In this document: positions 1 through 64,000 of the stretch, piece after piece
How the letters are laid out: every line of letters starts with the position of its first letter
Position numbering within the stretch: the first letter of the stretch is position 1
The notes under the pieces: generated by a model
The model's database searches: none
Told to the model about the DNA's origin: nothing
The model's input: only the letters and a program-made list of their open reading frames with translations
Position numbers and translations under genes: made by a program
Source of the DNA: a candidate division WOR-3 bacterium
Lineage (GTDB): Bacteria > Hydrothermota > Tepidihabitantia > Tepidihabitantales > Tepidihabitantaceae
Assembly: GCA_016867815.1 (NCBI GenBank)
Contig: VGIR01000003.1
Coordinates: forward strand, 2,495-66,494
Length of the DNA stretch: 64,000 nt
Reading direction: 5' to 3'

Positions 1-319
1 GGTGGCAGCGACGTCGGGGTTCGGCGTGATGCTGGCGTCGTTCATCAAGACGACGCGCCAGGGCGGACCGGTGCTCGGCGGCGGCCTCTCCGTTGCCGGG
101 ATGCTCGGCGGCCTTTTCACCCAGGCAGTGCCCAGCATGCCGGCCGCGTTCAACAAGGTCGCCCTGGCCCTGCCCCAGGGCTGGGTGATTCGCGGCTGGA
201 ACCTGGCAATCGCGGGGCGTCCGCCCGCAGACCTGCTGGTGCCGTTCGGAGTGATGCTCGCCTGGGGCGCGGTCTGCTTTGCAGTCGGCGCGCTGGTCTT
301 CCGGCGCAGGTTTGCCTGA
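1..319 (+). CDS. ABC-2 type transporter permease, C-terminal fragment (5' end outside window)
   Basis: ORF 2..319 encodes hydrophobic C-terminal segments; a full-length paralogous ABC-2 permease starts 4 nt downstream. Confidence 0.45.
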   Translation, partial: VAATSGFGVMLASFIKTTRQGGPVLGGGLSVAGMLGGLFTQAVPSMPAAFNKVALALPQGWVIRGWNLAIAGRPPADLLVPFGVMLAWGAVCFAVGALVFRRRFA

Positions 320-322
320 GCG

Positions 323-1504
323 ATGAGACCGACGCTGGCGATTGCGGCCAAGGACCTGAAGCAGATTCTGCTCGACCGGCGCTCGGCCATCTTCCTGGTG
401 TTGATGCCGGTAGTATTCACCGCCTTCCTCGGCATCGCCTTCCGCTGGCCCGGTCACGAAGACCCGCGACCCGAAGTCGGCGTCTGCGACCTCGATTCGA
501 CCGAACTGAGCGGGCTGGTGACCAGCCAGCTTGAGTCGGGTGGCCTGGTCCAGGTTGAGGAGCTCGGCCGCGCTGCCGCGAGCAAGGTTGACGACCTGAT
601 TCGACGCGGCCGCTACGACCTGGTGCTCGTGGTGCGCGCCGGGTACGCGGAGAGCGCGGCCGCAGGCCCGGCGCTGGAAGCCGTGTGCGACCGGAGCGAA
701 CCGAAGGCGCAGGCGGCTTTGCAGGCGGTCGAGGCGGTCGCCGCCCGGCTGGCCGTCTCTGCGCGCGTCGGGAAACTGGTGGCGGGTCAGGTCGGCGCGG
801 GCGCGAGCGCAGAAGAGATGGCGGTGCGGGCAAGTGCCGGCTGGCAGGAGCCGGCGTTCGCGATTCGGCGCGAGGCCTTCGGGCCGGCCCCGGCAAAGCG
901 GCGAGCGGTGCCCAGGGGGTTTGCCCAGTCGTCGCCCGGCACCCTGGTCCAGTTCGCCATCTTCGGGATGATGACTGCCTCCCTGCTGCTGGTGCTGGAG
1001 CGGCGCAGCCGGACCCTGGGCCGGATGCTCTCGGCACCGGTTTCGCGTTTCCAGGTGATAGCCGGGCACGTGCTGGCGATGTTCACGGTGACGTTCCTGC
1101 AAGGGATCCTGCTCATCGGGCTGGGGCAGTTCGCGTTCAAGGTTGACTACCTGAGCGCGCCGGCCGGGGTGCTGGTGGTGCTGGCGGCGCTCTCGCTCTG
1201 GGTGGCGAGCCTGGGGCTCTGCATCGGCGTGATTGCCAGGACCCAGGAGCAGGTGAGCATGTTTTCGATGCTGGCGATGTTCCTGTTCGCGGCCGGCGGC
1301 GGGGCGTGGTTTCCGCTGGAGATTACCGGGCGCGTCTTCTCGTTCGTCGGCCATCTGCTGCCGAGCGCCTGGGCGATGGATGGGTTCCAGAACGTCGTGC
1401 TGCGGGGGCAGGGATTCGGCTCGGCCCTGGTCCCGGCCCTGGTCATCACCGGATACGCCGCGCTCTTCTTTACGGTCGCGGTCTGGCGCTTCCGGGCAGA
1501 GTAA
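323..1504 (+). CDS. ABC-2 family transporter permease
   Basis: 393 aa; N-terminal TM helix, large extracytoplasmic loop, C-terminal cluster of about 5 TM helices typical of ABC-2/YhgE-type permeases. Confidence 0.65.
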   Translation: MRPTLAIAAKDLKQILLDRRSAIFLVLMPVVFTAFLGIAFRWPGHEDPRPEVGVCDLDSTELSGLVTSQLESGGLVQVEELGRAAASKVDDLIRRGRYDLVLVVRAGYAESAAAGPALEAVCDRSEPKAQAALQAVEAVAARLAVSARVGKLVAGQVGAGASAEEMAVRASAGWQEPAFAIRREAFGPAPAKRRAVPRGFAQSSPGTLVQFAIFGMMTASLLLVLERRSRTLGRMLSAPVSRFQVIAGHVLAMFTVTFLQGILLIGLGQFAFKVDYLSAPAGVLVVLAALSLWVASLGLCIGVIARTQEQVSMFSMLAMFLFAAGGGAWFPLEITGRVFSFVGHLLPSAWAMDGFQNVVLRGQGFGSALVPALVITGYAALFFTVAVWRFRAE

Positions 1505-1513
1505 GAGACTTAA

Positions 1514-1643
1514 CACCAAGACACCAAGGCACCAAGGTCCGGACTCGGGAAGGCTGCCAGGTAGGTCAGAGTAGCCCGAGCGCAAGCGCACGCTCAAGCA
1601 CCTGCCAGCCACAAGCCACAAGCCACAAGCCTCAAGCCGAAAG
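1514..1643. repeat. heptanucleotide tandem arrays (CACCAAG x3, then CAAGCC-type x6-8) in convergent intergenic spacer
   Basis: aacaccaagacaccaaggcaccaagg and cgcaagcgcacgctcaagcacc...ccacaagccacaagccacaagcctcaagcc read directly. Confidence 0.9.
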
Positions 1644-1691
1644 AGAGAGCGGGAGCTTTCGCTCCCGCAATCCAAAGGCCGCGTCCCGAGA

Positions 1692-2777
1692 TCAGCCGCT
1701 GGCGCGGACGTGGAAGATGTCGCCGTCGTTCACGATCTCATCTTTGCCGGCGAGCCGGACAAGGTTCTGGGCGTTCGCCCGCTTCATGCAGCCGACGGCC
1801 ATGAACGTCTTGTGCGGTATCACTTCGGCACGGACGAAAGTCTCGGCCAGGCGGGTGTGAATGGCTCCGGCCGCATCGCGGGCGCAGGTGTTGCGCCGGA
1901 TGGTCCATGCCTTCACTTCGTCTTCTCCGACGGTCAGGAATGATATCAGGCCGACGTGCTCGTAGACTACCCGTGACAGGCGTTGGATGCCGCTTTCGGT
2001 GAAGCCGTATTCGCGCAGGAAGAGTTCGCGGTCAGTCTCGTCGAACTGGCTGATGTCCGACTCGATCTTGCCCGACAGCTCGATGTAGGCGAATCCGTTT
2101 GCCGAGCACTGCTCTTTGACGCAGGCCTGGTCAGGATAGGACTTGGCGCTGAGCTGGTGTTCGTCGGTATTGACCGCGACGATGATTGGCTTGGCGGTGA
2201 ACAGGCAGTAGGTGCCGAGGGTCTTGGACTCGGCCGGAGTCAACTCCTGGCGGCTGACTGGTTGCTCGTCCTCCAACTGCTCGCGGACTGCGGTCAGGAG
2301 CTTGCGTTCCTTCTGCTCCTCGTCGCTGAGCTTGTGGCGTTTCCGCTCCGTTTCGGCGATCCGCTCGAGCCGATTTTCGACTACCGCGAGGTCGCGCAGC
2401 AGCAGTTCGGTGCGGATGGTGTCGAGCTGGGCAGCCGGCGTGTCGCATTTGGCCGGCCAGGCGACCGCGGGATTGACAAAGGCGCGGACCACGCAGAGCA
2501 GGGCGTCCGAGTTCTGGATGAACTGCATCACCCGGCTCTTCTCGCCGCGGGTCGCTTCCAGGTCGAAGCCGGGCATGTCGGTGAACGTGAGGCTGGCCTG
2601 GGTGACCTTCTTCGGGTTGAAGATGGACGCAAGCTCGTCCACGCGCGGGTCGTGGACCAGCGCTGTGCCGGTCACGCCGTCCTTACGCCGCGTCGCCGGA
2701 TCGAGTTGCATGCCGGTGAGGAGTGAGAAGAGAGTCGTCTTCCCGCTCGCCGACAAGCCGAATACGCCAATCACCAT
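1692..2777 (-). CDS. ychF: ribosome-binding ATPase YchF (Obg-family GTPase with C-terminal TGS domain)
   Basis: N-terminal P-loop GxxxxGKT (GLSASGKTT); length 361 aa; C-terminal TGS-like region. Confidence 0.85.
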   Translation of the reverse strand: MVIGVFGLSASGKTTLFSLLTGMQLDPATRRKDGVTGTALVHDPRVDELASIFNPKKVTQASLTFTDMPGFDLEATRGEKSRVMQFIQNSDALLCVVRAFVNPAVAWPAKCDTPAAQLDTIRTELLLRDLAVVENRLERIAETERKRHKLSDEEQKERKLLTAVREQLEDEQPVSRQELTPAESKTLGTYCLFTAKPIIVAVNTDEHQLSAKSYPDQACVKEQCSANGFAYIELSGKIESDISQFDETDRELFLREYGFTESGIQRLSRVVYEHVGLISFLTVGEDEVKAWTIRRNTCARDAAGAIHTRLAETFVRAEVIPHKTFMAVGCMKRANAQNLVRLAGKDEIVNDGDIFHVRASG

Positions 2778-2899
2778 CTGGAGGGTCTCGCTTTCCTGGG
2801 TACGGTTTTGCCTTTGCAGACTACTGCCCGCCGGGTCCGGTTCCAGTCACGGGCGCAGGCAGAGCGCGGGAAGTATAGCAGAAAGTAGGAAGTGGTCAA

Positions 2900-3142
2900 G
2901 AGGTCGAGAGGTCGAGGGATAGAGGGAGAGAGGGATAGAGGGATAGAGGGATAGAGGGATAGAGTGTTCGGACCCTTGGTTCTCTTCGTGATTTCGTGCT
3001 TTCGTGGCAGACTGGTCTGGGTTCTCCCGGTGCCTTGGTGTCTTGGTGGTTGAGTCGGCATGAGGGATCAAGGGATAGAGGGATCGAGGGAGAGAGGGAC
3101 AAAGGGATAGAGGGACAAAGGGATGGAGGGATAGAGGGATCG
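2900..3142. repeat. two arrays of 9-bp tandem repeat GGGATAGAG (about 7 and 9 units) flanking CTTCGTG and CTTGGTG heptamer mini-arrays
   Basis: gggatagagggagagagggatagagggatagagggatagag at 2919-2966 and gggatcaagggatagagggatcgagggagagagggacaaagggatagag... at 3062-3142. Confidence 0.95.
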
Positions 3143-3279
3143 CTGGGAAGGGTTCCAGGGTTCGAGGGGTCCAGTGGCCGACCCAGCCGGAGGTCGTGGA
3201 CCGGACATGCAGCCGGGTAACGATCCGTCGTTCATCGTTCTTGACCCCAGCGGTCCCTGTCGGACAGTGCGTTCATCGT

Positions 3280-3325
3280 CACTTCTGACTTCTGCATTCT
3301 GGTCTCTGACTTCTGACTTCGTCCC
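3280..3325. repeat. CTTCTGA heptamer tandem array
   Basis: cacttctgacttctgcattctggtctctgacttctgacttcg. Confidence 0.85.
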
Positions 3326-3372
3326 TTCCTGGGAGCGTGTCTTTGTGGTTACTCCTCTTCCGGTTCTTGGTC

Positions 3373-3402
3373 CCGGACGATTTCTTGACCGGTGAGCAAA
3401 CG
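3373..3402 (+). promoter_or_regulatory. putative sigma70-like promoter of aspS (TTGACC N16 TAGACT)
   Basis: tcTTGACCggtgagcaaacgcggcTAGACTggcgccATG; short leader. Confidence 0.35.
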
Positions 3403-3418
3403 CGGCTAGACTGGCGCC

Positions 3419-4723
3419 ATGCAGCGTACCTTAGCGGCAGACATCGCCAAGCACATCGGTGAAGAAGTCAAGCTCGTCGGCTGGCTGTTTCAGGTCCGCG
3501 AGCTGGGCTCCATCTCTTTCGTCGTGGTTCGAGACCGTACCGGCACCGCGCAGGCGGTGATTCTCGAACCCGCCAAGCACGACCTTTCGCAACTGAAGCG
3601 CGAGAGCCTGGTCGAGGTGTACGGCACGGTGAAGGCCGAGCCGCAGGCGAAGCGCGGGGCCGAACTCCTGTTCAAGGAAGTCAGAGTGCTGGCCGAGCCG
3701 GTGGCAGAGCTGCCGTTCGAGGTGAACCGCTCCAAGAAGAAGCTGAACCTGAAGATCGACTCGGTGCTCGACCACCGGGCGTTCAGCCTGCGCAACCCGG
3801 AGATAGCGGCGCCGTTCAGGGTGCAGGGAGAGATCGTCCGGACCTTTTCCGACTACTTACGCGGTCTGGGGTTCACCGAGGTGCACACGTCCAAGATCGT
3901 GTCGGCCGGGACCGAAGGCGGGACCGCGCTCTTTCCCATCAAGTACTTCGAGCAGACGGCCTTCCTGGCCCAGAGCCCGCAGTTCTACAAGCAGATGCTG
4001 GTGGGCGCCGGGTTCGAGCGGGTGTTCGAAGTCGGCTTCGTCTACCGGGCTGAGGACCACGCGACCTCGCGCCACATCAATGAGTACCTGTCGCTCGACT
4101 TCGAGATGGGATTCATCGATTCGTACACCGACGTGATTGACGTGGAACGCGGCTTCCTGAGGAAGATGGTCGAGAACATCGGCATGGCCTGCGCGGACGA
4201 GATGGCCTTGCTCAAGGCCGAGTTGCCGAAGACAGGCGACATTCCCGAGATTCGACTCAAGGACGCGCTCGCGATCCTGGCGAAGGACTACAAGCGGGAC
4301 ACCAAGGACATGGTCGACCTCGACCCGGAGGGCGAGCGGCAGATATGCGATTACGCCCTGAAGACGCATGGCAGCGAGTTCGTCTTCATCAGCCGCTACC
4401 CGCGCAAGGCGCGGCCGTTCTACACCATGCCCGACCCGGATGACGAGGAATCCACGCTCGGCTTCGACTGCCTGTTCCGGGGCCTTGAGGTGACGACCGG
4501 GAGCCAGCGCATCCACGACTACAACATGTTGGTGGAGAGTATCAAGCGTATCGGCGGAAACCCGGACAGCTTCAACTTCTACCTGGAGATATTCAGGTAC
4601 GCGATGCCGCCGCACGGCGGGCTGGCCATCGGCGCGGAGCGGCTGACCCAGCAGATTCTGAACCTCGGCAACGTGCGCGAGGCAAGCTTCTTCCCGCGCG
4701 ACCGGTTCCGGCTCACGCCGTAG
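3419..4723 (+). CDS. aspS: aspartate--tRNA ligase, archaeal/type-2 (class IIb; possibly non-discriminating)
   Basis: 434 aa; class II motifs FVYRAEDHATSRHINEY, FRYAMPPHGGLAIGAERL, C-terminal FFPRDRFRLTP closely match archaeal-type AspRS; AsnRS not fully excluded. Confidence 0.8.
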   Translation: MQRTLAADIAKHIGEEVKLVGWLFQVRELGSISFVVVRDRTGTAQAVILEPAKHDLSQLKRESLVEVYGTVKAEPQAKRGAELLFKEVRVLAEPVAELPFEVNRSKKKLNLKIDSVLDHRAFSLRNPEIAAPFRVQGEIVRTFSDYLRGLGFTEVHTSKIVSAGTEGGTALFPIKYFEQTAFLAQSPQFYKQMLVGAGFERVFEVGFVYRAEDHATSRHINEYLSLDFEMGFIDSYTDVIDVERGFLRKMVENIGMACADEMALLKAELPKTGDIPEIRLKDALAILAKDYKRDTKDMVDLDPEGERQICDYALKTHGSEFVFISRYPRKARPFYTMPDPDDEESTLGFDCLFRGLEVTTGSQRIHDYNMLVESIKRIGGNPDSFNFYLEIFRYAMPPHGGLAIGAERLTQQILNLGNVREASFFPRDRFRLTP

Positions 4724-4822
4724 CCGCGTTTCACGCACAACGCACGATACATCACTCCGGAGCGGCTGGGTCGGATTTCGGCGTCAGGCTTCAGGCGTGA
4801 GGCTCCTGCCGCCCGCGCCTGT

Positions 4823-4851
4823 TTGACTCTGTTCGGAGGGCCGTCTAGAAT
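4823..4851 (+). promoter_or_regulatory. putative sigma70-like promoter (TTGACT N17 TAGAAT)
   Basis: gtTTGACTctgttcggagggccgtcTAGAATtg upstream of the secreted peptidase gene. Confidence 0.45.
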
Positions 4852-4893
4852 TGTAGAGTGACAGGAGAATGCCAGTACCAGGAGAATAGTGTG

Positions 4894-7053
4894 ATGAAGA
4901 TCTCAGCAGGGCTGATGGCCCTTTTTGTCTTGGCCGTGGCGATGCCGATGCCGGATGCCGGAGCGACTCCGCCCAACGCCGTCCCGTTCGCAACCGCGCG
5001 CCAGGTCGCGCTTAACCGGGCGGCGATCGAGTACCCGGGCGCCCGGCTCGGCACCGTTGTCCCATACGTCGATGAGGACGGGAACGCTGTCGCCTGGATG
5101 TTCCACTTCCGGGTTGACGGGAAGGAGTTCCCGAGATACGAACAGGTCGCGGCCGACGTCCAGGCCGAGCGGCAGACCCTGACCGTGAACACCGATCTGT
5201 CACGCTGGCGATCGCAGTACAGCCACATTCTCGTGTCGGCGCGCCGCGACCGGGCACCGGTAATCCGCTTCGGCTACGGCACTTCCGAGTACTACGCGCT
5301 GGCATCCAGGGCGCAGTCGCGGGCAAGGCAGATGCTCGGACCTGATGCCGGATTGACGCGCATCTACTATGTCAGTCCCACCACCTATCTCGAGTTCACC
5401 AACCGGGCGGGCAAGACGGCCGTGTTTAGCCAGCACTTCGAGCGGACTTGGGATTCGCGTGAGGAGTTCGCCGGTTACGTGACGGAGGCGCGGGCGCAGC
5501 TCCGGCAGCAATACCCGGGCGAGGATGCCGCGGCCGCCAAGCACCATAGCGCACTCTGGGACCGGGCGCTCGACGGCAAACTGGGCAGGTTCAGCGAGGT
5601 ATTCGTGCCGAACATCGGGCTCGCCCCTTTCTATGACTGGAGCTACGGGTGCACGCCGACCTCGGGCGCGATGGTCTGCGGCTACGTGGACCGGGTTCAG
5701 AAGTCGGGCCGGCTGGTAGATTGGTACGTCCAACGCTACGACGGGGTCGAGGGAGAGAGCGACTGGCAAATCCCCAACGTGCAGCGGGAATGCGCCATCG
5801 AGATGAACACCGACACGACGTTCGGCGGTACAAGTATCCTCTTCATTGCCAACGGTCTTCTCCAGGTCGGGTACAACAACGACTACAACGGCTGGGCAGT
5901 GACGAACGTCACGGGCCGGACCAGCAACGACTGGGCCTGGTCTACTATCACCTCGCAGATCAACGCCGGCCACGCGATGATCTGGTCACCCCTGTGGGAG
6001 GCACATTCGCTGGCCTGCTTCGGGTACCGCACCGAGGACAAGTACGTGTACGTCCACAATACCTGGTGGATGCCGGCTGAGTGGTGGGCGCATTCGGGCA
6101 GCGACGTATCTCATGTTGCTGCCGTCACCCCCGACGCCGGAGATGCACGCAACATCCGGCTGACCTATCCGCTGGGTGATACGTTCTACAATTCGACCGG
6201 CCGCGGCGAGGTGCTATACGTCGGCGATACCGTACGCATCACCTGGGAGAGCGGCACGCCGGGCACGAGCGTCGATATCGATGTCTCGACCGATGGCGGG
6301 GCGACCTGGCAGGTCGCGGCCGCCGATGTGGCCGACAGCGGCGCATATCACTGGTACATACCGCCCTCCATTCCCACCTGCGATTCGGTCCGGCTGCGGG
6401 TAGGTCAGTACAGTGGGTCGACTCTGACCTCGGCCGACGGCACGTTCGGTTGTTTCCACGTGCTGAAGGAGCCGGTGCCGCCGCCGCAGATTGCCCCGCC
6501 CAACGGGTTGCCGATACCCTCGGACAACCTCCCGGTTGTACTTGAGGTCGACTCGGTCCGGGCGGCCTGTGACAGCATTCACTTCAAGCTGGTGCAGGGA
6601 CTCGACACCCTGCTGGAGCAGAACGGCACCACGGCTCATTTCCTATTGCCCGATTCCATCCTCAAGTTGAACAAGATCTACAAGTGGATAGTGCGGGGGC
6701 GGAACCAGTGGGGATGGGGCAAGTGGGGCACGCCGTGGTCGTTCCGCGTTGTGGCAGCCGGCGCTCAGGAAGAGAAGCCGTCCGCCGTTCTGCCTGTGTT
6801 CTTGGTGCCGGCAGTGAGTCGGTTGGGCGCCGGCAGCGTCCAGTTCGACGTGCGCATGGCAGCGCCGGGCAGCAAGTTGATTGTGTATGACGCATTCGGT
6901 AGCCTCATCCGCGAACTCGTGGTGGCGCAACCGAGTCGGCTGGCCTGGGACATGACCGATGCGAGCGGCCGGAAGCTGGCGGCCGGGCTCTACTTCGCCC
7001 GCCTTGCCGGTGGCGCGAACCAGCCGAGCGCGAAGCTGGTCCTCCTCGACTGA
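4894..7053 (+). CDS. secreted peptidase C39-like domain protein with Ig-like/GPI-anchored-type beta-sandwich domains and T9SS C-terminal sorting domain
   Basis: start taken at MKISAGL (signal peptide); motif YGCTPTSGAMVCGY resembles peptidase_C39-like Cys site; C-terminus ...LIVYDAFGSLIRELV...GLYFARL...KLVLLD matches Por secretion tail / FlgD-Ig-like pattern. Confidence 0.6.
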   Translation: MKISAGLMALFVLAVAMPMPDAGATPPNAVPFATARQVALNRAAIEYPGARLGTVVPYVDEDGNAVAWMFHFRVDGKEFPRYEQVAADVQAERQTLTVNTDLSRWRSQYSHILVSARRDRAPVIRFGYGTSEYYALASRAQSRARQMLGPDAGLTRIYYVSPTTYLEFTNRAGKTAVFSQHFERTWDSREEFAGYVTEARAQLRQQYPGEDAAAAKHHSALWDRALDGKLGRFSEVFVPNIGLAPFYDWSYGCTPTSGAMVCGYVDRVQKSGRLVDWYVQRYDGVEGESDWQIPNVQRECAIEMNTDTTFGGTSILFIANGLLQVGYNNDYNGWAVTNVTGRTSNDWAWSTITSQINAGHAMIWSPLWEAHSLACFGYRTEDKYVYVHNTWWMPAEWWAHSGSDVSHVAAVTPDAGDARNIRLTYPLGDTFYNSTGRGEVLYVGDTVRITWESGTPGTSVDIDVSTDGGATWQVAAADVADSGAYHWYIPPSIPTCDSVRLRVGQYSGSTLTSADGTFGCFHVLKEPVPPPQIAPPNGLPIPSDNLPVVLEVDSVRAACDSIHFKLVQGLDTLLEQNGTTAHFLLPDSILKLNKIYKWIVRGRNQWGWGKWGTPWSFRVVAAGAQEEKPSAVLPVFLVPAVSRLGAGSVQFDVRMAAPGSKLIVYDAFGSLIRELVVAQPSRLAWDMTDASGRKLAAGLYFARLAGGANQPSAKLVLLD

Positions 7054-7076
7054 GATAGTCCGACGCTAAGAAACTA

Positions 7077-7105
7077 AGGGTCCGGATTCCGGACCCTCTT
7101 GCTTG
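7077..7105 (+). terminator. rho-independent terminator
   Basis: AGGGTCCGGattCCGGACCCT followed by CTTGCTTG. Confidence 0.6.
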
Positions 7106-7173
7106 TGGCCTTTTGCCTCCGTGGCCAGCCCCTTCTGGTTCCGGCGCGCGGGTGGGCTCGGCCAGGAGAGGAG

Positions 7174-8427
7174 TTAGTCGACGGGTTCTGGAGCTGGGAC
7201 TATCGTCGGTCTCGGGTGACGGAAGGCCGGCAGGGCAATCAGGGCGCCCACGAGCACGATACCCGCGCCGAAGAAGAACGGCAGGTTGATGTGCAGACCG
7301 TATAGCCAGCCGGCCAGCACCGGGCCGACTATCCTGCCGAGCGAGTCGAAGGAACTGACCACGCCCATCGTCGCGCCCTGCCCGGCATCGGTCTGCTTCG
7401 ACACGGCAGAACTGAGCCCGGGTCGGACCAACGAACCACCGGCCATGTTGAGGGCCACGAACACCGTTAGCGAAACCAGGTTCCATGACTGCGTCAGGAG
7501 TATGAAGCCGATGGCGGTGCCGACAAGTCCCGCGAGGATGAGACGGTTCTCACCGTAGCGGTTGATCGCCGGGCCGACAAGCAATCCCTGCATCAGCACC
7601 GACACGACGCCGATGACGGTGAAGACCAGCCCCATTTCACGCGGTCCGAACCCGAACCTGTCGAGGGAGAAGTAGGCGAAGATGCCCTCGAGGTTGGCCG
7701 CCGCGAAGCTGGTCAGGAAGGCGATGACGAAGTAGATCGCGAGCTCGCTCCTGAGCGCGTTGGCCAGCTCCCGCAGGCGGTGCGGCTTCTTCTCCCGAGT
7801 GCCGGTGACACGTCGCTCGCGGGGAAGACTCTCAGGCAGGTATGCCCAGGCCAGGGGAATCAGAAGGGCCACCAGTCCGGCCGCCACGAAGAACGGCGCC
7901 TGGAAGCTGTTCGTGAAGTGCGAGACAGACCCGCCGATGGCCGGGCCGAAGATGACGCCCGCACCCATTGCGGCGCCGAATATCCCCATCCCTGCTCCCC
8001 GCTCGTGCTCACCGGTTACGTCCGAGATGAACGCCATCGCCGTGGGCAGAACCGCAGACGAAAGGATGCCGCCCAGGACCCGGGAGACAAAGAGCATTGC
8101 CACGCTGCTAGCGAAGCCGTTGACGAGGTGCGACAGCATGTAGCCGACGAGGCCGATCATGAGTACCGGTTTGCGGCCGATGCGGTCCGAGACCGTGCCC
8201 CAGATCGGGGCGAATATGAATTGGAAGAATGAGAACGTAGCCATAATCATGCCGAGGTGAAGCGACGTCGCTCCCAGGGACTTCGCATACATGGGTAGTA
8301 CGGGTATGATGATGCCGAACCCCATCATCGCCACGAAGAGGCCGAAGAAGAGTATGGCTACGCTGCGGTTTTTCAATAACATGCGCAAGACGATTAGACG
8401 CGCGACACCAGCAGGCCGGTTCGCCAA
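7174..8427 (-). CDS. MFS transporter (DHA1-like multidrug/tetracycline-efflux family)
   Basis: 417 aa, 12 predicted TM helices, MFS motif GxxSDRxGRKP (GTVSDRIGRKPVLM) after TM2. Confidence 0.8.
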   Translation of the reverse strand: MANRPAGVARLIVLRMLLKNRSVAILFFGLFVAMMGFGIIIPVLPMYAKSLGATSLHLGMIMATFSFFQFIFAPIWGTVSDRIGRKPVLMIGLVGYMLSHLVNGFASSVAMLFVSRVLGGILSSAVLPTAMAFISDVTGEHERGAGMGIFGAAMGAGVIFGPAIGGSVSHFTNSFQAPFFVAAGLVALLIPLAWAYLPESLPRERRVTGTREKKPHRLRELANALRSELAIYFVIAFLTSFAAANLEGIFAYFSLDRFGFGPREMGLVFTVIGVVSVLMQGLLVGPAINRYGENRLILAGLVGTAIGFILLTQSWNLVSLTVFVALNMAGGSLVRPGLSSAVSKQTDAGQGATMGVVSSFDSLGRIVGPVLAGWLYGLHINLPFFFGAGIVLVGALIALPAFRHPRPTIVPAPEPVD

Positions 8428-8539
8428 AGCGTCAGCGCGGTCCGCGGCGATCGACCCGCGGGCCGGAAGTGGTGAGGCGTTTGGATGCGGGGGCCGCCGT
8501 TGTCTCTGAGCATGCCCCTCCCCGAAGTCGTGGAGGAGG

Positions 8540-8574
8540 ATAAACGAGAAACCGGGGCAGCAGGGCCGCCCCGG
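8540..8574 (-). terminator. rho-independent terminator for minus-strand gene 8596..9018
   Basis: minus strand reads CCGGGGCGGCCCTGCTGCCCCGG followed by TTTCTCGTTTAT. Confidence 0.5.
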
Positions 8575-8595
8575 TATGCAGCCTAGGTCTGTGGT

Positions 8596-9018
8596 CTATT
8601 GCTGCGGAGGGACAGGCGGGGGCGCGGGCTGGTAGGCGTCGGTCCGGTCGGCCGGCTCGTTCTTGCGCGCTACCCGGATGATGGCAAAACAGGCAAGCAT
8701 GGCCAGGCCGATGAATCCGAAGATGAATCCGCCGGTGTAGTCATTGCCCTGTCTGGCCATCTCGCCCGCGAACAGGGCCAGCCCGAAGGCAAAGAGTATA
8801 GCTCCGGTGATTAGCAGGCCGTAGTAGTTGCCCTTCTGTTTGCGGGGCGGAGGCGGCATCATTCCCTGTTCTATCATCTTCATCCGTTCTTTGTGCCGCC
8901 GGTTCACAACCGCCAGGACAATGGCCAGCAGGGCGATAATCGCCAGTATTGCTGGCGCGAATACCAGCGTGACGACCACAATCCCGGTCGCCGAATCAAG
9001 GAAGGCAGATGGGGTCAT
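8596..9018 (-). CDS. hypothetical small membrane protein with proline-rich C-terminus
   Basis: 140 aa, three hydrophobic helices, PPPP/APPPVPP tail; no recognisable family. Confidence 0.4.
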   Translation of the reverse strand: MTPSAFLDSATGIVVVTLVFAPAILAIIALLAIVLAVVNRRHKERMKMIEQGMMPPPPRKQKGNYYGLLITGAILFAFGLALFAGEMARQGNDYTGGFIFGFIGLAMLACFAIIRVARKNEPADRTDAYQPAPPPVPPQQ

Positions 9019-9030
9019 ATCAGGCTCCTC

Positions 9031-9324
9031 TCACTTACTGATTTCCGTGAGCCGCGCCACCGCACCCACGCTCAATGGACGCGAAGCGCGTACGACGATT
9101 TCACTCACGACGTTGAAGGAGCGGTCGGCCGTGCACACTATCTCCGGCATCAGACCGACCGCGCGACGGGCGGTGCTCTTCAGGGCAAAGCCAAGGGCTA
9201 TCCCGAGCACCAGCACCAGGGCTGGCAGCGCTACCAGCAGGGCTGTCTTGTGGCTGTTTCTGACTTGTGCCATTTCGCCCGTAGGACGTCCGGGCTTGCC
9301 AGTTTGTTGCGCCGGGTGTAACAT
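9031..9324 (-). CDS. hypothetical protein (start uncertain)
   Basis: 97-aa ORF with one TM helix upstream of the 140-aa membrane protein on same strand; weak support. Confidence 0.2.
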   Translation of the reverse strand: MLHPAQQTGKPGRPTGEMAQVRNSHKTALLVALPALVLVLGIALGFALKSTARRAVGLMPEIVCTADRSFNVVSEIVVRASRPLSVGAVARLTEISK

Positions 9325-9344
9325 CCGAGGCAGAACGGCGTCTT

Positions 9345-9923
9345 ATGTCGAGACAGATGGAGATCGCATCCGAAGACGTCCTGGTGAGCCGCTCCGCACG
9401 GGGCGACGAACAGGCGTTTGGGGTGCTGGTTGAACGCTACAAAGGAATGCTGTACTCAATGTCACGTCGGTTGATGAAGGACCCGGGCAGGGCCGAGGAT
9501 GCGGCCCAGGAGTCCTTCATCAAGGCGTGGGCCGCCCTGCCCGGTTTCAAGGGTGAATCGAAGTTCTCGTCGTGGCTCTACCGTATATGCTACAACACGT
9601 GCATCAGCGAGTTGCGCAAACGCAAGCCCGAGGTCGAACTCGACGAGGCGACGGGCGTGCCGGTTGAGGGGCCGGCGCAGGACTTCCTGAACCGCAACAT
9701 CCAGGCCACGATCCAGGAAGAGGTTAGCAGGCTGCCGGACGACTATCGTGCCGCCGTGACCCTGTACCATTTCAGCGGCCTTTCCTACGAGGAGATTGCG
9801 AAGCTGACCCACAAGCCGATGGGCACGGTAAAAGCCCATATCCACCGGGCCCGGGCGGTGCTCAGGACGCGGCTGGTGGAGCGAATCGGCTGGGACAATT
9901 TGAAAGAGGTGATGTGGCAATGA
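9345..9923 (+). CDS. RNA polymerase ECF sigma-70 factor (sigma-24 family)
   Basis: 192 aa; sigma70 region 2 (LYSMSRRLMKDPGRAEDAAQESFIKAW) and region 4 helix-turn-helix (LSYEEIAKLTHKPMGTVKAHIHRAR). Confidence 0.85.
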   Translation: MSRQMEIASEDVLVSRSARGDEQAFGVLVERYKGMLYSMSRRLMKDPGRAEDAAQESFIKAWAALPGFKGESKFSSWLYRICYNTCISELRKRKPEVELDEATGVPVEGPAQDFLNRNIQATIQEEVSRLPDDYRAAVTLYHFSGLSYEEIAKLTHKPMGTVKAHIHRARAVLRTRLVERIGWDNLKEVMWQ

Positions 9924-10390
9924 ACTGCGTTGAAGTCAGACAGGCGGTCCAGGACTACGTGACCCGCGAACTCAGCATCGAGAACCGGCGGCTGTTCGAC
10001 GCCCATCTGGTCGAGTGCGGGGAGTGCCAGCGCGAACTGGCGTTGATGACGGCGCTCGTATCCACGCTTGACCATCAGCCGGTGCTCGAGCCACGACCGG
10101 GGTTTGGCGAGAAGGTGCTTTCATCGCTGCCGCGGCAGCGGAGTCTCGTTTTGAACCCGTGGTGGTCACTGGCGCTCGCGCCGGTACTGGGCGGCCTGGC
10201 GTGGTTGTTTCGGGTTCGGCTTGAGAGGGTGATCCTCGGCCTGGCCGGACAGCTCGGCATCCGGAGCATCAGCCTGCCCGCGCTCACCATGCAGAATGCC
10301 GGAATAGTCGCCGCAGCGGTGGTCGGGGTTGGCCTGCTTGTCACTGCTGGTGGTGCCTGGTTCTGCTGGCGCGTCTATCTCCAGGAATAG
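9914..10390 (+). CDS. anti-sigma factor, zf-HC2 zinc-finger type, membrane-anchored
   Basis: overlaps sigma stop (ATGGCAATGA); N-terminal HxxxC...CxxC motif (HLVECGECQRE); C-terminal TM helix. Confidence 0.7.
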   Translation: MAMNCVEVRQAVQDYVTRELSIENRRLFDAHLVECGECQRELALMTALVSTLDHQPVLEPRPGFGEKVLSSLPRQRSLVLNPWWSLALAPVLGGLAWLFRVRLERVILGLAGQLGIRSISLPALTMQNAGIVAAAVVGVGLLVTAGGAWFCWRVYLQE

Positions 10391-10412
10391 TCCTTCATCC
10401 TCTGAAGAGCGA

Positions 10413-10434
10413 GCGGGGCGCAGACGCGCCCCGC
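10413..10434. terminator. bidirectional rho-independent terminator hairpin
   Basis: GCGGGGCGCagacGCGCCCCGC between convergent genes. Confidence 0.55.
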
Positions 10435-10454
10435 TTCCTCAAGGACCTTTTCTA

Positions 10455-11084
10455 CTACCTAATCAGGCCAAGCCAATCGCCGAGCAGGAATTGGAGTCGG
10501 CCGATGAAGAGCGAGATACGGGCCATCACCGTGTAGCCGAACGATGCGCCGAACCCAACCATGACGAAAATGATGCCGACATAGCTGATCGGCTTGAGCA
10601 CGCCTTTCCGCTCGGCCGAGAAGAAGAAGTAGGTGATCGTGCAGACGACACCGACGAGGATGATTAGCGCCCAGAGACCTGCCTGCCAGTTGGCGAACGT
10701 GGCGCGGGTCACGATTGTCGCCTTGACCTGAGCGATGATGCCGGCCTCAACTGACCGCAGCAGCGACATGCCGGATCCGTAGCCCAGGAAGATGGCAATT
10801 GGGATCCGGACCAGCCACGAGATCTTCGGAATGAACCGCGTGAAGTAGAGCGCGCCGACTATGGCGGCCAGTATCAGCCAGAGCTTCTGGCCGTGCCCGA
10901 CCGGGTCGATCAGGCTGGGCACGAGCACCCGGTGCCAGGTGAAGGTGATGAAGTAGCCGTTGGAGACGCCAACGAAGAGGTGCTCGGCGGCGCGATAGAA
11001 TGGGTTCTCCTTGTACAGGAAGGAGAAGACGGCCAGGGTCATTATGGCCGCTACCCAGACCCAGGGATCGGTGGCGAGGTTCAT
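10455..11084 (-). CDS. hypothetical polytopic membrane protein (gene 4 of conserved membrane operon)
   Basis: 209 aa, about 6 TM helices; 4-nt overlap with upstream gene. Confidence 0.55.
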   Translation of the reverse strand: MNLATDPWVWVAAIMTLAVFSFLYKENPFYRAAEHLFVGVSNGYFITFTWHRVLVPSLIDPVGHGQKLWLILAAIVGALYFTRFIPKISWLVRIPIAIFLGYGSGMSLLRSVEAGIIAQVKATIVTRATFANWQAGLWALIILVGVVCTITYFFFSAERKGVLKPISYVGIIFVMVGFGASFGYTVMARISLFIGRLQFLLGDWLGLIR

Positions 11085-11992
11085 GACTTCCTCCTGCGGG
11101 TGGCGAAGTACCCGATGTTACCGACGACAATGAAGAGGATGATGGCGATGTGGGCCGCGGTCTGGGAGGACATCGCTTCGGTACCGCGGTTGCGGACGCG
11201 CCAGGTCATGCCCAGCCGGTCCATCTTCTCGCGCGTGAGCTGTTCGTACTCGGCCGCGCCGCGCATGCCGGCCAGCATGCCGGTGAACTGGCCGGAGTTG
11301 AGGTAGGTGTAGTAGTCGGCTGCCGACACCGCGGTGGTGCCGCAACCGATGCGGAGGCCGAACTGGGTCTGGGCATAGGCGACCCAGGAGATCGGCATCG
11401 ATGAGCCAGCAACCGAGACGAGGATGCCGACATCGTTGTAGTTCTTGACGTGTCGCGTCATCGGCAGCGATTCGGTTCGCGCACCGTAGTAGTCGACCGG
11501 GAAGACGTTGGTTATCCTCTCGCCCATGCCGAGCATCATTGTCAGGAGCGGCGTGGTCCAGCCCCAGAAGATGAAGTCCTCGCCGCTGATCACCGAATCC
11601 TCGTGCCTGGTAGCGACCGAGTCGAACTCGCGCTTTACTTCGCGCAGGGCGTCCTCGCCGAGGCCAAGCCCGTAGACCGTGGTCGCCACCAGGCCGACGC
11701 GGCGATCGGTGGCGAAGGCGTGGCGCAGGAGCGCCAGGGTCATCGGGTGCAGCTCGGCCTGGGTGTCGGGTGAATAGTCGACCGAGATAATGAGCGCCTT
11801 GTCCTCGGGCATCGAGTCGATGTAGCTGAACATCTGCTGCACCGGCGGTGAGGCAACCGGCTTGATCGGGAAGGGCTTGATCAGCGGCACCATCACGACC
11901 AGCCAGATGACGAGGTAAATCCACCGCCGGTCGATGCGCTGCAGCCTCTCCCAGAAGCCCTTTCGCCCGGCACTGCCTGACGCCGCCATCAC
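11081..11992 (-). CDS. hypothetical membrane protein with N- and C-terminal TM anchors and large central soluble domain (gene 3 of operon)
   Basis: 303 aa; ATGA overlaps on both sides indicate translational coupling. Confidence 0.55.
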   Translation of the reverse strand: MMAASGSAGRKGFWERLQRIDRRWIYLVIWLVVMVPLIKPFPIKPVASPPVQQMFSYIDSMPEDKALIISVDYSPDTQAELHPMTLALLRHAFATDRRVGLVATTVYGLGLGEDALREVKREFDSVATRHEDSVISGEDFIFWGWTTPLLTMMLGMGERITNVFPVDYYGARTESLPMTRHVKNYNDVGILVSVAGSSMPISWVAYAQTQFGLRIGCGTTAVSAADYYTYLNSGQFTGMLAGMRGAAEYEQLTREKMDRLGMTWRVRNRGTEAMSSQTAAHIAIILFIVVGNIGYFATRRRKS

Positions 11993-12654
11993 TCACCTCC
12001 CCCGAGCCAGCCGCGCTCAATGCCGAGGATGATCTTCAGCGACGTGGCGAGGATGCCCAGGCTGATACCGAAGCCGATGCCGCGCTTGGCCGCAGTGTTC
12101 GGCACCGCCAGAATCCACTCGGCGAACGAGGGCAGTTCTCTGACTATCATGCGGGTAAGTGGCACCGCGCCCAGCATCAAGATGAAGGCGGAGACGAGCA
12201 GGAGCGTTGCCTCGAGGTTGCGGGCGCGGAAGGCACGATAGGCGGCCGAGGCCATGAAGAAGGCGAGCAAGGCGAACATCGTCGAACCGAGCGGGACGAT
12301 CAGGCCGGTGAAGAGCGACTGGATGTGGAAGGAGAAGCCGCCGACCTGGGTCGGCAGGAGGCCGGGCCGGGTCGGGTCGATCCCGCCGAACAGGCCGATG
12401 ATGGCGCTGACGAAGAGGGCGACGACTGTGATCCAGCTGTAGCCCCAGTGTTCAGCCTTGCGCTTGATCTTGATGAAGTGGTGGCGCAGGATCGAGCCGA
12501 TGCCGAGGACGATGCTGAACGCGCCGATGACGCGGAGGATGTCGTTGCGGAAAACGGCGTCGGTGTCCTGGATTATCGGGTGCGGAATGATGTAGGTGAG
12601 TACACCGAATATGCCGGTTACCAGCACGATGATCAGGGGGAGTTTTCGTTTCAT
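11989..12654 (-). CDS. hypothetical polytopic membrane protein (gene 2 of operon)
   Basis: 221 aa, about 6 TM helices. Confidence 0.55.
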   Translation of the reverse strand: MKRKLPLIIVLVTGIFGVLTYIIPHPIIQDTDAVFRNDILRVIGAFSIVLGIGSILRHHFIKIKRKAEHWGYSWITVVALFVSAIIGLFGGIDPTRPGLLPTQVGGFSFHIQSLFTGLIVPLGSTMFALLAFFMASAAYRAFRARNLEATLLLVSAFILMLGAVPLTRMIVRELPSFAEWILAVPNTAAKRGIGFGISLGILATSLKIILGIERGWLGGGE

Positions 12655-12663
12655 CGTTTGCCT

Positions 12664-13755
12664 CTAGAGGATGTCGGTGATGCGGATGTCTACCGCCAGG
12701 GCGAGCAGGGTGCCGCCGAGTATCAGCGCGAGGATGATGAGTTTGTTGTAGTCCTGGCCCTTGATTGCCCCGAGCCGGAGCGGCTCGCGCGAGATGTAGG
12801 CCGATGCGGCGTAGAGTTCCTCGCCGATGAGGGTGTAGTCGCAGGCGGTGATGAAGAACGGCAGCTGGCTGACCGCGTCGGTGCCGGCAATCTGCACCGC
12901 GCCCGAGATGGCGCCGGTCTCGGCCAGGATCAGGGACTCGGCCCAGAACATGCCGATGAGGAAGTTGGTGGCCGGTTTCTCCCGGAGCATGATACCGTCG
13001 ACCGCGGCAGCGTAGGCGAACTGCTGGTCGGTGAGGAAGAAGACCGAGTCGGGGTTGAAGGCGTCAGGTCGGCCGACCGAGGCGTAGGACTCTTTGACTA
13101 CCTCGCGCGCCACCGTGTAGACGATCGGGTCACGATTGGGAACAATGAGCGGTGTTCCGAACTTGGCGGTCTTCTTGGCGACCTCGCCGAGGATATTGAG
13201 TGAGGCGATGGTTGCGACATCGTCAATCGTCGACAAACCGGGGACGTAGAGCGTCGGCCGGCCCATTTCGGTGGCGCGGCCGAGCGCTTCCTCGACCGCG
13301 TCCAGCCCGGCGATCCGACGGATGAACATCTTGGCCCCACGCCTTGCCTGTTGGAATGTGTAGAGGAAGATCACGAGGATGAGGGCCGTGCCTATGATAG
13401 ACGGGATTCGGCCGGTGTTGAACCACTGCGGCGCTGCCTTCGCGTAGCCAGATGGTTCGGACTCGCCTTGCAGGGTGTCGGCCTCGGCCAGGACCTTGTA
13501 GCGGTACGGCGTGCCGTTCCCGGCCCCCTCGTCGAAGTAGCGCGAGGCGAGCCGGCCAGCCATGCCGATCGTGTCCCATTCGGTAGCGCCTTCGGCCTGG
13601 CGGAGCACGCGGTAGTTGATGACGCTGCCATCCGGCGAGCGCGTCCATGTCACGGCGATCTTGCCGCCCGCGTCATTCGGTACGTCACGCGCCGCGACAC
13701 CGCCGGGCGGGGGGAGCGTGCATAAGAGCAGCGCGACAATGCAGGATAGCGCCAA
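12664..13755 (-). CDS. hypothetical membrane protein with signal peptide, fibronectin-III-like domain, TM helix and cytoplasmic domain (gene 1 of operon)
   Basis: 363 aa; N-terminal cleavable signal, FN3-like segment (IAVTWTRSPDGSVINYRVLRQ...TPYRYKV), two TM segments. Confidence 0.55.
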   Translation of the reverse strand: MALSCIVALLLCTLPPPGGVAARDVPNDAGGKIAVTWTRSPDGSVINYRVLRQAEGATEWDTIGMAGRLASRYFDEGAGNGTPYRYKVLAEADTLQGESEPSGYAKAAPQWFNTGRIPSIIGTALILVIFLYTFQQARRGAKMFIRRIAGLDAVEEALGRATEMGRPTLYVPGLSTIDDVATIASLNILGEVAKKTAKFGTPLIVPNRDPIVYTVAREVVKESYASVGRPDAFNPDSVFFLTDQQFAYAAAVDGIMLREKPATNFLIGMFWAESLILAETGAISGAVQIAGTDAVSQLPFFITACDYTLIGEELYAASAYISREPLRLGAIKGQDYNKLIILALILGGTLLALAVDIRITDIL

Positions 13756-13906
13756 CTTGCCTCCTAGTTGCTGCCGACAGGCGGCAGCGTAAGCGGGCGG
13801 TCTGGTTTCATCAGGTCAACGGAGTTGTCTAGCCGACTTCTCAGTCTATGAAAACCGGGGTGTGGGTCAACAGCCGCAGGCTGGCTGCACGCCGGCAGAG
13901 CGGTGC

Positions 13907-15337
13907 CTATTCGGTCCAGCGCCGGCGTTCGCGCTCCATCTGCGCGAGGTAGCGTCGGGTTACGCCGGTTGGGTACTTGCCATTGAAGCAGGCGGTACAG
14001 AAACTCGGCACCGCCGAGTTTCCGCGAACGGCGGAGACCAGGCCCTCGTAGGTCTGGTAGACCAGAGCGTCCGCGCCCACGACCTTGCGGATTTGCTCGA
14101 CGGTCCGGTTCTTGGCTACGAACTCACCGCGAGTCATCATGTCGATTCCATAGACACACGGGCAACGGAGCGGCGGTGCGGTGATTGCCAGGAAGACCTT
14201 GCGGGCGCCGGCGTCGCGCACCATCTGCACGATCTCGCGCGAGGTCGTGCCGCGGACGATTGAGTCGTCGACCAGCAAGACATCCTTGCCCTCGACCTGG
14301 GACCGGACCGGGTTGAGCTTCTGGCGAACGGACAGTGCACGACGGTCCTGGCCGTGCATGATGAAAGTGCGGGCGATGTAGCGGTTCTTGATCAGGCCCT
14401 CGCGCAGGCTGATGCCGAGGACAGAGGCGAGCGAGCTGGCCGCGGCGCGGGCAGTGTCCGGTACCGGGACGATGACGTCGGGCTTGAGCCCCTGGCGTGC
14501 GACTTCGAACGCGAGACGCTCGCCGAGCCGCAGCCGGGCCTGGTAGACTTCGATGCCGTCGATGACCGAATCGGGCCGCGCGAAGTACACGAATTCGAAG
14601 ATGCAGGGCCGCGGCGTTCCGGGCCGCACCTGGTTGCGGTGCACCTTGCCCTTGAAATCCACGAAAATGGCCTCGCCGGGCTTCACGTCGGTGAACCCGT
14701 GGAACCCGAGACGGTCGAAGGCGACGCTCTCGGAAGCGAAGGCGAACTCGCCGTCCTGCTGCGAGAAGACCAGCGGCTTGATGCCGAACGGGTCACGGAA
14801 GGCGAGCAGTCCGCGCCGGTGGATCAATGCGACGACCGAGAACGCGCCGTGGACCCGATCGAACACGCCGCGCACCGCTTTGAAGACAGCGGTCGGGGTG
14901 AAGCGCTTGAGATTCGACTGCTCCAGGCCTTCGGCAAACACGTTCAACAGCGGTTCAACGTCCGAGCAGCTGGTAAGCTGGCGGAAGTCGTCGAACATCA
15001 ATTCGCGGCGCAGGTCGGAGTAGTTGGTGACGTTGCCGTTGTGGACCATCGCGATGCCAAACGGGTGGTTGACGTAGAAGGGTTGGGCGTCTTCGGCTGA
15101 GCCGGGTCCGATGGTAGGATAGCGGGTGTGGCCTATCCCGGCACTGCCGGACAGGCGCGACAGATTCTTGACGTTGAAGACATTCGCTACCGTGCCGTTT
15201 CCCTTTTTGAGGTGAAACGTGCCGTCGGAGGTCAGGACGCCGGCCGAGTCCTGGCCCCGGTGCTGAAGCGCCAGCAGACCTTCAACGAGGTCAGCGCCGA
15301 CTTCGCGCCGGGTCAGAAGACCGAGTACGCCGCACAT
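13907..15337 (-). CDS. purF: amidophosphoribosyltransferase
   Basis: N-terminal MCGV (Ntn Cys1), glutamine amidotransferase class-II domain, PRTase domain, C-terminal Cys-rich FeS ligands. Confidence 0.9.
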   Translation of the reverse strand: MCGVLGLLTRREVGADLVEGLLALQHRGQDSAGVLTSDGTFHLKKGNGTVANVFNVKNLSRLSGSAGIGHTRYPTIGPGSAEDAQPFYVNHPFGIAMVHNGNVTNYSDLRRELMFDDFRQLTSCSDVEPLLNVFAEGLEQSNLKRFTPTAVFKAVRGVFDRVHGAFSVVALIHRRGLLAFRDPFGIKPLVFSQQDGEFAFASESVAFDRLGFHGFTDVKPGEAIFVDFKGKVHRNQVRPGTPRPCIFEFVYFARPDSVIDGIEVYQARLRLGERLAFEVARQGLKPDVIVPVPDTARAAASSLASVLGISLREGLIKNRYIARTFIMHGQDRRALSVRQKLNPVRSQVEGKDVLLVDDSIVRGTTSREIVQMVRDAGARKVFLAITAPPLRCPCVYGIDMMTRGEFVAKNRTVEQIRKVVGADALVYQTYEGLVSAVRGNSAVPSFCTACFNGKYPTGVTRRYLAQMERERRRWTE

Positions 15338-15386
15338 CAGTATCCATCTTACCCGCTGAAGCGGGCAGAGTCAAAGCGACGCGCGT

Positions 15387-16265
15387 CTACGTTCCGCGGC
15401 CGTCGAAGTCCGGAGTGTAGTCGCGGGAGGCAGAGGAATGGTCCTGCGCAAAGCCCTCTTCGAAGCCGAGATCGTCAAACCGGTGCCGAACGTCGTCGTA
15501 CTCCTCCTGCGAAATACGGCGGCCCATGCCGGGTAGTTCACCTGCCCGGTGGACCGGGTAGTACTGCGACATCAGGCTGACGCTGGTGCGGGGTCCGAGG
15601 TCATCGTGAATCCACTCAAGCAGCAACTTGCTGTCCTCGGCATGGCCGGGGAGCACGAGGTGCCGGATGATTAGTCCTTTCTCGACTATCCCGTGTCCAT
15701 CGTACCTGTTGCGGCCCACCTGCCGTTTCATCTCCGCGATGGCGGAGGAGGCAAACCGGAAGTAGTCCGGTGCCGACGAGCACATTCGTCCGAGGGCGTC
15801 CGAGTAATACTTCAGGTCGGGAAGGTAGACCTGCACTAGTCCCTCCAGGCGGGCAAGGGTTTCGACCTTCTCGTAGCCGTTCGAATTCCAGACGACGGGA
15901 ACCTTCAGCCTGGCTCGCGCCAGTTCGAGGATCGGAAGCAGCTGGTCGGAGTAGTGCGTGGGGGAGACGAGGTTGACGTTGTGCGCGCCCTGCTGTTCGA
16001 GTTCCTGCATGATTGCCAGGAGCCGGGCCGGAGTCACTTCTCGGCCTTGGCCCTGCTGGGAGATGTCGTAGTTCTGGCAGAATCGACAGCGGAGGTTGCA
16101 GTGGCTGAAGAAGATGGTGCCTGAACCGCGCGTGCCGGAAATGGGCGGCTCCTCCCAGTGGTGGAGCTGGGCAAGCGCGATCTCGAACCGGTCAGTCGCC
16201 CGGCAGACGCCTAGCTCAGTCGACCGGTCGATTCCGCATTCGAAAGGACACGCGCGACATTCCAC
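15387..16265 (-). CDS. radical SAM protein (PflA/activase-like family)
   Basis: CNLRCRFCQN = CxxxCxxC radical SAM cluster motif; 292 aa. Confidence 0.8.
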   Translation of the reverse strand: MECRACPFECGIDRSTELGVCRATDRFEIALAQLHHWEEPPISGTRGSGTIFFSHCNLRCRFCQNYDISQQGQGREVTPARLLAIMQELEQQGAHNVNLVSPTHYSDQLLPILELARARLKVPVVWNSNGYEKVETLARLEGLVQVYLPDLKYYSDALGRMCSSAPDYFRFASSAIAEMKRQVGRNRYDGHGIVEKGLIIRHLVLPGHAEDSKLLLEWIHDDLGPRTSVSLMSQYYPVHRAGELPGMGRRISQEEYDDVRHRFDDLGFEEGFAQDHSSASRDYTPDFDGRGT

Positions 16266-16349
16266 GTGGAATTATACGCGCAGGCGCGGCCGAGGGAACT
16301 GCGGCGAGCCGACTTGACACGTGCCGTATATGTGGTAAGCTAGACCTAG

Positions 16350-17117
16350 GTGAAGCCCGAACGACTTCAGAAGTACCTTGCATCGGCCGGCGTCGGCTCG
16401 CGCCGTCACTGCGAGGAGTTGATCGAGGCCGGGCGCGTCCGGGTCAACGGAGCGATGGCGAAGCTCGGGCAGTCGGTGACGCCCGGCAAGGACCGGGTTG
16501 AATACCGGGGGAGAGAGGTGAAGCCGGAAGCCGAGAAGGTCGTCGTGGCGGTGAACAAGCCGGCCGGCTACCTGAGCGCGTGTTTCCGGGGTCATGAAGA
16601 AGGCTGGCTGGTGACGGAACTGGTTGACCTGCCGTTTCGGCTCTACCCGGTGGGCAGACTCGATCGGGATTCCGAGGGTTTGCTGTTGCTGACGAATGAC
16701 GGGGACATCGCTCTGGAACTCACCCATCCTCGTTACGGCAAGGAGAAGGAGTACGAAGTCGAACTCGACCGGCCGGCCGGTCCGGAGTTGTGCGACCGGC
16801 TGCAGAAGAACGTGCAGTTGGCCGACGGTCCGGCACGGGCGGTTCGCGCCAGTCTGGTCGGGCCGGGCCGGCTCAGCGTTGTGCTTGCGGAAGGGCGCAA
16901 GCGGCAGCTGCGCAGGATGCTCGAGGCACTGGGGTGCAGGGTCGTGCGCCTGCGGCGGGTGCGGATTGCCGGTCTGCGTCTCGGCGAGCTGCCACTGGGC
17001 AAGTGGCGGAGACTGAGCGCTCGGGAGGTGACGGAGAAGCTGGGGCGAGGTTCGGAAGAACGCAGAAGTCAAAAGGCAGAAGTCAGAACGCAGAACCCGG
17101 AAGCGAAGAAGCCGTGA
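16350..17117 (+). CDS. pseudouridine synthase, RsuA/RluB family with N-terminal S4 domain
   Basis: S4 domain (RLQKYLASAGVGSRRHCEELIEAGRVRVNG), catalytic motif GRLDRDSEGLLLLTNDG. Confidence 0.85.
   Translation: MKPERLQKYLASAGVGSRRHCEELIEAGRVRVNGAMAKLGQSVTPGKDRVEYRGREVKPEAEKVVVAVNKPAGYLSACFRGHEEGWLVTELVDLPFRLYPVGRLDRDSEGLLLLTNDGDIALELTHPRYGKEKEYEVELDRPAGPELCDRLQKNVQLADGPARAVRASLVGPGRLSVVLAEGRKRQLRRMLEALGCRVVRLRRVRIAGLRLGELPLGKWRRLSAREVTEKLGRGSEERRSQKAEVRTQNPEAKKP
17054..17100. repeat. CAGAAGT/CAGAACG heptamer array (reverse complement of CTTCTGA family) inside 3' end of pseudouridine synthase CDS
   Basis: cgcagaagtcaaaaggcagaagtcagaacgcagaacc translated as RRSQKAEVRTQNPE tail. Confidence 0.8.
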
Positions 17118-19342
17118 GGGGAAGGCGGTTGGCGGGACTGGTCTGCCTGCTCGCGCTCGGGCTCTGTGCCTGGGCTCAGCAGCCGGTGCGCGAGCCGGTT
17201 GTTGTCGAGCCACCGGTGCGGATTGGCCTCGCGCTTTCCGGCGGCGCGGCACTGGGGTTTGCCCACATAGGCGTGCTCAAAGTGCTGGAGCGCGAGAGTA
17301 TCCCGGTTGTCGCGATTGCCGGTAACAGCATGGGTTCGATGGTCGGCGGCGTCTACGCCGCCGGGTACAGCGCGGCACAGATAGAGAGCCTGGCGCTCAA
17401 CGCGGACTGGAATCTGCTCTTCAGTTCCAGCGTCCCCTTCGGCGCTCAGTATCTTCCCGAACGCCAGCAGGCGCAGCGGTACGTCGTCCAACTCCGACAT
17501 CGGAACCTGGTTCCGTCGCTGCCCGGCGGCCTGGTGCCGCTTCAGAACGTGGAATTCCTGCTCATGCGCCTGCTGTCCAATATCGAGTACCACACCGGCT
17601 TTGACTTTGACAGCCTGCCGATTCCGTACCGCGCCGTGGCCGTTGACCTGGTATCGGGTGAGAAGAAGGTACTGGGACACGGCCGGCTGGAGCAGGCAAT
17701 CCGTGCGAGCAGCGCGATTCCCGGTGTGTTCGCTCCGGAAAGAATCGCTGGCATGGAGCTGGTCGACGGCGGCGTACAGCAGTACCTGCCGGTCGACCCG
17801 CTGGATAGTATCGACGCGAACCTCGACCTGAAGATAGCCGTGTTGACGATGAAACACAACGCGGAGACTGGTGTGTCGCTGATCGACATCGCCTCGCGCA
17901 GCATAGATCTGGTGAGCCCTGACGACCTGAAGAGGCAGAAGGAACTTGCCGATGTTCTGATTGAGCCCAACGTGGATCCGTTCACTCACTCGGACTTCGC
18001 CAGGGCAGCAGGCCTGATCGCGGCGGGCGAGTCGGCGGCCGAGGCCGCTTTGCCGCGCATCCGGGAGCTCATCGGTGCACGCACGCCGGTGCGCTACCGG
18101 CGTCCGATTGCCACCCGGCCATTACCGGTCGTCCGTTCAGTCCAATTCACGGGCCTGCGCGTCACGCGTGAAGGGACGGTACGGAAAGAGGTCCAGACCA
18201 CACCGGGGCAGTACCTTCGGTTCGGTCGTCTCATAGACGACCTGACGCGTTTGTTCCACACGGGCTTGTTCGAAGAGGTGAACTACGGGCTGGAACCGGT
18301 CCCGGGCGATTCGGTTGACGTGGTCATCGAGGTGGATGAGCGTGCCTACGGCTTCTACTCACTTGGTGTTAGCTACGACAACACTGATGAAGTGGCGCTC
18401 GGATTCGAGGTCGGCCAAGGCAACCTCGTCGGCTCCGGCGCCGGCGTCCGTGCGGCACTCGATGTCGGCAATCCGGATGAAGCCAGGTTCGGAATCACCG
18501 GCACGCGTCTGTTCCGGCTGCCGTTCGGCTATCGGCTGGACGGGTTTCTGGGTTCGGTGGATCGAGCCTACTACGACAGCAGCCGTTGGCAGGGTGACTA
18601 TACTGTCAGCTATCGTGGCGCTGTAGCCGAGGCGGGTTACATCCTTGGTCGGGATGCCTTCTTCGACTTCGGATTGAGAGCCTATCGGGCCGGATACCTT
18701 GTGCCCCCCAGGCTGATGCAGGACTCACTGCATCCCGAGTGGATCGTCGGCCCGAGTTTCAGGCTCGAGGCCAGCACATTCCGGGACGCCGACTTCCCGA
18801 CCGCGGGTGCGGCGTCGCGGCTGGAAGTGCTTTCTTCTGCCACACTGCTGAGTGGGACTCACCAGTTTCTGAGGATCGGCTACTCGGCCCAGAGGGCCCT
18901 CCCGGTATGGTCCAGGCTGCTCCTGAGACCGGCTCTGGATGTCGGCATATCTCTGGGTGAGCTGGCGTGGGCCGAGCAGTTCCGCACCGGGGGTGCCGGA
19001 TTCGTGGGGTTCGAGCCCGACGAGTTCACTTCAGCGCAGCGTTTGGTCGCGAAGTTCGGATTGGACTTCCGGCTGTTCCGGCTGTTCGGGCAGGAGAACT
19101 ACCCCGTCTACCTGCAGGTGATGGGCAACGTCGGGACCTTCGAGCCGTGGGACAAGCTGCTTGCATTGTCAGACCTACCTTCGATGCTCCACTGGGGCGC
19201 AGGCGCAGGAGCGCGCGTCAACACGCCGATTGGGCCGGTTCATCTGGTTGTCGCCGCGGGAGACTTCGCCAAGCTGACCGAGCGTAGCAGGCCGCTGGCA
19301 TTCTTCTTCTCGGTGGGGCGCGAGTTCCGCTACACGAGATAG
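17114..19342 (+). CDS. patatin-like phospholipase fused to POTRA and Omp85-type beta-barrel (PlpD-like, type Vd secretion architecture)
   Basis: signal peptide; patatin motifs GGAALG / GNSMGS (GxSxG) and DGG; POTRA-like segment then beta-barrel with C-terminal aromatic residues; start placed at GTG 17114 overlapping upstream stop, track ORF N-terminus overlaps rsuA in another frame. Confidence 0.7.
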   Translation: MRGRRLAGLVCLLALGLCAWAQQPVREPVVVEPPVRIGLALSGGAALGFAHIGVLKVLERESIPVVAIAGNSMGSMVGGVYAAGYSAAQIESLALNADWNLLFSSSVPFGAQYLPERQQAQRYVVQLRHRNLVPSLPGGLVPLQNVEFLLMRLLSNIEYHTGFDFDSLPIPYRAVAVDLVSGEKKVLGHGRLEQAIRASSAIPGVFAPERIAGMELVDGGVQQYLPVDPLDSIDANLDLKIAVLTMKHNAETGVSLIDIASRSIDLVSPDDLKRQKELADVLIEPNVDPFTHSDFARAAGLIAAGESAAEAALPRIRELIGARTPVRYRRPIATRPLPVVRSVQFTGLRVTREGTVRKEVQTTPGQYLRFGRLIDDLTRLFHTGLFEEVNYGLEPVPGDSVDVVIEVDERAYGFYSLGVSYDNTDEVALGFEVGQGNLVGSGAGVRAALDVGNPDEARFGITGTRLFRLPFGYRLDGFLGSVDRAYYDSSRWQGDYTVSYRGAVAEAGYILGRDAFFDFGLRAYRAGYLVPPRLMQDSLHPEWIVGPSFRLEASTFRDADFPTAGAASRLEVLSSATLLSGTHQFLRIGYSAQRALPVWSRLLLRPALDVGISLGELAWAEQFRTGGAGFVGFEPDEFTSAQRLVAKFGLDFRLFRLFGQENYPVYLQVMGNVGTFEPWDKLLALSDLPSMLHWGAGAGARVNTPIGPVHLVVAAGDFAKLTERSRPLAFFFSVGREFRYTR

Positions 19343-19408
19343 AACGCTATACGCCTCACCTACGGCGCTCAACGCCAGATATCGGCTTCCGGCGTCGAAC
19401 ATCAAGCG

Positions 19409-20089
19409 TCATGCGTCACGCGTCCCGCCGCAGGCCCGGACACACAGCCCGCAGATGTACTGGCTGACGTAGCGTTTGCTCTGGAACTCCTTGAGCATTG
19501 CGAAGCAGTCCAGATGCTTGAACTCGGTCTGAGTCTCACCGATGGCCTTGGCAGGGCAGGCCGTGATACAGGCACGGCACGAGCCACAACCGTTCTCAAG
19601 CGGGTGGTCGGGTTCGAGATCGAGGTCAGTCAGGATCGTTACCAGTCTGACTTGCGAGCCGAACCGCGGGGTGACAAGCAGGTTGTTGCGGCCGAGCCAG
19701 CCTAGCCCGGCTCCGACAGCGACACGCTTGTGCGACAGATGGCCCCGTTGGTTCTGCCAGTCAACGAGCTGAGATGCGGCGACGGGCAGCGCCAATGCTC
19801 CCAGGCTTTCAATCAGCGCGGCGAGGTCCAGCCCGAGCCGGTCCAGCGCGAAGTTGACCTGTCGGTAGTGGTGCTCGTATAGCTGGTTTGGATGGTCTTC
19901 GAGCGTTCCGAGAACTGCCGGGGACAAGTGTAGCGCGATGCTGATGGCATTCGGCAGGTCCCGAGTCGTCTTCTCCGGCAGGAGGAAGTCGTCGGTCTTG
20001 ATGTCATTGAGCCGGCAGACGCCGAAGCCAACCGCTCCCCGACTCTTGCACAGCTCCGCGAGTCCCTCTTTGGTCTCTTGTGGTATCAC
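19409..20089 (-). CDS. 4Fe-4S cluster protein, epoxyqueuosine reductase (QueG)-like C-terminal domain
   Basis: [16 protein letters not shown] and second Cys cluster CGLCVRACG; 226 aa is shorter than canonical QueG; overlaps mnmG by 4 nt. Confidence 0.55.
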
Positions 20090-22038
20090 TTGGGTCCCTT
20101 CAGGTAGGCGAGGAGCGCGAACACGGCTGCCGGCGTGATGCCCGTCATGCGCTGCGCCATACCAACTGAGGCGGGCCGATTGCGGGCCAGTCTCTCTCGG
20201 ACTTCGTTTGAAAGTCCGGGTACGCGACCGAAGTCGAGTCTCTCGGGGATCGCGATGGACTCCAGTTCTGCAAACTGACCGAGCTGGCGCTTCATCCGTT
20301 CGATGTAGCCCTCGTATTTCACCTCAAGCTCCACCAGTTCGACAACCTGGTTGCCGAACTGACCGCCATTCGCCATTTGGGCCAGGTCAGTCCATGTCAC
20401 TTCGGGTCTGCGCAGGAGCTCAATGGCTGGGACCGATTCGGCAATCGGCGTTGTGCCGAGCGCCTTGAGTTTCCTGTTGGCTCTGGGCGTGGCCCTGATA
20501 CGGGCCGAGGTGAGCCACTTCGTCGCCTCGTCACACTGGTGCTGTTTCTCCTGAATGCGGCTGTACTGCTTCCCCGTGAGCAGGCCGAGTTCGTATGCGC
20601 GCGGACCGAGGCGCAGGTCGGCGTTGTCTTCACGCAGGAGCAGGCGATACTCGACTCGGGCAGTGAACATCCGGTACGGCTCGTCCGTGCCCTTGGTGAC
20701 GAGGTCGTCAATCATCACCCCGATGTACGAGTCGGCGCGGGTCAGAACGAGTGGCGGTTTCTCCAGCACGCGCAGCGCGGCATTGGCGCCCGCGACAAGC
20801 CCCTGGGCCGCGGCTTCCTCGTACCCGGTGGTGCCGTTTATCTGTCCGGCAAAGTAGAGATTGCGGATGGGGCGGGTTTCGAGTGTAGGGTAGAGCTGGG
20901 TCGGGTCAGAATAGTCGTGCTCGATGGCGTAACCCGGCCTGAGCATCCGGCAATCCTCAAGCCCTTTGATAGAATGGAGCATCCGAAGCTGCAGGTGGAC
21001 CGGTAGGCTCGTCGAGATGCCGTTCGGGTAGCATTCGACCGTGTCCGTGCCTTCGGGTTCGATGAAGATGTGATGACGGTCGCGGTCAGAGAACTTCACG
21101 ACCTTGTCCTCAATGGATGGGCAGTACCTGACGCCTTGCCCCTTGATGACGCCCGAGTAGAGCGGAGACTGCTTCAGGCCCGCACGGACGATGCGGTGCG
21201 TAGTCGGGTTCGTATAGGTGACGTAGCAGCTTGTCTGGTTCTGCGGTGGAGCGTCGGTCCAGTCCGAGAACGGAACCGGCGGCTCATCACCATCCTGCCG
21301 GATCATAGCCTTCAGGTCCAGCGACCGCATGTCCAGCCGCGCCGGTGTACCGGTCTTGAACCGACCGATACTGAATCCCAGTTCGCGCAGGTTCGCGCCC
21401 AGCCTCTGTGCCGGCGCCTCGCCCAGGCGGCCGGCCGGAAAGCTGGTGAGCCCGATATGGACGAGACCGTTCAGGAACGTGCCCGGCGCGAGCACGACTG
21501 TCTTCGCCCGCAACTGCTCTCCCAGCTCCGTCTCGACCCCCACGCACGTCCTGCCCTTCACCAATACTCTCGCCACCGTGCCTTGGTGCAAAAGAGGTCT
21601 GCCCGCCCCTTTGGTTCGGTTCGTCCTTCTGTGTGTCTCCGGCGCTCTGGATTCTGGACTCTCGTCTCTGAATTCTGGACTATCCTCTCCCGATGTCCCT
21701 TCCAGCAGTTGCTTGACCAACCTGCGATACAGCTGTCTATCCACCTGCGCCCGCGACGACCGCACCGCCCGTCCCTTGCTCGTGTTCAGTTGGCGGAAGT
21801 GGATGCCGGCTCTGTCAGTCAGTTGCCCCATCGCACCGCCCATGGCGTCCAGTTCGCGCACCAGTTGTCCCTTGCCGATGCCGCCGACCGCGGGGTTGCA
21901 TGACATCAGGCCGATGGTGTCGAGGTTCTGGGTTACGAGCAGAGTCGAGCAGCCCATCCGGGCCGCGGCCAGCGTCGCCTCGACGCCGGCATGCCCGGCC
22001 CCGACTACTACCACGTCATACGTTTCCTGGTGCTTCAA
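20086..22038 (-). CDS. mnmG: tRNA uridine 5-carboxymethylaminomethyl modification enzyme MnmG (GidA)
   Basis: FAD-binding GAGHAGVEA, MnmG conserved blocks throughout; contains about 30-aa low-complexity insertion encoded by in-frame heptamer array at 21646-21688. Confidence 0.9.
21646..21688. repeat. TCTGGAC-type heptamer tandem array (6 units, 42 nt) in frame inside mnmG
   Basis: tctggattctggactctcgtctctgaattctggactatcctc encodes [14 protein letters not shown] on minus strand, absent from canonical MnmG. Confidence 0.8.
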
Positions 22039-22092
22039 GGTCGAGGTGATTCTAAGTGCTTGGGTGTCTGAGTCAACGCAGCCGCACGATAT
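21961..22092. repeat. reference copy: mnmG 5' end plus divergent promoter region (template of three downstream duplicate copies)
   Basis: ccagcgtcgcctcgacgccggcatgcccggccccgac... aligns with copies at 22848, 23730 and 26980. Confidence 0.85.
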
Positions 22093-22120
22093 TGACTTTC
22101 TCTACCAGCAAGTTACAGTG
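22093..22120 (+). promoter_or_regulatory. putative promoter of cassette 1 (TTGACT N16 TACAGT)
   Basis: atTTGACTttctctaccagcaagtTACAGTgactgcgagATG. Confidence 0.45.
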
Positions 22121-22128
22121 ACTGCGAG

Positions 22129-22449
22129 ATGACGTCCAAAGTCGGACAGGTGCTTGCCGAACTCCGCGCTAGACTGCGAGAGCTGTACGGCGAACGGCTG
22201 GTGAGGCTTGTGCTGTTCGGCTCGCAGGCACGCGGCGACGCCCGGCCGGATTCAGACATAGACGTAGTGGTCGTGCTTCGAGGAGACGTCGATGTCGAGG
22301 TGGAGCGGCGGCGTGTGCTGCCGATCACGGCTGAGTTGTCGCTGGAGCACAATGTCGTAATCCTTTGCGTGTACCTGTCGGAGCGTCGCTTCGGTCAGGA
22401 ACAGAGTCTGCTGCTCCGTAACGTTCGAACGGAAGGCATCGCGGTGTGA
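22129..22449 (+). CDS. nucleotidyltransferase (MNT-type antitoxin of HEPN/MNT module)
   Basis: GS...D...D motif LFGSQARGDARPDSDIDV typical of minimal nucleotidyltransferases. Confidence 0.75.
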   Translation: MTSKVGQVLAELRARLRELYGERLVRLVLFGSQARGDARPDSDIDVVVVLRGDVDVEVERRRVLPITAELSLEHNVVILCVYLSERRFGQEQSLLLRNVRTEGIAV

Positions 22450-22841
22450 ACGAACAGCAGAGAGCGCTGCTGGCGAAGGCGCGTGAGAGCCTGGACGTTG
22501 CCCGCGAGATTGACGCTCGCGGGAGCCATGGATTTGCCGCGTCGCGTGCCTACTACGCCATGTTCTACGTGGTCGAAGCGCTGCTGCTCGACGACGGGCT
22601 TGAGTATGGCAGTCACTCGGCGCTCATCGCTGCCTTCGGCGAGAGATTCCAGAAACCAGGTCGTGTCCCCGCGGGTTTCCATCGGATGTTGCTGGACGCG
22701 GCGGAATGTCGGCAACTCGGTGACTACGAGGTCAACGTTGAGGTCAGCGCAGGCATGGCGGGCGAGCAGATAGCGAACGCTCAGCGGTTCGTCGACCTCG
22801 CGCAGGGAATGCTCGGCTCGTCAACCGAGAACGCGCGCTAG
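22446..22841 (+). CDS. HEPN domain protein (toxin partner of MNT)
   Basis: 4-nt overlap with MNT gene; 131 aa helical protein with Rx4-6H-like HEPN signature region. Confidence 0.7.
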   Translation: MNEQQRALLAKARESLDVAREIDARGSHGFAASRAYYAMFYVVEALLLDDGLEYGSHSALIAAFGERFQKPGRVPAGFHRMLLDAAECRQLGDYEVNVEVSAGMAGEQIANAQRFVDLAQGMLGSSTENAR

Positions 22842-22847
22842 AACGGG

Positions 22848-22975
22848 CCAGCGCCGCCTCGACGCCGGCATGCCCGGCCCCGACCACGATCACGTCATAT
22901 GCCTGCTGCATCGTCCCGCTGATTCTAGATGTTCAGACATGCGAGTCAAACCGGCGACGGCGGAGACGCCCAAGG
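22848..22975. repeat. degenerate duplicate copy 1 of mnmG promoter + first ~26 codons
   Basis: reverse strand encodes [22 protein letters not shown] preceded by TTGACT N16 TAGAAT, matching the mnmG start region. Confidence 0.85.
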
Positions 22976-23001
22976 CCCCAAGTGTCTCCGGCGGCCTTCG
23001 C

Positions 23002-23029
23002 TTTGACTTGACTCCATGACGCAGTATGA
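23002..23029 (+). promoter_or_regulatory. putative promoter of cassette 2 (TTGACT N16 TATGAT)
   Basis: tTTGACTtgactccatgacgcagTATGATgtcc. Confidence 0.5.
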
Positions 23030-23044
23030 TGTCCGCAGCGAATC

Positions 23045-23323
23045 ATGATAGCCAAGAAGGACCGAGACACGATTGCCGAGGTCGCACGCGAGTACGGCGC
23101 GGCCAAGGTCGTGCTGTTCGGCTCGGCAACCTCCGAAGACCGCGAACCAAACGACATCGACTTGGGCGTCAAGGGGATCGAGTCGAGGCTCTTCTTCCGG
23201 TTCTATGGCGAGTTGATGATGCGCCTATCCAAGCCCGTAGACGTCATTGATCTTTCGGTCCGTTCCCGATTCGTGGAGCTGGTCGAGCGCGACGGCGTTG
23301 TGCTATATGCCTCAACTTCGTGA
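23045..23323 (+). CDS. nucleotidyltransferase (MntA-like antitoxin)
   Basis: LFGSATSEDREPNDIDLGV motif. Confidence 0.7.
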   Translation: MIAKKDRDTIAEVAREYGAAKVVLFGSATSEDREPNDIDLGVKGIESRLFFRFYGELMMRLSKPVDVIDLSVRSRFVELVERDGVVLYASTS

Positions 23324-23729
23324 GCGTCTACTGGCCGAAAAGGAGAACGTCGAGCTTGCGCTGACCAATCTCAGTTGTGCGATGGCGCGCACGGACCGGA
23401 CAGTCGTGGAGTTGACGGCTGCGGCGAGCTTCATCAGCAGCGTCTACAACGGAATAGAGAACATGCTGAAGCAGATACTCGCAGACCGCTCAATTGACAT
23501 ACCAAAGTCCGGCATGTGGCATCAGGAGTTGCTCAAACGCTCCGTCGCTGCTGAGGTCGTTTCGCCCGAGCTGGCGCAGGAGCTCAAGGAGTACCTGGGC
23601 TTCCGTCACTTCTTTGTCCATGGCTACGGTTTCATGGTGACCGAGTCGCCTCTTCAGGACTTGGCTTCGCGGCTGCCCGACGTCTGGGCGCGGTTCATGT
23701 CCGAGATCGGCCACGCCCTGGGCGACTAG
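23307..23729 (+). CDS. HepT-like HEPN toxin (DUF86-like)
   Basis: overlaps MNT stop; C-terminal RHFFVHGYG resembles HepT Rx4-6H motif; start chosen at ATG 23307 rather than track start 23247. Confidence 0.6.
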   Translation: MPQLRERLLAEKENVELALTNLSCAMARTDRTVVELTAAASFISSVYNGIENMLKQILADRSIDIPKSGMWHQELLKRSVAAEVVSPELAQELKEYLGFRHFFVHGYGFMVTESPLQDLASRLPDVWARFMSEIGHALGD

Positions 23730-23845
23730 CCAGCGCCGCCTCGACGCCGGCATGTCCGGCCCCGACCACAATCACATCACACGTCTGCTCGCGCTTCATT
23801 GTCCCGCTGATTCTAGGTATTCACAGGCCTGAGTCAAACCGCCGC
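23730..23845. repeat. degenerate duplicate copy 2 of mnmG promoter + 5' codons
   Basis: reverse strand encodes [24 protein letters not shown]. Confidence 0.85.
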
Positions 23846-23850
23846 TCAGC

Positions 23851-23879
23851 TTGACTTTGGTGGGAGTCGGATGCACAAT
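23851..23879 (+). promoter_or_regulatory. putative promoter of cassette 3 (TTGACT N17 CACAAT)
   Basis: cTTGACTttggtgggagtcggatgCACAATgcc. Confidence 0.45.
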
Positions 23880-23935
23880 GCCACGTGGAGACACGTGAAG
23901 CCGCTACCGACCTCTGGAGGGAGAACGACTACACG

Positions 23936-24733
23936 ATGGCCGCCGTTGCCTACTTTGACATGTTCGGCTTCTCTGTCTACCTGCGGAGGAGCGACACGAA
24001 GATCCGCGACGTGCTGACTTGGCTTGATGAGCTGGACCGAGAGACGGACGAGGGGCTCAAACGACGCCACTGCGCATCACAACTCAAGTCGGCTGTCTTC
24101 TCAGACTGCATGGTACGTGCTCTTCCGGTAGGTATCAGCGCGGCAACTTCTGTAGAAACGCTCCTGCTGGATGCTATCCGTGTTCAGAGGCGGTTGACTG
24201 CCACCGTGTGGACACGAAAGGACCAGGAGTTTCATCGGCCTGAGCTTCCGGTGCGAGGCGGCATCAATGTCGGGCAGCTCTACTGGGGCGGACGGCACGT
24301 CTTTGGAGAAGCGCTCGTGGAGGCCGTTGACCTTGAGAAGAAGATGGCGGTCTGGCCGCGCGTGGTCGTGGACCTCGACGTTGAGCTGGACCAGGTTGAT
24401 GAGTGGAGGTACCCGCCGGGTTTCACCGACTTCTTCGCTTGTGGAATTGACGGGTTTCCGCTGCTTCTAGAAGACAACGGGGTCAGATATCTGAACTACC
24501 TCGCGCCTATACAGACGGAGTTTGGCGAGTGGAGTGACATGCAGTTCTACAACAAGTACCTGCGCGACCACAAGTCACTGATCCTCAAGTTCCGTGAATC
24601 CGTCCAGAGGTCCAGCCAGATGATGTGCATCGAGGGCTGGGCGGAGTATCACAACTCTGTCGTGCGACACCTCAAAGAAGACAGACATGCGTCGAGCTAC
24701 TTGAGCAAGAAGGAGCTACTCGTCGATCTGTGA
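23936..24733 (+). CDS. class III nucleotidyl-cyclase-homology-domain protein with unknown C-terminal domain (candidate signalling cyclase)
   Basis: motif order AVAYFDMFGFS (FxDxxGF[ST]), about 45 aa later VFSDCMV (xGDxxM-like), then RGGINVGQLYWGG (RIGIHxGxVxxG-like) reproduces the spacing of adenylyl/guanylyl cyclase catalytic domains; start moved to ATG 23936 because track start 23885 abuts the -10 box. Confidence 0.5.
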   Translation: MAAVAYFDMFGFSVYLRRSDTKIRDVLTWLDELDRETDEGLKRRHCASQLKSAVFSDCMVRALPVGISAATSVETLLLDAIRVQRRLTATVWTRKDQEFHRPELPVRGGINVGQLYWGGRHVFGEALVEAVDLEKKMAVWPRVVVDLDVELDQVDEWRYPPGFTDFFACGIDGFPLLLEDNGVRYLNYLAPIQTEFGEWSDMQFYNKYLRDHKSLILKFRESVQRSSQMMCIEGWAEYHNSVVRHLKEDRHASSYLSKKELLVDL

Positions 24734-24753
24734 AAGAGGAAGGGAGCAAGCAT

Positions 24754-25827
24754 ATGAGGACTGCGTATCTGGCTGTGATAGCCGTGACAGCGCTGCTGGC
24801 GCTGCTTTCCTGCGACCAACAAGCCGAGCACGCCGGCCTATTCCCGGTGAGGGTCAGTGGGAAGTGGGGCTACATCGACAAGAGCGGCGCGATGGTCATC
24901 GACACCCTGTTTGATGAAGCGAGGGACTTCTCCGATGGCCTGGCGTTGGTACGCAAGGGCGGCAAGTATGACTACATAGACGTTACTGGCAAGCTGGTAA
25001 CCGATCTGCAGTTCGAGAACTGCTACTACTCGGACTTTACTGACGGGCTAGCGGCCGTCATTGTGTCCGTCTCGGACAGCCTCCATCAGTCGCAAACATG
25101 TGGCTACATTGACAAGACGGGCAGCCTTGCCATCGACACTGTGTTCTTGTACGGCCACCCTTTCACTGAGGGTTATGCAGCGGTGCTTGTCGACCAGTCC
25201 CTGTGGAGGTGGGGGTACATAGACAAGACCGGCAGGTTCGTCATAGCCGCGCAGTTCAGTGGCGCGGAGTCCTTCTCCGAGGGGCTGGCTGCCGTACTCG
25301 TCGGCGGGTGGAGCGACGGCAGGTATGGCTTCATCGACAAGACAGGCAGGCTCGTCATCAACCCTCAGTTCAGCCAAGTTGGCGATTTCTCCGAGGGCTT
25401 CGCGCCGGTTTGCGTCGCCGTTGGCGACTCCTTCAAGTGGGGCTTTGTCGGCAAGACCGGAAAGCTAGTCATCGATCCGCAGTTCGGGTACGCGTTTCCT
25501 TTCTCTGAGGGCTTGGCCGCGGTGATTGTCGGCGACTACAATACGGGGAAGGGCGGTTTCATCGACAAGACGGGCAAGCTCGTCGTCAGCCCGCAGTTTG
25601 ACTTCTATGGGAATGTCCCCGGTCCATACTCTGAGGGTCTCGCGGCAGTGATGGTCGGCGGACTATGGGGCTACATTGACCAAGCTGGAAGGTACGTGGT
25701 GAACCCTCAGTTCCTCGAAGCCCAGCCTTTTTCCGGTGGACTGGCGCGGGTCTGTACGGACTGGAGCGGGCCTACGCTCGGCTACATAGACAAGACGGGG
25801 AAGTACGTGTGGACGCCGACGAAGTAG
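24754..25827 (+). CDS. WG-repeat (KWGYIDKSG) lipoprotein
   Basis: lipobox LLALLSC; about 9 repeats of [KR]WGYIDKTG...F..A..FSEGLA. Confidence 0.7.
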   Translation: MRTAYLAVIAVTALLALLSCDQQAEHAGLFPVRVSGKWGYIDKSGAMVIDTLFDEARDFSDGLALVRKGGKYDYIDVTGKLVTDLQFENCYYSDFTDGLAAVIVSVSDSLHQSQTCGYIDKTGSLAIDTVFLYGHPFTEGYAAVLVDQSLWRWGYIDKTGRFVIAAQFSGAESFSEGLAAVLVGGWSDGRYGFIDKTGRLVINPQFSQVGDFSEGFAPVCVAVGDSFKWGFVGKTGKLVIDPQFGYAFPFSEGLAAVIVGDYNTGKGGFIDKTGKLVVSPQFDFYGNVPGPYSEGLAAVMVGGLWGYIDQAGRYVVNPQFLEAQPFSGGLARVCTDWSGPTLGYIDKTGKYVWTPTK

Positions 25828-26012
25828 GGCAAGATGGCTCCCAGCGCTAGTGCAGGCGGCGTCACTGGCTGAGATGGGCGGCCCAATGCATCCATGGTGC
25901 TCGCACCTGAGCGGAGTCTTCAACCGGTCGGTTATGGCTGAGGACCGTAGGCAGAAGCGCTGGACGTGAGTCTGTCGCTCCGAGACTTGAATGCCCTCGA
26001 CGGACGCCAAGC

Positions 26013-26930
26013 ATGAGCAAGGTGTTTGCGGAGACATCAACTCCGCCGGTTGCTGGTAAAGCCGTGTGCTGTGTCATTGGTCCAGTGGGCGACCCTGGCA
26101 CGCCCGTCCGCCTGCGTGCCGACTTGGTCTTCGAGCGAATCTTCTCGCCTGCTGCGGATCATTGCGGGTTCTCCGCGTGGCGCGCGGACCGCAGCGTTCT
26201 CCCCGGTCGCATACCTGACGAAGTGCTCCACCACCTGTATGACGACCCCGTCGTGATAGCAGACCTGACGGGGAACAACGGCAGTGTGGCCTACGAACTT
26301 GCAGTCCGCGACTTCTACGGCAAGCCGACCGTTGCTGTCATCGACGAGGGACAGCGCATTCCGTTCTACCAGTCTCAAGTCCGCGTGATCAGGATCAGTC
26401 ATCTGACTGAAGAGGCGATCGAGCGTAGCGTTGCCTCCGTCTCAGCATCGATTGGTGACGCAGTGCGTGCCGCTGTCGTGGCAGACAGCCCGTTCGCAGA
26501 GGCGGTCAGGCTGCGCGACACCCGGCTGAGCGGAGCCGAGGCCAAAGGCGTGTACCTCTATTGCGTAGACCTCGACCTTCATCGCCAGATTCGGGATTTT
26601 CTTGCAGGCCACGGGGTGGCGATTGTCGCGAGGGATGAGCGGCAGGGTCGATTGGGGGGCACTCCAGCGCTGATGCGTGAGATTTGCTGCCAGGCGGCCG
26701 CGGCCGTTGTCGTAATGCGCCGCGACGCGAGAGGTCAGCCGCTGTCTGACACTGACTACGTGCTGGGGGCGGCACAGGCAGCATTCGGCATGGACCGCGT
26801 GATCGCCATGCTGGAGGTGGGCGCAGGATGGCAGGGCCACCTCGCTGGGTACTGGCATGGCTTCCGCAGAGACCCGCTCGACCTCAGCAGCCTCAGGCTT
26901 CGCCTGCTGGAGATGGGACTGGTGAAGTGA
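26013..26930 (+). CDS. hypothetical protein with two tandem nucleoside 2-deoxyribosyltransferase-like (NDT/TIR-like Rossmann) repeats
   Basis: N-half VIADLTGNNGSVAYELAVRDFYGKPTVAVID resembles NDT signature (D..G.n.G...E.G.A...GKP); C-half DYVLGAAQAAFGMDRVIAM is a degenerate second copy lacking the Glu. Confidence 0.5.
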   Translation: MSKVFAETSTPPVAGKAVCCVIGPVGDPGTPVRLRADLVFERIFSPAADHCGFSAWRADRSVLPGRIPDEVLHHLYDDPVVIADLTGNNGSVAYELAVRDFYGKPTVAVIDEGQRIPFYQSQVRVIRISHLTEEAIERSVASVSASIGDAVRAAVVADSPFAEAVRLRDTRLSGAEAKGVYLYCVDLDLHRQIRDFLAGHGVAIVARDERQGRLGGTPALMREICCQAAAAVVVMRRDARGQPLSDTDYVLGAAQAAFGMDRVIAMLEVGAGWQGHLAGYWHGFRRDPLDLSSLRLRLLEMGLVK

Positions 26931-26979
26931 GGCGGGCCATCCGGTCGCCCGCCGCTATCGTTCGTTCGTTAGCGACTCA

Positions 26980-27095
26980 CCGCGCCGCTTCGACGCCGGC
27001 ATGCCCGGCCCCGACGACAATCACATCATACGTCTGCTTGCGCTTCATGGACTCGCTGATTCTAGGAGTTCGCAGGCCTGATTCAGACCGCCGCG
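26980..27095. repeat. degenerate duplicate copy 3 of mnmG promoter + 5' codons (possibly the ancestral pre-insertion copy)
   Basis: reverse strand encodes [22 protein letters not shown]; closest to copy 2. Confidence 0.8.
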
Positions 27096-27099
27096 CGGC

Positions 27100-27128
27100 T
27101 TGACTTCTCGGAGAATCTGATTCACAAT
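27100..27128 (+). promoter_or_regulatory. putative promoter (TTGACT N17 CACAAT)
   Basis: cTTGACTtctcggagaatctgattCACAATgcc; the track ATG at 27127 lies inside the -10 box. Confidence 0.4.
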
Positions 27129-27237
27129 GCCGAGTGGCAAGATGCTACGCTTCTTCCGGCTGCTGGTCTGTGCCAGAGTCGGAAATGTGCGAATGGCGGG
27201 CATCCCACACTGCCGCAACCGTGGGAGGCGCCAGACG

Positions 27238-27645
27238 ATGAGACGCGTATACAGATTGAACGGTGCACAGGTGGGAGTCCTCTGCGGAATCACGGCAGTA
27301 GTGTCATTCCTGATAATCTGGGGTGGTACCGGGTCTACGCAGTTCTACAAGTATCAGACTGAGGACGACGTGTGGACAGCAACCGTTCTCGCCAGCTCCG
27401 TCGGTGGCTTCAAGGGGTTGTGGGACTCGGGGACCCGCAACTACTGCACGTATCTCGACTGTAGCGACGGACAGACACGCAAGTTCTACCTCACGCGCTC
27501 CATCAACCATTACTTTCTGGATTCCGAGAAGCACCCTCTTGAACGAATCGCGCTTGTGGTCGTGCTGGTTGGAGTCATGCTCATCTACACGCTGGGATGG
27601 GCAGTCCAACGCAGACTGCGGGATGACTCAGTTGTTGCTAGGTGA
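27238..27645 (+). CDS. hypothetical small membrane protein (start uncertain; track start 27127 rejected)
   Basis: two TM helices; alternative starts 27142/27193. Confidence 0.4.
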   Translation: MRRVYRLNGAQVGVLCGITAVVSFLIIWGGTGSTQFYKYQTEDDVWTATVLASSVGGFKGLWDSGTRNYCTYLDCSDGQTRKFYLTRSINHYFLDSEKHPLERIALVVVLVGVMLIYTLGWAVQRRLRDDSVVAR

Positions 27646-27671
27646 AGCGTGTTATCAAGGAGGCAGTTCCT

Positions 27672-28199
27672 ATGAAGTCACGTCACAGCGGCCCGGCTAT
27701 TCTGGTGCTGGTTCTTGTATCGCTGGCGGGAGGGCAGAGCCTAACGGAGGTACTGACCGTGGAGGTCGAAGGACAGACCTATGGCGCGGCGTGGCTCGGT
27801 CCGGGTGCTTTTGGCGGCGTGACGGGCCTCGTCTCGACTGGGCAGACCAAGATATGGAAGGGATTTCGGGGCGGCCTGCCTGTATCCGAGGCCGAGTTCT
27901 ACCGCACGGCTGGCTACAACGACATCGCGGAGAAGGCCGAGTCGAGAAAGGGCACAAGCGACTGCCTGACGTGGGGCGGACTCGGCACATGCATTGCAGG
28001 ACTCGCATTGCTGGTCGTAGCCGCCGTCAAGGTGGGTGAATCGGGTGAGGGTCAGCCGGGCCTAGCTATCGCCGGAGTGGGCGGCGCTCTCGGAGGACTG
28101 ACCGTGGAGTTGATAGGTGTCTCGATGCGGGGTCATCTGACGCCAGCCAGCTTCGCGGTCCGCGTCGCCGAGGAATACAACGATCGCCTCAGGCGGTAG
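27672..28199 (+). CDS. hypothetical secreted/membrane glycine-rich protein
   Basis: signal peptide AILVLVLVSLAGG, Gly-rich C-terminal TM segments. Confidence 0.45.
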   Translation: MKSRHSGPAILVLVLVSLAGGQSLTEVLTVEVEGQTYGAAWLGPGAFGGVTGLVSTGQTKIWKGFRGGLPVSEAEFYRTAGYNDIAEKAESRKGTSDCLTWGGLGTCIAGLALLVVAAVKVGESGEGQPGLAIAGVGGALGGLTVELIGVSMRGHLTPASFAVRVAEEYNDRLRR

Positions 28200-28215
28200 G
28201 TAGGCTGGACTGGCA

Positions 28216-28836
28216 ATGACCTCAGACACCGGGTACTGGCTCTGCAGTGCCGTCGCGCAGTCCTTTGCTGCCCTAACCGCGCTGACCGGCCTCTTCGCAG
28301 TGTACAAGCTGCAGACGCTTCGAGGGAACAAAGAGGGTATCCTCTATCGGTTCTTGATCGAACTCGAGAAGACCCGTGCAGAGCTCAACAGACTCGCGCA
28401 GGGTGTTGCGCGTCAGTGGATCGACTCGGTCCCCGATGCCGTTGTTCCCATCACGGGTGAGCACGGATGGAAACAAGTCGTGAAGTCCTACCGGGACGAG
28501 TATGAGGTCCGCCTCGGCGAGGTGGCTAGGGGATGCGGGCCGTCTAATGAGGAGCAGTGGGTCAGCAACAGGCGGGAGTTCTTCAGCGAGTTGATCCGGC
28601 AGCATGACAACACAACCAACCAGCAGAACGGCTGCAGCAAATGGGCGAAGGCAATGACGCTGGCTGACGGAATTATCACCTTGTTCTCGCTTGTCCTGAT
28701 CCTGGGAGTGCCCTATCTTGGGTCTACGCTGCCCGTCAGCTTGGTCGTGCTGCTTGTTCTTGCGGGCTTCGCTCTCGGACTGACTCTCTTCGCGTGTGTG
28801 AAGATACTTGCCATCGGAGAGTTGACGGACTCGTGA
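28216..28836 (+). CDS. hypothetical membrane protein
   Basis: N-terminal TM, soluble middle, two C-terminal TM helices. Confidence 0.5.
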   Translation: MTSDTGYWLCSAVAQSFAALTALTGLFAVYKLQTLRGNKEGILYRFLIELEKTRAELNRLAQGVARQWIDSVPDAVVPITGEHGWKQVVKSYRDEYEVRLGEVARGCGPSNEEQWVSNRREFFSELIRQHDNTTNQQNGCSKWAKAMTLADGIITLFSLVLILGVPYLGSTLPVSLVVLLVLAGFALGLTLFACVKILAIGELTDS

Positions 28837-29048
28837 CCAGGTAGCCACCAGTTCCGCTGCTGCCCGACTTCACACGCTGCACGCAGCTCAGTTGCCAGTG
28901 GTCCGATTGCGCCCCGGATCTCTGGTGACACCCGGGCGGGCACCGCGCTTGGGGATGTTGTTCTCGGAGAGCGATGACCAATTCTGCGAGCCGGTGGAGG
29001 AGAGCCTGGTCGATGTGCGGTTGCTGGTGACCGTTCAGGTTTTCCGCC

Positions 29049-29110
29049 CAAGCGCAAGCTCAAGCACAAGCCGGGCAAGAGCCGCAAGCCTCAAGCCACA
29101 AGCTTCAAGC
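29049..29110. repeat. CAAGCC-type heptamer tandem array
   Basis: caagcgcaagctcaagcacaagccgggcaagagccgcaagcctcaagccacaagcttcaagc. Confidence 0.9.
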
Positions 29111-29164
29111 TATCCGGAAGGTCGTTCTCGTCGAGTGACGTCGGGCTCTGGAAAGCATCGAGCA

Positions 29165-29465
29165 AGCGACTCTCCCGACAGCTCTCCGAGTAGTCCTCCC
29201 AACTCCCCTCCGAATTGCCCGGCGGGCTGCTTTCCGGATTATCTGCTGAGCTACTCTCCGGACAAACTGCGGAGCAGTCCGCGGAACTGCCTTCCCCGCA
29301 GTTCGCCGAGGAGCTCGCCGAGTTCCTCTCCGGATAGCTCTCCGAGTAGCTGACCGAATAGCTGTCCGGGCAGTTCTCCAGATTTCCTTCCGGATAGCCT
29401 GCGGAGCAACCTGCCGGACTGCTTTCCGGGCAGCTTGCCGAACTGCCTCCCGAACAACCTGGGGG
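29165..29465. repeat. degenerate 12-bp minisatellite (consensus CCGGAnAGCTnT, about 25 units), locus 1
   Basis: ccggatagctct ccgagtagctga ccgaatagctgt ccgggcagttct ... read directly. Confidence 0.9.
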
Positions 29466-29600
29466 GCGGGGTAGGGGAGGAGAGTGAATGCCCAATAACC
29501 AATTACTAATGAAGAAGTTAGAACAACTCGGGACTTGCCTCCAGGAGGACATATAGGAAACTGGACGCGTGCGACCGGCCTCAAGTGAGGGGCCGGTTTC
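29466..29600. repeat. conserved ~130-bp flank of the 12-bp minisatellite (second copy at 57489-57640)
   Basis: gggaggagagtgaatgcccaataaccaattactaatgaagaagttagaacaactcgggacttgcctccaggaggacatataggaaactgg is about 75% identical to 57489-57600. Confidence 0.8.
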
Positions 29601-29653
29601 GATGCACGGACCAGGCTGTCAGGTCCGAGCGTCAGGACGCCGGCGAGGCGCGG

Positions 29654-29682
29654 TGCTTGCCAGCGGGGGAGAGGTGACTAGA
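29654..29682 (+). promoter_or_regulatory. putative xylA promoter (TTGCCA N16 TAGAAT) followed by RBS AAGGAG
   Basis: gcTTGCCAgcgggggagaggtgacTAGAATgag ... cctAAGGAGtcgtaaccATG. Confidence 0.45.
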
Positions 29683-29720
29683 ATGAGCACTGGTACAAAG
29701 CCTCCTAAGGAGTCGTAACC

Positions 29721-30920
29721 ATGCCTCTTCTTGATCTCCGGCCGCAAGCAGTGCGCAGGACGCCCGCACAAATGGTCGAACACCTGAAGTCATTCAACCT
29801 CGACCTGAAGTTCTCTGCCGGGATCTGGTTCTTCTCGCCGTCGGAAAGCCGGTTCCATAAGAAGCATGGGCCTGACCTCTCGATCGAGCAGCGGCTGGAG
29901 ATTGCGCGGGGACTGAAGGAGTACGGTCTCGCCGGGCTGGAGGCGCACTACCCGAACGAGATCAACGAGGAGAATGAGAAGCTGTGGCGCGACTTCTGTG
30001 CCGACTCCGGCATGCGGCTGGTGACGGTTGTGCCGCTCCTATTCCGCAGTCCCAAGTTCGAGTTCGGTTCGCTCTCCAGCCCGTTGCCCGAAGCGCGCAA
30101 GGCAGCGATTGAAGTCACGCGGCGCGCGTTTGAGATGAACTGCCGGATGGATACCGATTTCTGCGTTGTCTGGCCCGGGATTGATGGGTATGAGAATCCG
30201 TTTGGCATGGACTTCGCCGCGATGCGCGACCGGTTCGCGGACGGCCTGGCCGAAGCTATGGACTGCGTGCCCGGGGTGCGGGTCGCGTTCGAGCCCAAGC
30301 CGTACGAGCCGCGCGGCCGAATCATCTTCGGTACGACGCCGGAGGGGCTGCTGCTCTGCCACATGGTAGAGGAGAGGCTGCAGAACCCGGAGAACCGGCG
30401 GCTCTTGGTCGAAGGCCATGCGCTCGTCGGGATGAATCCCGAGGTGGGGCATGCGCTGATGGCGTATGAAGACCTGCCGTACGCGTATAGCTGGCCACTA
30501 TCCGAAGGCAGGCTCTGTCACATGCACCTGAACAGCCAACCGCTCGGCAACTTCGACCAGGACCTGAACGTGGGGACTGTGGCGCCGGAACAGATTGAAG
30601 CGCTGCTCTATGTGCTGAAGATGCACGGCTATCAAGGCTGGTTCGGCATCGACATCAATCCCGAGCGCATGCCGGTGGACATGGGCCTGCGCATCTCGAT
30701 GGACGCGCTGCGCGCCGCCAATGACAGGATCACTGATCTTGACCACGAGTCAGTGGTCTTCGCAGTCAACCACCCGGACAAGGCGAGAGGGTGGCTTGAG
30801 GGATACCTCGTGCGCGCAAGGGCTCCACATCCGGAACGCCTGGCGCAGCTTCTACCCGTCGGGCCACAAGCCTCAAGCCACAAGCCGCAAGCTTCGGACC
30901 GGACGGGAGGATCGGAATGA
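29721..30920 (+). CDS. xylA: xylose isomerase (class I)
   Basis: AFEPKPYEPRG, NPEVGHALMA, HMHLNSQ...DQDL match XylA catalytic/metal-binding blocks; C-terminal about 15 aa are translated heptamer array. Confidence 0.75.
   Translation: MPLLDLRPQAVRRTPAQMVEHLKSFNLDLKFSAGIWFFSPSESRFHKKHGPDLSIEQRLEIARGLKEYGLAGLEAHYPNEINEENEKLWRDFCADSGMRLVTVVPLLFRSPKFEFGSLSSPLPEARKAAIEVTRRAFEMNCRMDTDFCVVWPGIDGYENPFGMDFAAMRDRFADGLAEAMDCVPGVRVAFEPKPYEPRGRIIFGTTPEGLLLCHMVEERLQNPENRRLLVEGHALVGMNPEVGHALMAYEDLPYAYSWPLSEGRLCHMHLNSQPLGNFDQDLNVGTVAPEQIEALLYVLKMHGYQGWFGIDINPERMPVDMGLRISMDALRAANDRITDLDHESVVFAVNHPDKARGWLEGYLVRARAPHPERLAQLLPVGPQASSHKPQASDRTGGSE
30863..30895. repeat. CAAGCC heptamer array at xylA 3' end
   Basis: ccacaagcctcaagccacaagccgcaagcttcgg. 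Confidence 0.9.
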
Positions 30921-31273
30921 GGAAGGTGGACGACTACGAAGTATTCAAGCGTGCACATCAACTGACTCTCGACATCTATCGGCTGACGAAGCGCTTTCCC
31001 AAGGACGAGCTGTACTGCCTCACCTCGCAGATGAGGCGCGCTGCATACTCGATACCCACCAACTTGAAGGAAGGCAGCACTGGGACCGAAACGGAGTTCT
31101 TTAGATACGTCCGAATCAGCCTGGGCAGCAAGGAGGAGCTTGCCTATCAGGTTCGGCTCGCCCGCGACCTGGGATACACCTCTGAGATAGACGCTAGGAA
31201 GCTGTCGTCAGAGATCAGCGAGATCGGCGGCATGCTGTTCGGTCTGCTCCGCAAGCGGGGGACCGGAGCTTGA
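30917..31273 (+). CDS. four-helix-bundle protein (23S rRNA intervening-sequence protein family)
   Basis: 118 aa; YEVFKRAHQLTLDIYRLTKRFPK...LYCLTSQMRRAAYSIPTNLKEG... characteristic of TIGR02436-type proteins. Confidence 0.75.
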   Translation: MRKVDDYEVFKRAHQLTLDIYRLTKRFPKDELYCLTSQMRRAAYSIPTNLKEGSTGTETEFFRYVRISLGSKEELAYQVRLARDLGYTSEIDARKLSSEISEIGGMLFGLLRKRGTGA

Positions 31274-31310
31274 AGCTTGAGGCTTGGGGCTTGAGGCCTC
31301 CGTTGCTTGC
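31267..31310. repeat. GGCTTGA heptamer array (inverted relative to 30863-30895)
   Basis: gcttgaagcttgaggcttggggcttgaggcc. Confidence 0.9.
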
Positions 31311-31313
31311 GCC

Positions 31314-32834
31314 ATGAGCCTGCTACTGGGCATCGACATCGGCACTTCGGGATGCAAAGCCGTTCTGATTGCTGGGGACGGGAGTGTTCGCGCGGAGGCT
31401 ACCACCGAGTATCCGATGGCGGTTCCGCGTCCCGGCTGGGCCGAGCAGAATCCTGAAGATTGGTGGCAAGCCACGATTGCCAGCATCAACCAGGTTCTGG
31501 CAAGCGCGAGAGGGGAGAGGGTTGTCGGAATCGGTCTCACCGGGCAGATGCACGGGCTTGTGCTCTTGGACGACGCCGGCAAGGTGCTGCGGCCATGCAT
31601 CATGTGGAACGACCAGCGGACTGCTGCTCAATGCGCGGAGATTGAAGAGAAGGTCGGGCGGGCGAAGCTGATTGAGCTGGCTGGCAAGCCGGCCCTGACC
31701 GGGTTCACTGCGGGGAAGATACTCTGGGTACGCGAGTACGAGCCGGACATCTTCCGCCGCGCACGGCACGTTCTGTTGCCCAAGGACTATGTACGCTATC
31801 GACTCACCGGTGCACTTGCGATGGACGTTGCCGAGGGCTCGGGCACGCTACTCATGGATGTGCGTAGGCGGGCGTGGTCAGATGAACTCCTGATGTCACT
31901 CGACATTCCGCGCGAGTGGCTGCCTTCACTACACGAGTCTCACGAGGTCGTTGCCGCGGTCAGCGCCGCGGCCGCATCGGCCACCGGACTGCGAGCGGGA
32001 ACGCCGGTCGTTGCCGGCGCGGGCGATCAAGCAGCACAGTCAATAGGTACCGGAATCGCGCGCGAGGGCGTCGTCTCCGTGACGATTGGGACTTCCGGAG
32101 TCGTGTTCGCGGCAACGAACCAGTACCGGTTCGACCCGACCGGAGAACTTCACGCCTATTGCCATGCGGTTCCTGATACGTGGCACCTGATGGGCGTTAC
32201 GCTTTCTGCAGGCGGGAGCTTGCGCTGGTTCCGTGACACGCTCTGCGAGAGTGAGAGGGCTGAAGCGCAACGCACCGGCCGCGACGCATACGACATCATC
32301 ACTGAGCTGGCTGGAACGGCGCAGGCCGGTTCGGATGGACTGCTTTTCCTGCCGTACCTGACGGGCGAAAGGACACCTCATGCTGACCCGAATGCACGCG
32401 GTGTGTTCTTCGGTCTGTCACTTCGGCATACCAGGGCGCATATGGCGCGGGCGGTGCTGGAGGGAGTGACGTTCTCGCTGCGCGAGTGCCTGGACCTGCT
32501 GTGCAACCTGGGGCAGAGTTGCCTGCGCGTGCGCGTGTCGGGCGGTGGCTCGCGTTCGGCGTTCTGGCGGCAGATGATGGCCGACGTGTTCGGTACTGAG
32601 ATCGTACAAGTTAACGTGCCGCAGGGCGCCGCCTATGGCGCGGCCTTGCTGGCCGGCGTCGGAACAGGCGTCTATTCTAGTGAAGAGCAAGCCTGCGAGC
32701 GGACCGTGCATGAAACCGAGAGCACCAGGCCGGGGTCGAGCGCCGGCGCCTACACTGAAGCCTACGAGCGCTATCGCGCTCTCTATCCTGCGCTGGCTCC
32801 CGAATTCAAGCGTGCCGGGCGAGCCGAGGCCTGA
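31314..32834 (+). CDS. xylB: xylulokinase (FGGY family)
   Basis: GIDIGTSGCKAVL, GQMHG, LPKDY, GGGSRS blocks closely match XylB. Confidence 0.85.
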   Translation: MSLLLGIDIGTSGCKAVLIAGDGSVRAEATTEYPMAVPRPGWAEQNPEDWWQATIASINQVLASARGERVVGIGLTGQMHGLVLLDDAGKVLRPCIMWNDQRTAAQCAEIEEKVGRAKLIELAGKPALTGFTAGKILWVREYEPDIFRRARHVLLPKDYVRYRLTGALAMDVAEGSGTLLMDVRRRAWSDELLMSLDIPREWLPSLHESHEVVAAVSAAAASATGLRAGTPVVAGAGDQAAQSIGTGIAREGVVSVTIGTSGVVFAATNQYRFDPTGELHAYCHAVPDTWHLMGVTLSAGGSLRWFRDTLCESERAEAQRTGRDAYDIITELAGTAQAGSDGLLFLPYLTGERTPHADPNARGVFFGLSLRHTRAHMARAVLEGVTFSLRECLDLLCNLGQSCLRVRVSGGGSRSAFWRQMMADVFGTEIVQVNVPQGAAYGAALLAGVGTGVYSSEEQACERTVHETESTRPGSSAGAYTEAYERYRALYPALAPEFKRAGRAEA

Positions 32835-32837
32835 ACG

Positions 32838-34298
32838 ATGATACGACCGCAACGGTTCCTCGCTTTCGACCTCGGGGCTGAGTCGGGACGGTCTATGATG
32901 GGAGAGCTGGATGACGGCAGGCTGGGTCTTCGCGATGTGAGCCGTTTCCCGAACCGTATGCTGGAGCTCAATGGACACTTGTTCTGGGATGTCTGGCATC
33001 TGCTGAGCGAGGTGAAGAGCGCGATGAAGGCCTGCGCCGAAGAGCAGCCCATCAGCATCGGCGTAGATACGTGGGGAGTTGACTTCGGTCTGCTCGCGCC
33101 CGATGGAACGCTTCTGGGCCTTCCCTACTCATACCGTGACAACAGGACTGCAGGTGCCATGTCGCTATTCCACAGACTTGTACCTAGGCAGCGAACGTTC
33201 GAGCTTACCGGGATCCAGTTCCTACCTATCAACACGCTGTACCAGCTGTACTCGATGAAGCGTGACAAGTCACCGCTACTCGACGTCGCTTTCAACTTGC
33301 TCTTCATGCCCGATCTGCTGGTCTACTTGCTCACAGGCCGCAAGGCTACCGAGTTCACAATCGCCACCACCTCGCAGCTATACAATCCCACAAAGCAGGC
33401 GTGGTCGGCCGAGTTGCTGAGGGCACTTGGACTGCCCAGGCCTTTCATGCAGGACATTGTACAGCCCGGGACCGAGATGGGACCGCTTGTGCCTTCAGTC
33501 GCATCCGAGGTCGGGCTCAAGACAACGCGCGTGGTAGCCACTGCGAGTCACGACACGGCCGCAGCAGTTGCGGCCGTTCCCGCTGAAGGCACCGGGTGGA
33601 TGTTCATAAGCGCCGGGACTTGGTCGCTCGTAGGTGTCGAAACCGAAACACCAATTGCGACAAGCGCGGCTCTGCGCCACAACTTCACCAACGAGGGCGG
33701 CGTTGGCGGTCGCTTCCGATTCCTGAAGAATGTGACCGGGTTCTGGCTGCTGCAGCAACTTGTTAGGTCGTGGCGCGAGCCAGCCGAATACGGCGCGCTC
33801 GTTAAGGAGGCGGCAGAGGCGCAGCCGCTCGGTGTGGTGCTCGACCCCGATGCAGCCTGCTTGCGTGCTCCCGGGGATATGGGCACGGCCCTGGTCGAGT
33901 TCTGCCGTGGCACCGGGCAGCGGGCCCCTCGCACCCGGGCGGGCCAGGTGCGGGCGATTCTCGAAGGGCTGGCTCTGAAGTACCGGCGGGTCAGGGATGA
34001 ACTGGAGCAGGTCACCGGGCGGAGATTGGACCGTGTTCACGTTGTCGGCGGCGGAGCCCGCAACTGGCTTCTATGCCAGATGACGGCCGACGCACTCGGG
34101 TTGCCCGTGTTTGCCGGTCCGGCTGAGGCCACGTCCGTCGGTAACATCATGGTTCAGGCAATGGCCGCCGGCCTTGTCTCATCGTTGGAGGAGATTCGTG
34201 CGGTCGTGCGTGAATCGTCTGCGGTCAGGCGGTTTCGGCCGAGGCCGTCGAAGGAATGGGATGCTGCGTACAAGCGGTTCAGCGGTATTGTGAGGTAG
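32838..34298 (+). CDS. rhaB: rhamnulokinase
   Basis: FDLGAESGR, DTWGVDFGL, GIQFLPINTLYQL, ATASHDTAAAV, FISAGTWSLVG, TNEGG match RhaB. Confidence 0.8.
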   Translation: MIRPQRFLAFDLGAESGRSMMGELDDGRLGLRDVSRFPNRMLELNGHLFWDVWHLLSEVKSAMKACAEEQPISIGVDTWGVDFGLLAPDGTLLGLPYSYRDNRTAGAMSLFHRLVPRQRTFELTGIQFLPINTLYQLYSMKRDKSPLLDVAFNLLFMPDLLVYLLTGRKATEFTIATTSQLYNPTKQAWSAELLRALGLPRPFMQDIVQPGTEMGPLVPSVASEVGLKTTRVVATASHDTAAAVAAVPAEGTGWMFISAGTWSLVGVETETPIATSAALRHNFTNEGGVGGRFRFLKNVTGFWLLQQLVRSWREPAEYGALVKEAAEAQPLGVVLDPDAACLRAPGDMGTALVEFCRGTGQRAPRTRAGQVRAILEGLALKYRRVRDELEQVTGRRLDRVHVVGGGARNWLLCQMTADALGLPVFAGPAEATSVGNIMVQAMAAGLVSSLEEIRAVVRESSAVRRFRPRPSKEWDAAYKRFSGIVR

Positions 34299-34303
34299 AC
34301 GCC

Positions 34304-35557
34304 ATGAAGGACAGCAGATTGGAGCAGGCTTTCGACCGGGCGAAGGAGCAGTACCAGGGCATCGGCATCGACGTCGAAACAGCGACGGAGATCCTGGGCC
34401 GCGTGCCGCTGTCGCTGCACTGCTGGCAGGGCGACGACGTGACCGGGTTCGAACACGAACGGGCTACGCTGGCCGGATCCGGCCTCGCCGTGACCGGTTC
34501 GTACCTGGGGCGGGCGCGCAACCCGACCGAGCTGCGGAAGGACATGGAGATAGCGTTCTCCCTGATTCCGGGCCGGCATCGCGTGAACCTGCACGCGATG
34601 TATGGTGAGTTCCCCGCCGGCATCGAACGGGACGCAATCGCCCCGGAGCACTACCTCGGCTGGCTCGCATGGGCGCGGGAGCGCGGGCTCGGGCTGGACT
34701 TCAACGCCACCCTCTTCGCGCACGCCAAGGCCGCATCCGGGTTCACTCTGAGCAGCACTGACGAGAGTGTGCGTCGGTTCTGGATAGAGCATGTCCGGCG
34801 CAGTCGCGAAGTCGGCGCGTTCCTCGGCCGCGAGCTGGGAAGTCCCTGCATCCACAACCTGTGGATTCCCGACGGCGCCAAGGACGCGGTCATCGACCGC
34901 TGGGAGCGCAGGAGCGCGCTTCGCAAGGCACTCGATGACGCGTTCGCGAAGTCTTACCCTCCGACCGAGCTGAAGGACTCGGTCGAGAGCAAGCTCTGGG
35001 GAGTCGGCAGTGAGACTTTCGTCGTCGGGTCGCACGAGTTCTACCTTGGCTACGCCTTGAGTCGCGGGCTCCTGCTCTGCCTGGACATGGGACACTTCCA
35101 TCCCACCGAGTCGGTAGCGGACAAAGTGTCGGCCATCCTCCAGTTCTCCGGCGAGCTGCTGATTCACGTGAGCCGCGGCGTACGCTGGGATTCGGACCAT
35201 GTCGTCGTGCTTGATGGCGGGTTGCAGGACGTCATGTCCGAGGTCGTGCGCACGGGAGCACTCGGCCGAGTTCACTTCGCCCTCGACTACTTCGATGCCG
35301 GGATGAACCGGGTCGCGGCCTGGGTCATCGGCGCGCGGGCCGCACTGAAGGCGCTGCTGGCGGCGCTGCTCGAACCTGTGGCACAACTGCGCGAACTGGA
35401 CCAGACTGGAAGGCTGGCTTTGCTCGAACAGGCGAGGATGATGCCGCTCGGGGCAGTCTGGGACTACTGCTGCCTGCGAGCAGGCGTTCCTTTGGAACAG
35501 GATTGGATGGTTGACGTCAGGCGGTATGAGTCCGAGGTGCTGAGTGGCCGGCAGTGA
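34304..35557 (+). CDS. rhaA: L-rhamnose isomerase
   Basis: N-terminus LEQAFDRAKEQYQGIGIDVETA...SLHCWQGDDVTGFE matches E. coli-type RhaA. Confidence 0.85.
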   Translation: MKDSRLEQAFDRAKEQYQGIGIDVETATEILGRVPLSLHCWQGDDVTGFEHERATLAGSGLAVTGSYLGRARNPTELRKDMEIAFSLIPGRHRVNLHAMYGEFPAGIERDAIAPEHYLGWLAWARERGLGLDFNATLFAHAKAASGFTLSSTDESVRRFWIEHVRRSREVGAFLGRELGSPCIHNLWIPDGAKDAVIDRWERRSALRKALDDAFAKSYPPTELKDSVESKLWGVGSETFVVGSHEFYLGYALSRGLLLCLDMGHFHPTESVADKVSAILQFSGELLIHVSRGVRWDSDHVVVLDGGLQDVMSEVVRTGALGRVHFALDYFDAGMNRVAAWVIGARAALKALLAALLEPVAQLRELDQTGRLALLEQARMMPLGAVWDYCCLRAGVPLEQDWMVDVRRYESEVLSGRQ

Positions 35558-37583
35558 CAGGGCTCAGGCTAAAGCCCAAGCCCGCGCAGAGAAGGTTTCA
35601 AGCCGCAAGCCTCAAGCTTCAGGCTCAGGCACTGGACCACAAGACCACTTGGCCACTGGACCACTTCCCTCTCTTCTCTACCCCGATTCCCGGCCGTGGA
35701 CGCGGTGGTGGTGGTTCAATGTCGAACTCCGCGAGGAGGATATCAGGGCACAACTCGAATGGGTGAAAGGGAACGGGTTCGGAGGAGTTGAGCTGGCGTT
35801 CATCTATCCTCTGCCCGGGCAGAAGCGCGGGCCGGACTTCCTGAGTCCGGAATGGTCGCGGAAGGTCGCGCACGCCAAGCGTTGCTGCGAGTCATTGGGT
35901 CTGGGTTGCGACTTCACGTTCGGTACCCTGTGGCCGTTCGGGGGAACCTTCGTATCTGAGGCCGACGCATCTCAGAGATACGACGGGCCGTCACCCCAGG
36001 AACTTGGGCGTTCCTGGGAGTTGCCCGAGGAAGGTAGAATACTCAATCACCTTGACCGACAGGCATTCGGCCGGTACGCAGAGCGGATGGGCGGCGCGCT
36101 CCGCGACGCACTCGACGGCACGAAGTCGGCGCTGTTCTGCGACTCATTTGAGGTGGAGACGGAAGGGCTATGGACACCCGGTTTCGACGATCGGTTCCGG
36201 GAGCTGTTCGGGTACGACGTACTGCCGTTCATGCAGAAGATCGACGAGCATCCCGACGTGCGCTACGACTATCGCAAGCTCATCGCCGACTACATTCTGC
36301 GTGAGTTCTACGAACCGTTCACTGAATGCAGCCACAGGCATTATTCATTCACCCGTGTGCAGTGTCATGGTGCGCCATGCGACCTGCTGGCCGCGTACGC
36401 GGCGTCGGACGTGCCCGAGTCGGAAGCTATCCTCTTTGATCCCGAGTTCAGCCGGATTCCGGCCTCTTCGGCCGCGCTGTCAGGCAGGCCGATCGTATCA
36501 GCCGAAGCGTTCACTTGCCTCTACGGTTGGGTTCCGTATCCCGGACCGGGGCAGCAACAGGGCGAGGAGCAGGTTGCCGACTTGAAACTGCTGGCGGACG
36601 CGCTGTTTGCCAACGGCGTGAACCACGTCTTCTGGCATGGGATGCCTTATCAGCAGCAAGCCCCAAGCCACAAGCCGCAAGCAGGAGCCAGGAAGGCGCA
36701 AGCCCAAGCTCAAGCGCAAGCAGTGCAGCGGAACTGGTTCTATGCGAGCGTGCATGTGGGGCCGGATAGCTCCTTTGCGGATGGGTTACTCGATTTCAAT
36801 GCCTACATGGAGAGAGCCTGTGGAGCGATGAGGCTGGGACGACCCTATTCCGACGTGGCCGTGTATCTGCCGCTCGAAGACCAATGGATGAAGGGCGAGG
36901 TGCCAAAGGAACAGCAGAAGCCAAGCGCCAGGTATCATTGGGAGATGCACTGCCTGCGTCCGCCGGCGGAGTTGGCAGGACGGCAGCCGCTCTGGGTGTC
37001 GGCGTCATTCCTGGAGCGGGCATGGGTCGAGGATGGGGTGCTCCGGGTTGGAGACGCACGCTTCAGTCTTCTCTATGTTGACTGTGAGTGGGTTGACGGT
37101 GACGGCCTCCGCCAGGTGGCGCGTCTGGCAAAGGCCGGTTTGCCGGTGTGTCTCAAGCGGCTGCCCAAGAGGCCCGGCAGGGCTGTGGACAAGCGGGCGG
37201 GGAAGGAGTATCAGTCAACCCTGGAGGCGCTGACCAGAACCGACAACGTGAGCAGCGACCTGGGGAGTCTGACGCAGGAGCCACCGCTGTTGTCCGGCCG
37301 CGATGCACCCGACTTCTGGTGCAGGGCAGTTGACGACGAGTTGCTGTTCTTCTTCGGGCATCCGGCCTCGCGTGGTCTGACCTACCCGATGAAGCACGGA
37401 CAGGCAGCTCAGGCGGGGCAGACCGGCAGAGACCTGAAGTTCAACCTCGGCGACAGCAGCCCGGCATTCGAACTATCTGTCGAGTTCGGGCAGTTTGAGT
37501 CCGTGCTGCTTCGCGCATCCCGAACGGGTCGAGTCGAACGCCTCGATCTCAACTACACGCCGTCCTTCCCGTTCACGGGCTGA
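35544..37583 (+). CDS. putative glycoside hydrolase-like protein in rhamnose cluster (start uncertain; contains in-frame heptamer-encoded insertion)
   Basis: 679-aa ORF; N-terminal about 30 aa and an internal segment (APSHKPQAGARKAQAQAQAQAV) are translations of CAAGCC heptamer arrays. Confidence 0.45.
   Translation: MAGSDRAQAKAQARAEKVSSRKPQASGSGTGPQDHLATGPLPSLLYPDSRPWTRWWWFNVELREEDIRAQLEWVKGNGFGGVELAFIYPLPGQKRGPDFLSPEWSRKVAHAKRCCESLGLGCDFTFGTLWPFGGTFVSEADASQRYDGPSPQELGRSWELPEEGRILNHLDRQAFGRYAERMGGALRDALDGTKSALFCDSFEVETEGLWTPGFDDRFRELFGYDVLPFMQKIDEHPDVRYDYRKLIADYILREFYEPFTECSHRHYSFTRVQCHGAPCDLLAAYAASDVPESEAILFDPEFSRIPASSAALSGRPIVSAEAFTCLYGWVPYPGPGQQQGEEQVADLKLLADALFANGVNHVFWHGMPYQQQAPSHKPQAGARKAQAQAQAQAVQRNWFYASVHVGPDSSFADGLLDFNAYMERACGAMRLGRPYSDVAVYLPLEDQWMKGEVPKEQQKPSARYHWEMHCLRPPAELAGRQPLWVSASFLERAWVEDGVLRVGDARFSLLYVDCEWVDGDGLRQVARLAKAGLPVCLKRLPKRPGRAVDKRAGKEYQSTLEALTRTDNVSSDLGSLTQEPPLLSGRDAPDFWCRAVDDELLFFFGHPASRGLTYPMKHGQAAQAGQTGRDLKFNLGDSSPAFELSVEFGQFESVLLRASRTGRVERLDLNYTPSFPFTG
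35560..35635. repeat. CAAGCC-type heptamer array
   Basis: ggctaaagcccaagcccgcgcagagaaggtttcaagccgcaagcctcaagcttcaggctcaggc. Confidence 0.9.
36655..36725. repeat. CAAGCC-type heptamer array in frame inside CDS 35544-37583
   Basis: cagcaagccccaagccacaagccgcaagcaggagccaggaaggcgcaagcccaagctcaagcgcaagcag. Confidence 0.9.
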
Positions 37584-37654
37584 CCGAACCGGCATGCATC
37601 CGGACCCGGGCCCGGCCAGGATTCCGACACCTGCCCGTCATCGAACAAGGCCTC

Positions 37655-37682
37655 TTGACTCCCGGGAGGATGTTGCTACAAT
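37655..37682 (+). promoter_or_regulatory. putative promoter of RRM gene (TTGACT N16 TACAAT) with about 165-nt structured leader
   Basis: ctcTTGACTcccgggaggatgttgcTACAATtatg; hairpin GGTTGCCaaggggaccGGCAACC in leader. Confidence 0.5.
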
Positions 37683-37847
37683 TATGTGTTGGTTGCCAAG
37701 GGGACCGGCAACCAACAAAGAGTAACCAGGTCCCAAGGTTGCTTGTGTAACGTCAGGTGTCTATGAGTCCAAGTCTGTGCTTAGTCCAGACCCGCCCGTA
37801 GCTCCCTTCAACGATTCTCAAGCGCAAACATACGGAGGTCCGTTATA

Positions 37848-38171
37848 ATGGGTACGCGCATATTCGTAGGGAATCTTCCCTTCAGCGCAACCGAGACGCA
37901 GCTCAACGAGCTGTTCAGTCAGCATGGCGAAGTGACTTCGGTCAGCATCGTGAAGGACAAGTTCACGGACAGGTCACGGGGATTTGCGTTCGTCGAGATG
38001 ACCGCTGCCGATGCAGCGACCGCGGCGATTGCAGCCCTCAACTCGTACCAGATGGAAGGCCGGCCGCTTACCGTCAACGTGGCGCGCGAGCGCACCGAAG
38101 GTTCGCGTCCGCCCCGCGGCAACGATCGTCGTTCGCCGCGTAGCGGCGGCTTCTCCGGCAACCGCTGGTAG
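37848..38171 (+). CDS. RNA-binding protein, RRM (RNP-1/RNP-2) type with Gly/Arg-rich tail
   Basis: RNP-2 IFVGNL, RNP-1 RGFAFVEM. Confidence 0.85.
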   Translation: MGTRIFVGNLPFSATETQLNELFSQHGEVTSVSIVKDKFTDRSRGFAFVEMTAADAATAAIAALNSYQMEGRPLTVNVARERTEGSRPPRGNDRRSPRSGGFSGNRW

Positions 38172-38189
38172 AAGACAAGCGTAAGCTTG

Positions 38190-38220
38190 AGGGGCGGGCG
38201 CAAGCCCGCCCTTTGCTTTG
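38190..38220 (+). terminator. rho-independent terminator
   Basis: GGGGCGGGCgcaaGCCCGCCC TTTGCTTTG. Confidence 0.65.
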
Positions 38221-38263
38221 CGGCCCGTTGACTTGCCGGGGCGCGTCTATATCATCACTGCCT

Positions 38264-38791
38264 ATGAGTGAGCGATTCCCCCAGCTTGCCGGACTGAGTC
38301 GTGAAGATCTGGTCGGACTGATTGAGGATGCAGCGAGGAACTGGCTGGCGCACGACGGACTCTGGTTCCAGGCGGTCGAGCACGCCCACGGAATGGATGC
38401 CGCCATCAAGGCCGACACCGAGGCCTGGCGCGGCTTCACGGTCATTGAGGCGAAGCGTATCATGGAGCGGCACGGAATCGCTCCCGGCGGTGGCATTCCG
38501 GCGTTGGTCAAAGCACTGTCGTTGCGTCTCTATGCCTTCCTCAACAAGCAGGATGTGGTCGAGCAGAGCGAGAAACGGGTTGTGTTCCGGATGCTGGATT
38601 GCCGGGTTCAGTCGGCGCGCAAGAGGAAAGGCCTCGCCGATTTTCCCTGCAAGCCGGTCGGGCTGGTGGAGTACGAATGGTTCGCGAAGACGATTGACCC
38701 GAGGATCGAGACGCGCTGCATTTGCTGCCCGCCGGACGGGCACCCGGATGACGTTTGGTGTGCCTGGGAGTTCAGGCTCAAGGCGGAATGA
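38264..38791 (+). CDS. hypothetical protein
   Basis: 176 aa starting MSERFPQLAG; Cys-rich C-terminus (CICCPPDGH); no confident family. Confidence 0.45.
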   Translation: MSERFPQLAGLSREDLVGLIEDAARNWLAHDGLWFQAVEHAHGMDAAIKADTEAWRGFTVIEAKRIMERHGIAPGGGIPALVKALSLRLYAFLNKQDVVEQSEKRVVFRMLDCRVQSARKRKGLADFPCKPVGLVEYEWFAKTIDPRIETRCICCPPDGHPDDVWCAWEFRLKAE

Positions 38792-38826
38792 CGAAGGACG
38801 AAGTCCGAATGACGAATGACCGAAAG
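38786..38826. repeat. GACGAAG/GACGAAT heptamer array
   Basis: gaatgacgaaggacgaagtccgaatgacgaatgaccgaaag. Confidence 0.85.
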
Positions 38827-38835
38827 CAGACGATG

Positions 38836-39504
38836 CGCGACACGCCGGTGCACGAGCGGCCGAGGGAGAGGCTCGTGAAGGTCGGAGCTGCGAACCTCTC
38901 CGAGGTAGAACTGCTTTCCATCATCATCAGCCGCGGCACCAGGGGAATGCCTGTCCGGGACATCGCCCAACAGCTCGTGAACCAGTTCCACTCCGTGGCC
39001 GACGTCGGACGAGCGAGTGTTGAGGAACTAGTCCGGGTTCCGGGCATCGGCAAGGCCAAGGCGTGCCAGATAGTCGCCGCATTCGAACTGGCCCGACGCA
39101 GTGACGATACTCCCTGCGTCAAGGAACGGGCCGACCTGTCCGACCCGAAGGACGTAGCGAGGCGGGCGCGATTGAGCATCAGGGAATGGCGGAAAGAGTG
39201 TTTCCTGACTTTCTATGTCGACTCGCGGAACCGGCACATAGGTGATGCCGAGGTCTCGGTCGGCAGTCTCGATACTACGCTTGCCCATCCTCGTGAGGTC
39301 TTCGAACGGGCGATCCGGGCCGGGGCAGCGGGAGTCATCGTTGTCCATAACCATCCGTCCGGCGATCCGACGCCCTCCGACGACGATATCCGGCTCACTC
39401 GCCGTCTAACTGAGGCGGGGAAGATACTGGGCATCCGGTTGCTCGATCACGTGGTGCTCTCCCGGGACAGCCACTACAGTTTCCGCAGCCACGCGCTGGT
39501 GTGA
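38836..39504 (+). CDS. radC: RadC-family JAB-domain protein (UPF0758)
   Basis: HERPRERL N-terminus, helix-hairpin-helix region, JAMM motif HNHPSGDPTPS; start could be 38788/38809. Confidence 0.75.
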   Translation, partial: RDTPVHERPRERLVKVGAANLSEVELLSIIISRGTRGMPVRDIAQQLVNQFHSVADVGRASVEELVRVPGIGKAKACQIVAAFELARRSDDTPCVKERADLSDPKDVARRARLSIREWRKECFLTFYVDSRNRHIGDAEVSVGSLDTTLAHPREVFERAIRAGAAGVIVVHNHPSGDPTPSDDDIRLTRRLTEAGKILGIRLLDHVVLSRDSHYSFRSHALV

Positions 39505-39540
39505 GGATTGGGCAGGGGGGCTAGGGACTCGCGACCAGGG

Positions 39541-40344
39541 ATGGACGATATCCGACGACAGCCGTCCGCTTGCAGCACGGCGATCGACAAGGTAGGGGTC
39601 AAGAACCTCAGCTACCCGATTGTGCTGCTGGACAAGGCGCACCGCAAGCAACATACGGTTGCCCGCATCAGCATGTACGTCGATCTGCCGCGAGAGCACC
39701 GCGGTACTTACATGGGGCGCTTCGTCGAAGTACTCAGTCGGTACCATCGAGAGATTGACCTCCATCGGGTGGGCGCGATCCTGCGCGACATGCGTAAGGA
39801 ACTCGAGGCCGACTCGGCGCACCTGGAGATGGAGTTCCCCTACTTCGTCGAGAAGGCGGCGCCCGTCTCAAAGGCGCGCGGGTTGATGGACTACCGGTGC
39901 TGGGTCGTGGCCGAGCTGCGGGACCGGTTTCGCCTGCGGCTCGGGGTAGCGGTCCCGGTCGCGACGCTCTGTCCCTGTTCCAAGGAGATGGTAGAGACGG
40001 GTGCGCACAATCAGCGGGCGGAAATCCGCGTCGCGGTAGAGTTCCGGGAGTTCCTCTGGCTCGAGGACCTGATCGATCTGGTCGAGGACTGTGGTTCGAG
40101 CGAAGTCTACTCGCGGCTCGAGCGGGAAGACGAGAAACACCTGACGGCCCGGGCGCTTGAGAACCCGGCTTTCGTCGAGGACGTCGTCCGGAAGGTGGCG
40201 AAGCGGCTGGACGAGCATCCGCTCGTGACCGGCTACGAGGTCGCGGTAGAGAGCTTCGAATCCATCCATCATCACGATGCATATGCGTACATCTGCCGGC
40301 TCCCGGATGCAGTAGAAGGGGGCAGGACTGGAGGTGGACAATGA
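39541..40344 (+). CDS. folE2: GTP cyclohydrolase FolE2/MptA family
   Basis: KVGVKNLSYPIVL and conserved Cys/His/Glu blocks (CPCSKEM) typical of FolE2. Confidence 0.7.
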   Translation: MDDIRRQPSACSTAIDKVGVKNLSYPIVLLDKAHRKQHTVARISMYVDLPREHRGTYMGRFVEVLSRYHREIDLHRVGAILRDMRKELEADSAHLEMEFPYFVEKAAPVSKARGLMDYRCWVVAELRDRFRLRLGVAVPVATLCPCSKEMVETGAHNQRAEIRVAVEFREFLWLEDLIDLVEDCGSSEVYSRLEREDEKHLTARALENPAFVEDVVRKVAKRLDEHPLVTGYEVAVESFESIHHHDAYAYICRLPDAVEGGRTGGGQ

Positions 40345-40964
40345 GAACACTGGTTGTGAACTGCTATCGCGACAAGGCTGAGGAGAAGATCAAGGGCTAC
40401 GTCGCCCAGGCGGAACGCTTCTCCGAAGCTTTCGAGGTGCCGTGGGGAGTGCTGGAACCGGCGTACGACCTGGATATCTACTCGGCGGTGATCTTCTCCG
40501 GTTCCCAGTGGCTGCTCTCGGTCGAAGCCCCGCCGGCGCCGCTGGTCGAGTTCGTTCGTGACCTGAACGTACCCGCCCTCGGGATCTGCTTCGGTCACCA
40601 ACTGTTCGCCCGAGCTTTCGGTACGCCGGTCTTGCCGGGCGACCTGATAGAGAGAAACGAGACCATCATCATCACCGAGCCGGGCCCGCTGTTTCACCAT
40701 ATGGGACCGGAGATGGAGTTCCTGGAGAGTCATCGCGAGTATGTCGTGCCTGAGCCGATTGAGCGGGCAGGTTGGCATGTCACGGCCCGGTCAGCATCGT
40801 GCCCGGTCGAGGCGATGCATCATCCGACCCGGCCGCTGTACGGTGTGCAGTTCCACCCGGAGCGTTCCGGGGTCAATGGCGAGCAGTTGTTCGACAACTT
40901 CTACAACCAGATTGTCATCCCGTTCGTCAAGGGGAAGTACCAGCATCCGCACGGCCGAACCTAG
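40341..40964 (+). CDS. class I glutamine amidotransferase-like protein
   Basis: GICFGHQ nucleophile elbow and LYGVQFHPE His/Glu motif. Confidence 0.75.
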   Translation: MRTLVVNCYRDKAEEKIKGYVAQAERFSEAFEVPWGVLEPAYDLDIYSAVIFSGSQWLLSVEAPPAPLVEFVRDLNVPALGICFGHQLFARAFGTPVLPGDLIERNETIIITEPGPLFHHMGPEMEFLESHREYVVPEPIERAGWHVTARSASCPVEAMHHPTRPLYGVQFHPERSGVNGEQLFDNFYNQIVIPFVKGKYQHPHGRT

Positions 40965-40991
40965 CGCCGGCGTTCGCCGGTTCGATTCAGG

Positions 40992-42095
40992 CTACAGCCG
41001 GTAGAACTCGAAGCTCGGACCGCGGTCGCGTGAGTACCTGAAACGCAGTGCCCCGGTTCCTTTGCCGTCGAGGTCAGTGAGGATGCCGCCACTCGGGCTG
41101 TACCAGTTGTGGTCGCTGTCCGACCAGAGCACGCGATGCTCGTACGCGGAGTCCCGCGAGAAGATGAAGTACTCCCCCTGCCACACGTAGTCCTGCTGGA
41201 CCATGCCGCCCAGGACGGCAGTCACCCCGCTGACCCTAGCGAAGTCGCAGCCAACCGCTGAGTGCATGGGGTTGCTGTCTCTGACTTTCCGCTGAATCCT
41301 GCCGTCACGGACCACGAACTTCCCAATCTCGCGCAGGCCGCTGGGAGTCCAGTACATCTCATTGTAGGTACAGGCCCTGACATCGGACCTGCCTTCTTCC
41401 ACCAGCAACACTGAATGCCCTGAATTCGATGGGTCGAGCACGCCCACCATCTTGTCAATTGGCGTCGCCCACGAAGGGCCTCCCAGCCCGAGCGCTCCAT
41501 GGTCATTCCAGATCTGAGCGAGGTCCTTGCCAATCCAGCGGCAGACAGACAGCGTGACGGGATGATCGACCCCGTCGGGTTCGAACGCAGGAAGGCTCCG
41601 TACTCCAGCGAGCAGAACTTCGTTGATGGCATCGCGGTCCACATCACCGATGGAGACGTCAAAGCACCACCCGGGACGGCGACCCGAATCAGGCCTCAAT
41701 GTCGCTTCAGCGGTCAGGGCGAACGTGCCTCTGACTAGTTCGTACTTCCGCAACGATCGGCTGCCGGCAACCACGATTTCGTCCAGCCCGTCGCTATCCA
41801 CGTCTCCGGCAGTGACTATGCTGCCCGTGCTCAGCGGTGAACCGCCGTCCGGGGCTGCGATCGGCGCGGGCAGCGGTAGGCTGCATTGAGGCACAAAGCC
41901 TCCGTGCTGGAACGCGAAGGCCACGAGCATCCCGCCGCGCGAGGCCAGCAGGTGTTGACCGCCGGCAGAATCCAGCCGCGCGGCGAATCCAGTCTCGACC
42001 CCGGCGGGCAGCCTACCCGCGAAGGTCGGTGCGGGAAGTGACGCTTCAGTCGCGAACCCGAGCAGAACAAAGGCGAAGACCAGCAGAATCATCAC
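40992..42095 (-). CDS. secreted FG-GAP/VCBS repeat protein
   Basis: signal peptide; GDVDSDGLDEIVVAG and GDVDRDAINEVLLAG repeats. Confidence 0.55.
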   Translation of the reverse strand: MMILLVFAFVLLGFATEASLPAPTFAGRLPAGVETGFAARLDSAGGQHLLASRGGMLVAFAFQHGGFVPQCSLPLPAPIAAPDGGSPLSTGSIVTAGDVDSDGLDEIVVAGSRSLRKYELVRGTFALTAEATLRPDSGRRPGWCFDVSIGDVDRDAINEVLLAGVRSLPAFEPDGVDHPVTLSVCRWIGKDLAQIWNDHGALGLGGPSWATPIDKMVGVLDPSNSGHSVLLVEEGRSDVRACTYNEMYWTPSGLREIGKFVVRDGRIQRKVRDSNPMHSAVGCDFARVSGVTAVLGGMVQQDYVWQGEYFIFSRDSAYEHRVLWSDSDHNWYSPSGGILTDLDGKGTGALRFRYSRDRGPSFEFYRL

Positions 42096-42201
42096 GATCC
42101 AGTGTGCATCAGTACAGCCCGTTTGTCAAGTGTCCACGGTCGCGCACACGTCCGCGCCCCGAGCCCCGTGCGGGCAGCTGGCTACCTAGTCTAGCAGGGA
42201 A

Positions 42202-44442
42202 TTAGAACGTGCGTCCGACCTGGAAGTGCGGCTCCCAGCCCGGGTTCTCTTTGTCGAATCCGTAGCCGAAGTCGAATCCGATAAGCCCGAGCATGGGGAT
42301 TTCCAGTCTGACTCCGACTCCGGCGCCGCGCTTGAGATCAGAGAGGCTGAACTGGTCGATCGAGTTCCAGGCGTTGCCGGCATCGGCGAACGCGAGGAAG
42401 GAGAGCTGCCGAGACACCCGGAGTTTGTACTCGAGCGAGAAGATGGCTTCGGCCCGGCCGCCGATGGCGTAGCCTGACGACTTCGGGCCAATCGATTTCT
42501 CGCCGTAGCCGCGGACGCCGTCCACGCCGGTGCCCCCGGGCGTGAAGCGCTCGTAGATCGGGATTCTGTCCGCGGCTGTGAAACCGGTGATGTAACCGAG
42601 CCGGGTCCGACCCATCAGGCCGAACTTCCAGAACAGAGGGAAGTACTGGCTCATGTCGAAGACATGGCGGTGGAAGCTGATGTCGCCAACCGAAAAGTCG
42701 AACTGGTAGGTGGTGGACGAGCCGGTCAGTGCGTTGTAGATGTAGTCGCGCGAGTCCCGCGTGAAGGTCAGGCTCGGCCTGAATGCCGTCTTGTGCGTTG
42801 TGTCTCCGTAGATGCTGAACAGCGTGTCGGTCGGGTTGTACCCCGACTTGATTGACGTGGGCGGGACGTAGGCATCGATGACGCGCAGAGCAAGGTAGGC
42901 TCGCGTGTAGTCAAGCGGGAGCGGCCGCGAGAAGGAGAGACCGCCTCCGAGTTGCTGCTTGTCGTAGTAGTCATAGGTGTAGGTGTAGTACGAGATGTCG
43001 GCACCGGCCGACATCGGCCGGTCGAACAGCCAGGGCTCAGTGAAACCCAGCTGGACGTTGGTCTTCTTGCTGCCTCTCTCGAGCTTGACGTTTGCGTTCT
43101 GGCCCCGACCGAAGAGGTTGGGTTGCTGGAGCTCAACGTAGCCGGTGACACCATCGGTTGCCGAGTACGTGATACCGGCGCCGACGGTGCCAAAGAATGA
43201 TTTCTCTTTCACCTTGTACACGAGGTCGATTGTGCCGGCCGTGTCGGCGCGGCGGTAGTCGATGGTGACGTCATCGAAGAACCCGAGATTGAAGATGTCG
43301 CGCTGCGAGCGCATCACCTCGGAGCGGCGGAAGGTGTAGCCGGGCAAAGAGCTGACTTCGCGGCGGATGACATTGTCGTGGGTCTGCTCGTTGCCCTCGA
43401 TGCTGACCAGGCGGATGGTCGCCGGCGCGCCTTCGCTGATCTGGTAGGTGATGTCGACGGTGTCGGAGCGCACGTTCTCCACCGGCGAGACCTGCGTGTA
43501 GATGTAGCCTTCCTCGGAGTAGGCTCCGAACAGGTCCTGCAGAGTTGATTGGGCAAGCTTGGTGTTGTAGGGCTCGCCGGAACGGTAGCGGACGAGCTTG
43601 CGCAGGTCCGCTTCTTTCATCACGGAGTCGCCTTCGATGGCCACGTTGCCGAAGTAGTAGCGTGTGCCTTCGGAGACGCTGATCGTGATGCTGGCCCATC
43701 CCTGATCGAATTTCATGTCGTAGTCAAGGACCTTGGCGTCGATGAATCCGCGCTGCTTGTAGAAATCGACGATGCGGTCAAGGTCTTTGACGAACTCGTC
43801 TTCCTTCAGGTTCGCCTTGCGGTACCAGCGCTTCTGACGGTTGGTGAGCTTGATCTCCAACTGTTCATCCGTGAAGTAGTCGTTGCCCTCGATCTCGATG
43901 TTGCGGATTCGGACCGGGTCGCCCTCATCGATCTTGTAGGTCAGCGTCACCTGGTTGAGGGCATCGGGTTGGGCAGTTTCGTTTGCCACCCTGACGAGCA
44001 GGAAGCCCTTCTCTTTGTACAGCTTCAGGATTTCCTGCTCCCAATCGAACACCTTCTTGTCGGTGAGGATCTCTCCTTCCTTGGCCTTGACCTTGGCGTC
44101 GAGGTCCTTTCTGCGGACGCGGCGGAATCCTTCGTAGTCGACCGACTTTAGTTTCGGGAATTCGGTGGCGACAAAGGTGACGCGGACGCCGTCCGCGACC
44201 CTCGAAGTCTCGGCTTCGACCTGGGAGAAAAGCCCGAGGCCGTAGACCCTGCGGATCGCGTCCTCGAGGTTGGTTCGCAGGGCGTTCGCGGTCAGGGCCT
44301 GGCCGCGGCTGAGACCCGCCGTACGGACGATGAGCAGGGTGTCAGCGGTGGCGGCCCGCGCGGAAACGCCAATCAGGATAACCTTGCTGGTGTCAGGCTG
44401 CCCCGGCTGGGCCAGCAACAGGGCGGCGAGCAGCGCTATCAC
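42202..44442 (-). CDS. bamA: outer membrane protein assembly factor BamA
   Basis: 746 aa; multiple POTRA domains followed by Omp85 beta-barrel ending ...QVGRTF. Confidence 0.85.
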
Positions 44443-46877
44443 TGCTGCAGTGTCACCGACGGCTCGGCCATCTTCTCGGCGAAGACCAGTCGGTCGCCGT
44501 CACGGTCAACCAGGACGACGGAGCTCTCCTTGAAGCGACCGCGGAGCAACTCCTCAGCCAGCGGGTCCTCGAGCAGACGGCGCAGCGCCCGCTTGATCGG
44601 CCGGGCTCCGAACTGAGGGTCGAATCCTTCCTGGACCAGAAGCTCCTTGGCGGTAGTCGTCAGCTCAACGGCGAGCTTCTGTTCCTTGAGACGCGTGGAG
44701 AGGTCGCGAAGCTGGATTTCGACGATTTCCTCCATCTGTTTCCGGTCGAGCGGCCTGAAGACCAGCACTTCGTCGACGCGGTTCAGGAACTCGGGGCGGA
44801 AGAAACGTTTCACTTCGGTCATCACCTTGTCGCGGATGGACTCGTAGTTCGCGTCCCCGGTGGTCGCGCCGAAACCAAAGCCGCTCATGCCGCGGATTTC
44901 GGTCGAGGCGATGTTCGAGGTCATGATCACGACCGTGTTCTTGAAGCTCACCTTGCGGCCCAGCGAGTCGGTTATCTGGCCGTCGTCGAGCAATTGCAGC
45001 AGGATGTTGAACACGTCGGGGTGGGCTTTCTCGATCTCGTCGAAGAGTACGACCGCATACTGCTTGCGGCGCACCTTTTCGGTGAGCTGGCCGCCCTCCT
45101 CATAGCCGACGTAGCCCGGCGGCGCGCCGACCAGCCTCGAGACGTTGAATTTCTCCATGTACTCGGACATGTCGAAGCGGATGAGCGCGTCTTCGTCCCC
45201 AAACATGAAGCGGGCGAGCACGCGGGCCAATTCGGTCTTGCCGACTCCGGTGGGGCCGAGGAAGATGAACGAACCGATGGGCCGGCGCGGGTCCTTGACG
45301 CCGGCGCGCGAACGACGGATTGCCTTGGCGATCATCGTGATCGCCTTGTCCTGGCCGATGATGCGCTGGCGGATTTCCTCTTCCATGCGGAGCAGCCGGG
45401 CCGATTCCCGTTCCTCGAGTTTGGCCAGCGGAACGCCGGTCCAATTCGAAACCACGTAGGCGACATCCTCCTCGGTGACGACGGGGAACGAGCCGGCCTT
45501 CTCCCATTCCTTGCGTTTCCGCTTCAGGTATTCGGTCAGCTGCTTCTGCTCGTCGCGGATTTCGGCAGCTTTCTCGAACTCCTGTTTGCGGACCGCTTCT
45601 TCCTTGGCCCGGGCCGCTTTCTCGATCTTCTTCTCCAGTTCGTCCAGCTCGGGATTGATGACCGGTCGCATCAGCTTCACTCGTGAACCGGCCTCGTCGA
45701 TTACGTCAATCGCCTTGTCGGGCAGGAACCGGTCGGAGATGTAGCGGTCGGCCAGGTAGGCCGCAGTCTCCAGTGCCTTCTCGTCGTAGGAGACGTTGTG
45801 GTGGAGTTCGTACTTCTCCTTCAAACCCTTGAGGATGCTGACCGTCTCCTGCGCGCCCGGCGCTTCGACCAGTATCTTCTGGAACCGGCGCTCCAGCGCC
45901 GAGTGCTTCTCGATGTGCTTCCGGTATTCCTCGAGCGTGGTCGCCCCGATAGCCTGCAGTTCGCCGCGGGCAAGCGCCGGCTTGAGGATGCTCGAAGCGT
46001 CAATCGCGCCTTCGGCCGCCCCGGCGCCGACTATCGTATGCAACTCGTCGATGAAAATGATGACGTCGCCCTGGTGCTGAATCTCGTTCATCACCGACTT
46101 GAGTCGCTCTTCGAACTGCCCCCGGTATTTGGTGCCGGCGACGATGGCGGCGAGGTCGAGAGCAAGGACGCGCTTGCTCTTGAGCAGGTTCGGTACCTTG
46201 CCGGCGACAATGCGCTGGGCCAGGCCTTCGACGATCGCCGTCTTGCCGACGCCGGCCTCGCCGATCAGTACCGGGTTGTTCTTCTTGCGGCGGGCGAGGA
46301 TCTGGATGATGCGTTCGATTTCGCTTTCCCGGCCGATGATCGGATCGAGCTTGTCCTCACGCGCGAGTTGAGTCAGGTCGCGGGAGAAGTAGTCGAGCGA
46401 AGGCGTCTTGGTGCGCGACTTCTGCTGAGCAGAGCCCTTTTCCCCGCCCAGCAAGCGGGTGGTCTCGTTTCGCACCAGCTCGATGTCCATGCCCAGCGAC
46501 TGGAGAATCTGGCACGCGACCCCCCGCTCCTCACGCAGCAGTCCGAGGAGCAGGTGCTCGGTGCCGATGTAGGTGTGGTTCATCTTGCGGGCCTCGTCGA
46601 GGGCGTAGTTCAGGCAAGAGCGTGCTTCCTGGTTCAGCGGCACCTCGCCGAGCACGAGGGTCTCGGAACCGGCGTCAACCGCATTCTCCACTGCGCGGCG
46701 CAGGTCGTCGGTGTTGACCCCGAGGTTGGTGAGGACGACGGCGGCCACTCCCTCACCCTCCTTGACTAGTCCGAGCAGCAGGTGTTCGGTGCCGATGTAG
46801 TCGTGGTGAAGTCGGACTGCTTCCTGGCGGGCAAGCGAGATTACTTTCCTAACTCTCTCAGTAAAACGTTCTTGCAT
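44439..46877 (-). CDS. clpC: ATP-dependent Clp protease ATP-binding subunit ClpC (Clp/Hsp100 AAA+ family)
   Basis: two Clp N-domain repeats, two AAA+ modules with Walker A GEAGVGKT and [11 protein letters not shown]-like linker. Confidence 0.9.
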
Positions 46878-46934
46878 GTTCCTTCAGAGTGTAGCTATTC
46901 CCCTCCGGAAGTCAACGCGACCGAGAGCTTCCGG

Positions 46935-49112
46935 CTATTCGCACCCGAGCAGTCGGGCGAGATCGGCGCCGGTGTGAACTGGCGCAAAGCAGGTCTGGTT
47001 GCGGCAGACGAATGCGGTCGGCTTGTTGTCAGTGGCGGCACGGCCATGGGTCAAAGGAATCAGACGTCCGGTAAGAACATCTGGTTGCCTGGCCTTGATG
47101 ACCACGGCGGTGCGATAGTCGTCCGGGGTCGAAGCGAGGAGCGCGGCCATCGCGTCCGCGTCGGACGAGGATTCTGGCAGAAAGAGTACGACTTCGGTCC
47201 CGGGATGGAGGAGCAGGTCTAGCCCGGCGAGCATCAGGCTGAACGCGGGCGGGTAGGTGACCATCGTCCTGTAGAACCGGCGGAGAGTGGCCGCGGCCGC
47301 GCGCTCGTAGTCGTTCCGGCCGCAGAGACGTGCCAGCCGGAGCAGGTTCATCACTGCGACCGAGTTTCCAGACGGCGTCGCCCCGTCGTAGCCGTTCTTG
47401 ATTCGGCTCAGAAGGCCGGCATCGGCGCGGGTGGTGAAGAACCCGCCTTGCTGGTCGAAGAAAAGCTCGAGCATACGGTCGCTCAGACCGAGCGCCGCCT
47501 CGACGTAGCGCGCGTCATAGCAGGCGTCGTAGATGTCGAGCAGTCCCTGGACCACGAACGCGAAGTCAGGGAGTTGGCCCGGCACACTCGTTGCCCCGGT
47601 CTTCAGGAGATGTGCCACTTCGTTCCCGCTGACCATCCTGTTCAGGATGAAATCGGCCAGGGCGCGAGCCAGGTCGAGGTAGCGGCTGTTCGCGAAGGCG
47701 TTTGAGCAACGGGCAAGAGCGGAGAGGGTCAGGCCGTTCCAGTCAGCAAGCACCTTGTCGTCGCGGCGCAGCGCCGGGCGCCGACCCCGCGCCGCGAGCA
47801 GTCGGGCGCGGATCTCCCCGAGTTTCGGCCAGAGCTCATCGAGGGCAACGTGGTGGACGTTGACGACCTGCTCGATGGGAACAGCGGTATGCAGCACGTT
47901 GGTGCCGTCGAAGTTGCCCGGCGCGGACACGCCGTAGAAATCACAGGCGAGCTTCGTCAGGTCCGGACCGACCGCCTGCGCGACCTGCGCCTCAGTCCAT
48001 GTGTAGTACGCGCCCTCCCGACCGCCGGTGTCGGCATCCAGCGAAGCAGCAAAGCCGCCTTCAGGCAGGAGCATCTCTCGTTCCATCCACCCCAGCGTTT
48101 CAACGGCGATCGAGCGGTACGATTCCTCGCCCGTGGCCTGGAAGGCGCGCGCGTAGGTTTGGGCGAGCAAGGCGTTATCGTAGAGCATCTTCTCGAAGTG
48201 GGGCACCAGCCAGATGGTATCGGTCGAGTAGCGATGAAACCCGCCGCCGAGCTGGTCGTATATTCCGCCCTCGGCCATCTTGTGCAGCGTGAGTTCCACC
48301 ATGGCGCGGGCCTGTTCGAACTCCGGCCGGCCCCCCGAATCCCGGAGTTGAGAGCCACGAAAGCCCGAATCCGGATGAAACGAAGCCGATTTCTGCGAAT
48401 CCGCTTCGTTTCGCGTGCTTCGTGTCTTCGTGGCGTGCATCTCGGCTCCCGGTTTGCCCGACAAGCGCAGCAGGAGTGCGAGGTCGGTGGGGTTCGGGAA
48501 CTTGGGTGCGACTCCGAATCCGCCATGCTCAGAATCGAATACCTCCAGCCGCTGCTTGTAGAACCCGCGCAGCGGCGTCTCGTCCATTTCGCCTTCGTGA
48601 TCAGGCAGAGATGAGAGCCGGTTCAGCTCCACGGCGATACGGTTGGCGGCCTCGTCAATCTCGTGGCGCTGCGTGCGGAAGAAATGCAGCGCCGAAAGCA
48701 GCACGCGGTTGAATGCTGCCATGCCCGGACGAGGTCCCGGCGGGAAGTAGGTACCGCCATAGAACGGCTTCAGTTCGGGCGTCAGGAAGACCGAGAGCGG
48801 CCAGCCGGCAGAACCGGTCAGGATGCGCACCGCCTCGATATACACCTCGTCGATGTCGGGCCGCTCTTCCCGGTCCACCTTGATGCTGACGTAGTTGGCG
48901 TTCAGGATCTCGGCGATCTTCGGGTCGGAGAACGATTCGCGGGCCATCACGTGGCACCAGTGACAGGCCGAATAGCCGATGGAGAGGAAAATCGGTTTGT
49001 TCTCTGCCTTGGCCTTACCTAGTGCCTCCTCGCCCCACGGATACCAGTCGACCGGGTTCTCCGCGTGGTCGCGCAAGTACGGGCTGGCTTCGTTCGCGAG
49101 GCGGTTGGACAT
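46935..49112 (-). CDS. thioredoxin-domain protein, DUF255/YyaL family (N-terminal thioredoxin-like + six-hairpin glycosidase-like)
   Basis: [18 protein letters not shown] motif; contains about 40-aa insertion encoded by in-frame CTTCGTG heptamer array. Confidence 0.8.
48375..48437. repeat. CTTCGTG-type heptamer array in frame inside DUF255 gene
   Basis: cgaagccgatttctgcgaatccgcttcgtttcgcgtgcttcgtgtcttcgtggcgtg. Confidence 0.85.
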
Positions 49113-49280
49113 CGAGGAAAGAGACTATTGCGGGCAGAGCCGGAAGTCAACCGGTAGGGTCACGCCTCGTCAACTCGGGTTGCCACCAGGCGCCGATTCG
49201 GATGCCGGGGACTACATGGAGGTTGCTCGATTGGTCAAGGCTGGGTTTGACAGGGATGGGCGTGGGCGTATCATTGCTGT

Positions 49281-51542
49281 ATGAACAGACTGGTGGCTGT
49301 TCTGCTGGGCGCGGCCGTTGCGACTGCGGCATTCGGCCGTGAGCCGAGGTTAGAGGAGCATCTCGCGGTGCGGGAGAGTCTGTCGCGGGTGCATCCGAGG
49401 ATGAGGGCGAGGTGGCTCAAGGAGCGCGGGGTTGAAGACCCGTACTACACGAGCGTCAGGATGCCGGCGACTGAGAGTTCGGGACTCGAGCTAATCGGAC
49501 GTTGGTCATACGGGCCGTCGTATGACGTTGACGGCAGGACCACTCCGAGCGAGACGCTCGTTGCGCTGGCGCGCGGCTCGGGCGTGAGCCTGCTCAGGTT
49601 CTCAAGGCGGGATTCCCTTTCAATCGAGCTTCTCTCGGACATCAATGCCGAGGGGCTGATGTGCCGCGTGAAGGTCGCGGGCACGCTTCTCTACGTCGGC
49701 TCGCGGAAGGGGCTTGAAATCTACAACATCGCCGACGAGCAGAATCCGATGAGGCTCTCGTGGACGCCACTGCCGCTCAACGACTTTGCCCTTCAGGATT
49801 CGCTCGTTTACACCATCAGCGGCTACTATTCCGACGGTGGCGATGACGACTCGTTTCGTATCTACAACGTCTCGAATCCAGCCAATCCGGTCTTCCGCGG
49901 AGCCTGCCGCGACTCAGGCTACCTGGTCTCGGTGGCAGGCAACACGGCGTTCATTGGCGACCGTTGGGGTCTCTACGTCATCGACGTCACCAATCCCGCG
50001 AGTCCGCACCGAATCGGCTCCTGGGGTAGCGCAATCGAGCAGGTGGAGGTCAGAGGGCATCTCTGCTACGTCACGACTTTCAACCCGAACGTGCCGGGCG
50101 ACATCACGTTCCACGTCCTTGACGTTGCCGTTCCGTCGCTGCCATACCAGATTGGCTCGCTGGACTCTGCCGGCGGCAACGATGTCTTCCTCGTCGATAC
50201 GCTGGCGTTTGGAGCAGGCGAGAGCGACTTCAACAGGATGACTATCGTGTCGATAGCAGATTCGACCAGACCCCGCCTGCTAGGCTCTGCCGGAAGGCCC
50301 GGCTGGGGCTATGGCGTCTGGACCAACGGGCTAGCCCAGACTGCCTTCGTTGGTTCCCACTGGACGGGCTTGCAGATATATGACATCGGGAACACGTCGC
50401 TGCCGGTTCGCGACACCTTCCTGCTGGATGCCGACCAAGCCTTGGACGTCTACATCGACAACGACAGGGCCTACGTGGCGAACCAGATGTCCGGACTGAA
50501 GATACTCGACGTCACCGACCCGGCGAGGCCCACCACTGCTGGTTCCTATGACACGGCCGGGCAGAGGCCGTTCATGAGCTCGGTAGTCGCGCGCGACTCT
50601 CTCGCGTTCGTGGATTGGTACGCGGTGCCCGTCTTCAGGGTGATGGAGGTAAGCGATCCATCGCGCCCTTTGATGCTCGGTGGGGTCGACGTGTTCAATC
50701 CGCCCGAGGACATGGTCCTGCGTGACAGCTTCGTTTACTGCGCCGAAATGAACCGCTTCCAGATTGTCAACGTCGCCCGGCCAAGAGAGCCGGTGCTGGT
50801 GGGGAGCTGCAACACGCAGGAGCAAGCGTATGGTCTGTGCGTCGCAGATTCGCTGGCATACGTGGCTAACTACCCGTTTGCCATCATCAACGTGAAGCAA
50901 CCATCGAATCCAAGTGTCGTCGGCACGATTTCCCGCGGTGCGTGGAATGGGACGGTTCGCGACACGTTTCTGTTCCTGTCATCGGGGAGCATTCTTGTCT
51001 ACAGCGTCGCCGACCCAAGCCAACCTCGGCTGCTGGACTCGCTCAGCGTCGGGGCAATCACGTTTTGGGTCGAGGCGGTCGGCTCGCTGCTGTACACCAA
51101 CAACACCGATGGCGTAAGAGTGGTAGACGCAAGCGACGTTCACAACATGCGGGTCCGTGGCTATGCGACTCTTCCATACTCAGTAGGAAGGTTGAGCTAC
51201 GCGTCGCCGCACCTTTATGTCGCGTGCGGGGAGGCCGGTGTTTGCATCTTCGAGTCAACACAGGTTGCCGTCAGCGAAGAACGACACGCCGTTCCGAGAG
51301 GTGGAGGGCTGTTCGTCAAGCCCAATCCGGCTAGGGGCGTAGCCTTGCTCCTGGGAGCGCAGGGTCTCTCGTATCCCGTTGTCGTCCGAGATGTTGCCGG
51401 GAGGGTCGTGCCCCGCGCAGTCGCAAGCCACGAGACCAACGGCGGTTTGACGCTCGACCTGACGGGCGTCCCACCCGGAGTGTACTTTGTCGAGGTTAAG
51501 ACAAGAGAAGAGGCAGCAAGAGTCAAGTTCGTAAGACAATAG
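49281..51542 (+). CDS. secreted LVIVD-repeat beta-propeller protein with T9SS C-terminal sorting domain
   Basis: signal peptide; repeated ...Y.A.G..GL.I.DV[ST]NP..P motifs; tail ...FVKPNPARG...PPGVYFVEVKTREEAARVKFVRQ. Confidence 0.7.
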   Translation: MNRLVAVLLGAAVATAAFGREPRLEEHLAVRESLSRVHPRMRARWLKERGVEDPYYTSVRMPATESSGLELIGRWSYGPSYDVDGRTTPSETLVALARGSGVSLLRFSRRDSLSIELLSDINAEGLMCRVKVAGTLLYVGSRKGLEIYNIADEQNPMRLSWTPLPLNDFALQDSLVYTISGYYSDGGDDDSFRIYNVSNPANPVFRGACRDSGYLVSVAGNTAFIGDRWGLYVIDVTNPASPHRIGSWGSAIEQVEVRGHLCYVTTFNPNVPGDITFHVLDVAVPSLPYQIGSLDSAGGNDVFLVDTLAFGAGESDFNRMTIVSIADSTRPRLLGSAGRPGWGYGVWTNGLAQTAFVGSHWTGLQIYDIGNTSLPVRDTFLLDADQALDVYIDNDRAYVANQMSGLKILDVTDPARPTTAGSYDTAGQRPFMSSVVARDSLAFVDWYAVPVFRVMEVSDPSRPLMLGGVDVFNPPEDMVLRDSFVYCAEMNRFQIVNVARPREPVLVGSCNTQEQAYGLCVADSLAYVANYPFAIINVKQPSNPSVVGTISRGAWNGTVRDTFLFLSSGSILVYSVADPSQPRLLDSLSVGAITFWVEAVGSLLYTNNTDGVRVVDASDVHNMRVRGYATLPYSVGRLSYASPHLYVACGEAGVCIFESTQVAVSEERHAVPRGGGLFVKPNPARGVALLLGAQGLSYPVVVRDVAGRVVPRAVASHETNGGLTLDLTGVPPGVYFVEVKTREEAARVKFVRQ

Positions 51543-51548
51543 GAAGAA

Positions 51549-53855
51549 GTGATGAAGGGAAGCACGTCGAAACTAGTCGTCGTGCTGCTGGTTGCGTTCG
51601 GCTCCACGATGGCGCTCGTCCGCGCCTTCCACACCGAACCAGTGAGCGTGGCGCTGTCGGGCTGGACTGGCACGATGCCGCCGAACAACTACGTGAGTCA
51701 AGTACTAACGATCAACTTCGATGAGCTGGATAGCACGGCGGGTGCTTACTGTGAACTGTTTGCGGGCACGCAGTCCGGAGGCGGGCCATACCACGTCTCG
51801 GTCAAAACGTATCCGGGCAGCGCTGAGGTCGCAAGTGCCAGCCAAGACGGGCACGTGGACCACAAGTGGGTCCGGTTCAATCTCAATGTGCTGCATCCCG
51901 AATCAATCGTGAAGGGCAAGAAACTGGAGTTCCGGTTCACCCGAGGCGTTATGGTCCCCGGGGAGAGCTTTCAGTTCTATTATGACAGCGTGTGCGGATA
52001 CAACTACGGCTTCATGATAGCGCCGACTCTGCAATCCGTGCCGGTGACGGCCGGACTGGCGATGAGGGTGTATGGACGGATGAAGCCGGTCAGCGACGTC
52101 TGGCGAGCCTGCCATGACCACGGAGATGACCCACCCTTTGGCAGCGATAGCGCTCTGTCGGCCCTGGTGAAGGCCAAGTCCATGGGCGTGAAGTGGCTCA
52201 GAGATGACTTCCTGTGTTGGGGCTCGTGGGATAGCCCGGAAAGCCTCAGAGGCAAGATCAAGTCGATCTACAATCGTTACGACAGCATGGGGTTCAACAT
52301 GGTCGGCATTCTTTGCTACGGAAGTGACGACTCGACGAAGAGCAGCGGCCCGCCGGGCTCCGCCGGTTCTTGGGGCAAGTACCCGCCGCGCAACCTGTTC
52401 GCCGATGTGCACAGTGACACCAACTGGTGGGCAGGATACTGCCGGAGCATCATGGAGAACCTTCCCTTGGTGAAATACTGGGAGGTCTTCCCTGAGGCAA
52501 ATGCGGAGTGGTACTGGAAGGACCCGGACATCGCCTACTACCAGGGCCGCAGCGGCCTGTGTTGGGACACGATCGATACGCCCATTGAGCGATGCAGCCT
52601 CTATGTGCGGATGTGCGTCATTGCCGAGAGCGTTGCTCACGAGTCGGGAGGCGGACGGAAGATTATCGGAGGAGCGCCTTGGCGGCTGCGGGATCCCTGG
52701 TGGGTAGACGGAGACACCACGTGCTGCCCGGGCGTGATCTGGCTTGAACACGTGTTTGAGTTGGCCGAGCGCGCCTACGGGGGCATGCAGAACTGCTTAG
52801 ACATCGTGTCAGTCCATCCATACATGTGGACGGATTCGGTGGGTTGTCCGAACCGCTTTTCGGAAGACGAATTCACTATTTGCCTCGACACGGCGCGCCG
52901 GGCCATGCGCGAGGCCGGGCATCCGGACATGGAACTGTGGGCAACCGAGTACGGCTGGCCCCGGTGGAGGCAGCTCATGCCGGACAGCCTCCTGACGGAT
53001 ACACTCGTTCAGGCCGACAACATCTGCAAGTTCTACACCTCAGCGATAGCGCGGCAGGCCGACCCGCGGGGAGGCTATGATAGAGCGACCCACTATGAGC
53101 TGACCAGCCTACACCATCCCGATGCTGATAACCAAGGTTTCGGTCTTCTTGATAGAGAACCAAGTCAGCATCTCATGCCGCACGGTTGGGCATTCACGCA
53201 GGAGTCCTTTCTCACCGGCAAGCGGCTCAACGGGCGGGTCATAACCGGTGACACGGCGGTTGACGACCACACTCGGGTGTATGAGTTCGAAGACACGACG
53301 GCGTTGAAGAAACGGACGTGGGTATGCTGGCAGGACGAGGCCGTAGCGGCCTACACGCCGGTACCGGTGCGGAACGACACGGTCGATACGGTGGCGCTCG
53401 CCTACAACGGGTCGCCGCCGGCCGACGAGAAGGATGCTGAGCAGTCCGGCTGGCTGCACATTGCCCTGGATCCGCGGCCGGCATTCGTGATGGAGAAAAC
53501 CGTCGCCAGTCGCCCGGACCTGGTTGTGGACAGCGTACGGTACTTCCAGCCACCGGACACGATTGCCGTGCGGGCCTGGGTCACTAACAGCGGCAATCGC
53601 TCAACGCCTCTTCAGCAACCGGGGGAACAGCCGTTCCCGACTTGGGCGGTGTTGTATGCGAACGGTGACTCCATAGCCCAGGTGGTCTACACGGGTTCTA
53701 TCGCGGTAAGTGAGCAAGTCTTGTTCGAGTTCGGGCGCGGCGCTGTCCAGATGCCACAGACGGCCCTTCTCGCGGTCAGGGTCAACCCGGGCCAGAGCTA
53801 CGTCGAGCTCGGGACCGGTGACAACAGGGGATACCGACTGAAGCCCCAGCCGTAG
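51549..53855 (+). CDS. secreted glycoside hydrolase-like protein (TIM-barrel, GH5/GH39-like nucleophile ATEYGWP)
   Basis: signal peptide; ELWATEYGWP resembles the [ST]E[YF]G nucleophile motif of clan GH-A enzymes. Confidence 0.55.
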   Translation: MMKGSTSKLVVVLLVAFGSTMALVRAFHTEPVSVALSGWTGTMPPNNYVSQVLTINFDELDSTAGAYCELFAGTQSGGGPYHVSVKTYPGSAEVASASQDGHVDHKWVRFNLNVLHPESIVKGKKLEFRFTRGVMVPGESFQFYYDSVCGYNYGFMIAPTLQSVPVTAGLAMRVYGRMKPVSDVWRACHDHGDDPPFGSDSALSALVKAKSMGVKWLRDDFLCWGSWDSPESLRGKIKSIYNRYDSMGFNMVGILCYGSDDSTKSSGPPGSAGSWGKYPPRNLFADVHSDTNWWAGYCRSIMENLPLVKYWEVFPEANAEWYWKDPDIAYYQGRSGLCWDTIDTPIERCSLYVRMCVIAESVAHESGGGRKIIGGAPWRLRDPWWVDGDTTCCPGVIWLEHVFELAERAYGGMQNCLDIVSVHPYMWTDSVGCPNRFSEDEFTICLDTARRAMREAGHPDMELWATEYGWPRWRQLMPDSLLTDTLVQADNICKFYTSAIARQADPRGGYDRATHYELTSLHHPDADNQGFGLLDREPSQHLMPHGWAFTQESFLTGKRLNGRVITGDTAVDDHTRVYEFEDTTALKKRTWVCWQDEAVAAYTPVPVRNDTVDTVALAYNGSPPADEKDAEQSGWLHIALDPRPAFVMEKTVASRPDLVVDSVRYFQPPDTIAVRAWVTNSGNRSTPLQQPGEQPFPTWAVLYANGDSIAQVVYTGSIAVSEQVLFEFGRGAVQMPQTALLAVRVNPGQSYVELGTGDNRGYRLKPQP

Positions 53856-53898
53856 GCGCAGCGCGCGTGGCTTGCGCTTGAACTTGGGCTTGCGCTAG
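53855..53898. repeat. GCTTGCG-type heptamer array
   Basis: gcgcgtggcttgcgcttgaacttgggcttgcgc. Confidence 0.85.
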
Positions 53899-55421
53899 AC
53901 GAACCGGAAACGGCTGATGAAGTGGCGCATCGGCCGGTCCTGGCCGTAGACGACTTCCACGCCCGGAATCTCGTCGCGGCGACGGTAGAGGATGCCGACC
54001 GCCTCGGCTGCGGACAGCAGGTCGGTGTCTTCATAACAGAGCCTCGGCACGGCGGCGCGGACGTTGTTCACCCTCGGGTCCGATGGAGCTTCCTTGCCGT
54101 CCACCATCTTGCCGAACGCGTAGACGCCAAGCTCGCACATCCGGTGCCCGGCGATCAAGAGCAACGCAGTGAGACTGATGCCCGGGAACTGGTCGTCGCG
54201 CAGCTTGGTACGGGCGAAGAACTTGTCGAGGTCGAGGTAGATGGCGTGGCCGCCGACCGGCTTGACCACCACGCTCGCGTCGCACTGCTCGTCAATCGCT
54301 GCCCCGAACTTCCGTACCTGGTTGATGCGGTGCGTGAGGTACTCCCCATACACGATTGTCTTCAGCCCCTCGACTACGCCCTTGAGGTCGCGGCCGGCAA
54401 GACCTCCATAGGTCGGGTGCCCTTCGACCAGAATCTGGTGTCCGACGAGCATCACCCGCAGTTCAGGGTAGCGCTTGGCCAGCAGACCCTGCTCGTTCAC
54501 GACCAGACAGCCTCCTATGTTCACGAGTCCGTCTTTCTTCAGGCTGATGTGGAACCCGTCAACGTGCTCGAACATCAGCCGAACGACCTCCGCCACGCTC
54601 TTGCCCTTGCAGAGCGGCTCATTCTGCTGGTTGAACCATGCGTTCTCGGCGAACCGGCAGGCGTCGAACAGGAATGGGACTTCGTAGCCGCGGCAGAGCT
54701 TGGCCGTGGCACGGATGTTCGCGAGCGACACCGGCTGGCCGCCGCCGGTGTTGTTGGTGATAGTCATGTAGACGACGGGAATGCGTTCCCTCGTCATTGG
54801 GTCGGCGAGCAGTGCCTCAAGCTGGGCCAGGTCCATGTTGCCCTTGAAGAGCGAGGTCTCGTCCTTGGCTCTCAGGTCGGGGGAGAAGAGGTTGCGCGCC
54901 TCGAAGCAGTTCGCCTCGATGTTCGCCTGCGTGGTGTCGAAATGGCCGTTCGACGGGATGATGTAGAACGGCTCGTTGCCAACGCGCTTCCCCGGAGCGC
55001 CGAGGATTGCAGCCATGCAGGTGAAGAGTCCGTGCTCGGCCGCGCGTCCCTGGTGGAATATGAAGACGTTCTCCTGGTCGCGGTCGCGGTTCTCCCACTG
55101 CGGGCCGAAAGTCTCGACGATCTGGTTCTTGAATTCGAAGTAGCCCTCGTTCGACCCGTAGGACTCATCGCCGAGCAGAAGCTGGGACCACTGCTTCATC
55201 GTCATGGTGGTCGTGCCCGAATCGGTGAGCAGGTCGCAGCCGGGAATCATCGCTGCCGGGAACTTGAAGACGTTAAGTCCTCCCTGCTCCAGCAACTTCC
55301 GACGCAGCTCGCGGTCGTCAATGGAGGAAGGACGGAACGAGACGGCGGCGTTGCGGTACGGTCGGGGCCGACTCTGGGCCTTGCCGAATTCAGATGTCCA
55401 ATCGTCGAGGGTGAATCTCAC
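53895..55421 (-). CDS. tnaA: tryptophanase / beta-eliminating lyase (PLP-dependent)
   Basis: collinear match to TnaA blocks: DLLTDSGT, QGRAAEH, NNTGGGQPVSLAN, FDACRFAENA, PTYGGL, GGHAIYLD. Confidence 0.85.
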   Translation of the reverse strand: MRFTLDDWTSEFGKAQSRPRPYRNAAVSFRPSSIDDRELRRKLLEQGGLNVFKFPAAMIPGCDLLTDSGTTTMTMKQWSQLLLGDESYGSNEGYFEFKNQIVETFGPQWENRDRDQENVFIFHQGRAAEHGLFTCMAAILGAPGKRVGNEPFYIIPSNGHFDTTQANIEANCFEARNLFSPDLRAKDETSLFKGNMDLAQLEALLADPMTRERIPVVYMTITNNTGGGQPVSLANIRATAKLCRGYEVPFLFDACRFAENAWFNQQNEPLCKGKSVAEVVRLMFEHVDGFHISLKKDGLVNIGGCLVVNEQGLLAKRYPELRVMLVGHQILVEGHPTYGGLAGRDLKGVVEGLKTIVYGEYLTHRINQVRKFGAAIDEQCDASVVVKPVGGHAIYLDLDKFFARTKLRDDQFPGISLTALLLIAGHRMCELGVYAFGKMVDGKEAPSDPRVNNVRAAVPRLCYEDTDLLSAAEAVGILYRRRDEIPGVEVVYGQDRPMRHFISRFRFV

Positions 55422-55593
55422 GGGGCGGATTATACAAGCTCACCTCGGCGAGTCAAACCAGCGGAGGTAGACCGTGCATCACGACAGAGACGCCACAAAG
55501 AGAACGCAGGCTAGACCGCCAAGGACGCCAAGGTCTAAAGCGAGCAACCACGGATGAATGCTGATGGACACAGATGGGTTTGGGTCCAGGCCG

Positions 55594-55622
55594 GAGCTTG
55601 TGCTTGAGTTCGGGCTTGCGCC
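55594..55622. repeat. GCTTG-type heptamer array
   Basis: ggagcttgtgcttgagttcgggcttgcgc. Confidence 0.8.
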
Positions 55623-55625
55623 GGA

Positions 55626-57083
55626 TCAGCGCTGCAGGACGACGCGTGCGGTGGCGTGCTCACCAGAGATTTCGCAGCGGATGAAGTAGGCGCCGGCGGG
55701 CAAGTCCGAAGTGGAAAGGGGAAATGACGAAGTCGAGACCTCACGCGAGAGAACCATTCGACCCTGACTGTCGTACATGCGCAGCGTAAGGGGCTTGGAG
55801 CTTGAGGTCGTGGGCGTGAAGCTGACTCTCGTCGCTCCACGGCACGGGTTCGGCTCGCAGGTGAGGGAGAGCGCGGGGGCCCGAGTTGGATTTGCCTTCG
55901 GCTCTGCTACCGCGACGTTGCCCAGCGAATCGGTCTTGATGAGGTAGACGTCATTCTCGACTACGCCGAACGACCGTGTGAGGCCGGTGACAACATAGCC
56001 GCCATCGGCGGTCTGCTGGACCGAACGACCTTCGTCGTAGGGCCCGTCGCCGAAGGTCCTTGTCCACATCGCGCTGCCGTCGGCCCCGGTCTTGATGAGC
56101 CATGCATCGGATGGATATGAACCGTTAGAGGCGGTCAGGCCGCCGACGATGTAGCCGCCATCGGTGGTCTGCTGGACCGAGAAGCCTTGGTCCACGCTCC
56201 GTCCGCCAAAGGTCCTCGTCCACTGCGTATCGCCGCGCGCGTCGGTCTTGATCAGGTAGACATCGCTGCTCTCTGCGCCAAAGGAGGTAGTGGGGGCCAC
56301 GATGATGTAGCCGGTGTCAGTGGTCTGCTGGATGGAACGGCCTCCTTCGCTGCCTGTGCTGCCGTAGGTCCTGGTCCACAGTGTGTCGCCGCCGGCGTCA
56401 GTCTTGACCAAGTACACGTCGTAGCTACTCGGAGAGCGGGCGTTGCCTGCGATGATGTAGCCGTCGTCGACTGTCTGCTGGACCGAGTAGCCGTTGTCGT
56501 TGCCCGTGCCGCCATAGGTTCTGGTCCACATTGTGTCGCCGTGAATGTCGGTCTTTACGAGGTAGACATCGGCCTGTCCCATGCCAAAGGATCTCGTGTA
56601 TCCAGTGATGATGCAGCCGCCGTCGGCAGTCACTTGGACAGAAGGACCACAGTCGTTGGAGTCGCCGCCGAAGGTCTTAGTCCAGAGCGTGTCGCCGTTG
56701 GAGTTGGTCCTAATGAGGTAGACGTCCTCGTTGCCCGCACCGAAGGAGGATGTCTTTCCTGAGATGATGTAGCCGCTATCGGTCGTCTGTCGGACGGAGA
56801 AGCCAAAGTCGTTCGAGTCGCCGCCGAAGGTCCTAGTCCAGAGCGTGTCGCCGAGGGAGTCGGTCTTGATGAGGTATACGTCTGTGTTGCTTCCCTCGAA
56901 GATGGAGGTTTGTCCAGCAATGATGTAGCCGCCGTCGGCGGTCTGTCGGACCGAGAAGCCGCGGTCGTCGCCTATTCCGCCGTAGGTGCGCTGGAAGGTG
57001 ATTTGGGCGGGGAGGAATGAGGGCAAGAGGATTGCGGCCAAGGCGGCCAGGGCCAGAGCGGAAGAGAACCGGTTACGATACAT
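55626..57083 (-). CDS. secreted repeat protein (about 10 copies of a ~47-aa TFGG...DVYLIKTD..GDTLWT repeat) with T9SS C-terminal sorting domain
   Basis: signal peptide starting MYRNRFSSALALAA; tail ...LRMYDSQGRMV...GAYFIRCEISGEHATARVVLQR. Confidence 0.7.
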   Translation of the reverse strand: MYRNRFSSALALAALAAILLPSFLPAQITFQRTYGGIGDDRGFSVRQTADGGYIIAGQTSIFEGSNTDVYLIKTDSLGDTLWTRTFGGDSNDFGFSVRQTTDSGYIISGKTSSFGAGNEDVYLIRTNSNGDTLWTKTFGGDSNDCGPSVQVTADGGCIITGYTRSFGMGQADVYLVKTDIHGDTMWTRTYGGTGNDNGYSVQQTVDDGYIIAGNARSPSSYDVYLVKTDAGGDTLWTRTYGSTGSEGGRSIQQTTDTGYIIVAPTTSFGAESSDVYLIKTDARGDTQWTRTFGGRSVDQGFSVQQTTDGGYIVGGLTASNGSYPSDAWLIKTGADGSAMWTRTFGDGPYDEGRSVQQTADGGYVVTGLTRSFGVVENDVYLIKTDSLGNVAVAEPKANPTRAPALSLTCEPNPCRGATRVSFTPTTSSSKPLTLRMYDSQGRMVLSREVSTSSFPLSTSDLPAGAYFIRCEISGEHATARVVLQR

Positions 57084-57194
57084 GACGACCTCCTGAGACC
57101 ATTTCGTGAGCGTCTGAGATGATAGGCTCGGGGCTGGGCTTGTCAAATGCGCGGGCGCGAACCTACGGTCGTGGGTTGCCGCGGAGGTTGATAC

Positions 57195-57488
57195 CTACCG
57201 GACAGCTTTCTGAATAGCTCGGGACATTGGTCTCCGGATTGCCTGGCAGGTTGCTCTCTGGGCTCGCTTCCGGGCGATTCGCCCGGCAGCCTGTGGAGCT
57301 ATCCGCGGGGCAGTTCTGCCCGGAGCTCTCCGGGCAGTTCGCCCTGCTCCTATCCGGACAGCCTTCCGAATAGCTGACCGAACAGCAGTCCGGATAGCTC
57401 TCCGGATTCCTCACCGGATAGCCTGCGGAGCAGTCTCCCGAACTGCTCGCGGGGCAGCCTCGAGAACAGCTCGCAGAATAGCCTGGGG
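57195..57488. repeat. degenerate 12-bp minisatellite, locus 2 (same family and orientation as 29165-29465)
   Basis: ccggacagcttt ctgaatagctcg ... ccggatagctct ccggattcctca ccggatagcctg. Confidence 0.9.
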
Positions 57489-57640
57489 GACGGGACAGGG
57501 GAGAAAGGAGAATGACGAATAACTAATTGCTAATGGGGAAGTTAGGAAACCGGAAGGCTCGACCGGAGGAGGACATATAGGAAACTGGGAGGGTGCGGCC
57601 AGCCTCAAATGGGGTGTCGGATTGCGCCTGCTTCCGAAGG
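57489..57640. repeat. conserved flank, locus 2
   Basis: gggagaaaggagaatgacgaataactaattgctaatggggaagttaggaaaccgg...ggaggacatataggaaactgg. Confidence 0.8.
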
Positions 57641-57659
57641 AAGTGGGGAGCCTCTTGAT

Positions 57660-57860
57660 GCGGTCCGGGCGAGAGCCGGGACACGACTGCGGACGAAAGC
57701 GCGGACAGCCACGGGCGGATCCCAAATGGGGACAGTCCCACAGAGCGCTTGCGTCGGACTCAGCGCGGGACAGTCCCCATTCGGGCGGGACAGCTCCCGC
57801 ATCCGCCTGCAAGACTGGGGACACGATCCCAAACGTCGGACGTTTGGGTCATGTCCCTGC
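57660..57860. repeat. cluster of GGGACA-type palindromic hairpin elements
   Basis: 19-nt inverted repeat CCCAAATGGGGACAGTCCC / GGGACAGTCCCCATTCGGG (57721-57790) and hairpin GGGACACGATCCCAAACGTCGGACGTTTGGGTCATGTCCC (57818-57857). Confidence 0.85.
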
Positions 57861-58772
57861 GCTGCTTCGTCTGGGGGCGAGGAAGAGGACTGCAATGACC
57901 GGGCGGACAAATGAGCCGCCGTGGGCATCGATGAGCTTGCGAATGGCACGGAAGACTTCGTTCCTGACCTTGGGTGCGAGGATGGCGTGGTCGGACATGG
58001 TCTTCAGCAGTCCGATGTAGCTGTCAGCCGTGTACTCCTTCTGCCACGGGTAGCGGAGAATGGTGACCGGGCCGAACAGGCCCGAGCTCGTGATCTTCCT
58101 GCTCTGCCGTAAGATGCGCTCTTCCGGCGGTTTGGAGAGATGCACCTGCGGAGCGATGCGACGGTAGAGTGCACGCAGGTCGTTGTAGAACCTGTTGTCG
58201 GGGACATCCACGAAGTTCCAAAGCAGGGCCAGCGAGCCGGATGGTCTCAGTACCTTGGCGCAGCGCGTGAAGGCAAGCTTGGCAGGAATCCAGTGGAAGG
58301 CGGTGGCAGACAGGGCAAGGTCAAAGGGCTCGGGGCAATCTGCCCTCGGGACACGATCCGAAATCGCAGGACGATTTCGGTCATGTCCCACGGGCTGCCA
58401 ATCTTCGAAAGCTGTGTTGAGTATCTCGACGTTGGGGAAAGCTGCCAGGTTCTCGCGGCAGAGGCGGGCCATGCTCGCGCCCAGTTCGATGCCCGTGATC
58501 GAGAAGCCGCGGCGGGCGAGGGGTAGAGTTGCTTGCCCGGTGCCGGGGCCGATTTCCAGGATGCGGCCGGCTACCGGGATACCCGACATCCGTACCAGGT
58601 CGTTGAATAGCGGTTCGGGGTAGCCGGGCCGGAACCTGTCGTACAGCCGGGCGCCGGCATCGAACGAGTGCTTTCTCAGTTGATGCCGTTCGCGCGCTTT
58701 CAAGGGGCGGTCCGGGAGTTCGTGCCCACGCATTGATCTGAGTAGTCCTGAGCTTACCGCGCTCCCGGGCAC
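57849..58772 (-). CDS. class I SAM-dependent methyltransferase
   Basis: motif I ILEIGPGTGQAT; carries in-frame hairpin-element insertion at 58348-58389. Confidence 0.7.
   Translation of the reverse strand: MPGSAVSSGLLRSMRGHELPDRPLKARERHQLRKHSFDAGARLYDRFRPGYPEPLFNDLVRMSGIPVAGRILEIGPGTGQATLPLARRGFSITGIELGASMARLCRENLAAFPNVEILNTAFEDWQPVGHDRNRPAISDRVPRADCPEPFDLALSATAFHWIPAKLAFTRCAKVLRPSGSLALLWNFVDVPDNRFYNDLRALYRRIAPQVHLSKPPEERILRQSRKITSSGLFGPVTILRYPWQKEYTADSYIGLLKTMSDHAILAPKVRNEVFRAIRKLIDAHGGSFVRPVIAVLFLAPRRSSAGT
58348..58389. repeat. GGGACA hairpin element copy inside methyltransferase CDS
   Basis: GGGACACGATCCGAAATCGcaGGACGATTTCGGTCATGTCCC; outer stem identical to 57818-57857, inner stem differs but stays perfectly paired. 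Confidence 0.85.
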
Positions 58773-58886
58773 GCGTCCACATCCGGCACTGCGAAAAGCG
58801 AGCCGCGAGTCCTGCCGGAATGGTTGACCGGCAAGGAGAGGGGGCTATCATATTACTCTCTGGAAGAGTACCAAAGGAGCAAAGCG

Positions 58887-61800
58887 ATGAGACAGCTGCT
58901 TGTATTGCTGGTTCTGGTTTCCGTTCCGCTCTCGGCGGCAACGATGACGAGGACCGCGAAGTTCGCTCAGAGCGATCTGGTCATCTCCTCCCAGGACGGC
59001 TTCGACAACATCGAGCTGCCGGGCGGAGTCGGACTGATCCAGCCGGGCGCGCCGCGCGTGCCGCGCGTGGTCGAGGCGCTGGCGATTCCTTCCGGGGCCG
59101 TGCCGACGGGCGTGCAGGTCACGGAAGTGGAGTGGACGACGCTGCCCGGGACCTACAAGATAGGGCCGGCCCAGCCGGACGTGCCCCTGCCGCAGCCCGG
59201 CAAGTCGTTCACGCCCACGCTCTACAAGCAGGACGAGGCCATCTACGGGTCGAGCCAGCCTTACCCCGCCACGGTTGCGGTACTGACCGGCTACGGGACG
59301 ATGGGCGGGTATCGCATCGCTCACGTTGAGCTGCACCCGGTGCGCTACATCCCGACCACCGGTGAGCTGCAGGTAGCGACGAAGCTGAGCTACCGGCTGG
59401 AGCACGCCGGCGGCCTGCCCGCTGCCGTGGCGACGCCGCACCAGCAGACGCTGTTCGGCGACATGGTGCGGTCTTTCGTCAAGAACGCCAGGGACGTCAA
59501 CAAGCATGCACCTCAGGTACGTCGCGCGACGTCGCTGTCACTCCCGTCCGGCCACTATGAGTACGTGGTCATCACCGACTCGGTGATGGACACGGTGTTC
59601 CAGCGGCTGGCGGACTGGAAAACTGCCAAGGGTGTTCCCGGCACGGTCGTGCGGACGAGCTACATCTACGCCAACTACTCCGGATACGACAACCAGGAGA
59701 AGATCCGCAACTTCATCAAAGACGCCCGCACTACCTGGGGCACGATCTACGTGCTGCTCGGCGGCCAGGGCGACTATGTCTCGAATGGCCAGAACATCAT
59801 CCCGACGCGGATGGCGAACTACGGCGAGGACGAGCCCTGCGACCTCTACTATGCCGGGCTCGACGGCACCTGGGACTTCAACAACAACCACACCTACGGT
59901 CAACTCGCCGACTCGGCCGACATGTACTCGGATGTTTTCGTGGGCCGGGCTCCCGTCTACAACGTTGCCATGGCCCGGAACTTCGTGAACAAGGTCCTGA
60001 AGTACGAGCAGGACCCGCCCACCGGCTTCATCAAGAAGATGGGGTTGTACACCGCGATTCTCTGGTCGAGCTACGAGGAGCGGCCGTTGCAGGAGTCGCT
60101 GGCCCGCATGACGCCGTCCGGCTGGTCCGACCAGAAGCTCTATGAACGGACAAGCACGCTCTCCCGTCAGGCGGTCAACGACTCGATGAAAGGCGGTGTC
60201 GGCATGGGCCACTGGAACGGCCACGGCAACCAGAGCGGCATTTACATGGGCTCCAACCCGTTCTTCAATTCGAGCGATGCCGACGCGCTCACTAACGGCG
60301 ACAAGACCGGCATCGTGGTTTCCATTGCCTGCGACTGCGCGGCGTGGGACTGGGTGCCGAACGGCGACTGCCTGGCCGAGCACATGGTCAACCGGGTCGG
60401 CGGCGGCTGCGTCGCCACGATCATGAACACCCGCTATGGCTACGGTGCGCTGAACCAGCAAGGCCAGTACGTGCCCGGTCCGTCCGAGCGGCTGGACACC
60501 ACCTTCTTTGCCGGGGTGTTCTACTACGGGGCGCCGCATACCGGCCAGGCGCTGGCACGCTCCAAAGCCTGCTGGGCGCCCTATGCGGATTCGCTCTACC
60601 AATATGACATGCAGCGGTACTGCATCTACGACCTGAACCTGATCGGCGACCCGGAGACACCGCTCTGGACCGCCGACCCGACGGCCCTCAGCGTCTCCCA
60701 CGCCGGGGTGGTGAACATCGGCAACAACATCCCGTATTCAGTCACGGTGACGGCGGCGATGGACGCGCCGGTGGAGTCGGCGATGGTCTGCCTCAAGAAA
60801 GGCAGCGAAGTGGACGTGAAGGGATGGACCAATTCCAGCGGGCAATTGACGCTCTACGTGTCAGCCCAGACGCCCGGGCAGATGTTCATGGCGGTGAACT
60901 CCCGGAACCACTACATCTTCCAGGATACGGTAACGGTCATCTCCAGTTCGCGCTACGTATCGCACCTGCGTTCGGCCATCTCCGATCCGGGGCCGGGCGG
61001 CAACAACGACTCGATACTCAACCCGGGCGAGACGGTCAAGGTACCGATGTGGGTCAAGAACTGGGGTCAACTGACCGCCAACTCGGTTACCGCCAAGCTG
61101 AGGACCTTTGACCCGAATGCCCAGGTGACCGACTCGGCCAGGACGTTCGGCAACATCAACGCCGGGGATTCCGCCTACACCGGCTCGAACGGGTTCGGCC
61201 TGCGAGTGAACTCGGGCCTGAACAACGGTTATCCGGTCACCTGCTCGCTCTACTGCCGGGATGTGCTCGACTCAACCTGGGTTTCGGTCGTAACCTACTT
61301 GGTCGGCGCACCGGTGCTGGCCAAGCGGGCCGTGACCGTGGTTGACTCGGCCCATGGCGGCAACAACAACGGCCGCATCGACCCGAACGAAACCGTGGAC
61401 CTGATGATCCGTATCGGCAACACCGGTCTCGGCCATGGGTACAACAGCCGCGCCGTGCTCAAGTCCGGTGATGCCCGGTTCACTGTAAGCGATTCGACCG
61501 CGAGCTACGGGCTGATTCGGAAGGGTGACAGCGCCAGCAACGCGTCGGATCTCTTCACCGTCCATGCCGGCTCGATTCCCCCGGAGACGCCGGTCTCCTG
61601 CACGCTCCGCTACTATGCCGACGGCGGGTACACGAAGACCGAGCAGCTCACGATAGTCGTGGGCGAGCTGCGGTCGAGCGACCCCGTTCCGGACGGCCCG
61701 CGCACGCCGGTAGTCTACTACGCCTACGACGATGGCGATTCGCTCTACACCAAGCACCCGGCCTATGAATGGGTTGAGATCAACGGCGTCGGCACGCAGC

Positions 61801-62666
61801 TGAGCTTCTCGCAGAACGACGATGTGACGATGATTAGTTTGCCGGCAGCGTTCGGACCGTTCAAGTTCTATGGCCAGCGCTACACGCAGATCTCGATCTC
61901 TGCCGACGGCTGGATTGCCGGCGGGAACTACACGACGGGCAACTACACCAATACGCAGCTGCCCAGCACAGCGGCGCCACGGGCGGCCATGTTCCTCAAC
62001 TGGGACGACCTGGCGCCTGCCACCGACGGCTCAGGCTACCTCTACTACTACCATGACACCGCCAACCACCGTTTCATAGTCGAGTACGACTCGGTGGAGT
62101 ACTGGAACACCTCAGGCGCGGATAAGTTCCAGGTCATTATCTACGATACTACCGTCACGACCTACACGGGTGACAATGCTTTCCTGGTTCAGTACAAGAC
62201 CGCCAACATGTACACCGGTGCCACGCTCGGCATCCAGGACCAGACCAAGGTAATCGGCATCCAGTGTCTGTTCAACGGCAGCTACCACAAGGCCTGCGAA
62301 CCGATTGCTCCGGGACGGGCGATCCTGTACACGACCGATCCGCCGACAGTCGCTGTGGCGGAAGAGCACAAACCGGCCAGCGTGCCGACGAAGCTGGCTT
62401 TGAGCGTCCGTCCCAACCCCTTGCGCACCCGCGTCTCGCTCTCCTACGCGGTGCCGGTTGCTGGGCGCGTGAGCATCAAGGTGTATGACGCTGCCGGCAG
62501 AGTCGTCCGCGACCTCGTCAACGAGGAGATCGCCGCGGGCCGGTACTCGGCTACCTGGGACGGCAGTTCTGCCGATGGCAGGAGGATTGCCAATGGCGTG
62601 TACTTCTGCAAGCTCGTTTCACCGATCGGGGCGCGTCAACAGAAGCTGGTAGTCGCCCGGCGCTAG
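58887..62666 (+). CDS. peptidase C25 (gingipain-family) cysteine protease with propeptide, Ig-like domains and T9SS C-terminal sorting domain
   Basis: RBS AAAGGAG then ATG 58887; signal peptide; His/Cys region HWNGHGNQSG ... VVSIACDCAAWD; tail ...RVSIKVYDAAGRVVRDLV...GVYFCKLVSP...KLVVARR. Confidence 0.8.
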   Translation: MRQLLVLLVLVSVPLSAATMTRTAKFAQSDLVISSQDGFDNIELPGGVGLIQPGAPRVPRVVEALAIPSGAVPTGVQVTEVEWTTLPGTYKIGPAQPDVPLPQPGKSFTPTLYKQDEAIYGSSQPYPATVAVLTGYGTMGGYRIAHVELHPVRYIPTTGELQVATKLSYRLEHAGGLPAAVATPHQQTLFGDMVRSFVKNARDVNKHAPQVRRATSLSLPSGHYEYVVITDSVMDTVFQRLADWKTAKGVPGTVVRTSYIYANYSGYDNQEKIRNFIKDARTTWGTIYVLLGGQGDYVSNGQNIIPTRMANYGEDEPCDLYYAGLDGTWDFNNNHTYGQLADSADMYSDVFVGRAPVYNVAMARNFVNKVLKYEQDPPTGFIKKMGLYTAILWSSYEERPLQESLARMTPSGWSDQKLYERTSTLSRQAVNDSMKGGVGMGHWNGHGNQSGIYMGSNPFFNSSDADALTNGDKTGIVVSIACDCAAWDWVPNGDCLAEHMVNRVGGGCVATIMNTRYGYGALNQQGQYVPGPSERLDTTFFAGVFYYGAPHTGQALARSKACWAPYADSLYQYDMQRYCIYDLNLIGDPETPLWTADPTALSVSHAGVVNIGNNIPYSVTVTAAMDAPVESAMVCLKKGSEVDVKGWTNSSGQLTLYVSAQTPGQMFMAVNSRNHYIFQDTVTVISSSRYVSHLRSAISDPGPGGNNDSILNPGETVKVPMWVKNWGQLTANSVTAKLRTFDPNAQVTDSARTFGNINAGDSAYTGSNGFGLRVNSGLNNGYPVTCSLYCRDVLDSTWVSVVTYLVGAPVLAKRAVTVVDSAHGGNNNGRIDPNETVDLMIRIGNTGLGHGYNSRAVLKSGDARFTVSDSTASYGLIRKGDSASNASDLFTVHAGSIPPETPVSCTLRYYADGGYTKTEQLTIVVGELRSSDPVPDGPRTPVVYYAYDDGDSLYTKHPAYEWVEINGVGTQLSFSQNDDVTMISLPAAFGPFKFYGQRYTQISISADGWIAGGNYTTGNYTNTQLPSTAAPRAAMFLNWDDLAPATDGSGYLYYYHDTANHRFIVEYDSVEYWNTSGADKFQVIIYDTTVTTYTGDNAFLVQYKTANMYTGATLGIQDQTKVIGIQCLFNGSYHKACEPIAPGRAILYTTDPPTVAVAEEHKPASVPTKLALSVRPNPLRTRVSLSYAVPVAGRVSIKVYDAAGRVVRDLVNEEIAAGRYSATWDGSSADGRRIANGVYFCKLVSPIGARQQKLVVARR

Positions 62667-62684
62667 GCGCGAGACATGAACCGT

Positions 62685-62716
62685 GGGGCGGGCTCTGGCC
62701 CGCCCCTTTTCTTTTC
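62685..62716 (+). terminator. rho-independent terminator
   Basis: GGGGCGGGCtctgGCCCGCCCC TTTTCTTTTC. Confidence 0.75.
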
Positions 62717-62876
62717 GTCCGGCCCGGGGTTCTCTGGTTCGATGCGTCGCTCGCGGAGCACCCGAACCAGCGCGTGGTCTGCGGCCCTTCGCGGCAGGTC
62801 CGGGCCGTCCACCATTGACCCACGGGCTCGCGAAGTTATCATTGTTGGTCTGTTACCACATGCAAAAGGAGTATAA

Positions 62877-64000
62877 GTGAGAAAGTGGCTCGTATTGCTG
62901 GTTCTGATATCGGTTCCGCTGCTGGCCGGTACGGTTACCCGAACGGCAAGCTTCGACAGTGATGATCTGATCTTCTCCACGTATGGCGGGTTCGACAATG
63001 TCGAGCTGCGCGGCGGGACCGGGCTGCTCCAGGTCGGAGCGCCGCGCGTTCCGCTGGCCGTCCAGCGCGTGCTGGTCCCGGCCGGCGCCGTTCCGACAGG
63101 GGTCGAACTCGTGTCCGCAGACTGGACCACGATTCCCGGACGCTACAACCTGGCGCCGGCCCAGCCGGACGTGCCGCTGGCGATGCCGGGCAAGGTCTTC
63201 GACCTGCCCGAGCAGGCACAGGACCAGGCGATCTACTCGGCCAACACCTTCTATCCATCCAGTTGCCTGCGGCTGGGGGAGCCAGCGACGCTGGCCGGGT
63301 ACCGGATGGCGTCGGTGGAATTGCGGCCGGTACGGGTGAACCCGGTTTCGGGCGAGCTGCAACTCGCGACGCGCATCGAGTACCGGATCAGTTACGATGC
63401 CGGCAACAGCGATGCTTTCGTGCCGTCGCAGGAGCAGCGCGACTACTACTCCGCTATGGTGCGGGAGATGGTCGTCAATGACAACGATGTCAACCGCTTC
63501 GCGCCCTCGGTCCGCCGTTCGGCCACGCTCTCACTACCGTCCGGTAACTACGTGTACGTAGTCATCAGCGCACCACCGCTGGACACGTGCTTCGCCAGAC
63601 TGACCGCCTGGAAGACCCTGAAGGGTGTGCCGGCCACGACCGTTCTGCTTTCCTACATCACTGCGAACTACTCCGGCTACGATACGCAGGAGAAGATCCG
63701 CAACTTCATTAAGGACGCGTACCAGACCTGGGGCACCCGCTACGTGCTGCTGGGTGGCTCTGCCGACCACAAGACCAGCGGGCAGAACATCATTCCGACG
63801 CGCGACTGCTGGTACACGACCCTGGGCATCGGGTACTACAATGACGAGGATACGATTCCCTGCGATCTCTACTACGGTGGGCTCGACGGCACGTGGGATG
63901 CGGACAACGACCACGTCTATGGCGAGACGGGAGACCAGGCCGATATGCTGAGCGAGGTGTTCGTCGGCCGGGCGCCGGTGTACAACGTGGCCAAGGCCCA
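62877..64000 (+). CDS. second peptidase C25 (gingipain-family) paralogue, 3' end outside window
   Basis: RBS AAAGGAG then GTG 62877; N-terminal 370 aa collinear with 58887 gene (e.g. ATLSLPSGNYVYVVI, KIRNFIKDA, IIPTR, CDLYYGGLDGTWD, VFVGRAPVYNVA); not in ORF track because no stop in window. Confidence 0.75.
   Translation, partial: MRKWLVLLVLISVPLLAGTVTRTASFDSDDLIFSTYGGFDNVELRGGTGLLQVGAPRVPLAVQRVLVPAGAVPTGVELVSADWTTIPGRYNLAPAQPDVPLAMPGKVFDLPEQAQDQAIYSANTFYPSSCLRLGEPATLAGYRMASVELRPVRVNPVSGELQLATRIEYRISYDAGNSDAFVPSQEQRDYYSAMVREMVVNDNDVNRFAPSVRRSATLSLPSGNYVYVVISAPPLDTCFARLTAWKTLKGVPATTVLLSYITANYSGYDTQEKIRNFIKDAYQTWGTRYVLLGGSADHKTSGQNIIPTRDCWYTTLGIGYYNDEDTIPCDLYYGGLDGTWDADNDHVYGETGDQADMLSEVFVGRAPVYNVAKA

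Follow-up and report, generated by a model that had tools for sequence, protein, structure and literature searches.

Long simple-sequence repeats biased towards heptamer units have been described in several bacteria, among them the STRR of cyanobacteria, the GGGAATC repeats of Xanthomonas, and the GGGGA(C/T)T repeats of Nostoc (PMC4692102, citing Mrazek 2007 and Mazel 1990). TAACTGA direct repeats are found in Beggiatoaceae, some cyanobacteria, and some Bacteroidetes (PMC4679880). Tandem heptamers also occur in the Coxiella burnetii intervening sequence (IVS), a 428-nt segment of the 23S rRNA that encodes S23p/PF05635; two to three GACAGAT heptamers precede the S23p start codon, and RNase III cuts at the first of them (PMC4990558). 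In this study, we analyzed tandem arrays in a 64-kb window (the whole stretch of DNA under analysis) from the chromosome of an uncultured WOR-3 bacterium.

The window arrays resemble STRR-type repeats in having tandem 7-nt units repeated from a few to some 10 times at each locus, in occupying many dispersed, chiefly intergenic loci, and in forming inverted pairs in some cases (PMC4692102). They differ in their WOR-3 host, in their units (CAAGC(C)N, CAGAAG, CACCAAGG, and GAGGGATA), in the mixing of periods 6, 7, and 8 through a core with a variable spacer, and in the in-frame translation of several arrays within conserved enzymes. TAACTGA repeats are also alike in forming arrays of 2-6 heptamers at more than 100 intergenic sites, with strain indels in 7-nt steps and a patchy spread over phyla; however, they consist of a single exact heptamer, strongly oriented and located just 5' of start codons, whereas the window holds many unit families, mostly just past stop codons or at junctions (PMC4679880). 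The initial annotation considered the arrays lineage-specific and did not recognise them as a described family. Neither view held, since CAAGCC(N) arrays were found at 120 or more loci across many phyla, with heptamer-rich loci also in Planctomycetota, Acidobacteriota, and Deltaproteobacteria, and heptamer-biased repeats/STRR have been described (PMC4692102; PMC4679880). We give an about even chance to the explanation that the arrays are the WOR-3 version of heptamer-biased, STRR-like arrays, shaped by expansion and by survival in permissive spots.

Tandem Repeats Finder reported 57 rows across the window. Forty second-order Markov shuffles of the window served as the control. Period-7 rows numbered 14, against a shuffle mean of 1.55 (maximum 5); the corresponding values were 6 and 0.6 for period 6, and 8 and 2.2 for period 8. 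After merging, 24 imperfect arrays of period 6-8 were obtained. The earlier observation is confirmed, and an array was present at every position that had been named. CAAGC(C) arrays on the plus strand are located at 1580-1643, 29049-29110, 30863-30895, 35560-35617, and 36657-36721, and GCTTG arrays at 31267-31310, 53855-53898, and 55594-55622. Arrays were thus commoner than in shuffled sequence; the excess over the shuffles was about 9-fold. Against unrelated metagenomic loci, themselves biased to period 7, it was only about 1.6-fold. Description of the unit as a heptamer needs correction. The periods are mixed because the unit consists of a 4-5-nt core (CAAGC, CAGAAG/CTTCTG, CCAAGG, AGGGA, or ACGAA) and a spacer of 1-4 nt. 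Units within an array match at 63-96% (Tandem Repeats Finder), and two unit positions take 81% of the within-array mismatches, compared with 70% expected (p=0.0005).

The midpoints of 15 of the 24 arrays are intergenic, in a window that is 89% coding, and the arrays lie a median of 87 nt from a gene boundary (permutation p=4e-4). The reported location at 3' ends and between genes is therefore correct for most arrays, although several lie within coding sequence. A handful of unit families is reused, often on both sides of one gene, as had been noted; rhaA is flanked on a single side, and the flanked gene named xylA encodes only a xylose-isomerase-like TIM barrel. Fifteen arrays are sense and nine antisense relative to transcription, with no strict rule. 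The arrays are a real, dispersed, and non-random population at gene boundaries. This much of the earlier interpretation stands; lineage specificity, termination, and contingency do not.

Contingency regulation was assessed from array length. The arrays were the same in independent JGI and ENA assemblies and therefore are not assembly artefacts. No length differences or indels were found between the consensuses of independent assemblies from the same population, compared over 22-, 13-, and 22-kb contigs and eight contigs of 2-5 kb. Unit number varied between species-level relatives, from 2 to 9 at one site and with 5 as opposed to 16 GATCCCTC units at a second. Frequent slippage that alters unit number and toggles neighboring genes is very unlikely to be what the arrays serve. 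Such switching classically uses tandem repeats whose unit is not divisible by three, close to where genes start and end, and unit number varies among species-level relatives and between Coxiella strains; on the other side stand the imperfection of the units, the constant lengths across these contigs, the preservation of frame by intragenic arrays in every relative, and the position of many arrays past stop codons, where a length change cannot shift a frame. Contingency-locus identity was disfavored on the imperfect units and the constant unit number between independent assembly consensuses.

The region of ychF and the Asp/Asn-tRNA synthetase gene bears on termination. A CACCAAGA/CACCAAGG octamer array (1514..1537, plus strand) lies 10 nt past the ABC-2 permease stop codon and is perfectly complementary over 20 nt to 3029-3048. 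A CAAGC(C)N array (1580..1643, plus strand, about 9 units) separates the ABC-2 stop codon from the ychF terminator hairpin; relatives L129, L130, and L133 have 2-7 units at this position. The ychF intrinsic terminator (1649..1668, minus strand), GCGGGAGC-GAAA-GCTCCCGC followed by TCTCTCTTTC, is distinct from the arrays and is kept in the same three relatives. At the other end of ychF, repeat rows of GGTCGAGA and then GAGGGATA octamers (2894..2964, plus strand) overlap with their first units the -35 box of the predicted ychF promoter (2899-2872, minus strand). They are followed on the plus strand by a TTCGTGAT octamer array (2985..3006, 2.8 copies, reading TTCGTGA), a GGTGCCTT octamer array (3029..3048), and arrays of GAGGGATA (9.9 copies) and AGGGTTCC (3.2 copies) at 3062..3174. 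The 3029-3048 array is the inverted partner of 1514-1533, and the pair encloses ychF; it was not conserved in the relatives. The 3062..3174 arrays occupy the spacer of the predicted divergent promoters of ychF and the synthetase gene, and L138 has five units of this family at the corresponding place. An ACTTCTG (CTTCTGA) heptamer array (3281..3320, plus strand, 5.7 copies) lies upstream of the predicted synthetase -35 box at 3385; CAGAA-type arrays occupy this site in L129 and L138. The arrays at 2894-3320 fall between the -35 boxes (2899, 3385) of the two predicted promoters. A GGCGTCA heptamer array (4780..4803, plus strand, 3.4 copies) follows the synthetase stop codon and precedes the next predicted promoter (4823-4851).

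An intrinsic terminator or attenuator role, raised by the initial annotation, is extremely improbable. Many arrays do lie at gene 3' ends, and complementary pairs could form hairpins; however, single arrays lack self-complementarity, none was called in a terminator scan, no array is a hairpin with a T-run, and ychF has its own conserved hairpin and T-run beside its array. Intrinsic terminator identity was rejected because some arrays lie upstream of both divergent predicted promoters and in frame within mnmG and GH106.

Arrays within coding sequence were found in mnmG, the GH106 gene, and the tails of the xylose-isomerase-like and rluA-like genes. They are read on the stop-codon-free strand, and the reading frame is kept in every relative. 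The mnmG insertion (21595..21696, minus strand, about 34 codons) contains a TCCAGAA/TCCAGAG heptamer array at 21645-21689 and is missing in E. coli MnmG (chain 9hip_C). Two hypervariable insertion sites account for MnmG lengths of 619 to 708 aa among close relatives. A CAAGCC/CAAGC array (36657..36721, plus strand) is in frame within the GH106 domain (…QQQAPSHKPQAGARKAQAQAQAQAVQ…), and the GH106 gene of L003 bears arrays too. A CAGAAGT-type heptamer array (17057..17096, plus strand) is translated as the C-terminal tail of the rluA-like pseudouridine synthase, and L003 and L005 also carry arrays at this site in the ortholog. Rickettsia palindromic elements and similar small repeats are inserted in frame in protein genes. 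The MnmG inserts are similar in that repeat DNA is tolerated in frame in protein surface loops and in that their presence and length vary among relatives; unlike those elements, they are tandem heptamers and not palindromes. Palindromic in-frame elements were observed in MnmG of relatives, for example at site 2 of L003. Borg tandem repeats are reported to be rapidly evolving, recently formed, and carried on archaeal extrachromosomal elements (PMC9879509); they also lie between and within genes, in the latter case contributing peptide segments of low complexity. The window arrays have imperfect 6-8-nt units, a bacterial chromosomal location, and constant lengths between assembly consensuses of the same population.

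CAAGC arrays begin 0-10 nt past the stop codon, on the sense strand, at the ABC-2, rhaA, tryptophanase-like, and T9SS genes. The array of the tryptophanase-like gene (53855..53898, minus strand, GCTTG on the plus strand) lies immediately 3' of the stop codon; it matches at 25 of 27 nt in L238 and has five units in L239, although the neighboring genes differ. The array of the T9SS-tailed protein gene (55594..55622, minus strand, likewise GCTTG on the plus strand) starts 4 nt past the stop codon and coincides with a synteny breakpoint relative to L238; synteny breakpoints hold two of the window's arrays. Other arrays on the plus strand mark gene junctions, such as TCAAGCG heptamers between convergent genes (19402..19424, 3.3 copies) and GAATGAC/GAAGGAC heptamers between DUF6125 and radC (38786..38820, 5 copies).

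The stop-codon arrays bring in a doubtful, though possible, alternative, in which the arrays are cis-acting RNA platforms. A protein would bind the repeated single-stranded motif, for example CAAGC, in 3' UTRs and cistron gaps and so govern the 3'-end formation, stability, or processing of mRNA. Candidate binders are the RRM-type protein encoded at 37848-38171 of the window, or Rho on the C-rich, G-poor arrays. A conserved core with a spacer free in sequence and length is in favor of such binding, as are the sense CAAGC arrays just past four stop codons, the conservation of the tryptophanase 3' array despite changed neighbors, and the presence of the RRM gene; a 6-8-nt unit is also a better match for a single-strand binder's footprint than for a site on one face of double-stranded DNA. 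Orientation, however, is loose, the largest arrays lie upstream of both predicted divergent promoters, some arrays are translated inside genes, and each of the many unrelated unit sequences would need a separate reader.

The rhamnose operon contains the one pair with cargo. A PF05635 gene (23S rRNA intervening-sequence protein, four helix bundle, S23p; 30917..31273, plus strand), whose product scores 108.6 bits against Pfam PF05635 (cut-off 33.8), lies between a CAAGCC(N) array (30863..30895, plus strand) and a complementary GCTTG(N) array (31267..31310, plus strand). The 5' arm doubles as the translated tail of the xylose-isomerase-like protein. Segments 30863-30895 and 31267-31297 pair around the gene as a stem of about 40 bp that both the centroid and the minimum-energy fold contain; the computed energy of the arm duplex is -63 kcal/mol. 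The cassette, of about 430 nt between two rhamnose-operon genes, fills a site that is empty in one relative. Its arms are retained in L005, L209, L211, and L212 despite about 30% protein divergence. Arm identity is 85-97%, compared with 54-61% for third codon positions. The 30863-31310 element is an IVS-type cassette. Like the Coxiella IVS, it combines a similar size and a PF05635 ORF with complementary termini forming a long stem and tandem heptamers directly 5' of the ORF (PMC4990558), and like 23S rRNA IVSs it is sporadic among relatives. It differs in lying between protein genes and not in helix 9, 25, or 45 of 23S rRNA, and in its translated 5' arm. Nearby, a CAAGC array with 1-4-nt spacers (29049..29110, plus strand, about 9 units) lies upstream of the predicted operon promoter, and a CAAGCC array followed by CACTGGAC octamers (35560..35666, plus strand) lies directly past the rhaA stop codon, at or before the GH106 start; L003 has an AGCCCA array at this junction. 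The solo arrays at 29049, 35560, and 36657 share the unit family of the local cassette.

The suggested link of the arrays to recombination is partly supported, by this bracketed present/absent cassette and by the two arrays at synteny breakpoints. A wider, unlikely version holds that a single selfish system unites arrays and PF05635 cassettes. On this view the arrays would be ends of IVS-family elements, and the solo arrays and ORF-less hairpins would be degenerate or miniature forms, or would have arisen by PF05635-dependent copying, and would have spread over the genome. Array-flanked PF05635 genes in WOR-3 and Coxiella are consistent with it, and arrays flank all 18 plasmid PF05635 genes examined (17 cyanobacterial loci and one within an Azospirillum 23S rRNA gene). 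At 12 PF05635 loci with several kb of context, the gene-adjacent 2.5% of the sequence holds 20 of 31 arrays (p=6e-25). This flanking of PF05635 genes beyond WOR-3 equally favors the preferred reading, in which the array pair in the rhamnose operon forms an IVS-type cassette. Solo arrays near the cassette use its unit family in L209, L211, L230, L233, L234, and L236 as in the window, ORF-less adjacent complementary pairs of arrays are frequent in other phyla (53 of 283 arrays), and the plasmid tblastn matches for PF05635 are nearly all from Nostocales, the classic STRR hosts. Against it, the window has a single PF05635 gene for about 24 arrays, no PF05635 remnants were found beside solo arrays, and no PF05635 gene was found in 120 CAAGCC loci of other phyla. 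There is no conserved recognition site, because unit sequences differ between cassettes, and these elements have no known transposase or mobility mechanism.

We return to expansion of STRR-like arrays with survival in permissive spots. Slippage-type copying would probably add or remove one unit at a time. Arrays last only where extra DNA is tolerated, namely in inter-promoter gaps, stretches from stop codon to terminator, intra-operon gaps, the ends of coding sequences, and enzyme surface loops. Some observations go against expansion alone. Conservation at some solo arrays exceeds that of near-neutral sites, and retention of the tryptophanase-like 3' array beside a different downstream gene points to function or biased regeneration; some arrays are under constraint. 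Slippage alone does not explain a conserved core with spacers varying in letter and length, because simple slippage copies whole units, and the reuse of a few unit families at unlinked loci and across phyla is not predicted by purely local seeding. In this reading, a subset of arrays has been co-opted as RNA duplex arms, such as the PF05635 cassette stem. A stem role concerns a minority, since 88% of the arrays lack a complementary partner at distances up to 600 nt. If the Coxiella IVS is a guide, RNase III may cut the ~40-bp stem, which would release the cassette RNA and split the rhamnose operon transcript.

Most arrays have no dedicated role as terminator or switch. The 6-8-base repeats at WOR-3 gene edges belong to a known, though unexplained, repeat type, and one complementary pair among them is the stem of a small selfish cassette that is elsewhere known from ribosomal RNA genes.

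The window carries ychF, an Asp/Asn-tRNA synthetase gene, mnmG, bamA, clpC, a rhamnose operon, and genes for several proteins with T9SS sorting tails. The closest named homologues of its MnmG and its tryptophanase-like protein are those of candidate division WOR-3. Tandem Repeats Finder (TRF) reported 57 rows in the window, and the counts were compared with those from 40 second-order Markov shuffles. Period-7 rows numbered 14 versus a mean of 1.55 (maximum, 5) in the shuffles, period-6 rows 6 versus 0.6, and period-8 rows 8 versus 2.2; rows of these periods had 2.5-9.9 copies. After overlapping rows were merged, 24 arrays of period 6-8 remained. The arrays reported in the initial annotation are genuine, given counts above the shuffles and an array of the same family in every interval named there. 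Two JGI contigs from other samples matched the window with 100% identity across 21.9 kb and 13.5 kb, and relatives assembled independently (JGI, ENA) agreed without gaps; hence, the arrays are no assembly artefact. The period-7 excess was approximately 9-fold over shuffles, but only approximately 1.6-fold over unrelated metagenomic loci (21.9 versus 13.6 rows per 100 kb). Period 7 was the commonest short period in the window, in its relatives, and in the unrelated loci. The density was 37.4 period-7 rows per 100 kb in syntenic close relatives (MnmG 77-86% identical to that of the window) and 5.2 in more distant WOR-3 loci (MnmG 67% identical); one of these distant loci (56% G+C) had none in 22 kb.

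Although seven is the prevailing period, the arrays are not the strict heptamer repeats first described. Each unit consists of a core of 4-5 nt and a spacer of 1-4 nt, and hexamers, heptamers, and octamers are mixed inside a single array. Unit families in the window include CAAGCCN, ACTTCTG, CACCAAGG, and GAGGGATA. Two positions, usually adjacent, hold 81% of within-array mismatches versus 70% expected (p = 0.0005); the figure in other phyla was 86%. Three or four bases are seen at the variable positions, and spacer length varies as well. Exact-copy slippage followed by uniform decay does not predict this pattern.

The reported preference for gene boundaries was borne out. Array midpoints were intergenic in 15 of 24 cases, in a window that is 89% coding and 11% non-coding, with arrays lying a median of 87 nt from the closest gene boundary (permutation p = 4e-4). 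Most arrays lie at gene ends or between genes as claimed, but several are inside coding sequence. Five kinds of site were observed. The first is the interval between the divergent ychF and synthetase promoters (2894-3320), which holds arrays of GAGGGATA, TTCGTGA, GGTGCCTT, and ACTTCTG. The ychF promoter (TTGACC-16-TATACT, 2899 to 2872, minus strand) and the synthetase promoter (TTGACC-16-TAGACT, 3385-3412, six bases 5' of the ATG) are kept in relatives, and the intervening spacer is made up anew of the same unit families in other numbers. The second kind lies 3' of a stop codon and ahead of a terminator: arrays occupy 1514-1643, after the ABC-2 permease stop and before the ychF terminator hairpin (1649-1668), which is conserved. 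Perfect 20-nt inverted arrays bracket ychF, a bracket that is not conserved in relatives. Operon gaps and positions directly after stops are the third kind (rhaA, the tryptophanase-like gene, and the T9SS-tailed protein gene), and extreme ends of coding sequences the fourth (tails of the xylose-isomerase-like and rluA-like proteins).

The fifth kind is in frame inside conserved protein domains. In GH106, a CAAGCC array is translated as …APSHKPQAGARKAQAQAQAQ…. MnmG has approximately 34 extra codons, including TCCAGAA/TCCAGAG units, where Escherichia coli MnmG has approximately 5 residues. MnmG length ranges from 619 to 708 aa in close relatives because two hypervariable sites are filled with translated heptamers and palindromic elements. 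A palindromic element of approximately 66 nt (…AAAATGGGGACAGTCCCC…ACAGTCCCCATTTTC…) occurs in relatives, at L003:11695-11832 (MnmG site 2) and at L133:11083-11346 downstream of ychF. It is read in frame in MnmG as KNGDSPPERLRPTRRGTVPIF, and the same peptide occurs at two MnmG sites in different relatives; a second element is read as FGVRAAPGCRLSGKAGASLPHSK. Both resemble small mobile hairpins that invade coding sequence. Stop-free arrays also lengthen open reading frames (ORFs), which calls for caution in annotation; examples are the GH106 ORF, called at 679 aa, and the xylose-isomerase-like protein, which gains a tail of 18 aa. The GH106 ORF (35544-35700 region) starts within stop-free arrays, similarity to solved GH106 structures begins only at approximately 35685, and a TTG at approximately 35650 is a possible true start. 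Gene calls in relatives likewise run GH106 through the arrays.

Several other features of these regions were recorded. The arrangement of the synthetase promoter (3385-3421, plus strand) is kept in relatives, and the synthetase mRNA is probably leaderless because the -10 box ends six bases before the ATG. The ychF 5' leader (2778-2871, minus strand) is conserved; its stem CUCUGCCUGC…GCGGGCAG is kept in five relatives with two pairs changed on both sides, and it matches no Rfam family. A dispersed element with a period of approximately 10 nt (AACCACAGATGAACACAGATGAACGCAGAT and variants) and a CCTTGGCGT ×2 motif occur upstream of various genes in the window and relatives (window 55520-55585; upstream of ychF in L129, L132, and L138; L239:3850-3950). 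Paralogous ORFs at 29105-29584 and 57300-57824 (both minus strand) contain repeats of 12-, 24-, and 36-nt period (TRF 29298-29446 and 57353-57482). They encode arginine-rich periodic peptides (…AIRRAxRRAxRRTA…) with a common N-terminal QFPICPP; one copy has an internal stop, and neither matches Pfam. Beside mnmG, 22129-23729 (plus strand) holds two adjacent nucleotidyltransferase/HEPN-type toxin-antitoxin pairs (NTP_transf_2 + HEPN; Polbeta + HepT).

Termination or attenuation had been suggested as a role for the arrays, and some do lie just before the ychF terminator. That terminator is separate from the arrays, which lack the G+C-rich hairpin and T-run of intrinsic terminators. No terminator-like hit overlapped any array in the window, and single arrays, being direct repeats, had no self-complementarity. 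An obligatory terminator role is excluded because arrays also occur between divergent promoters and in frame inside domains. We therefore give hardly any credence to the arrays being terminators. As direct repeats without self-complementarity, they also differ from REP/BIME and MITE elements, and no Rfam family matched the window at gathering thresholds.

Contingency regulation, also proposed, fared little better. Phase-variable repeats are near-perfect, with a unit number that varies between close strains; the array units had 63-96% matches (TRF), and the assembly consensuses of independent assemblies of the same populations had no indels in arrays. L130 and L131, loci of two relatives, differed solely at a variable end, which is unrelated. 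As for placement that could shift a frame or promoter spacing, the majority lie 3' of stop codons or, within genes, preserve the frame, and one abuts the ychF -35 box. Unit number does vary over longer distances: at one array site the window and three relatives range from 2 to 9 units, and the relative L138 has 5 units of the GATCCCTC family compared with 16 in the window. The arrays drift between species, and no sign of switching was seen. That they are contingency loci is very improbable.

The initial annotation considered the repeats lineage-specific and did not recognise them as a described family. Neither view holds. A CAAGCCNCAAGCCNCAAGCC pattern scan of one genome per species yielded at least 120 loci, against approximately 17 matches expected by chance for the CAAGCC pattern (arithmetic, equal base frequencies). 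The matches listed fall in Planctomycetota, Acidobacteriota, Deltaproteobacteria, Pseudomonas, Wallbacteria, WOR-3, and others; the CAAGCC unit is not private to the clade. Several 8-kb loci among them have dense heptamer arrays of many unit types, often in adjacent complementary pairs. Long simple-sequence repeats (SSRs) with a heptamer bias, of the cyanobacterial short tandemly repeated repetitive (STRR) type, are a described class (PMC4692102, PMC4679880). The window arrays share its general features: head-to-tail units of approximately 7 nt in at least three copies, an excess in which period 7 is favoured, and dispersal at gene boundaries. STRR units of heterocystous cyanobacteria are CCCCAGT, TTGGTCA, and CAACAGT. 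The window units (CAAGCCN, ACTTCTG, CACCAAGG, GAGGGATA, and others) differ from these strict families, and the host is WOR-3. Reports of bacterial heptamer tandem repeats reportedly go back to 1990, and those of their general excess to 2007; we know of no accepted origin or function. The arrays are thus genuine and of a kind that is known yet unexplained; the host and the unit families are new. Also new are the in-frame copies, the core-and-spacer build, and an operon cassette of the 23S rRNA intervening sequence (IVS) type with heptamer-array arms.

This cassette lies in the rhamnose operon. In the window and the relative L005, an insert of approximately 430 nt parts the xylose-isomerase-like gene from the first FGGY kinase gene; L003 lacks it, and there the next gene starts within a few bases of the preceding stop codon. 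The insert contains a gene of 118 codons (30917-31273), with a CAAGCC(N) array on its 5' side (30863-30895) and a GCTTG(N) array on its 3' side (31267-31297). The gene matches PF05635 (108.6 bits, E = 2.3e-31, cut-off 33.8), the "23S rRNA intervening sequence protein" family, also called "four helix bundle" or S23p. The arms are complementary, with a predicted duplex energy of -63 kcal/mol. Both the minimum-energy and the centroid structures of a 461-nt transcript contain a stem of approximately 40 bp, built from helices of 5-6 bp with mismatches at the variable spacer positions between them. A weaker bAvd-like match to the gene was read as a possible diversity-generating retroelement (DGR) and rejected (30.7 bits, below the cut-off of 40; no reverse-transcriptase match in the scanned ORFs).

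The layout is retained in relatives (L005, L209, L211, and L212-L219) down to 66% protein identity, with different unit details. Arm identity was 85-97% when the window was compared with L005 or L212, versus 54-61% at third codon positions in the cassette gene and its two neighbours; the arms are therefore under constraint. In L209 the cassette lies downstream of a cellulase gene instead of the xylose-isomerase-like gene, which suggests that the cassette moved or that the neighbourhood was rearranged. No target-site duplication was found at the cassette junctions. The proposed role in recombination or mobility is thus supported in part, by one complementary array pair bracketing a PF05635 insert that L003 lacks.

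Three of five defining IVS features are present: sporadic occurrence (the same junction is empty in L003), a PF05635 ORF, and an element of approximately 430 nt, within the 0.4-0.8 kb typical of IVSs, with complementary, stem-forming termini (arms in five lineages). The location differs. IVSs lie in a 23S rRNA loop (helix 9, 25, or 45); this cassette lies between the AP_endonuc_2 and FGGY kinase genes, and the window contains no rRNA. By its features the cassette would thus work like an IVS, without being a member in the strict sense. The IVS of Coxiella offers a precedent for tandem heptamers and a stem at a PF05635 gene. It is 428 nt long with a 28-bp terminal stem cut by RNase III, and two or three tandem GACAGAT heptamers stand just 5' of the S23p start codon; the 5' cut is at the first repeat, and the repeat number is strain-variable (PMC4990558). 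RNase III cleavage in the stem, excising the element from the transcript, is documented for Coxiella and others. A limited literature search found no generalisation of this heptamer layout and no report of such cassettes outside rRNA.

A tblastn search of 72,556 plasmids with the cassette protein returned 25 records, nearly all from Nostocales or other cyanobacteria and one from Azospirillum. Arrays of 6-8 nt adjoined the gene in all 18 records examined. For 12 loci the context spanned several kb; there, the gene-adjacent 2.5% of sequence contained 20 of 31 arrays (binomial p = 6e-25). The two sides were complementary in at least 11 loci: GTAGGGA ×8 upstream and TCCCTAC ×5 downstream in Nostoc edaphicum; TCAGGAG/TCAGAAG and CTCCTGA/CTTCTGA in Nostoc punctiforme, Aulosira, and Trichormus; AGGGTGT and CTACACC in Calothrix; AGGAGATA and ATCTCCTA in Picosynechococcus; and AAAAGGG and CTTTTCC in Geminocystis. 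A few loci (Pseudanabaena, Stanieria, Nostoc PCC 7120 and HK-01) had sides of the same orientation. The genes sit in tight operon gaps (cas6/cas4, cmr2/cmr3, nrdB/nrdA, parA/parB) and among conjugation genes. The cas6-cas4 gap of CRISPR-cas operons holds an array-armed cassette in Pseudanabaena and Anabaena sp. 90, and the Picosynechococcus cassette lies between cmr2 and cmr3. Approximately 100 nt upstream of its cassette gene, Anabaena sp. 90 has an array of 273 nt with 20 copies of a 14-nt unit. The Azospirillum match, with GAGGACG and GTCTTCT arrays as arms, is inside a 23S rRNA gene and is therefore a classical IVS.

These associations raise the possibility that heptamer arrays and PF05635 genes form one widespread selfish IVS family, resident in 23S rRNA and in WOR-3 and cyanobacterial operons, with solo arrays (those without a complementary partner), STRRs included, as footprints or PF05635-dependent copies. 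We regard this idea as speculative and rather unlikely; if true, it would give one mechanism for the unexplained heptamer bias of bacterial repeats. Of the 66 arrays in the WOR-3 set, 58 lacked a complementary partner within 600 nt. No PF05635 remnants adjoined solo arrays in the window or relatives, as searched with a hidden Markov model from 120 homologues, which distant subfamilies may escape. The same model found no PF05635 genes in the 120 listed CAAGCC loci of other phyla or in 80 ychF loci. Most arrays are thus not cassette arms, and the narrower reading of the arrays as products or footprints of an IVS-family selfish system is doubtful, as the remnants it would leave beside solo arrays were not seen.

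Solo arrays are not plain junk either, since the tryptophanase array is kept, mismatches are concentrated in two positions, and spacers vary in base and length. Directly 3' of the tryptophanase stop, the CAAGC array is kept at 25 of 27 nt in L238 and as five units in L239, two relatives in which the downstream gene differs. In L238, the tryptophanase-like protein is 87% identical, and the window has extra genes on both sides: a T9SS-tailed gene (55626-57146) on one, and an LVIVD-repeat gene together with one encoding 768 aa (49281-53855) on the other. CAAGC arrays stand at both window/L238 junctions (region 49281-57146). The T9SS-tailed gene contains a 156-nt tandem repeat (56601-56968; 2.4 copies, 77% matches), presumably a repeated protein domain.

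An alternative is that the arrays are motif platforms for a single-strand RNA-binding protein or Rho. Orientation relative to transcription was 15 sense, 9 antisense, and 3 ambiguous (not significant, with many cases non-independent); no strict rule was seen, and the idea of Rho utilisation through CAAGC arrays always on the sense strand was set aside. The window encodes an RRM-type RNA-binding protein of 107 aa (37848-38171, plus strand) with RNP2 IFVGNL, RNP1 RGFAFVEM, and an Arg/Gly-rich tail, and its gene has its own promoter-like site (37655-37682). This protein is a candidate reader of single-stranded motif arrays. We consider the platform explanation possible but unlikely.

The reading we prefer, with about half of our confidence, is that the arrays come from unit-wise copying errors and are selected into permissive sites, a minority of them being RNA duplex arms. 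Copying errors would give birth to arrays and resize them unit by unit. Selection has confined them to permissive places; assembly consensuses of one population show no length differences, and unit number drifts between species. In the minority that would form duplex arms, the sequence constraint is observed and the biochemistry presumed; the PF05635 cassette stem is the clearest example, and by analogy with Coxiella it would be expected to be cut by RNase III. The small share of confidence left after this reading and the alternatives above goes to explanations other than those considered here.

With this window, heptamer arrays gain a further host phylum, and the unit families are new as well. 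The window provides evidence for a conserved core with a free spacer, for the lack of length differences between assemblies of the same population, and for conservation of some arrays beyond that of synonymous sites. Arrays are tolerated in frame within essential enzymes such as MnmG. The complementary arrays that form the predicted stem of an S23p/PF05635 cassette in an operon offer a handle on function. The array-gene-array layout, common to every cyanobacterial plasmid PF05635 gene examined and to one true rRNA IVS, links STRR-type repeats, rRNA intervening sequences, and the very common "four helix bundle protein" genes.

Follow-up and report, generated by a model that had tools for sequence, protein, structure and literature searches.

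In one clade of candidate division WOR-3, small gene cassettes, chiefly toxin-antitoxin pairs, are stacked ahead of mnmG, a housekeeping gene, as a lineage-specific array, with a diverged spare copy of the mnmG start and promoter lying between successive cassettes. We analyzed this array in a 64-kb stretch of a candidate division WOR-3 genome (hereafter the window) and in related genomes. Besides the presence of the repeats, the comparison demonstrated that cassette content, number, and order vary between species, that at least one cassette gene has been transferred between lineages, and that the working 5′ end of mnmG has been replaced in the window. A first-pass annotation of the window had described the mnmG 5′ end as an insertion hotspot. 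The hotspot proved real: relatives carry zero to two repeat-bounded cassettes, with differing content and even reversed order. In agreement with that annotation, a literature search turned up no element class described for the mnmG 5′ end.

The repeated unit

In ~115–135 nt, the unit combines the initial ~24 codons of mnmG with the near-leaderless promoter of that gene and a divergent promoter, and it recurs as direct repeats. An nhmmer profile built from the copies matched all four previously reported locations, namely 21969–22082 (E = 8e-33), 22848–22956 (7e-30), 23730–23844 (4e-34), and 26980–27093 (6e-34), and detected no further copies in the 64 kb. The copies are diverged, as had been described, although overall pairwise identity (67%–84%) was slightly below the 75%–85% originally given. 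Identity was 81%–88% in the 72-nt mnmG-coding part versus 52%–80% in the promoter part, and reached 79% over 185 nt between copies 3 and 4. A core of 37 nt is nearly invariant in most copies, and an imperfect 11-5-11 inverted repeat read from the sequence inside this core could be a candidate recombinase site.

The working unit is copy 1 (21968–22100), a "type A" allele that starts with TTG and contains mnmG codons 1–24, the beginning of the divergent promoter, and the mnmG promoter (minus strand, TTGACT at 22076 to TAGAAT at 22049). The remaining three copies are displaced. Copy 2 (22847–22975) encodes a pseudo-N-terminus of 22 residues with an in-frame 6-nt deletion, and its minus-strand promoter (22949–22922) is intact. 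Copy 3 (23729–23917) takes in a shared promoter/leader and carries promoters on the minus (23837–23810) and plus (23851–23879) strands, while copy 4 (26978–27166) has a plus-strand promoter at 27100–27128 with a leader common to L072 and L087. Translation recovered the pseudo-N-terminal peptides as first reported. The assertion that every copy keeps a minus-strand mnmG promoter held for copies 1, 2, and 3 (TTGACT-16-TAGAAT) but not for copy 4, in which the −35 box has degenerated to TCTGAA. Plus-strand promoters were found after all four copies, as proposed, with TTGACT separated by 16 or 17 nt from TACAGT, TATGAT, CACAAT, and CACAAT after copies 1 to 4, respectively. Altogether, a promoter scan identified 11 sigma-70-like sites in 21900–29800, compared with 1.5 expected.

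Metagenome assemblies can mis-join repeats, and two short contigs stop exactly at a cassette/copy junction, as might be seen if strain variants of the mnmG start had been chimerically joined. We consider the chance of such an artefact negligible: at least eight independent assemblies (Logan, JGI) contain the 7-kb array with 100% identity, analogous arrays are present in ~10 other assemblies, and the copies differ overall by 16%–33%, with exact identity between copies 2 and 3 ending after 26 nt.

Conserved flanks and cassette content

The left flank is formed by mnmG itself (GidA family; 20086–22038, minus strand, TTG start, 650 aa), the first ~24 codons of which fall within copy 1. Precomputed Pfam GIDA matches exist for the identical mnmG gene, and its product shares 75%–85% amino acid identity with WOR-3 mnmG of L001–L007. 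On the right, a conserved spacer (28967–29720), with a low-complexity repeat at 29091–29552 and the promoter of the adjoining flank gene at 29657–29684, precedes a xylose-isomerase-like TIM-barrel gene (29721–30920, plus strand; Pfam AP_endonuc_2) that adjoins the island at 85%–91% amino acid identity in L002, L071, L082, L083, L086, and L094. The right edge of the variable region, previously set at 29110, is corrected to ~28966, or to 29720 with the conserved spacer included. Relatives are syntenic both in mnmG-queG-patatin and, across the island, in xylose-isomerase-like/xylB, and the tract between the conserved flanks ranges from 0.8 to 7.7 kb.

Cassette 1 (22092–22846, plus strand, own promoter at 22092–22119) encodes an MNT nucleotidyltransferase antitoxin (22129–22449, plus strand; Pfam NTP_transf_2, 2.5e-13) and a HEPN toxin (22446–22841, plus strand; Pfam HEPN, 2.1e-10), with homologues in L072, L073, L079, and L087. 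Cassette 2 (23003–23728, plus strand, promoter at 23003–23030) encodes an MNT protein (23045–23323, plus strand; Pfam Polbeta, 2.6e-8) and a HepT-like toxin (23307–23729, plus strand; Pfam HepT-like_2, 8e-17), and its relatives occupy the first position in L005/L094, L078, L084, and L132. Pfam thus confirmed the HEPN/MNT modules of the first-pass annotation as MNT/HEPN and MNT/HepT pairs; as adjacent small genes of toxin and antitoxin families, both cassettes can be classed on sequence as type II toxin-antitoxin modules.

Cassette 3 (23885–26930, plus strand) contains three genes and is collinear with L166 up to 26930. The first encodes a 282-aa protein of unassigned function (23885–24733, plus strand), named "Guanylate cyclase..." in UniRef, with no Pfam or PADLOC match and an unusable AlphaFold model (pLDDT 38.7). 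It is followed by a WG-repeat lipoprotein (24754–25827, plus strand; Pfam WG_beta_rep, 8.5e-86) and a 305-aa protein (26013–26930, plus strand) with a faint TIR-effector signal (PADLOC E = 0.003). The suggestion of a nucleotide-signalling module in this array is barely supported, drawing on the UniRef name of the 282-aa protein and the faint TIR match of the 305-aa protein, but with no Pfam match for either. "Cassette 4" (27238–28966, plus strand) comprises three small ORFs at 27238–27645, 27672–28199, and 28216–28836 with no family match, has no mnmG copy at its right end, and is replaced in L166 by a gene encoding 336 aa. In the promoter scan, cassettes carried their own promoters. Across the clade, cassette content includes MNT/HEPN, MNT/HepT (as in L081), HicAB (HicA/HicB pairs in L074 and L075), DUF2283, and an aspartyl protease.

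Turnover among related WOR-3 genomes

Cassettes at the mnmG start were also sought in other genomes, and of 30 clade contigs extending 1 kb or more upstream, 12 had two to three copies of the unit, giving ~11 distinct arrays, including the window. Repeat-bounded cassettes in the window and the other arrays measure 0.47–3.2 kb (spacing 471–3249 nt), and every one is transcribed away from mnmG. An ancient, vertically inherited array, eroded by differential loss through recombination between repeats and receiving no new insertions, would agree with cassette proteins being 79%–90% identical between genomes (about as diverged as mnmG), with the fixation of the array in the sampled population, and with the finding that no within-array copy pair exceeds 88% identity. 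We nevertheless judge such a history highly improbable, as cassette order in L132 is reversed relative to the window, the site in L086 is empty, type A and type B 5′ ends exchange working and displaced positions within one subclade, and the MNT1 tree is at odds with the mnmG tree. MNT1 is 87%–91% identical among L076, L079, and L087, compared with 75%–78% for mnmG in the same three, indicating transfer of a cassette gene between lineages. Among the related WOR-3 genomes, the variation in content and order thus speaks against a fixed locus inherited vertically without turnover, the outcome that the first-pass annotation had named as contrary to its proposal.

Rearrangements involving the copies take several forms. 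L074 and L080 have cassettes 1–2 in common and diverge from a point inside copy 3. The MNT1/HEPN1 cassette is flanked by type A and type B ends in the window versus B and A in L072, and the switch point between types lies at the far left in one of them and close to the −10 box in the other. In L002, a displaced copy is interrupted by another gene, and in L078 modules are joined without an intervening copy and genes are chimeric.

The window also bears out the proposed replacement of the mnmG 5′ end: its 5′ segment is 67%–76% identical to that of any relative, versus 84%–88% for the adjoining 300 nt of the mnmG body. Displaced copies 3 and 4, by comparison, have 81%–83% identity to the working 5′ ends of relatives, and copy 4 matches best those of the nearest relatives (82%–83%). 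From these identities, the working 5′ end of the window looks foreign and copy 4 looks native, the latter probably being the original 5′ end of the lineage. Together with the differing cassette content and order and the conflict between the MNT1 and mnmG trees, the foreign-looking working end and native-like copy 4 support both 5′-end replacement and cassette turnover.

Junctions and the search for a recombinase

As previously noted, no integrase or recombinase family was found in the region, nor in 20 further window ORFs of 118–434 aa. Likewise, no recombinase or integrase was found in ~22 islands examined in relatives, no integrase-bearing element occupied the mnmG site in ~45 clade contigs, and no mnmG mimic was found on IMG/VR viral contigs. 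Junctions cluster at columns 0–5 and −11 to −16 in unrelated cassettes (HEPN1, HicB, DUF2283, and HepT), and in 9 of 12 junction types the last gene has its stop codon (mostly TAG or CTAG) 0–8 nt away from the repeat, an arrangement more suggestive of a defined element end than of random trimming. On the other hand, left edges of displaced copies lie anywhere between columns −86 and +27, a single MNT1/HEPN1 cassette end joins the copy at a different position in each of three genomes, and crossover points within the copy vary by lineage.

In the model that follows from the first-pass annotation, the array would consist of small, non-autonomous integrative cassettes, and a site-specific recombinase of the tyrosine or serine type, supplied by another part of the genome or by a transient element, would act in trans on a core in the conserved mnmG-coding block. 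A cassette circle would carry an mnmG 5′ end and promoter mimic, so that mnmG would be made whole again on integration while its old end was displaced. The compact cassettes in one orientation with stop codons against the repeat, the recurrent junction columns, and the nearly invariant core with its inverted repeat are all in keeping with this proposal, as are the collinear arrangement of copy, spacer, and MNT2 at window copy 2 and at the working copies in L078 and L132, and the similarity to the 5′-end replacement by dusA-targeting islands (PMC4482086). Weighing against it are the lack of a recombinase in the islands and scanned window ORFs, of an integrase element in the clade contigs, and of a viral mimic, as well as the variable edges and crossovers and the lack of excision or insertion polymorphism within the population (none was seen in at least eight samples with an identical array). 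We consider a recombinase acting in trans possible but rather unlikely, and with no recombinase identified in the islands or scanned window ORFs, junctions and crossover positions varying, and no attC-like fold, nothing supports describing integration as site-specific.

Integrative elements often carry toxin-antitoxin pairs, which would suit the cassettes being remnants of full-size, integrase-bearing prophages or islands that had entered mnmG one after another before decaying and leaving the addictive genes. At tRNA sites, tycheposon islands provide an example of serial integration and decay (bioRxiv 10.1101/2020.12.28.424599). Among the island proteins scanned, however, there was no integrase or phage gene, whole or fragmentary, and many independent precise deletions would be required to cut each cassette to its promoter on one side and to within a few nucleotides of a stop codon on the other, making decayed elements a highly improbable source.

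A proposed role for homologous recombination at the repeat

The explanation we favor, tentatively and at a probability somewhat short of even, is homologous recombination within the repeated unit, with cassettes stabilized by toxin-antitoxin addiction. The repeat would act as portable homology: incoming DNA, which may be a circle released by looping from a different array or a linear piece acquired from a relative, would bring a cassette beside one or two repeat copies and enter through RecA-type recombination inside the repeat, leaving mnmG with a new, sometimes hybrid, 5′ end and displacing the older copy outwards. Neighboring repeats could likewise recombine and delete cassettes. Toxin-antitoxin cassettes would withstand such deletion, because their loss would kill the cell, and hence would accumulate, while deletion bias would pare the remaining DNA to promoter-to-stop-codon units; a dedicated recombinase would be unnecessary. 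Toxin-antitoxin cassettes protect chromosomal integron arrays from deletion, which we count in favor of this explanation, and the variable edges and crossovers, copy-less joins, and chimeric genes agree with general homologous and illegitimate recombination no less well than with a dedicated recombinase. Against it, repeats of ~115–135 nt at 67%–88% identity with a 37-nt core are a poor RecA substrate, and the initial duplication at each junction still needs an illegitimate event. The clustered junctions, the stop codons at the repeat, the 11-5-11 inverted repeat, and the lack of within-population polymorphism were also counted against homologous recombination.

Comparison with known systems

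The closest parallels differ from the array in defined ways. Islands and prophages with DAI integrases insert within the first codons of the tRNA-modification gene dusA, where incoming DNA contributes a replacement 5′ end with its promoter and the former end persists at the opposite side of the insertion, so that imperfect direct repeats result (Farrugia et al. 2015, PMC4482086). These islands reach tens of kb (48.3 kb for one deleted island), always have their own tyrosine integrase beside the site, and share a fixed 21-bp att core (PMC4482086). The window similarly has a replaced mnmG 5′ end and promoter with the old end kept as a remnant, but mnmG units are 0.5–3 kb, lack an integrase, have ~115–135-nt repeats and variable junctions, and stand several in tandem. 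SXT/R391 elements at the prfC 5′ end resemble dusA islands. Cis-mobilisable elements (CIMEs) beside ICEs in streptococci are att-flanked, integrase-less units. In tycheposon islands of Prochlorococcus, newcomers push older elements away from the target and partial target-gene copies are scattered (bioRxiv 10.1101/2020.12.28.424599). Similarly, the mnmG array would have its older arrivals further from the target, and it has partial target-gene copies within the island. However, tycheposons and CIMEs target tRNA/tmRNA genes or gene 3′ ends and have integrase-bearing members at the same site in relatives, whereas the array lies at a 5′ end, the window has neither a tRNA nor a tmRNA gene, and no such members were found at mnmG in the ~45 clade contigs.

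Chromosomal integrons consist of co-oriented one- to three-gene cassettes, frequently toxin-antitoxin cassettes, with ORFs ending near a repeated site of ~60–140 nt. The mnmG array shares short, co-oriented cassettes parted by a repeated site, but its repeat is a host gene start with promoters, its cassettes are self-promoted, and mnmG itself rather than intI adjoins the insertion point. It also lacks an attC-like hairpin: single-strand DNA folds of the four copies on both strands gave z values of −1.25 to +1.36, and the sole hairpin common to the folded copies has 5 bp. Xer-dependent modules (pdif of Acinetobacter plasmids, IMEX arrays at dif) are small, often toxin-antitoxin, bordered by short recombination sites, and serially integrated at a single site by a host recombinase encoded elsewhere. 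While the mnmG cassettes are likewise small, often toxin-antitoxin pairs, and serial at one site, the pdif/IMEX border is a dif-like 11-6-11 XerC/XerD site, whereas the mnmG repeat has an imperfect 11-5-11 inverted repeat in its core, no evident dif likeness, a location in a coding region, and copies that are all direct rather than alternating.

Minimal mobile elements of Neisseria occupy hot spots that lie between a pair of conserved genes and are exchanged through transformation and homologous recombination. As in these elements, differing gene sets occur between the same conserved mnmG-side and xylose-isomerase-side flanks with no mobility genes of their own; the Neisseria elements need no internal repeats, whereas in the mnmG array duplicated 5′ ends of the flank part the units and permit stacking. 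With no recombinase gene seen, the mnmG locus looks like an unusual, recombinase-less route to a gene-cassette array.

Repeated mnmG start regions and their promoters

A direct-repeat search of the window recovered a single four-member family at 21968, 22847, 23729 and 26978 (spacings of 879, 882 and 3,249 nt), in which copy 1 is the working 5′ end of mnmG and copies 2–4 are displaced. The four copies aligned readily, and a profile built from them matched each of the four places with E = 7e-30 to 4e-34, confirming the first-pass annotation of four mnmG start regions; it located no fifth copy elsewhere in the 64-kb window, where no other gene was found to have a duplicated 5′ end. Each copy starts at about mnmG codon 24 (minus strand), takes in the start codon and the mnmG promoter, and extends to a divergent plus-strand promoter; pairwise identities are 67%–84% overall, 81%–88% over the 72 coding nt and 52%–80% in the promoter half. 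A nearly invariant 37-nt core within the copies contains, as read from the sequence, an imperfect 11-5-11 inverted repeat.

A promoter scan detected 11 sigma-70-like sites in 21900–29800, against 1.5 expected. A plus-strand promoter follows each of copies 1–4, and TTGACT-16-TAGAAT is found on the minus strand in copies 1–3; the earlier claim that every copy keeps the mnmG promoter therefore stands for these three and fails for copy 4, in which the minus-strand −35 box is degenerate. For mnmG and the cassette operons alike, the start codon comes 9–13 nt past the −10 box, so that they look leaderless. Public gene calls place the mnmG start eight codons later (642 aa; window 22014–22038); the TTG at 22038 is preferred here because it agrees better with aligned relatives and with the −10 box position, and it gives a near-leaderless mRNA. 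The mnmG protein is 650 aa long in the window versus 688–708 aa in the related loci L002, L005 and L006 (related loci and contigs are designated by L numbers), and this clade's mnmG has a variable low-complexity insert (residues ~113–155; window 21560–21700). A conserved promoter-plus-leader sequence, TTGACTTC...CACAATGCCG.GTGGCAAGATGCT, lies after the last mnmG copy in several genomes (window 27100–27146; L072, about 2310–2356), occurs twice in L087 (about 640–1200), and may reflect where divergent transcription of the locus ancestrally began.

The window holds other repeats. An 8-nt tandem repeat (AGGGATAG and variants) forms two blocks in the intergenic stretch at 2875–3166, and the starts of two neighboring large genes (58824–59976 and 62853–63999) are paralogues with 71%–73% identity. 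A low-complexity repeat at 29091–29552, just upstream of a xylose-isomerase-like gene, has a 300-nt paralogue (72% identical) 28 kb away at 57232–57531, and its homologue adjoins the same gene in L083 and L166.

Cassette contents

Cassettes 1 and 2, the first two gene units between copies, encode an MNT/HEPN pair and an MNT/HepT pair, respectively, bearing out the HEPN/MNT toxin-antitoxin modules proposed on first reading. Cassette 3 comprises a 282-aa protein, a WG-repeat lipoprotein and a 305-aa protein, on whose function Pfam, PADLOC, PDB sequence search and homologue searches returned almost nothing, apart from one faint TIR-effector match for the 305-aa protein. Since the 282-aa protein has no family match and an unusable AlphaFold model (pLDDT 38.7), its sole label being the UniRef name 'Guanylate cyclase...', the suggestion that this cassette is a nucleotide-signaling module is a guess. 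Three small ORFs downstream of copy 4 had no matches.

Cassette turnover in relatives

Searches with the mnmG protein matched candidate division WOR-3 genomes at 75%–85% identity (locus tags in the window's own bin are FJY68_...). Downstream of mnmG, all close relatives share a queG-like gene, a patatin/Omp85 gene and a radical-SAM gene, and upstream, where the contig is long enough, the xylose-isomerase-like gene and xylB. Between these flanks, cassette content, number and order differ, in keeping with the proposed insertion hotspot with turnover: the distance shrinks to 0.8 kb at the empty site of L086, is 2–5.6 kb in L002, L071, L082, L083 and L094, and reaches 7.7 kb in the window. Based on the repeat profile run against genome and metagenome loci, extra copies are confined to this clade, where two or three copies, 471–1395 nt apart, occur on 12 of the 30 contigs that include 1 kb or more of upstream sequence. 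A thirteenth contig, L075, also carries two copies, on an upstream stretch of just 840 nt, and no second copy was found among the more distant mnmG loci tested from other phyla.

Every unit between copies is transcribed away from mnmG. These units encode MNT/HEPN, MNT+MNT(+HEPN), MNT/HepT, HicA/HicB (in both gene orders), DUF2283, an aspartyl protease and an 85-aa protein, and recognizable toxin-antitoxin components occur in 8 of 11 distinct repeat-bounded units. Relatives of cassette 2 occupy the first position in L005/L094, L078, L084 and L132, and in L132 an MNT1 cassette (the type of cassette 1 in the window) follows the cassette 2 relative, reversing the window order. A displaced copy was searched for after the MNT/HepT pair of L005, and none was found. 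Cassette and host gene also differ in divergence: MNT1 genes of L076, L079 and L087 are 87%–91% identical versus 75%–78% for mnmG, while among the window, L072 and L087, mnmG is 84%–86% identical versus 79%–80% for MNT1.

Two observations concern sites outside the array. Between the xylose-isomerase-like gene and xylB, the window, L083, L094 and L166 carry a 118-aa gene of the 23S-rRNA-intervening-sequence/bAvd-like family (window 30917–31273) that L002, L071 and L086 lack, a second small presence/absence polymorphism next to the array. A HEPN homologue (38% to HEPN1) at L088 9791–10162, between two conserved genes downstream of mnmG, shows that toxin-antitoxin insertions are also found at another intergenic site in this clade.

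Replacement of the gene start

Two forms of the mnmG 5′ end were distinguished, starting with TTG (type A) or ATG (type B). In the window and L001 the working copy is of type A; L006, L072 and L076 carry type A as a displaced copy. The working 5′ segment of the window is only 67%–76% identical to any other copy, versus 84%–88% identity to relatives over the next 300 nt of the mnmG body, while displaced copies 3 and 4 are 81%–83% identical to the nearest relatives' working 5′ ends. Judging from this identity step, the first-pass proposal of replacement 5′ ends holds: the working segment appears foreign and copy 4 native, and the gene start has been replaced, with older starts displaced outward. 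Copy pairs from different arrays never exceed 88%–89% identity unless the contigs are near-duplicates, and all of these events are therefore old. The array is fixed within the sampled population, with at least eight assemblies from different runs matching the window at 100% identity across as much as 20 kb, and no variation among all public contigs with the window's cassette proteins. Two short contigs from two assemblies (L155 and L159) both span 22308/9–23727/8, ending exactly at the cassette 2/copy 3 junction (window 23727/23728), and may mark a co-occurring strain with another arrangement, or just low coverage.

Junctions and mechanism

The left edge, where mnmG-like sequence begins in a displaced copy, falls at alignment column −86 in L075 (keeping 53 mnmG codons), at −11 to −16 in L074_2, L079_2, L132_2 (suffixes give the copy within a locus) and the L002 fragment, at 0–5 in window copies 2, 3 and 4, L006_2, L072_2, L074_3 and L076_2, and at +23 or +27 in L002_2 and L081_2. 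The same HEPN1 cassette end (TAGAAC or TAAAAC) meets the copy at one column in the window, another in L072 and a third in L079. Copies flanking the MNT1/HEPN1 cassette are (A, B) in the window versus (B, A) in L072, and the portion of the copy moving with this cassette begins near the −10 box. L074 and L080 have two cassettes in common, their sequences parting midway through copy 3; a protease gene splits a displaced copy in L002; and L078 has modules joined directly, with no copy in between, as well as a fusion of two MNT genes. Variable left edges, switched flanks, mid-copy divergence, a split copy and repeat-less joins fit a fixed-site recombinase poorly, and a region shaped by general homologous and illegitimate recombination would explain the sequences at least as well as a dedicated recombinase.

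The junctions also show regularity that general recombination does not account for, as would be expected if a recombinase acting in trans recombined the copies: in 9 of 12 junction types, 0–8 nt separate the last gene's stop codon from the point where mnmG-like sequence begins, regardless of the position within mnmG (the stop is TAG in seven of these nine, CTAG in five), junctions cluster at two positions, and the near-invariant core carries its inverted repeat. We nevertheless consider such an enzyme rather unlikely, given the variation in left edges, crossover points and cassette-end joins. In addition, Pfam detected no recombinase among the 20 largest distinct proteins from the islands (mnmG to the xylose-isomerase-like gene) of about 22 loci, which were surface proteins, a TonB-type receptor, glnA and others, or among 20 window ORFs of 118–434 aa, in agreement with the first reading that no integrase is present. 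Pattern scans for the mnmG mimic on IMG/VR viral contigs yielded no matches at first and then five, all chance matches of 20–27 nt. Doubtful in our estimation is the wider reading of an integron-like gene-capture platform in WOR-3, in which a distant recombinase would recognize the conserved mnmG start and cassettes would carry its mimic and a two-way promoter as recombination site; each insertion would restore a working mnmG and give the cassette its own promoter, the attachment site being a piece of a housekeeping gene and not a structured attC. The copies did not fold like attC sites, and a tRNA target and a replication origin were also rejected, with no tRNA gene in the window and no DnaA-box cluster.

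Recombination through the repeat itself is judged likelier than the site-specific integration initially proposed, which was not upheld by the recombinase scans, by left edges ranging from −86 to +27, or by one cassette end joined at three columns. By recombination through the repeat, a repeat-flanked cassette could enter a one-copy genome by an ordinary double crossover that uses the gene body as one arm and the repeat as the second, or by a single crossover of a looped-out circle, and both routes would yield exactly the observed structure. Recombination between adjacent repeats would delete cassettes. Toxin-antitoxin pairs penalize cassette loss in integron arrays, and by analogy such a penalty may account for their predominance here.

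Comparison with known systems and implications

Integrons require intI and attC, and their arrays are rich in toxin-antitoxin pairs. The mnmG arrays resemble them in their co-oriented short cassettes and abundant toxin-antitoxin pairs; however, no intI was found among the ORFs and island proteins scanned, and none of the four copies folded like attC. Minimal mobile elements of Neisseria have conserved flanks and no mobility genes, as here, whereas internal repeats are found only in the mnmG arrays. The closest described behavior is that of islands and prophages at the dusA 5′ end, which bring in a fresh 5′ end and promoter for the gene, the former 5′ end persisting as a remnant, although these always have their own integrase and a fixed 21-bp core (PMC4482086), and no integrase was found in the mnmG arrays. 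Similarly, serial integration of tycheposons at tRNA genes displaces older elements outward and leaves partial target copies, but with integrases (bioRxiv 10.1101/2020.12.28.424599). A literature text search recovered no paper in which the 5′ end of mnmG serves as this kind of integration site, in line with the first reading, which knew of no described element class of this sort. The mnmG arrays thus represent tandem accretion at a gene end, new in that no recombinase was found, that a gene start and promoter form the repeat, and that they occur in WOR-3.

A tRNA-modification gene can evidently be retained through repeated swaps of its start and promoter. If recombination in a duplicated gene start suffices to stack and exchange cassettes, integron-like arrays would be possible without a dedicated enzyme, and toxin-antitoxin addiction would account for which cassettes survive; if a trans-acting recombinase is responsible, the arrays would constitute a new cassette platform in an uncultivated phylum. 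Either way, repeated, diverged 5′ ends of one conserved gene provide a marker by which such arrays can be searched for.

Follow-up and report, generated by a model that had tools for sequence, protein, structure and literature searches.

Three neighbouring genes in a genome of candidate division WOR-3, encoding a class III cyclase-fold protein (G1), a WG-repeat lipoprotein (G2) and an NDT/DNPH1-like protein (G3), are probably three independent accessory genes in a hotspot beside mnmG and not one conserved machine. They lie within the window analysed here, a stretch of 64,000 nucleotides from a metagenome-assembled genome (contig VGIR01000003.1). A preliminary description had read them as a candidate nucleotide-signalling defence cassette; its domain-level calls and its single cassette unit stand, but the signalling system is not supported. 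Because each family normally occurs alone on mobile DNA, we favour a grab-bag cassette over a signalling system of three genes conserved together. G1 is a member of a patchily distributed family without a name, whose stand-alone proteins of about 230–290 amino acids have a class III cyclase fold; the family of G3, likewise unnamed, is very large, and its stand-alone members combine an NDT/DNPH1-like N-domain with variable C-terminal regions. Folds, conserved residues, repeat boundaries and the absence of conserved co-occurrence are given below as observed; the enzymatic activities and any defence role that we propose for the three proteins are inferred.

The cassette region contains the following features.

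21968–22076, minus strand: true 5′ end of mnmG and its upstream region (gene at 20086–22038), the reference copy of a cassette-delimiting repeat of about 109 nt (family D1)
22129–22841, plus strand: cassette A, a toxin–antitoxin pair of MNT (22129–22449; Pfam NTP_transf_2, E = 2.5e-13) and HEPN (22446–22841; Pfam HEPN, E = 2.1e-10)
22847–22955, minus strand: second (pseudo-)copy of the mnmG 5′ end and promoter repeat, from repeat search and alignment
23045–23729, plus strand: cassette B, a second MNT (23045–23323; Pfam Polbeta, E = 2.6e-8) with a HepT-like HEPN (about 23307–23729; HepT-like_2, E = 8.3e-17)
23729–23917, no strand given: element containing the third copy of the mnmG 5′ repeat (23729–23837; repeat families D1 and D4)
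23885–24733, plus strand: G1, stand-alone class III cyclase-homology-fold protein (282 aa from GTG 23885, 265 aa from ATG 23936)
24754–25827, plus strand: G2, WG-repeat (PF14903) lipoprotein of 357 aa with 8 repeats, from Pfam, DNA repeats and lipobox
26013–26930, plus strand: G3, an NDT/DNPH1-superfamily (‘DrHyd’/TIR-related) N-domain (aa ~14–170) and a C-terminal region (aa ~170–305), from profile and Foldseek searches
26978–27166, no strand given: fourth copy of the mnmG 5′ repeat, closing the G1–G2–G3 unit, from repeat search, alignment and promoter scan

The 26-nt core of the mnmG 5′ repeat, TCGACGCCGGCATGCCCGGCCCCGAC, occurs four times in the window against none expected; the copies are 64–79% identical overall and share an exact core of about 26–29 nt. 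The third copy extends into a 185-nt repeat (23733–23917) that is 79% identical to 26982–27166 (family D4). Scanning the region for promoters returned 11 sites against 1.5 expected. One lies on the minus strand in the second copy (22949–22922), one on the plus strand inside the third (23851–23879, TTGACT-17-CACAAT) and one on the plus strand in the fourth (27100–27128), ahead of the next variable gene set (27127–28836); a plus-strand promoter-like site ends 0–15 nt upstream of the first start codon of each unit. The suspected cassette hotspot next to two toxin–antitoxin modules is borne out: the three open reading frames are all present on the plus strand at the coordinates first given, both modules are MNT/HEPN pairs by Pfam, and a single promoter-like site precedes G1, G2 and G3, which share one pair of bounding repeats and are not separated by any terminator. 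In this genome they are probably co-transcribed from the site at 23851–23879.

We suggest that the mnmG flank is an accretion hotspot with three successive inserts: the two MNT/HEPN pairs and a 3.1-kb unit for G1, G2 and G3. Their borders would be four diverged copies of a segment that comprises the mnmG 5′ end and its divergent promoter region. The layout recalls integron-like and tandem-island arrays, both in its short gene cassettes, each with an outward promoter-like site of its own, and in the recurring element of ~110 nt that separates them beside a fixed chromosomal gene. It departs from integrons in the element itself, as each bounding repeat duplicates the mnmG 5′ coding end with its promoter and is not an attC site. 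No integrase was obvious in the window’s gene list (the Pfam scan covered the genes at 22–29 kb), and the cassette region gave no match in Rfam or tRNA scans.

G1 was described as a stand-alone protein of about 265 aa. Stand-alone it is, but GTG 23885 is the likelier start, giving 282 aa, since relatives also conserve the N-terminal extension. The three cyclase motifs are present (YFDMFGFS at aa 6–13, VFSDCMV at aa 54–60 and RGGINVGQLYWGG at aa 107–119, numbered from ATG 23936), with the two Asp residues 49 positions apart rather than at the spacing of about 46 residues originally given. Among 120 family members, conservation is complete or at least 90% at D8, G11, S56, D57, R107 and G108. In HMMER alignments to class III cyclases of known structure, the motifs fall on the metal Asp and the R-x-G motif, D8 and D57 of the family aligning with the F-x-D-x-x-G-F and S-G-D Asp of Rv1625c; the family profile reaches solved cyclases only at E = 0.0085–0.17. 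Given this conservation and alignment, the motifs are more than chance resemblances. The proposed cyclase-homology fold is likewise upheld, by a β-α-β-β-α-β palm with cyclase-type elaborations. What had been taken for an unknown C-terminal domain of about 120 aa is mostly the remainder of this fold, which runs to about aa 190; there is a disordered insert at aa 154–173, and beyond the fold lies a helical extension (about 60 aa), a hairpin with a conserved W..YHN motif. No Pfam match to Guanylate_cyc (PF00211) was obtained even at E ≤ 1, and Pfam, NCBIfam and PADLOC scans of G1 gave nothing significant. Single-sequence PDB searches of G1 and G3 returned only noise, such as SOS and SnoaL.

The active site is only partly that of a cyclase. 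Both metal-binding Asp residues (β1 and the β2–β3 hairpin) are kept. The transition-state Asn and Arg of helix α4 (x-N-x-A-x-R-x-E), found in class III cyclases (Rv1625c, CyaC, sGC), are absent: in the alignment to 3mr7 (FGDAVNVAARLE against FGEALVEAVDLE), Val128 takes the place of the Asn, and the Arg gives way to a variable residue, Asp132 in G1. Also unlike those cyclases, G1 has Ala at the substrate-specifying Lys position (D-4), its family carries invariants of its own (E129, E134, P141-R142, W235 and Y238-H239-N240), and it has no sensor or transmembrane domains and ends in the helical hairpin. As the two-metal Asp pair and a phosphate-binding Arg are retained, G1 would be expected to bind an NTP–metal complex. 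Lacking the Asn/Arg pair, it may be either a mechanistically divergent nucleotidyl cyclase or transferase or a nucleotide-binding pseudo-cyclase.

The call of a WG-repeat lipoprotein for G2 is secure, with Pfam WG_beta_rep matching in eight stretches (E = 8.5e-86; 282 bits against a cut-off of 25.6) and the gene containing DNA-level repeats of 111–114 nt. A signal peptide and lipobox (LLSC) can be read from the sequence. G2 is a predicted exported lipoprotein with no demonstrable link to G1 or G3.

For G3, described as two tandem NDT-like repeats, the N-terminal domain holds, but a second copy is not detectable: hhalign of the C-terminal region against the N-domain profile gives a probability below 1%, and the AF2 model is poor there. 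The N-terminal signature string ADLTGNNGSVAYELAVRDFYGKP is present, with D84, N89 and E95 invariant in 123 relatives, and the N-domain has a DNPH1/Rcl-like fold with nucleophile Glu95. Searched against the PDB, its profile reaches DNPH1/Rcl at E = 6.7e-5 to 5e-3, the 12 best matches all being DNPH1/Rcl; a full-length family profile had yielded coiled-coil noise from the C-terminal regions, which trimming to the N-domain resolved. Foldseek also returns DNPH1 as the top match (E = 1.5e-3, target-normalised TM-score up to 0.71) for a predicted model with pLDDT of only 60–90 in the N-domain and below 50 in the C-terminal half (aa 155–305). The invariant Glu95 (YEL motif) aligns with the Glu of Rcl GYELG. 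In profile, fold and nucleophile, the domain thus resembles DNPH1/Rcl and the nucleoside 2′-deoxyribosyltransferases (Nribosyltransf clan; ‘DrHyd’ of Burroughs/Aravind). It differs from DNPH1 in having a hydrophobic residue (Ile/Val) in place of the general-acid Asp (rat D69/human D80), and from DNPH1/Rcl in family invariants of its own (R57, G65, D84, N89 and F118) and in variable C-terminal fusions (coiled coil, TPR/TPR-S or pentapeptide). The C-terminal region of G3 is lineage-specific. The next-closest relative, P0130, genuinely carries the domain twice in tandem, so G3 may still contain a degenerate second copy. G3 has no Pfam match to Nuc_deoxyrib_tr (PF05014), which relatives P0130 and P0017 reach at a sub-threshold 20.6 and 15.4 bits (cut-off 28.8); Pfam, NCBIfam and PADLOC scans of G3 gave nothing significant, the PADLOC TIR-effector match being weak (E = 0.0031). 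An early impression of rarity, from a word-indexed homology search with 9 matches, was overturned by an exhaustive search in which at least 7,363 representatives (clusters at 50% identity) share the N-domain.

We propose that G3 may be a self-contained N-glycosidase effector, which would cleave a nucleotide or NAD-like substrate once its C-terminal part senses a trigger, by analogy with single-gene TIR-like or NDT-like abortive-infection proteins. Among these, Swarozyc/DUF4062 is the precedent, a defence in which one gene encodes a TIR-like NADase with a catalytic Glu and a sensor in the C-terminal part (bioRxiv 10.64898/2026.05.01.722283). G3 is like this NADase and the retron Ec86 NDT effector in its N-terminal TIR/NDT-superfamily domain with a catalytic Glu, in a helical or auxiliary C-terminal region and in a patchy distribution in defence or mobile contexts. 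Unlike Swarozyc, G3 matches neither the DUF4062 nor the TIR Pfam models; a DUF4062/Swarozyc identity was ruled out on the missing Pfam match. Unlike retron Ec86, no reverse transcriptase or ncRNA of a retron lies near G3 by Pfam and Rfam.

Both families recur on mobile DNA. G3-like genes sit alone and oppositely oriented in Streptococcus and Staphylococcus prophages, the moron position, and also on plasmids; G3 matches phrog_3634 (E = 7.6e-24), and the family’s neighbours include integrases, TIR_2, ThsB_TIR, Mrr, HNH, HicB, PIN and EAD11. The G1 family is scattered over many phyla, with solitary members on plasmids of Bacillus, Rhizobium and Acinetobacter, a gene nested in a type I restriction-modification operon (locus L049) and a match of G1 to phrog_23933 (E = 2.4e-12); tblastn of G1 against phage genomes gave none. 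Many members, mainly from Solirubrobacterales, stand among housekeeping genes, which weakens a defence reading for G1.

If the three proteins formed one nucleotide-signalling defence system, G1 would make a cyclic nucleotide on infection, G3 would sense or cleave that nucleotide through its NDT-like domain(s), and G2 would serve as an envelope sensor or accessory. The shared strand, repeat boundaries and promoter-like site, the missing terminators, the metal Asp pair in a cyclase fold and the catalytic Glu in an NDT/TIR-related fold are all consistent with such a circuit, which we nevertheless judge very unlikely. The preliminary description had itself taken a failure of the three genes to co-occur elsewhere as grounds against the proposal, and this is essentially what we find: the trio occurs nowhere else. 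The closest relatives have already lost the G1–G2 linkage: downstream of the G1 homologues with 75% and 64% identity lie genes for non-homologous exported proteins and no WG-repeat gene. Distant homologues of G3 have no G1-like and no WG-repeat neighbours, although a relative at 80% identity retains the G2–G3 adjacency, which counts against full independence. By neighbourhood statistics based on crude longest-ORF gene calling, neither family has a conserved neighbour: across 73 G1-family loci the largest shared cluster spans 6 loci (a protein of ~120 aa upstream of G1-like genes in Solirubrobacterales, the sole shared neighbour seen), no cluster reaches 3 loci among 83 G3-family loci, and 412 kb around 80 G3-family genes holds no G1-like or WG-repeat gene. 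An NDT-like gene does lie within 8 kb of a G1-like gene in 3 of 80 independent loci (L049, L064 and L082), besides this window; two of the three, in different phyla, share a Zn-ribbon–NDT architecture, and L049 holds both genes within its restriction-modification locus. As this exceeds naive chance, some functional affinity is possible, but 1–4 unrelated genes intervene and the genes are on opposite strands in L064; a naive significance estimate was discarded once the G3 family proved large. Nor do the proteins fit a known system. PADLOC, a library of models of known defence systems, has no model that G1 matches, neither PycC nor any other cyclase, Pfam finds no cyclic-nucleotide-binding domain in G2 or G3, and the cyclase–effector adjacency that defines Pycsar (a PycC pyrimidine cyclase beside a cNMP-binding TIR or TM effector) is neither present here nor conserved for the two families. 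The combinations that mark CBASS, Thoeris and type III CRISPR (a CD-NTase, ThsB-TIR or Cas10 with a SAVED, SLOG or CARF receptor) are likewise absent, their families having no Pfam or PADLOC match in G1, G2 or G3 beyond the weak TIR-effector match. With no recognisable cyclic-nucleotide receptor domain in the cassette and no canonical Asn/Arg pair in G1, the circuit is left without positive support.

A reading outside conflict biology deserves more weight, though we still think it rather unlikely: G1 could be a regulatory pseudo-cyclase (an ATP or nucleotide sensor) or a housekeeping cAMP/cGMP-type cyclase, with G2 and G3 ordinary envelope or metabolism genes, G3 for instance a nucleotide-salvage hydrolase. 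The patchy, plasmid-borne and PHROG-matching G1 family, the prophage, plasmid, TIR, restriction-enzyme and toxin–antitoxin settings of the G3 family and a hotspot adjoining two toxin–antitoxin pairs argue against it, and the strict conservation of the metal Asp pair favours chemistry in G1 over mere binding. That the array is an assembly chimera, with strain variants chained through a shared mnmG 5′ segment, is suggested by the metagenomic source and the short exact core, yet is extremely improbable: the copies are too diverged overall for assembly collapse, independent contigs, 3–8 of them and up to 76 kb long, encode these same G1 and G3 proteins, and an independent relative (L094) has the same order of mnmG, MNT/HEPN, repeat and G1 homologue. 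Independent accessory genes in an mnmG-adjacent hotspot remain our preferred reading.

A bolder joint interpretation is, we think, unlikely. In it, G1 would represent a new mobile-element-borne family of enzymes that combine the class III fold with a remodelled active site, the metal Asp pair kept and Asn/Arg replaced by family-specific Glu, Arg and His, that make or consume a nucleotide in phage defence and cooperate with NDT/DNPH1-like N-glycosidases at some loci (this window, L049, L064 and L082); separately from this, proteins of the G3 family would act as single-gene N-glycosidase defences, widespread and not yet described. If true, the cooperation would join a cyclase and a nucleotide hydrolase in a loosely linked module that resembles none of Pycsar, CBASS and Thoeris.

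Setting aside the unsupported three-gene signalling proposal avoids a wrong call of a new system. The analysis exposes two sizeable protein families, neither with a Pfam or NCBIfam model and neither with an experimental account that we could find. The mnmG-adjacent array, in which each cassette is bounded by an mnmG 5′ copy and has its own promoter-like site abutting the start codon, makes its insertion mechanism a point of interest in the poorly studied phylum WOR-3. The G1 family keeps the metal site without the transition-state pair, matches a PHROG family, is found on plasmids and has a member nested in a restriction-modification operon; the very large G3 family, with its invariant nucleophile Glu, occurs alone in prophage moron positions and beside TIR, restriction-enzyme and toxin–antitoxin genes. 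Each is a reasonable candidate for a heterologous phage-defence screen.

Within 23885-26930 of the window, from a candidate division WOR-3 bacterium, three ORFs are read on the + strand, as the preliminary description had reported: G1, a class III cyclase-homology-fold protein (FJY68_01090), G2, a WG-repeat lipoprotein, and G3, an NDT/DNPH1-like protein (FJY68_01100). The trio lies in an array punctuated by copies of the 5′ end of mnmG, laid out as follows.

20086-22038, minus strand: mnmG, upstream of the trio
Upstream of the trio: two MNT/HEPN toxin-antitoxin pairs (Pfam)
21968-22076: mnmG 5′ coding end and upstream region, ~109 nt, reference copy of the repeat
22847-22955: mnmG 5′ repeat copy
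23729-23837: mnmG 5′ repeat copy, extending to 185 nt
23885-24733, + strand: G1, 282 aa counted from the GTG start, or 265 aa from the internal ATG at 23936
24754-25827, + strand: G2, 357 aa
26013-26930, + strand: G3, 305 aa
26978-27086: mnmG 5′ repeat copy, extending to 185 nt
22092-22119, 23003-23030, 23851-23879 and 27100-27128, + strand: sigma-70-like sites (promoter scan)

The repeat copies are 64-77% identical (79% for the 185-nt versions of the last two), their 26-nt core occurs four times against none expected, and they split the array into three units (MNT/HEPN-1, MNT/HEPN-2 and G1-G2-G3). At the head of each stands a + strand sigma-70-like site whose end is 0-15 nt 5′ of the first start codon, a spacing that suggests leaderless or near-leaderless mRNAs; promoter-like sites in the cassette region number 11 against 1.5 expected. 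Because the trio is bounded by repeats, has a promoter-like site in front and contains no terminator-like site between its genes, it forms, in this genome, one inserted unit that is probably co-transcribed. The order mnmG, MNT/HEPN, repeat, G1 homologue recurs in a relative, which counts against an assembly artefact. The gene list, scanned with Pfam between 22 and 29 kb, shows no obvious integrase near the array.

Downstream of G3, 27127-28836 is another variable slot. It encodes three small predicted membrane or uncharacterised proteins with no family matches, replaced in an 80%-identical relative (L001, 2067-3565) by genes for uncharacterised proteins of 336 and 134 aa; this relative has no mnmG repeat at the corresponding place. 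Beyond the variable stretch, both share AP_endonuc_2 and 23S-rRNA-IVP genes, around which GC-rich CAAGC(C/T)-type short repeats (29075-29111, 30863-30895 and 31267-31310 of the window) form inverted repeats. Low-complexity DNA at 29100-29590 has long ORFs (SSP/PES-rich) on both strands.

G1 has no match in Pfam, NCBIfam or PADLOC; its UniRef name is ‘Guanylate cyclase domain-containing protein’. An initial search gave 8 relatives and a profile search 163 proteins of 230-290 aa, none of which (0/163) carries a Pfam domain. Numbered from ATG 23936, residues D8, G11, S56, D57, R107, G108, F123, G124, A126, V128, E129, A130, L133, E134, P141, R142, W235, Y238, H239 and N240 are invariant or at least 90% conserved in a 120-sequence alignment. 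Every one of the ten PDB entries best matched by the family profile (E = 0.0085-0.17) is a class III adenylyl cyclase, and profile alignment with Rv1625c places D8 on the F-x-D-x-x-G-F Asp, D57 on that of S-G-D, and R107-G108 on the R-x-G motif. As conserved residues and cyclase matches align, the fold assignment is solid and the cyclase-fold call of the preliminary description is borne out. Its ‘unknown C-terminal domain’ proved to be mostly the remaining cyclase-fold strands, reaching ~aa 190 and interrupted at 154-173 by a disordered insert, followed by a ~60-aa helical extension with a W..YHN motif. On alignment the active site is non-canonical: relative to 3mr7, the transition-state Asn position of class III cyclases is Val128 and the transition-state Arg position is variable in the family, and the substrate-specifying Lys position is Ala. 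G1 probably binds an NTP and two metal ions. Given the loss of the Asn/Arg pair and the invariance of family-specific Glu, Arg and His residues, it might then cyclise, transfer or only sense.

G2 carries eight WG_beta_rep repeats (Pfam, E = 8.5e-86), a signal peptide and a lipobox, in agreement with its earlier description as a WG-repeat lipoprotein; it is predicted to be an exported repeat protein whose link to G1 or G3 is not demonstrable.

For G3, a word-indexed search returned 9 relatives, compared with 7363 representative proteins in an exhaustive search (E<=1e-3). Among the 150 listed of these 7363, aa ~14-175 of G3 are shared and total lengths span 157-512 aa. C-terminal regions differ across the family (coiled coil, TPR, pentapeptide, TPR-S). 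No Pfam model was found for the family, in which R57, G65, D84, N89, E95 and F118 are invariant. A profile restricted to the N-domain matches DNPH1/Rcl (E = 6.7e-5; 12 of the best 12 PDB matches) and aligns the Glu of the family Y-E-L with that of the Rcl GYELG motif, the catalytic nucleophile of DNPH1/Rcl; the DNPH1 general-acid Asp is not kept. The AF2 model, moderate for aa 17-155 and poor thereafter, finds DNPH1 and NDT enzymes as best PDB fold matches (E ~1.5e-3, target-normalised TM-score <=0.71). Of the tandem NDT-like arrangement first proposed, the N-domain thus stands, and a degenerate second repeat was not detected (hhalign probability <1%). The nearest non-WOR-3 relative, the metagenomic protein P0130 (329 aa), is a true tandem, its second copy giving a sub-threshold Pfam Nuc_deoxyrib_tr match (E = 5e-4). 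G3 would most likely work on its own, as an N-glycosidase that uses Glu95 as its nucleophile against a nucleotide or NAD-like substrate, and would be gated or oligomerised by the C-terminal region. Precedents are the NDT effector of retron Ec86 and Swarozyc, a single-gene TIR-like NADase (bioRxiv 10.64898/2026.05.01.722283).

The preliminary description had read the trio as a nucleotide-signalling defence system; the folds hold, the three-gene system does not. The gene after G1 changes in the closest relatives, and neither the G1 nor the G3 family has conserved neighbours. After the 75%- and 64%-identical G1 homologues come exported or lipoprotein-like proteins (L094 2332-2460; L095 846-1490), homologous neither to each other nor to the WG-repeat protein. 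G2-G3 adjacency recurs only in an 80%-identical relative whose contig stops inside G2, and distant homologues of G3 lie beside unrelated genes, integrases and a restriction enzyme among them. The genome collection yielded 80 G1-family loci from a wide range of phyla (Solirubrobacterales, Gammaproteobacteria, Bacteroidota, Fibrobacterota and others). Of these together with L008 and L009, 73 loci had a called G1-like gene, and the largest homologous-neighbour cluster covers 6/73; direct neighbours mix housekeeping genes with a few type I specificity subunits, GmrSD, Abi_2, HNH and MADS components. The 412 kb of sequence from 80 metagenomic G3-family loci contain neither a G1-like nor a WG-repeat gene, and no neighbour cluster among them extends to three loci.

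The sole hint of a link is an NDT-like gene within 8 kb of a G1-like gene at 3/80 loci. That of L064 is a TPR-S-type G3-family member on the strand opposite the G1-like gene; those of L049 and L082, separated from it by 1-4 genes, have a different, Zn-ribbon-NDT architecture. At L049 both genes are passengers of a type I restriction-modification locus. The proximity is most simply explained if the G1 and NDT-like families frequent the same kind of island. Comparative evidence says that the trio is not a real unit outside this lineage, and we favour, with moderate confidence, independent genes. Pycsar, CBASS and Thoeris were also considered for the trio and rejected: G1 fits no PADLOC model, and Pfam and PADLOC scans found no receptor domain.

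The L049 (2351-3358, Fibrobacterota) and L082 (1889-2806, Nitrosomonadales) proteins, from different phyla, are 30% identical (E = 7e-38); both begin with a Zn-ribbon (CxxC...CPRCG) and end with a canonical NDT-like domain, and their genes precede the G1-like gene by a few genes. In the type I restriction-modification operon of L049 (3366-9443; hsdR 3366-6122) the G1-like gene (7920-8753) is nested between a DUF5131 gene and hsdS, stop and start codons overlapping, and so resembles passenger defence genes of R-M loci. In 6/73 loci, all from Solirubrobacterales and including L008 (5628-5987) and L009 (5607-5969), a conserved ~120-130-aa protein without Pfam match, beside an AsnC-type regulator, is encoded directly upstream of the G1-like gene and may be a lineage-specific partner.

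Both families occur on mobile DNA. G1, which matches phrog_23933 (E = 2.4e-12), has lone relatives on plasmids of Bacillus cereus, Rhizobium/Sinorhizobium and Acinetobacter. G3 matches phrog_3634 (E = 7.6e-24), and its relatives lie on plasmids of Rhizobium, Citrobacter, Acinetobacter and others, sometimes labelled ‘TRAFs-binding domain-containing protein’, and in the early regions of Streptococcus and Staphylococcus prophages, where each is a lone gene in opposite orientation; integrases, TIR_2, ThsB_TIR, Mrr, HNH, HicB, PIN and EAD11 are among the family's neighbours. In temperate phages phiARI0923 (Streptococcus; L090 3989-4648) and P630 (Staphylococcus; L091 3992-4642), single genes for ~217-aa phrog_3634 proteins oppose the replication/early genes, a classic moron arrangement. 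G1 and G3 belong to unnamed families; G1 represents an offshoot that diverged within the class III cyclase fold, and G3 one within the NDT/DNPH1-TIR assemblage.
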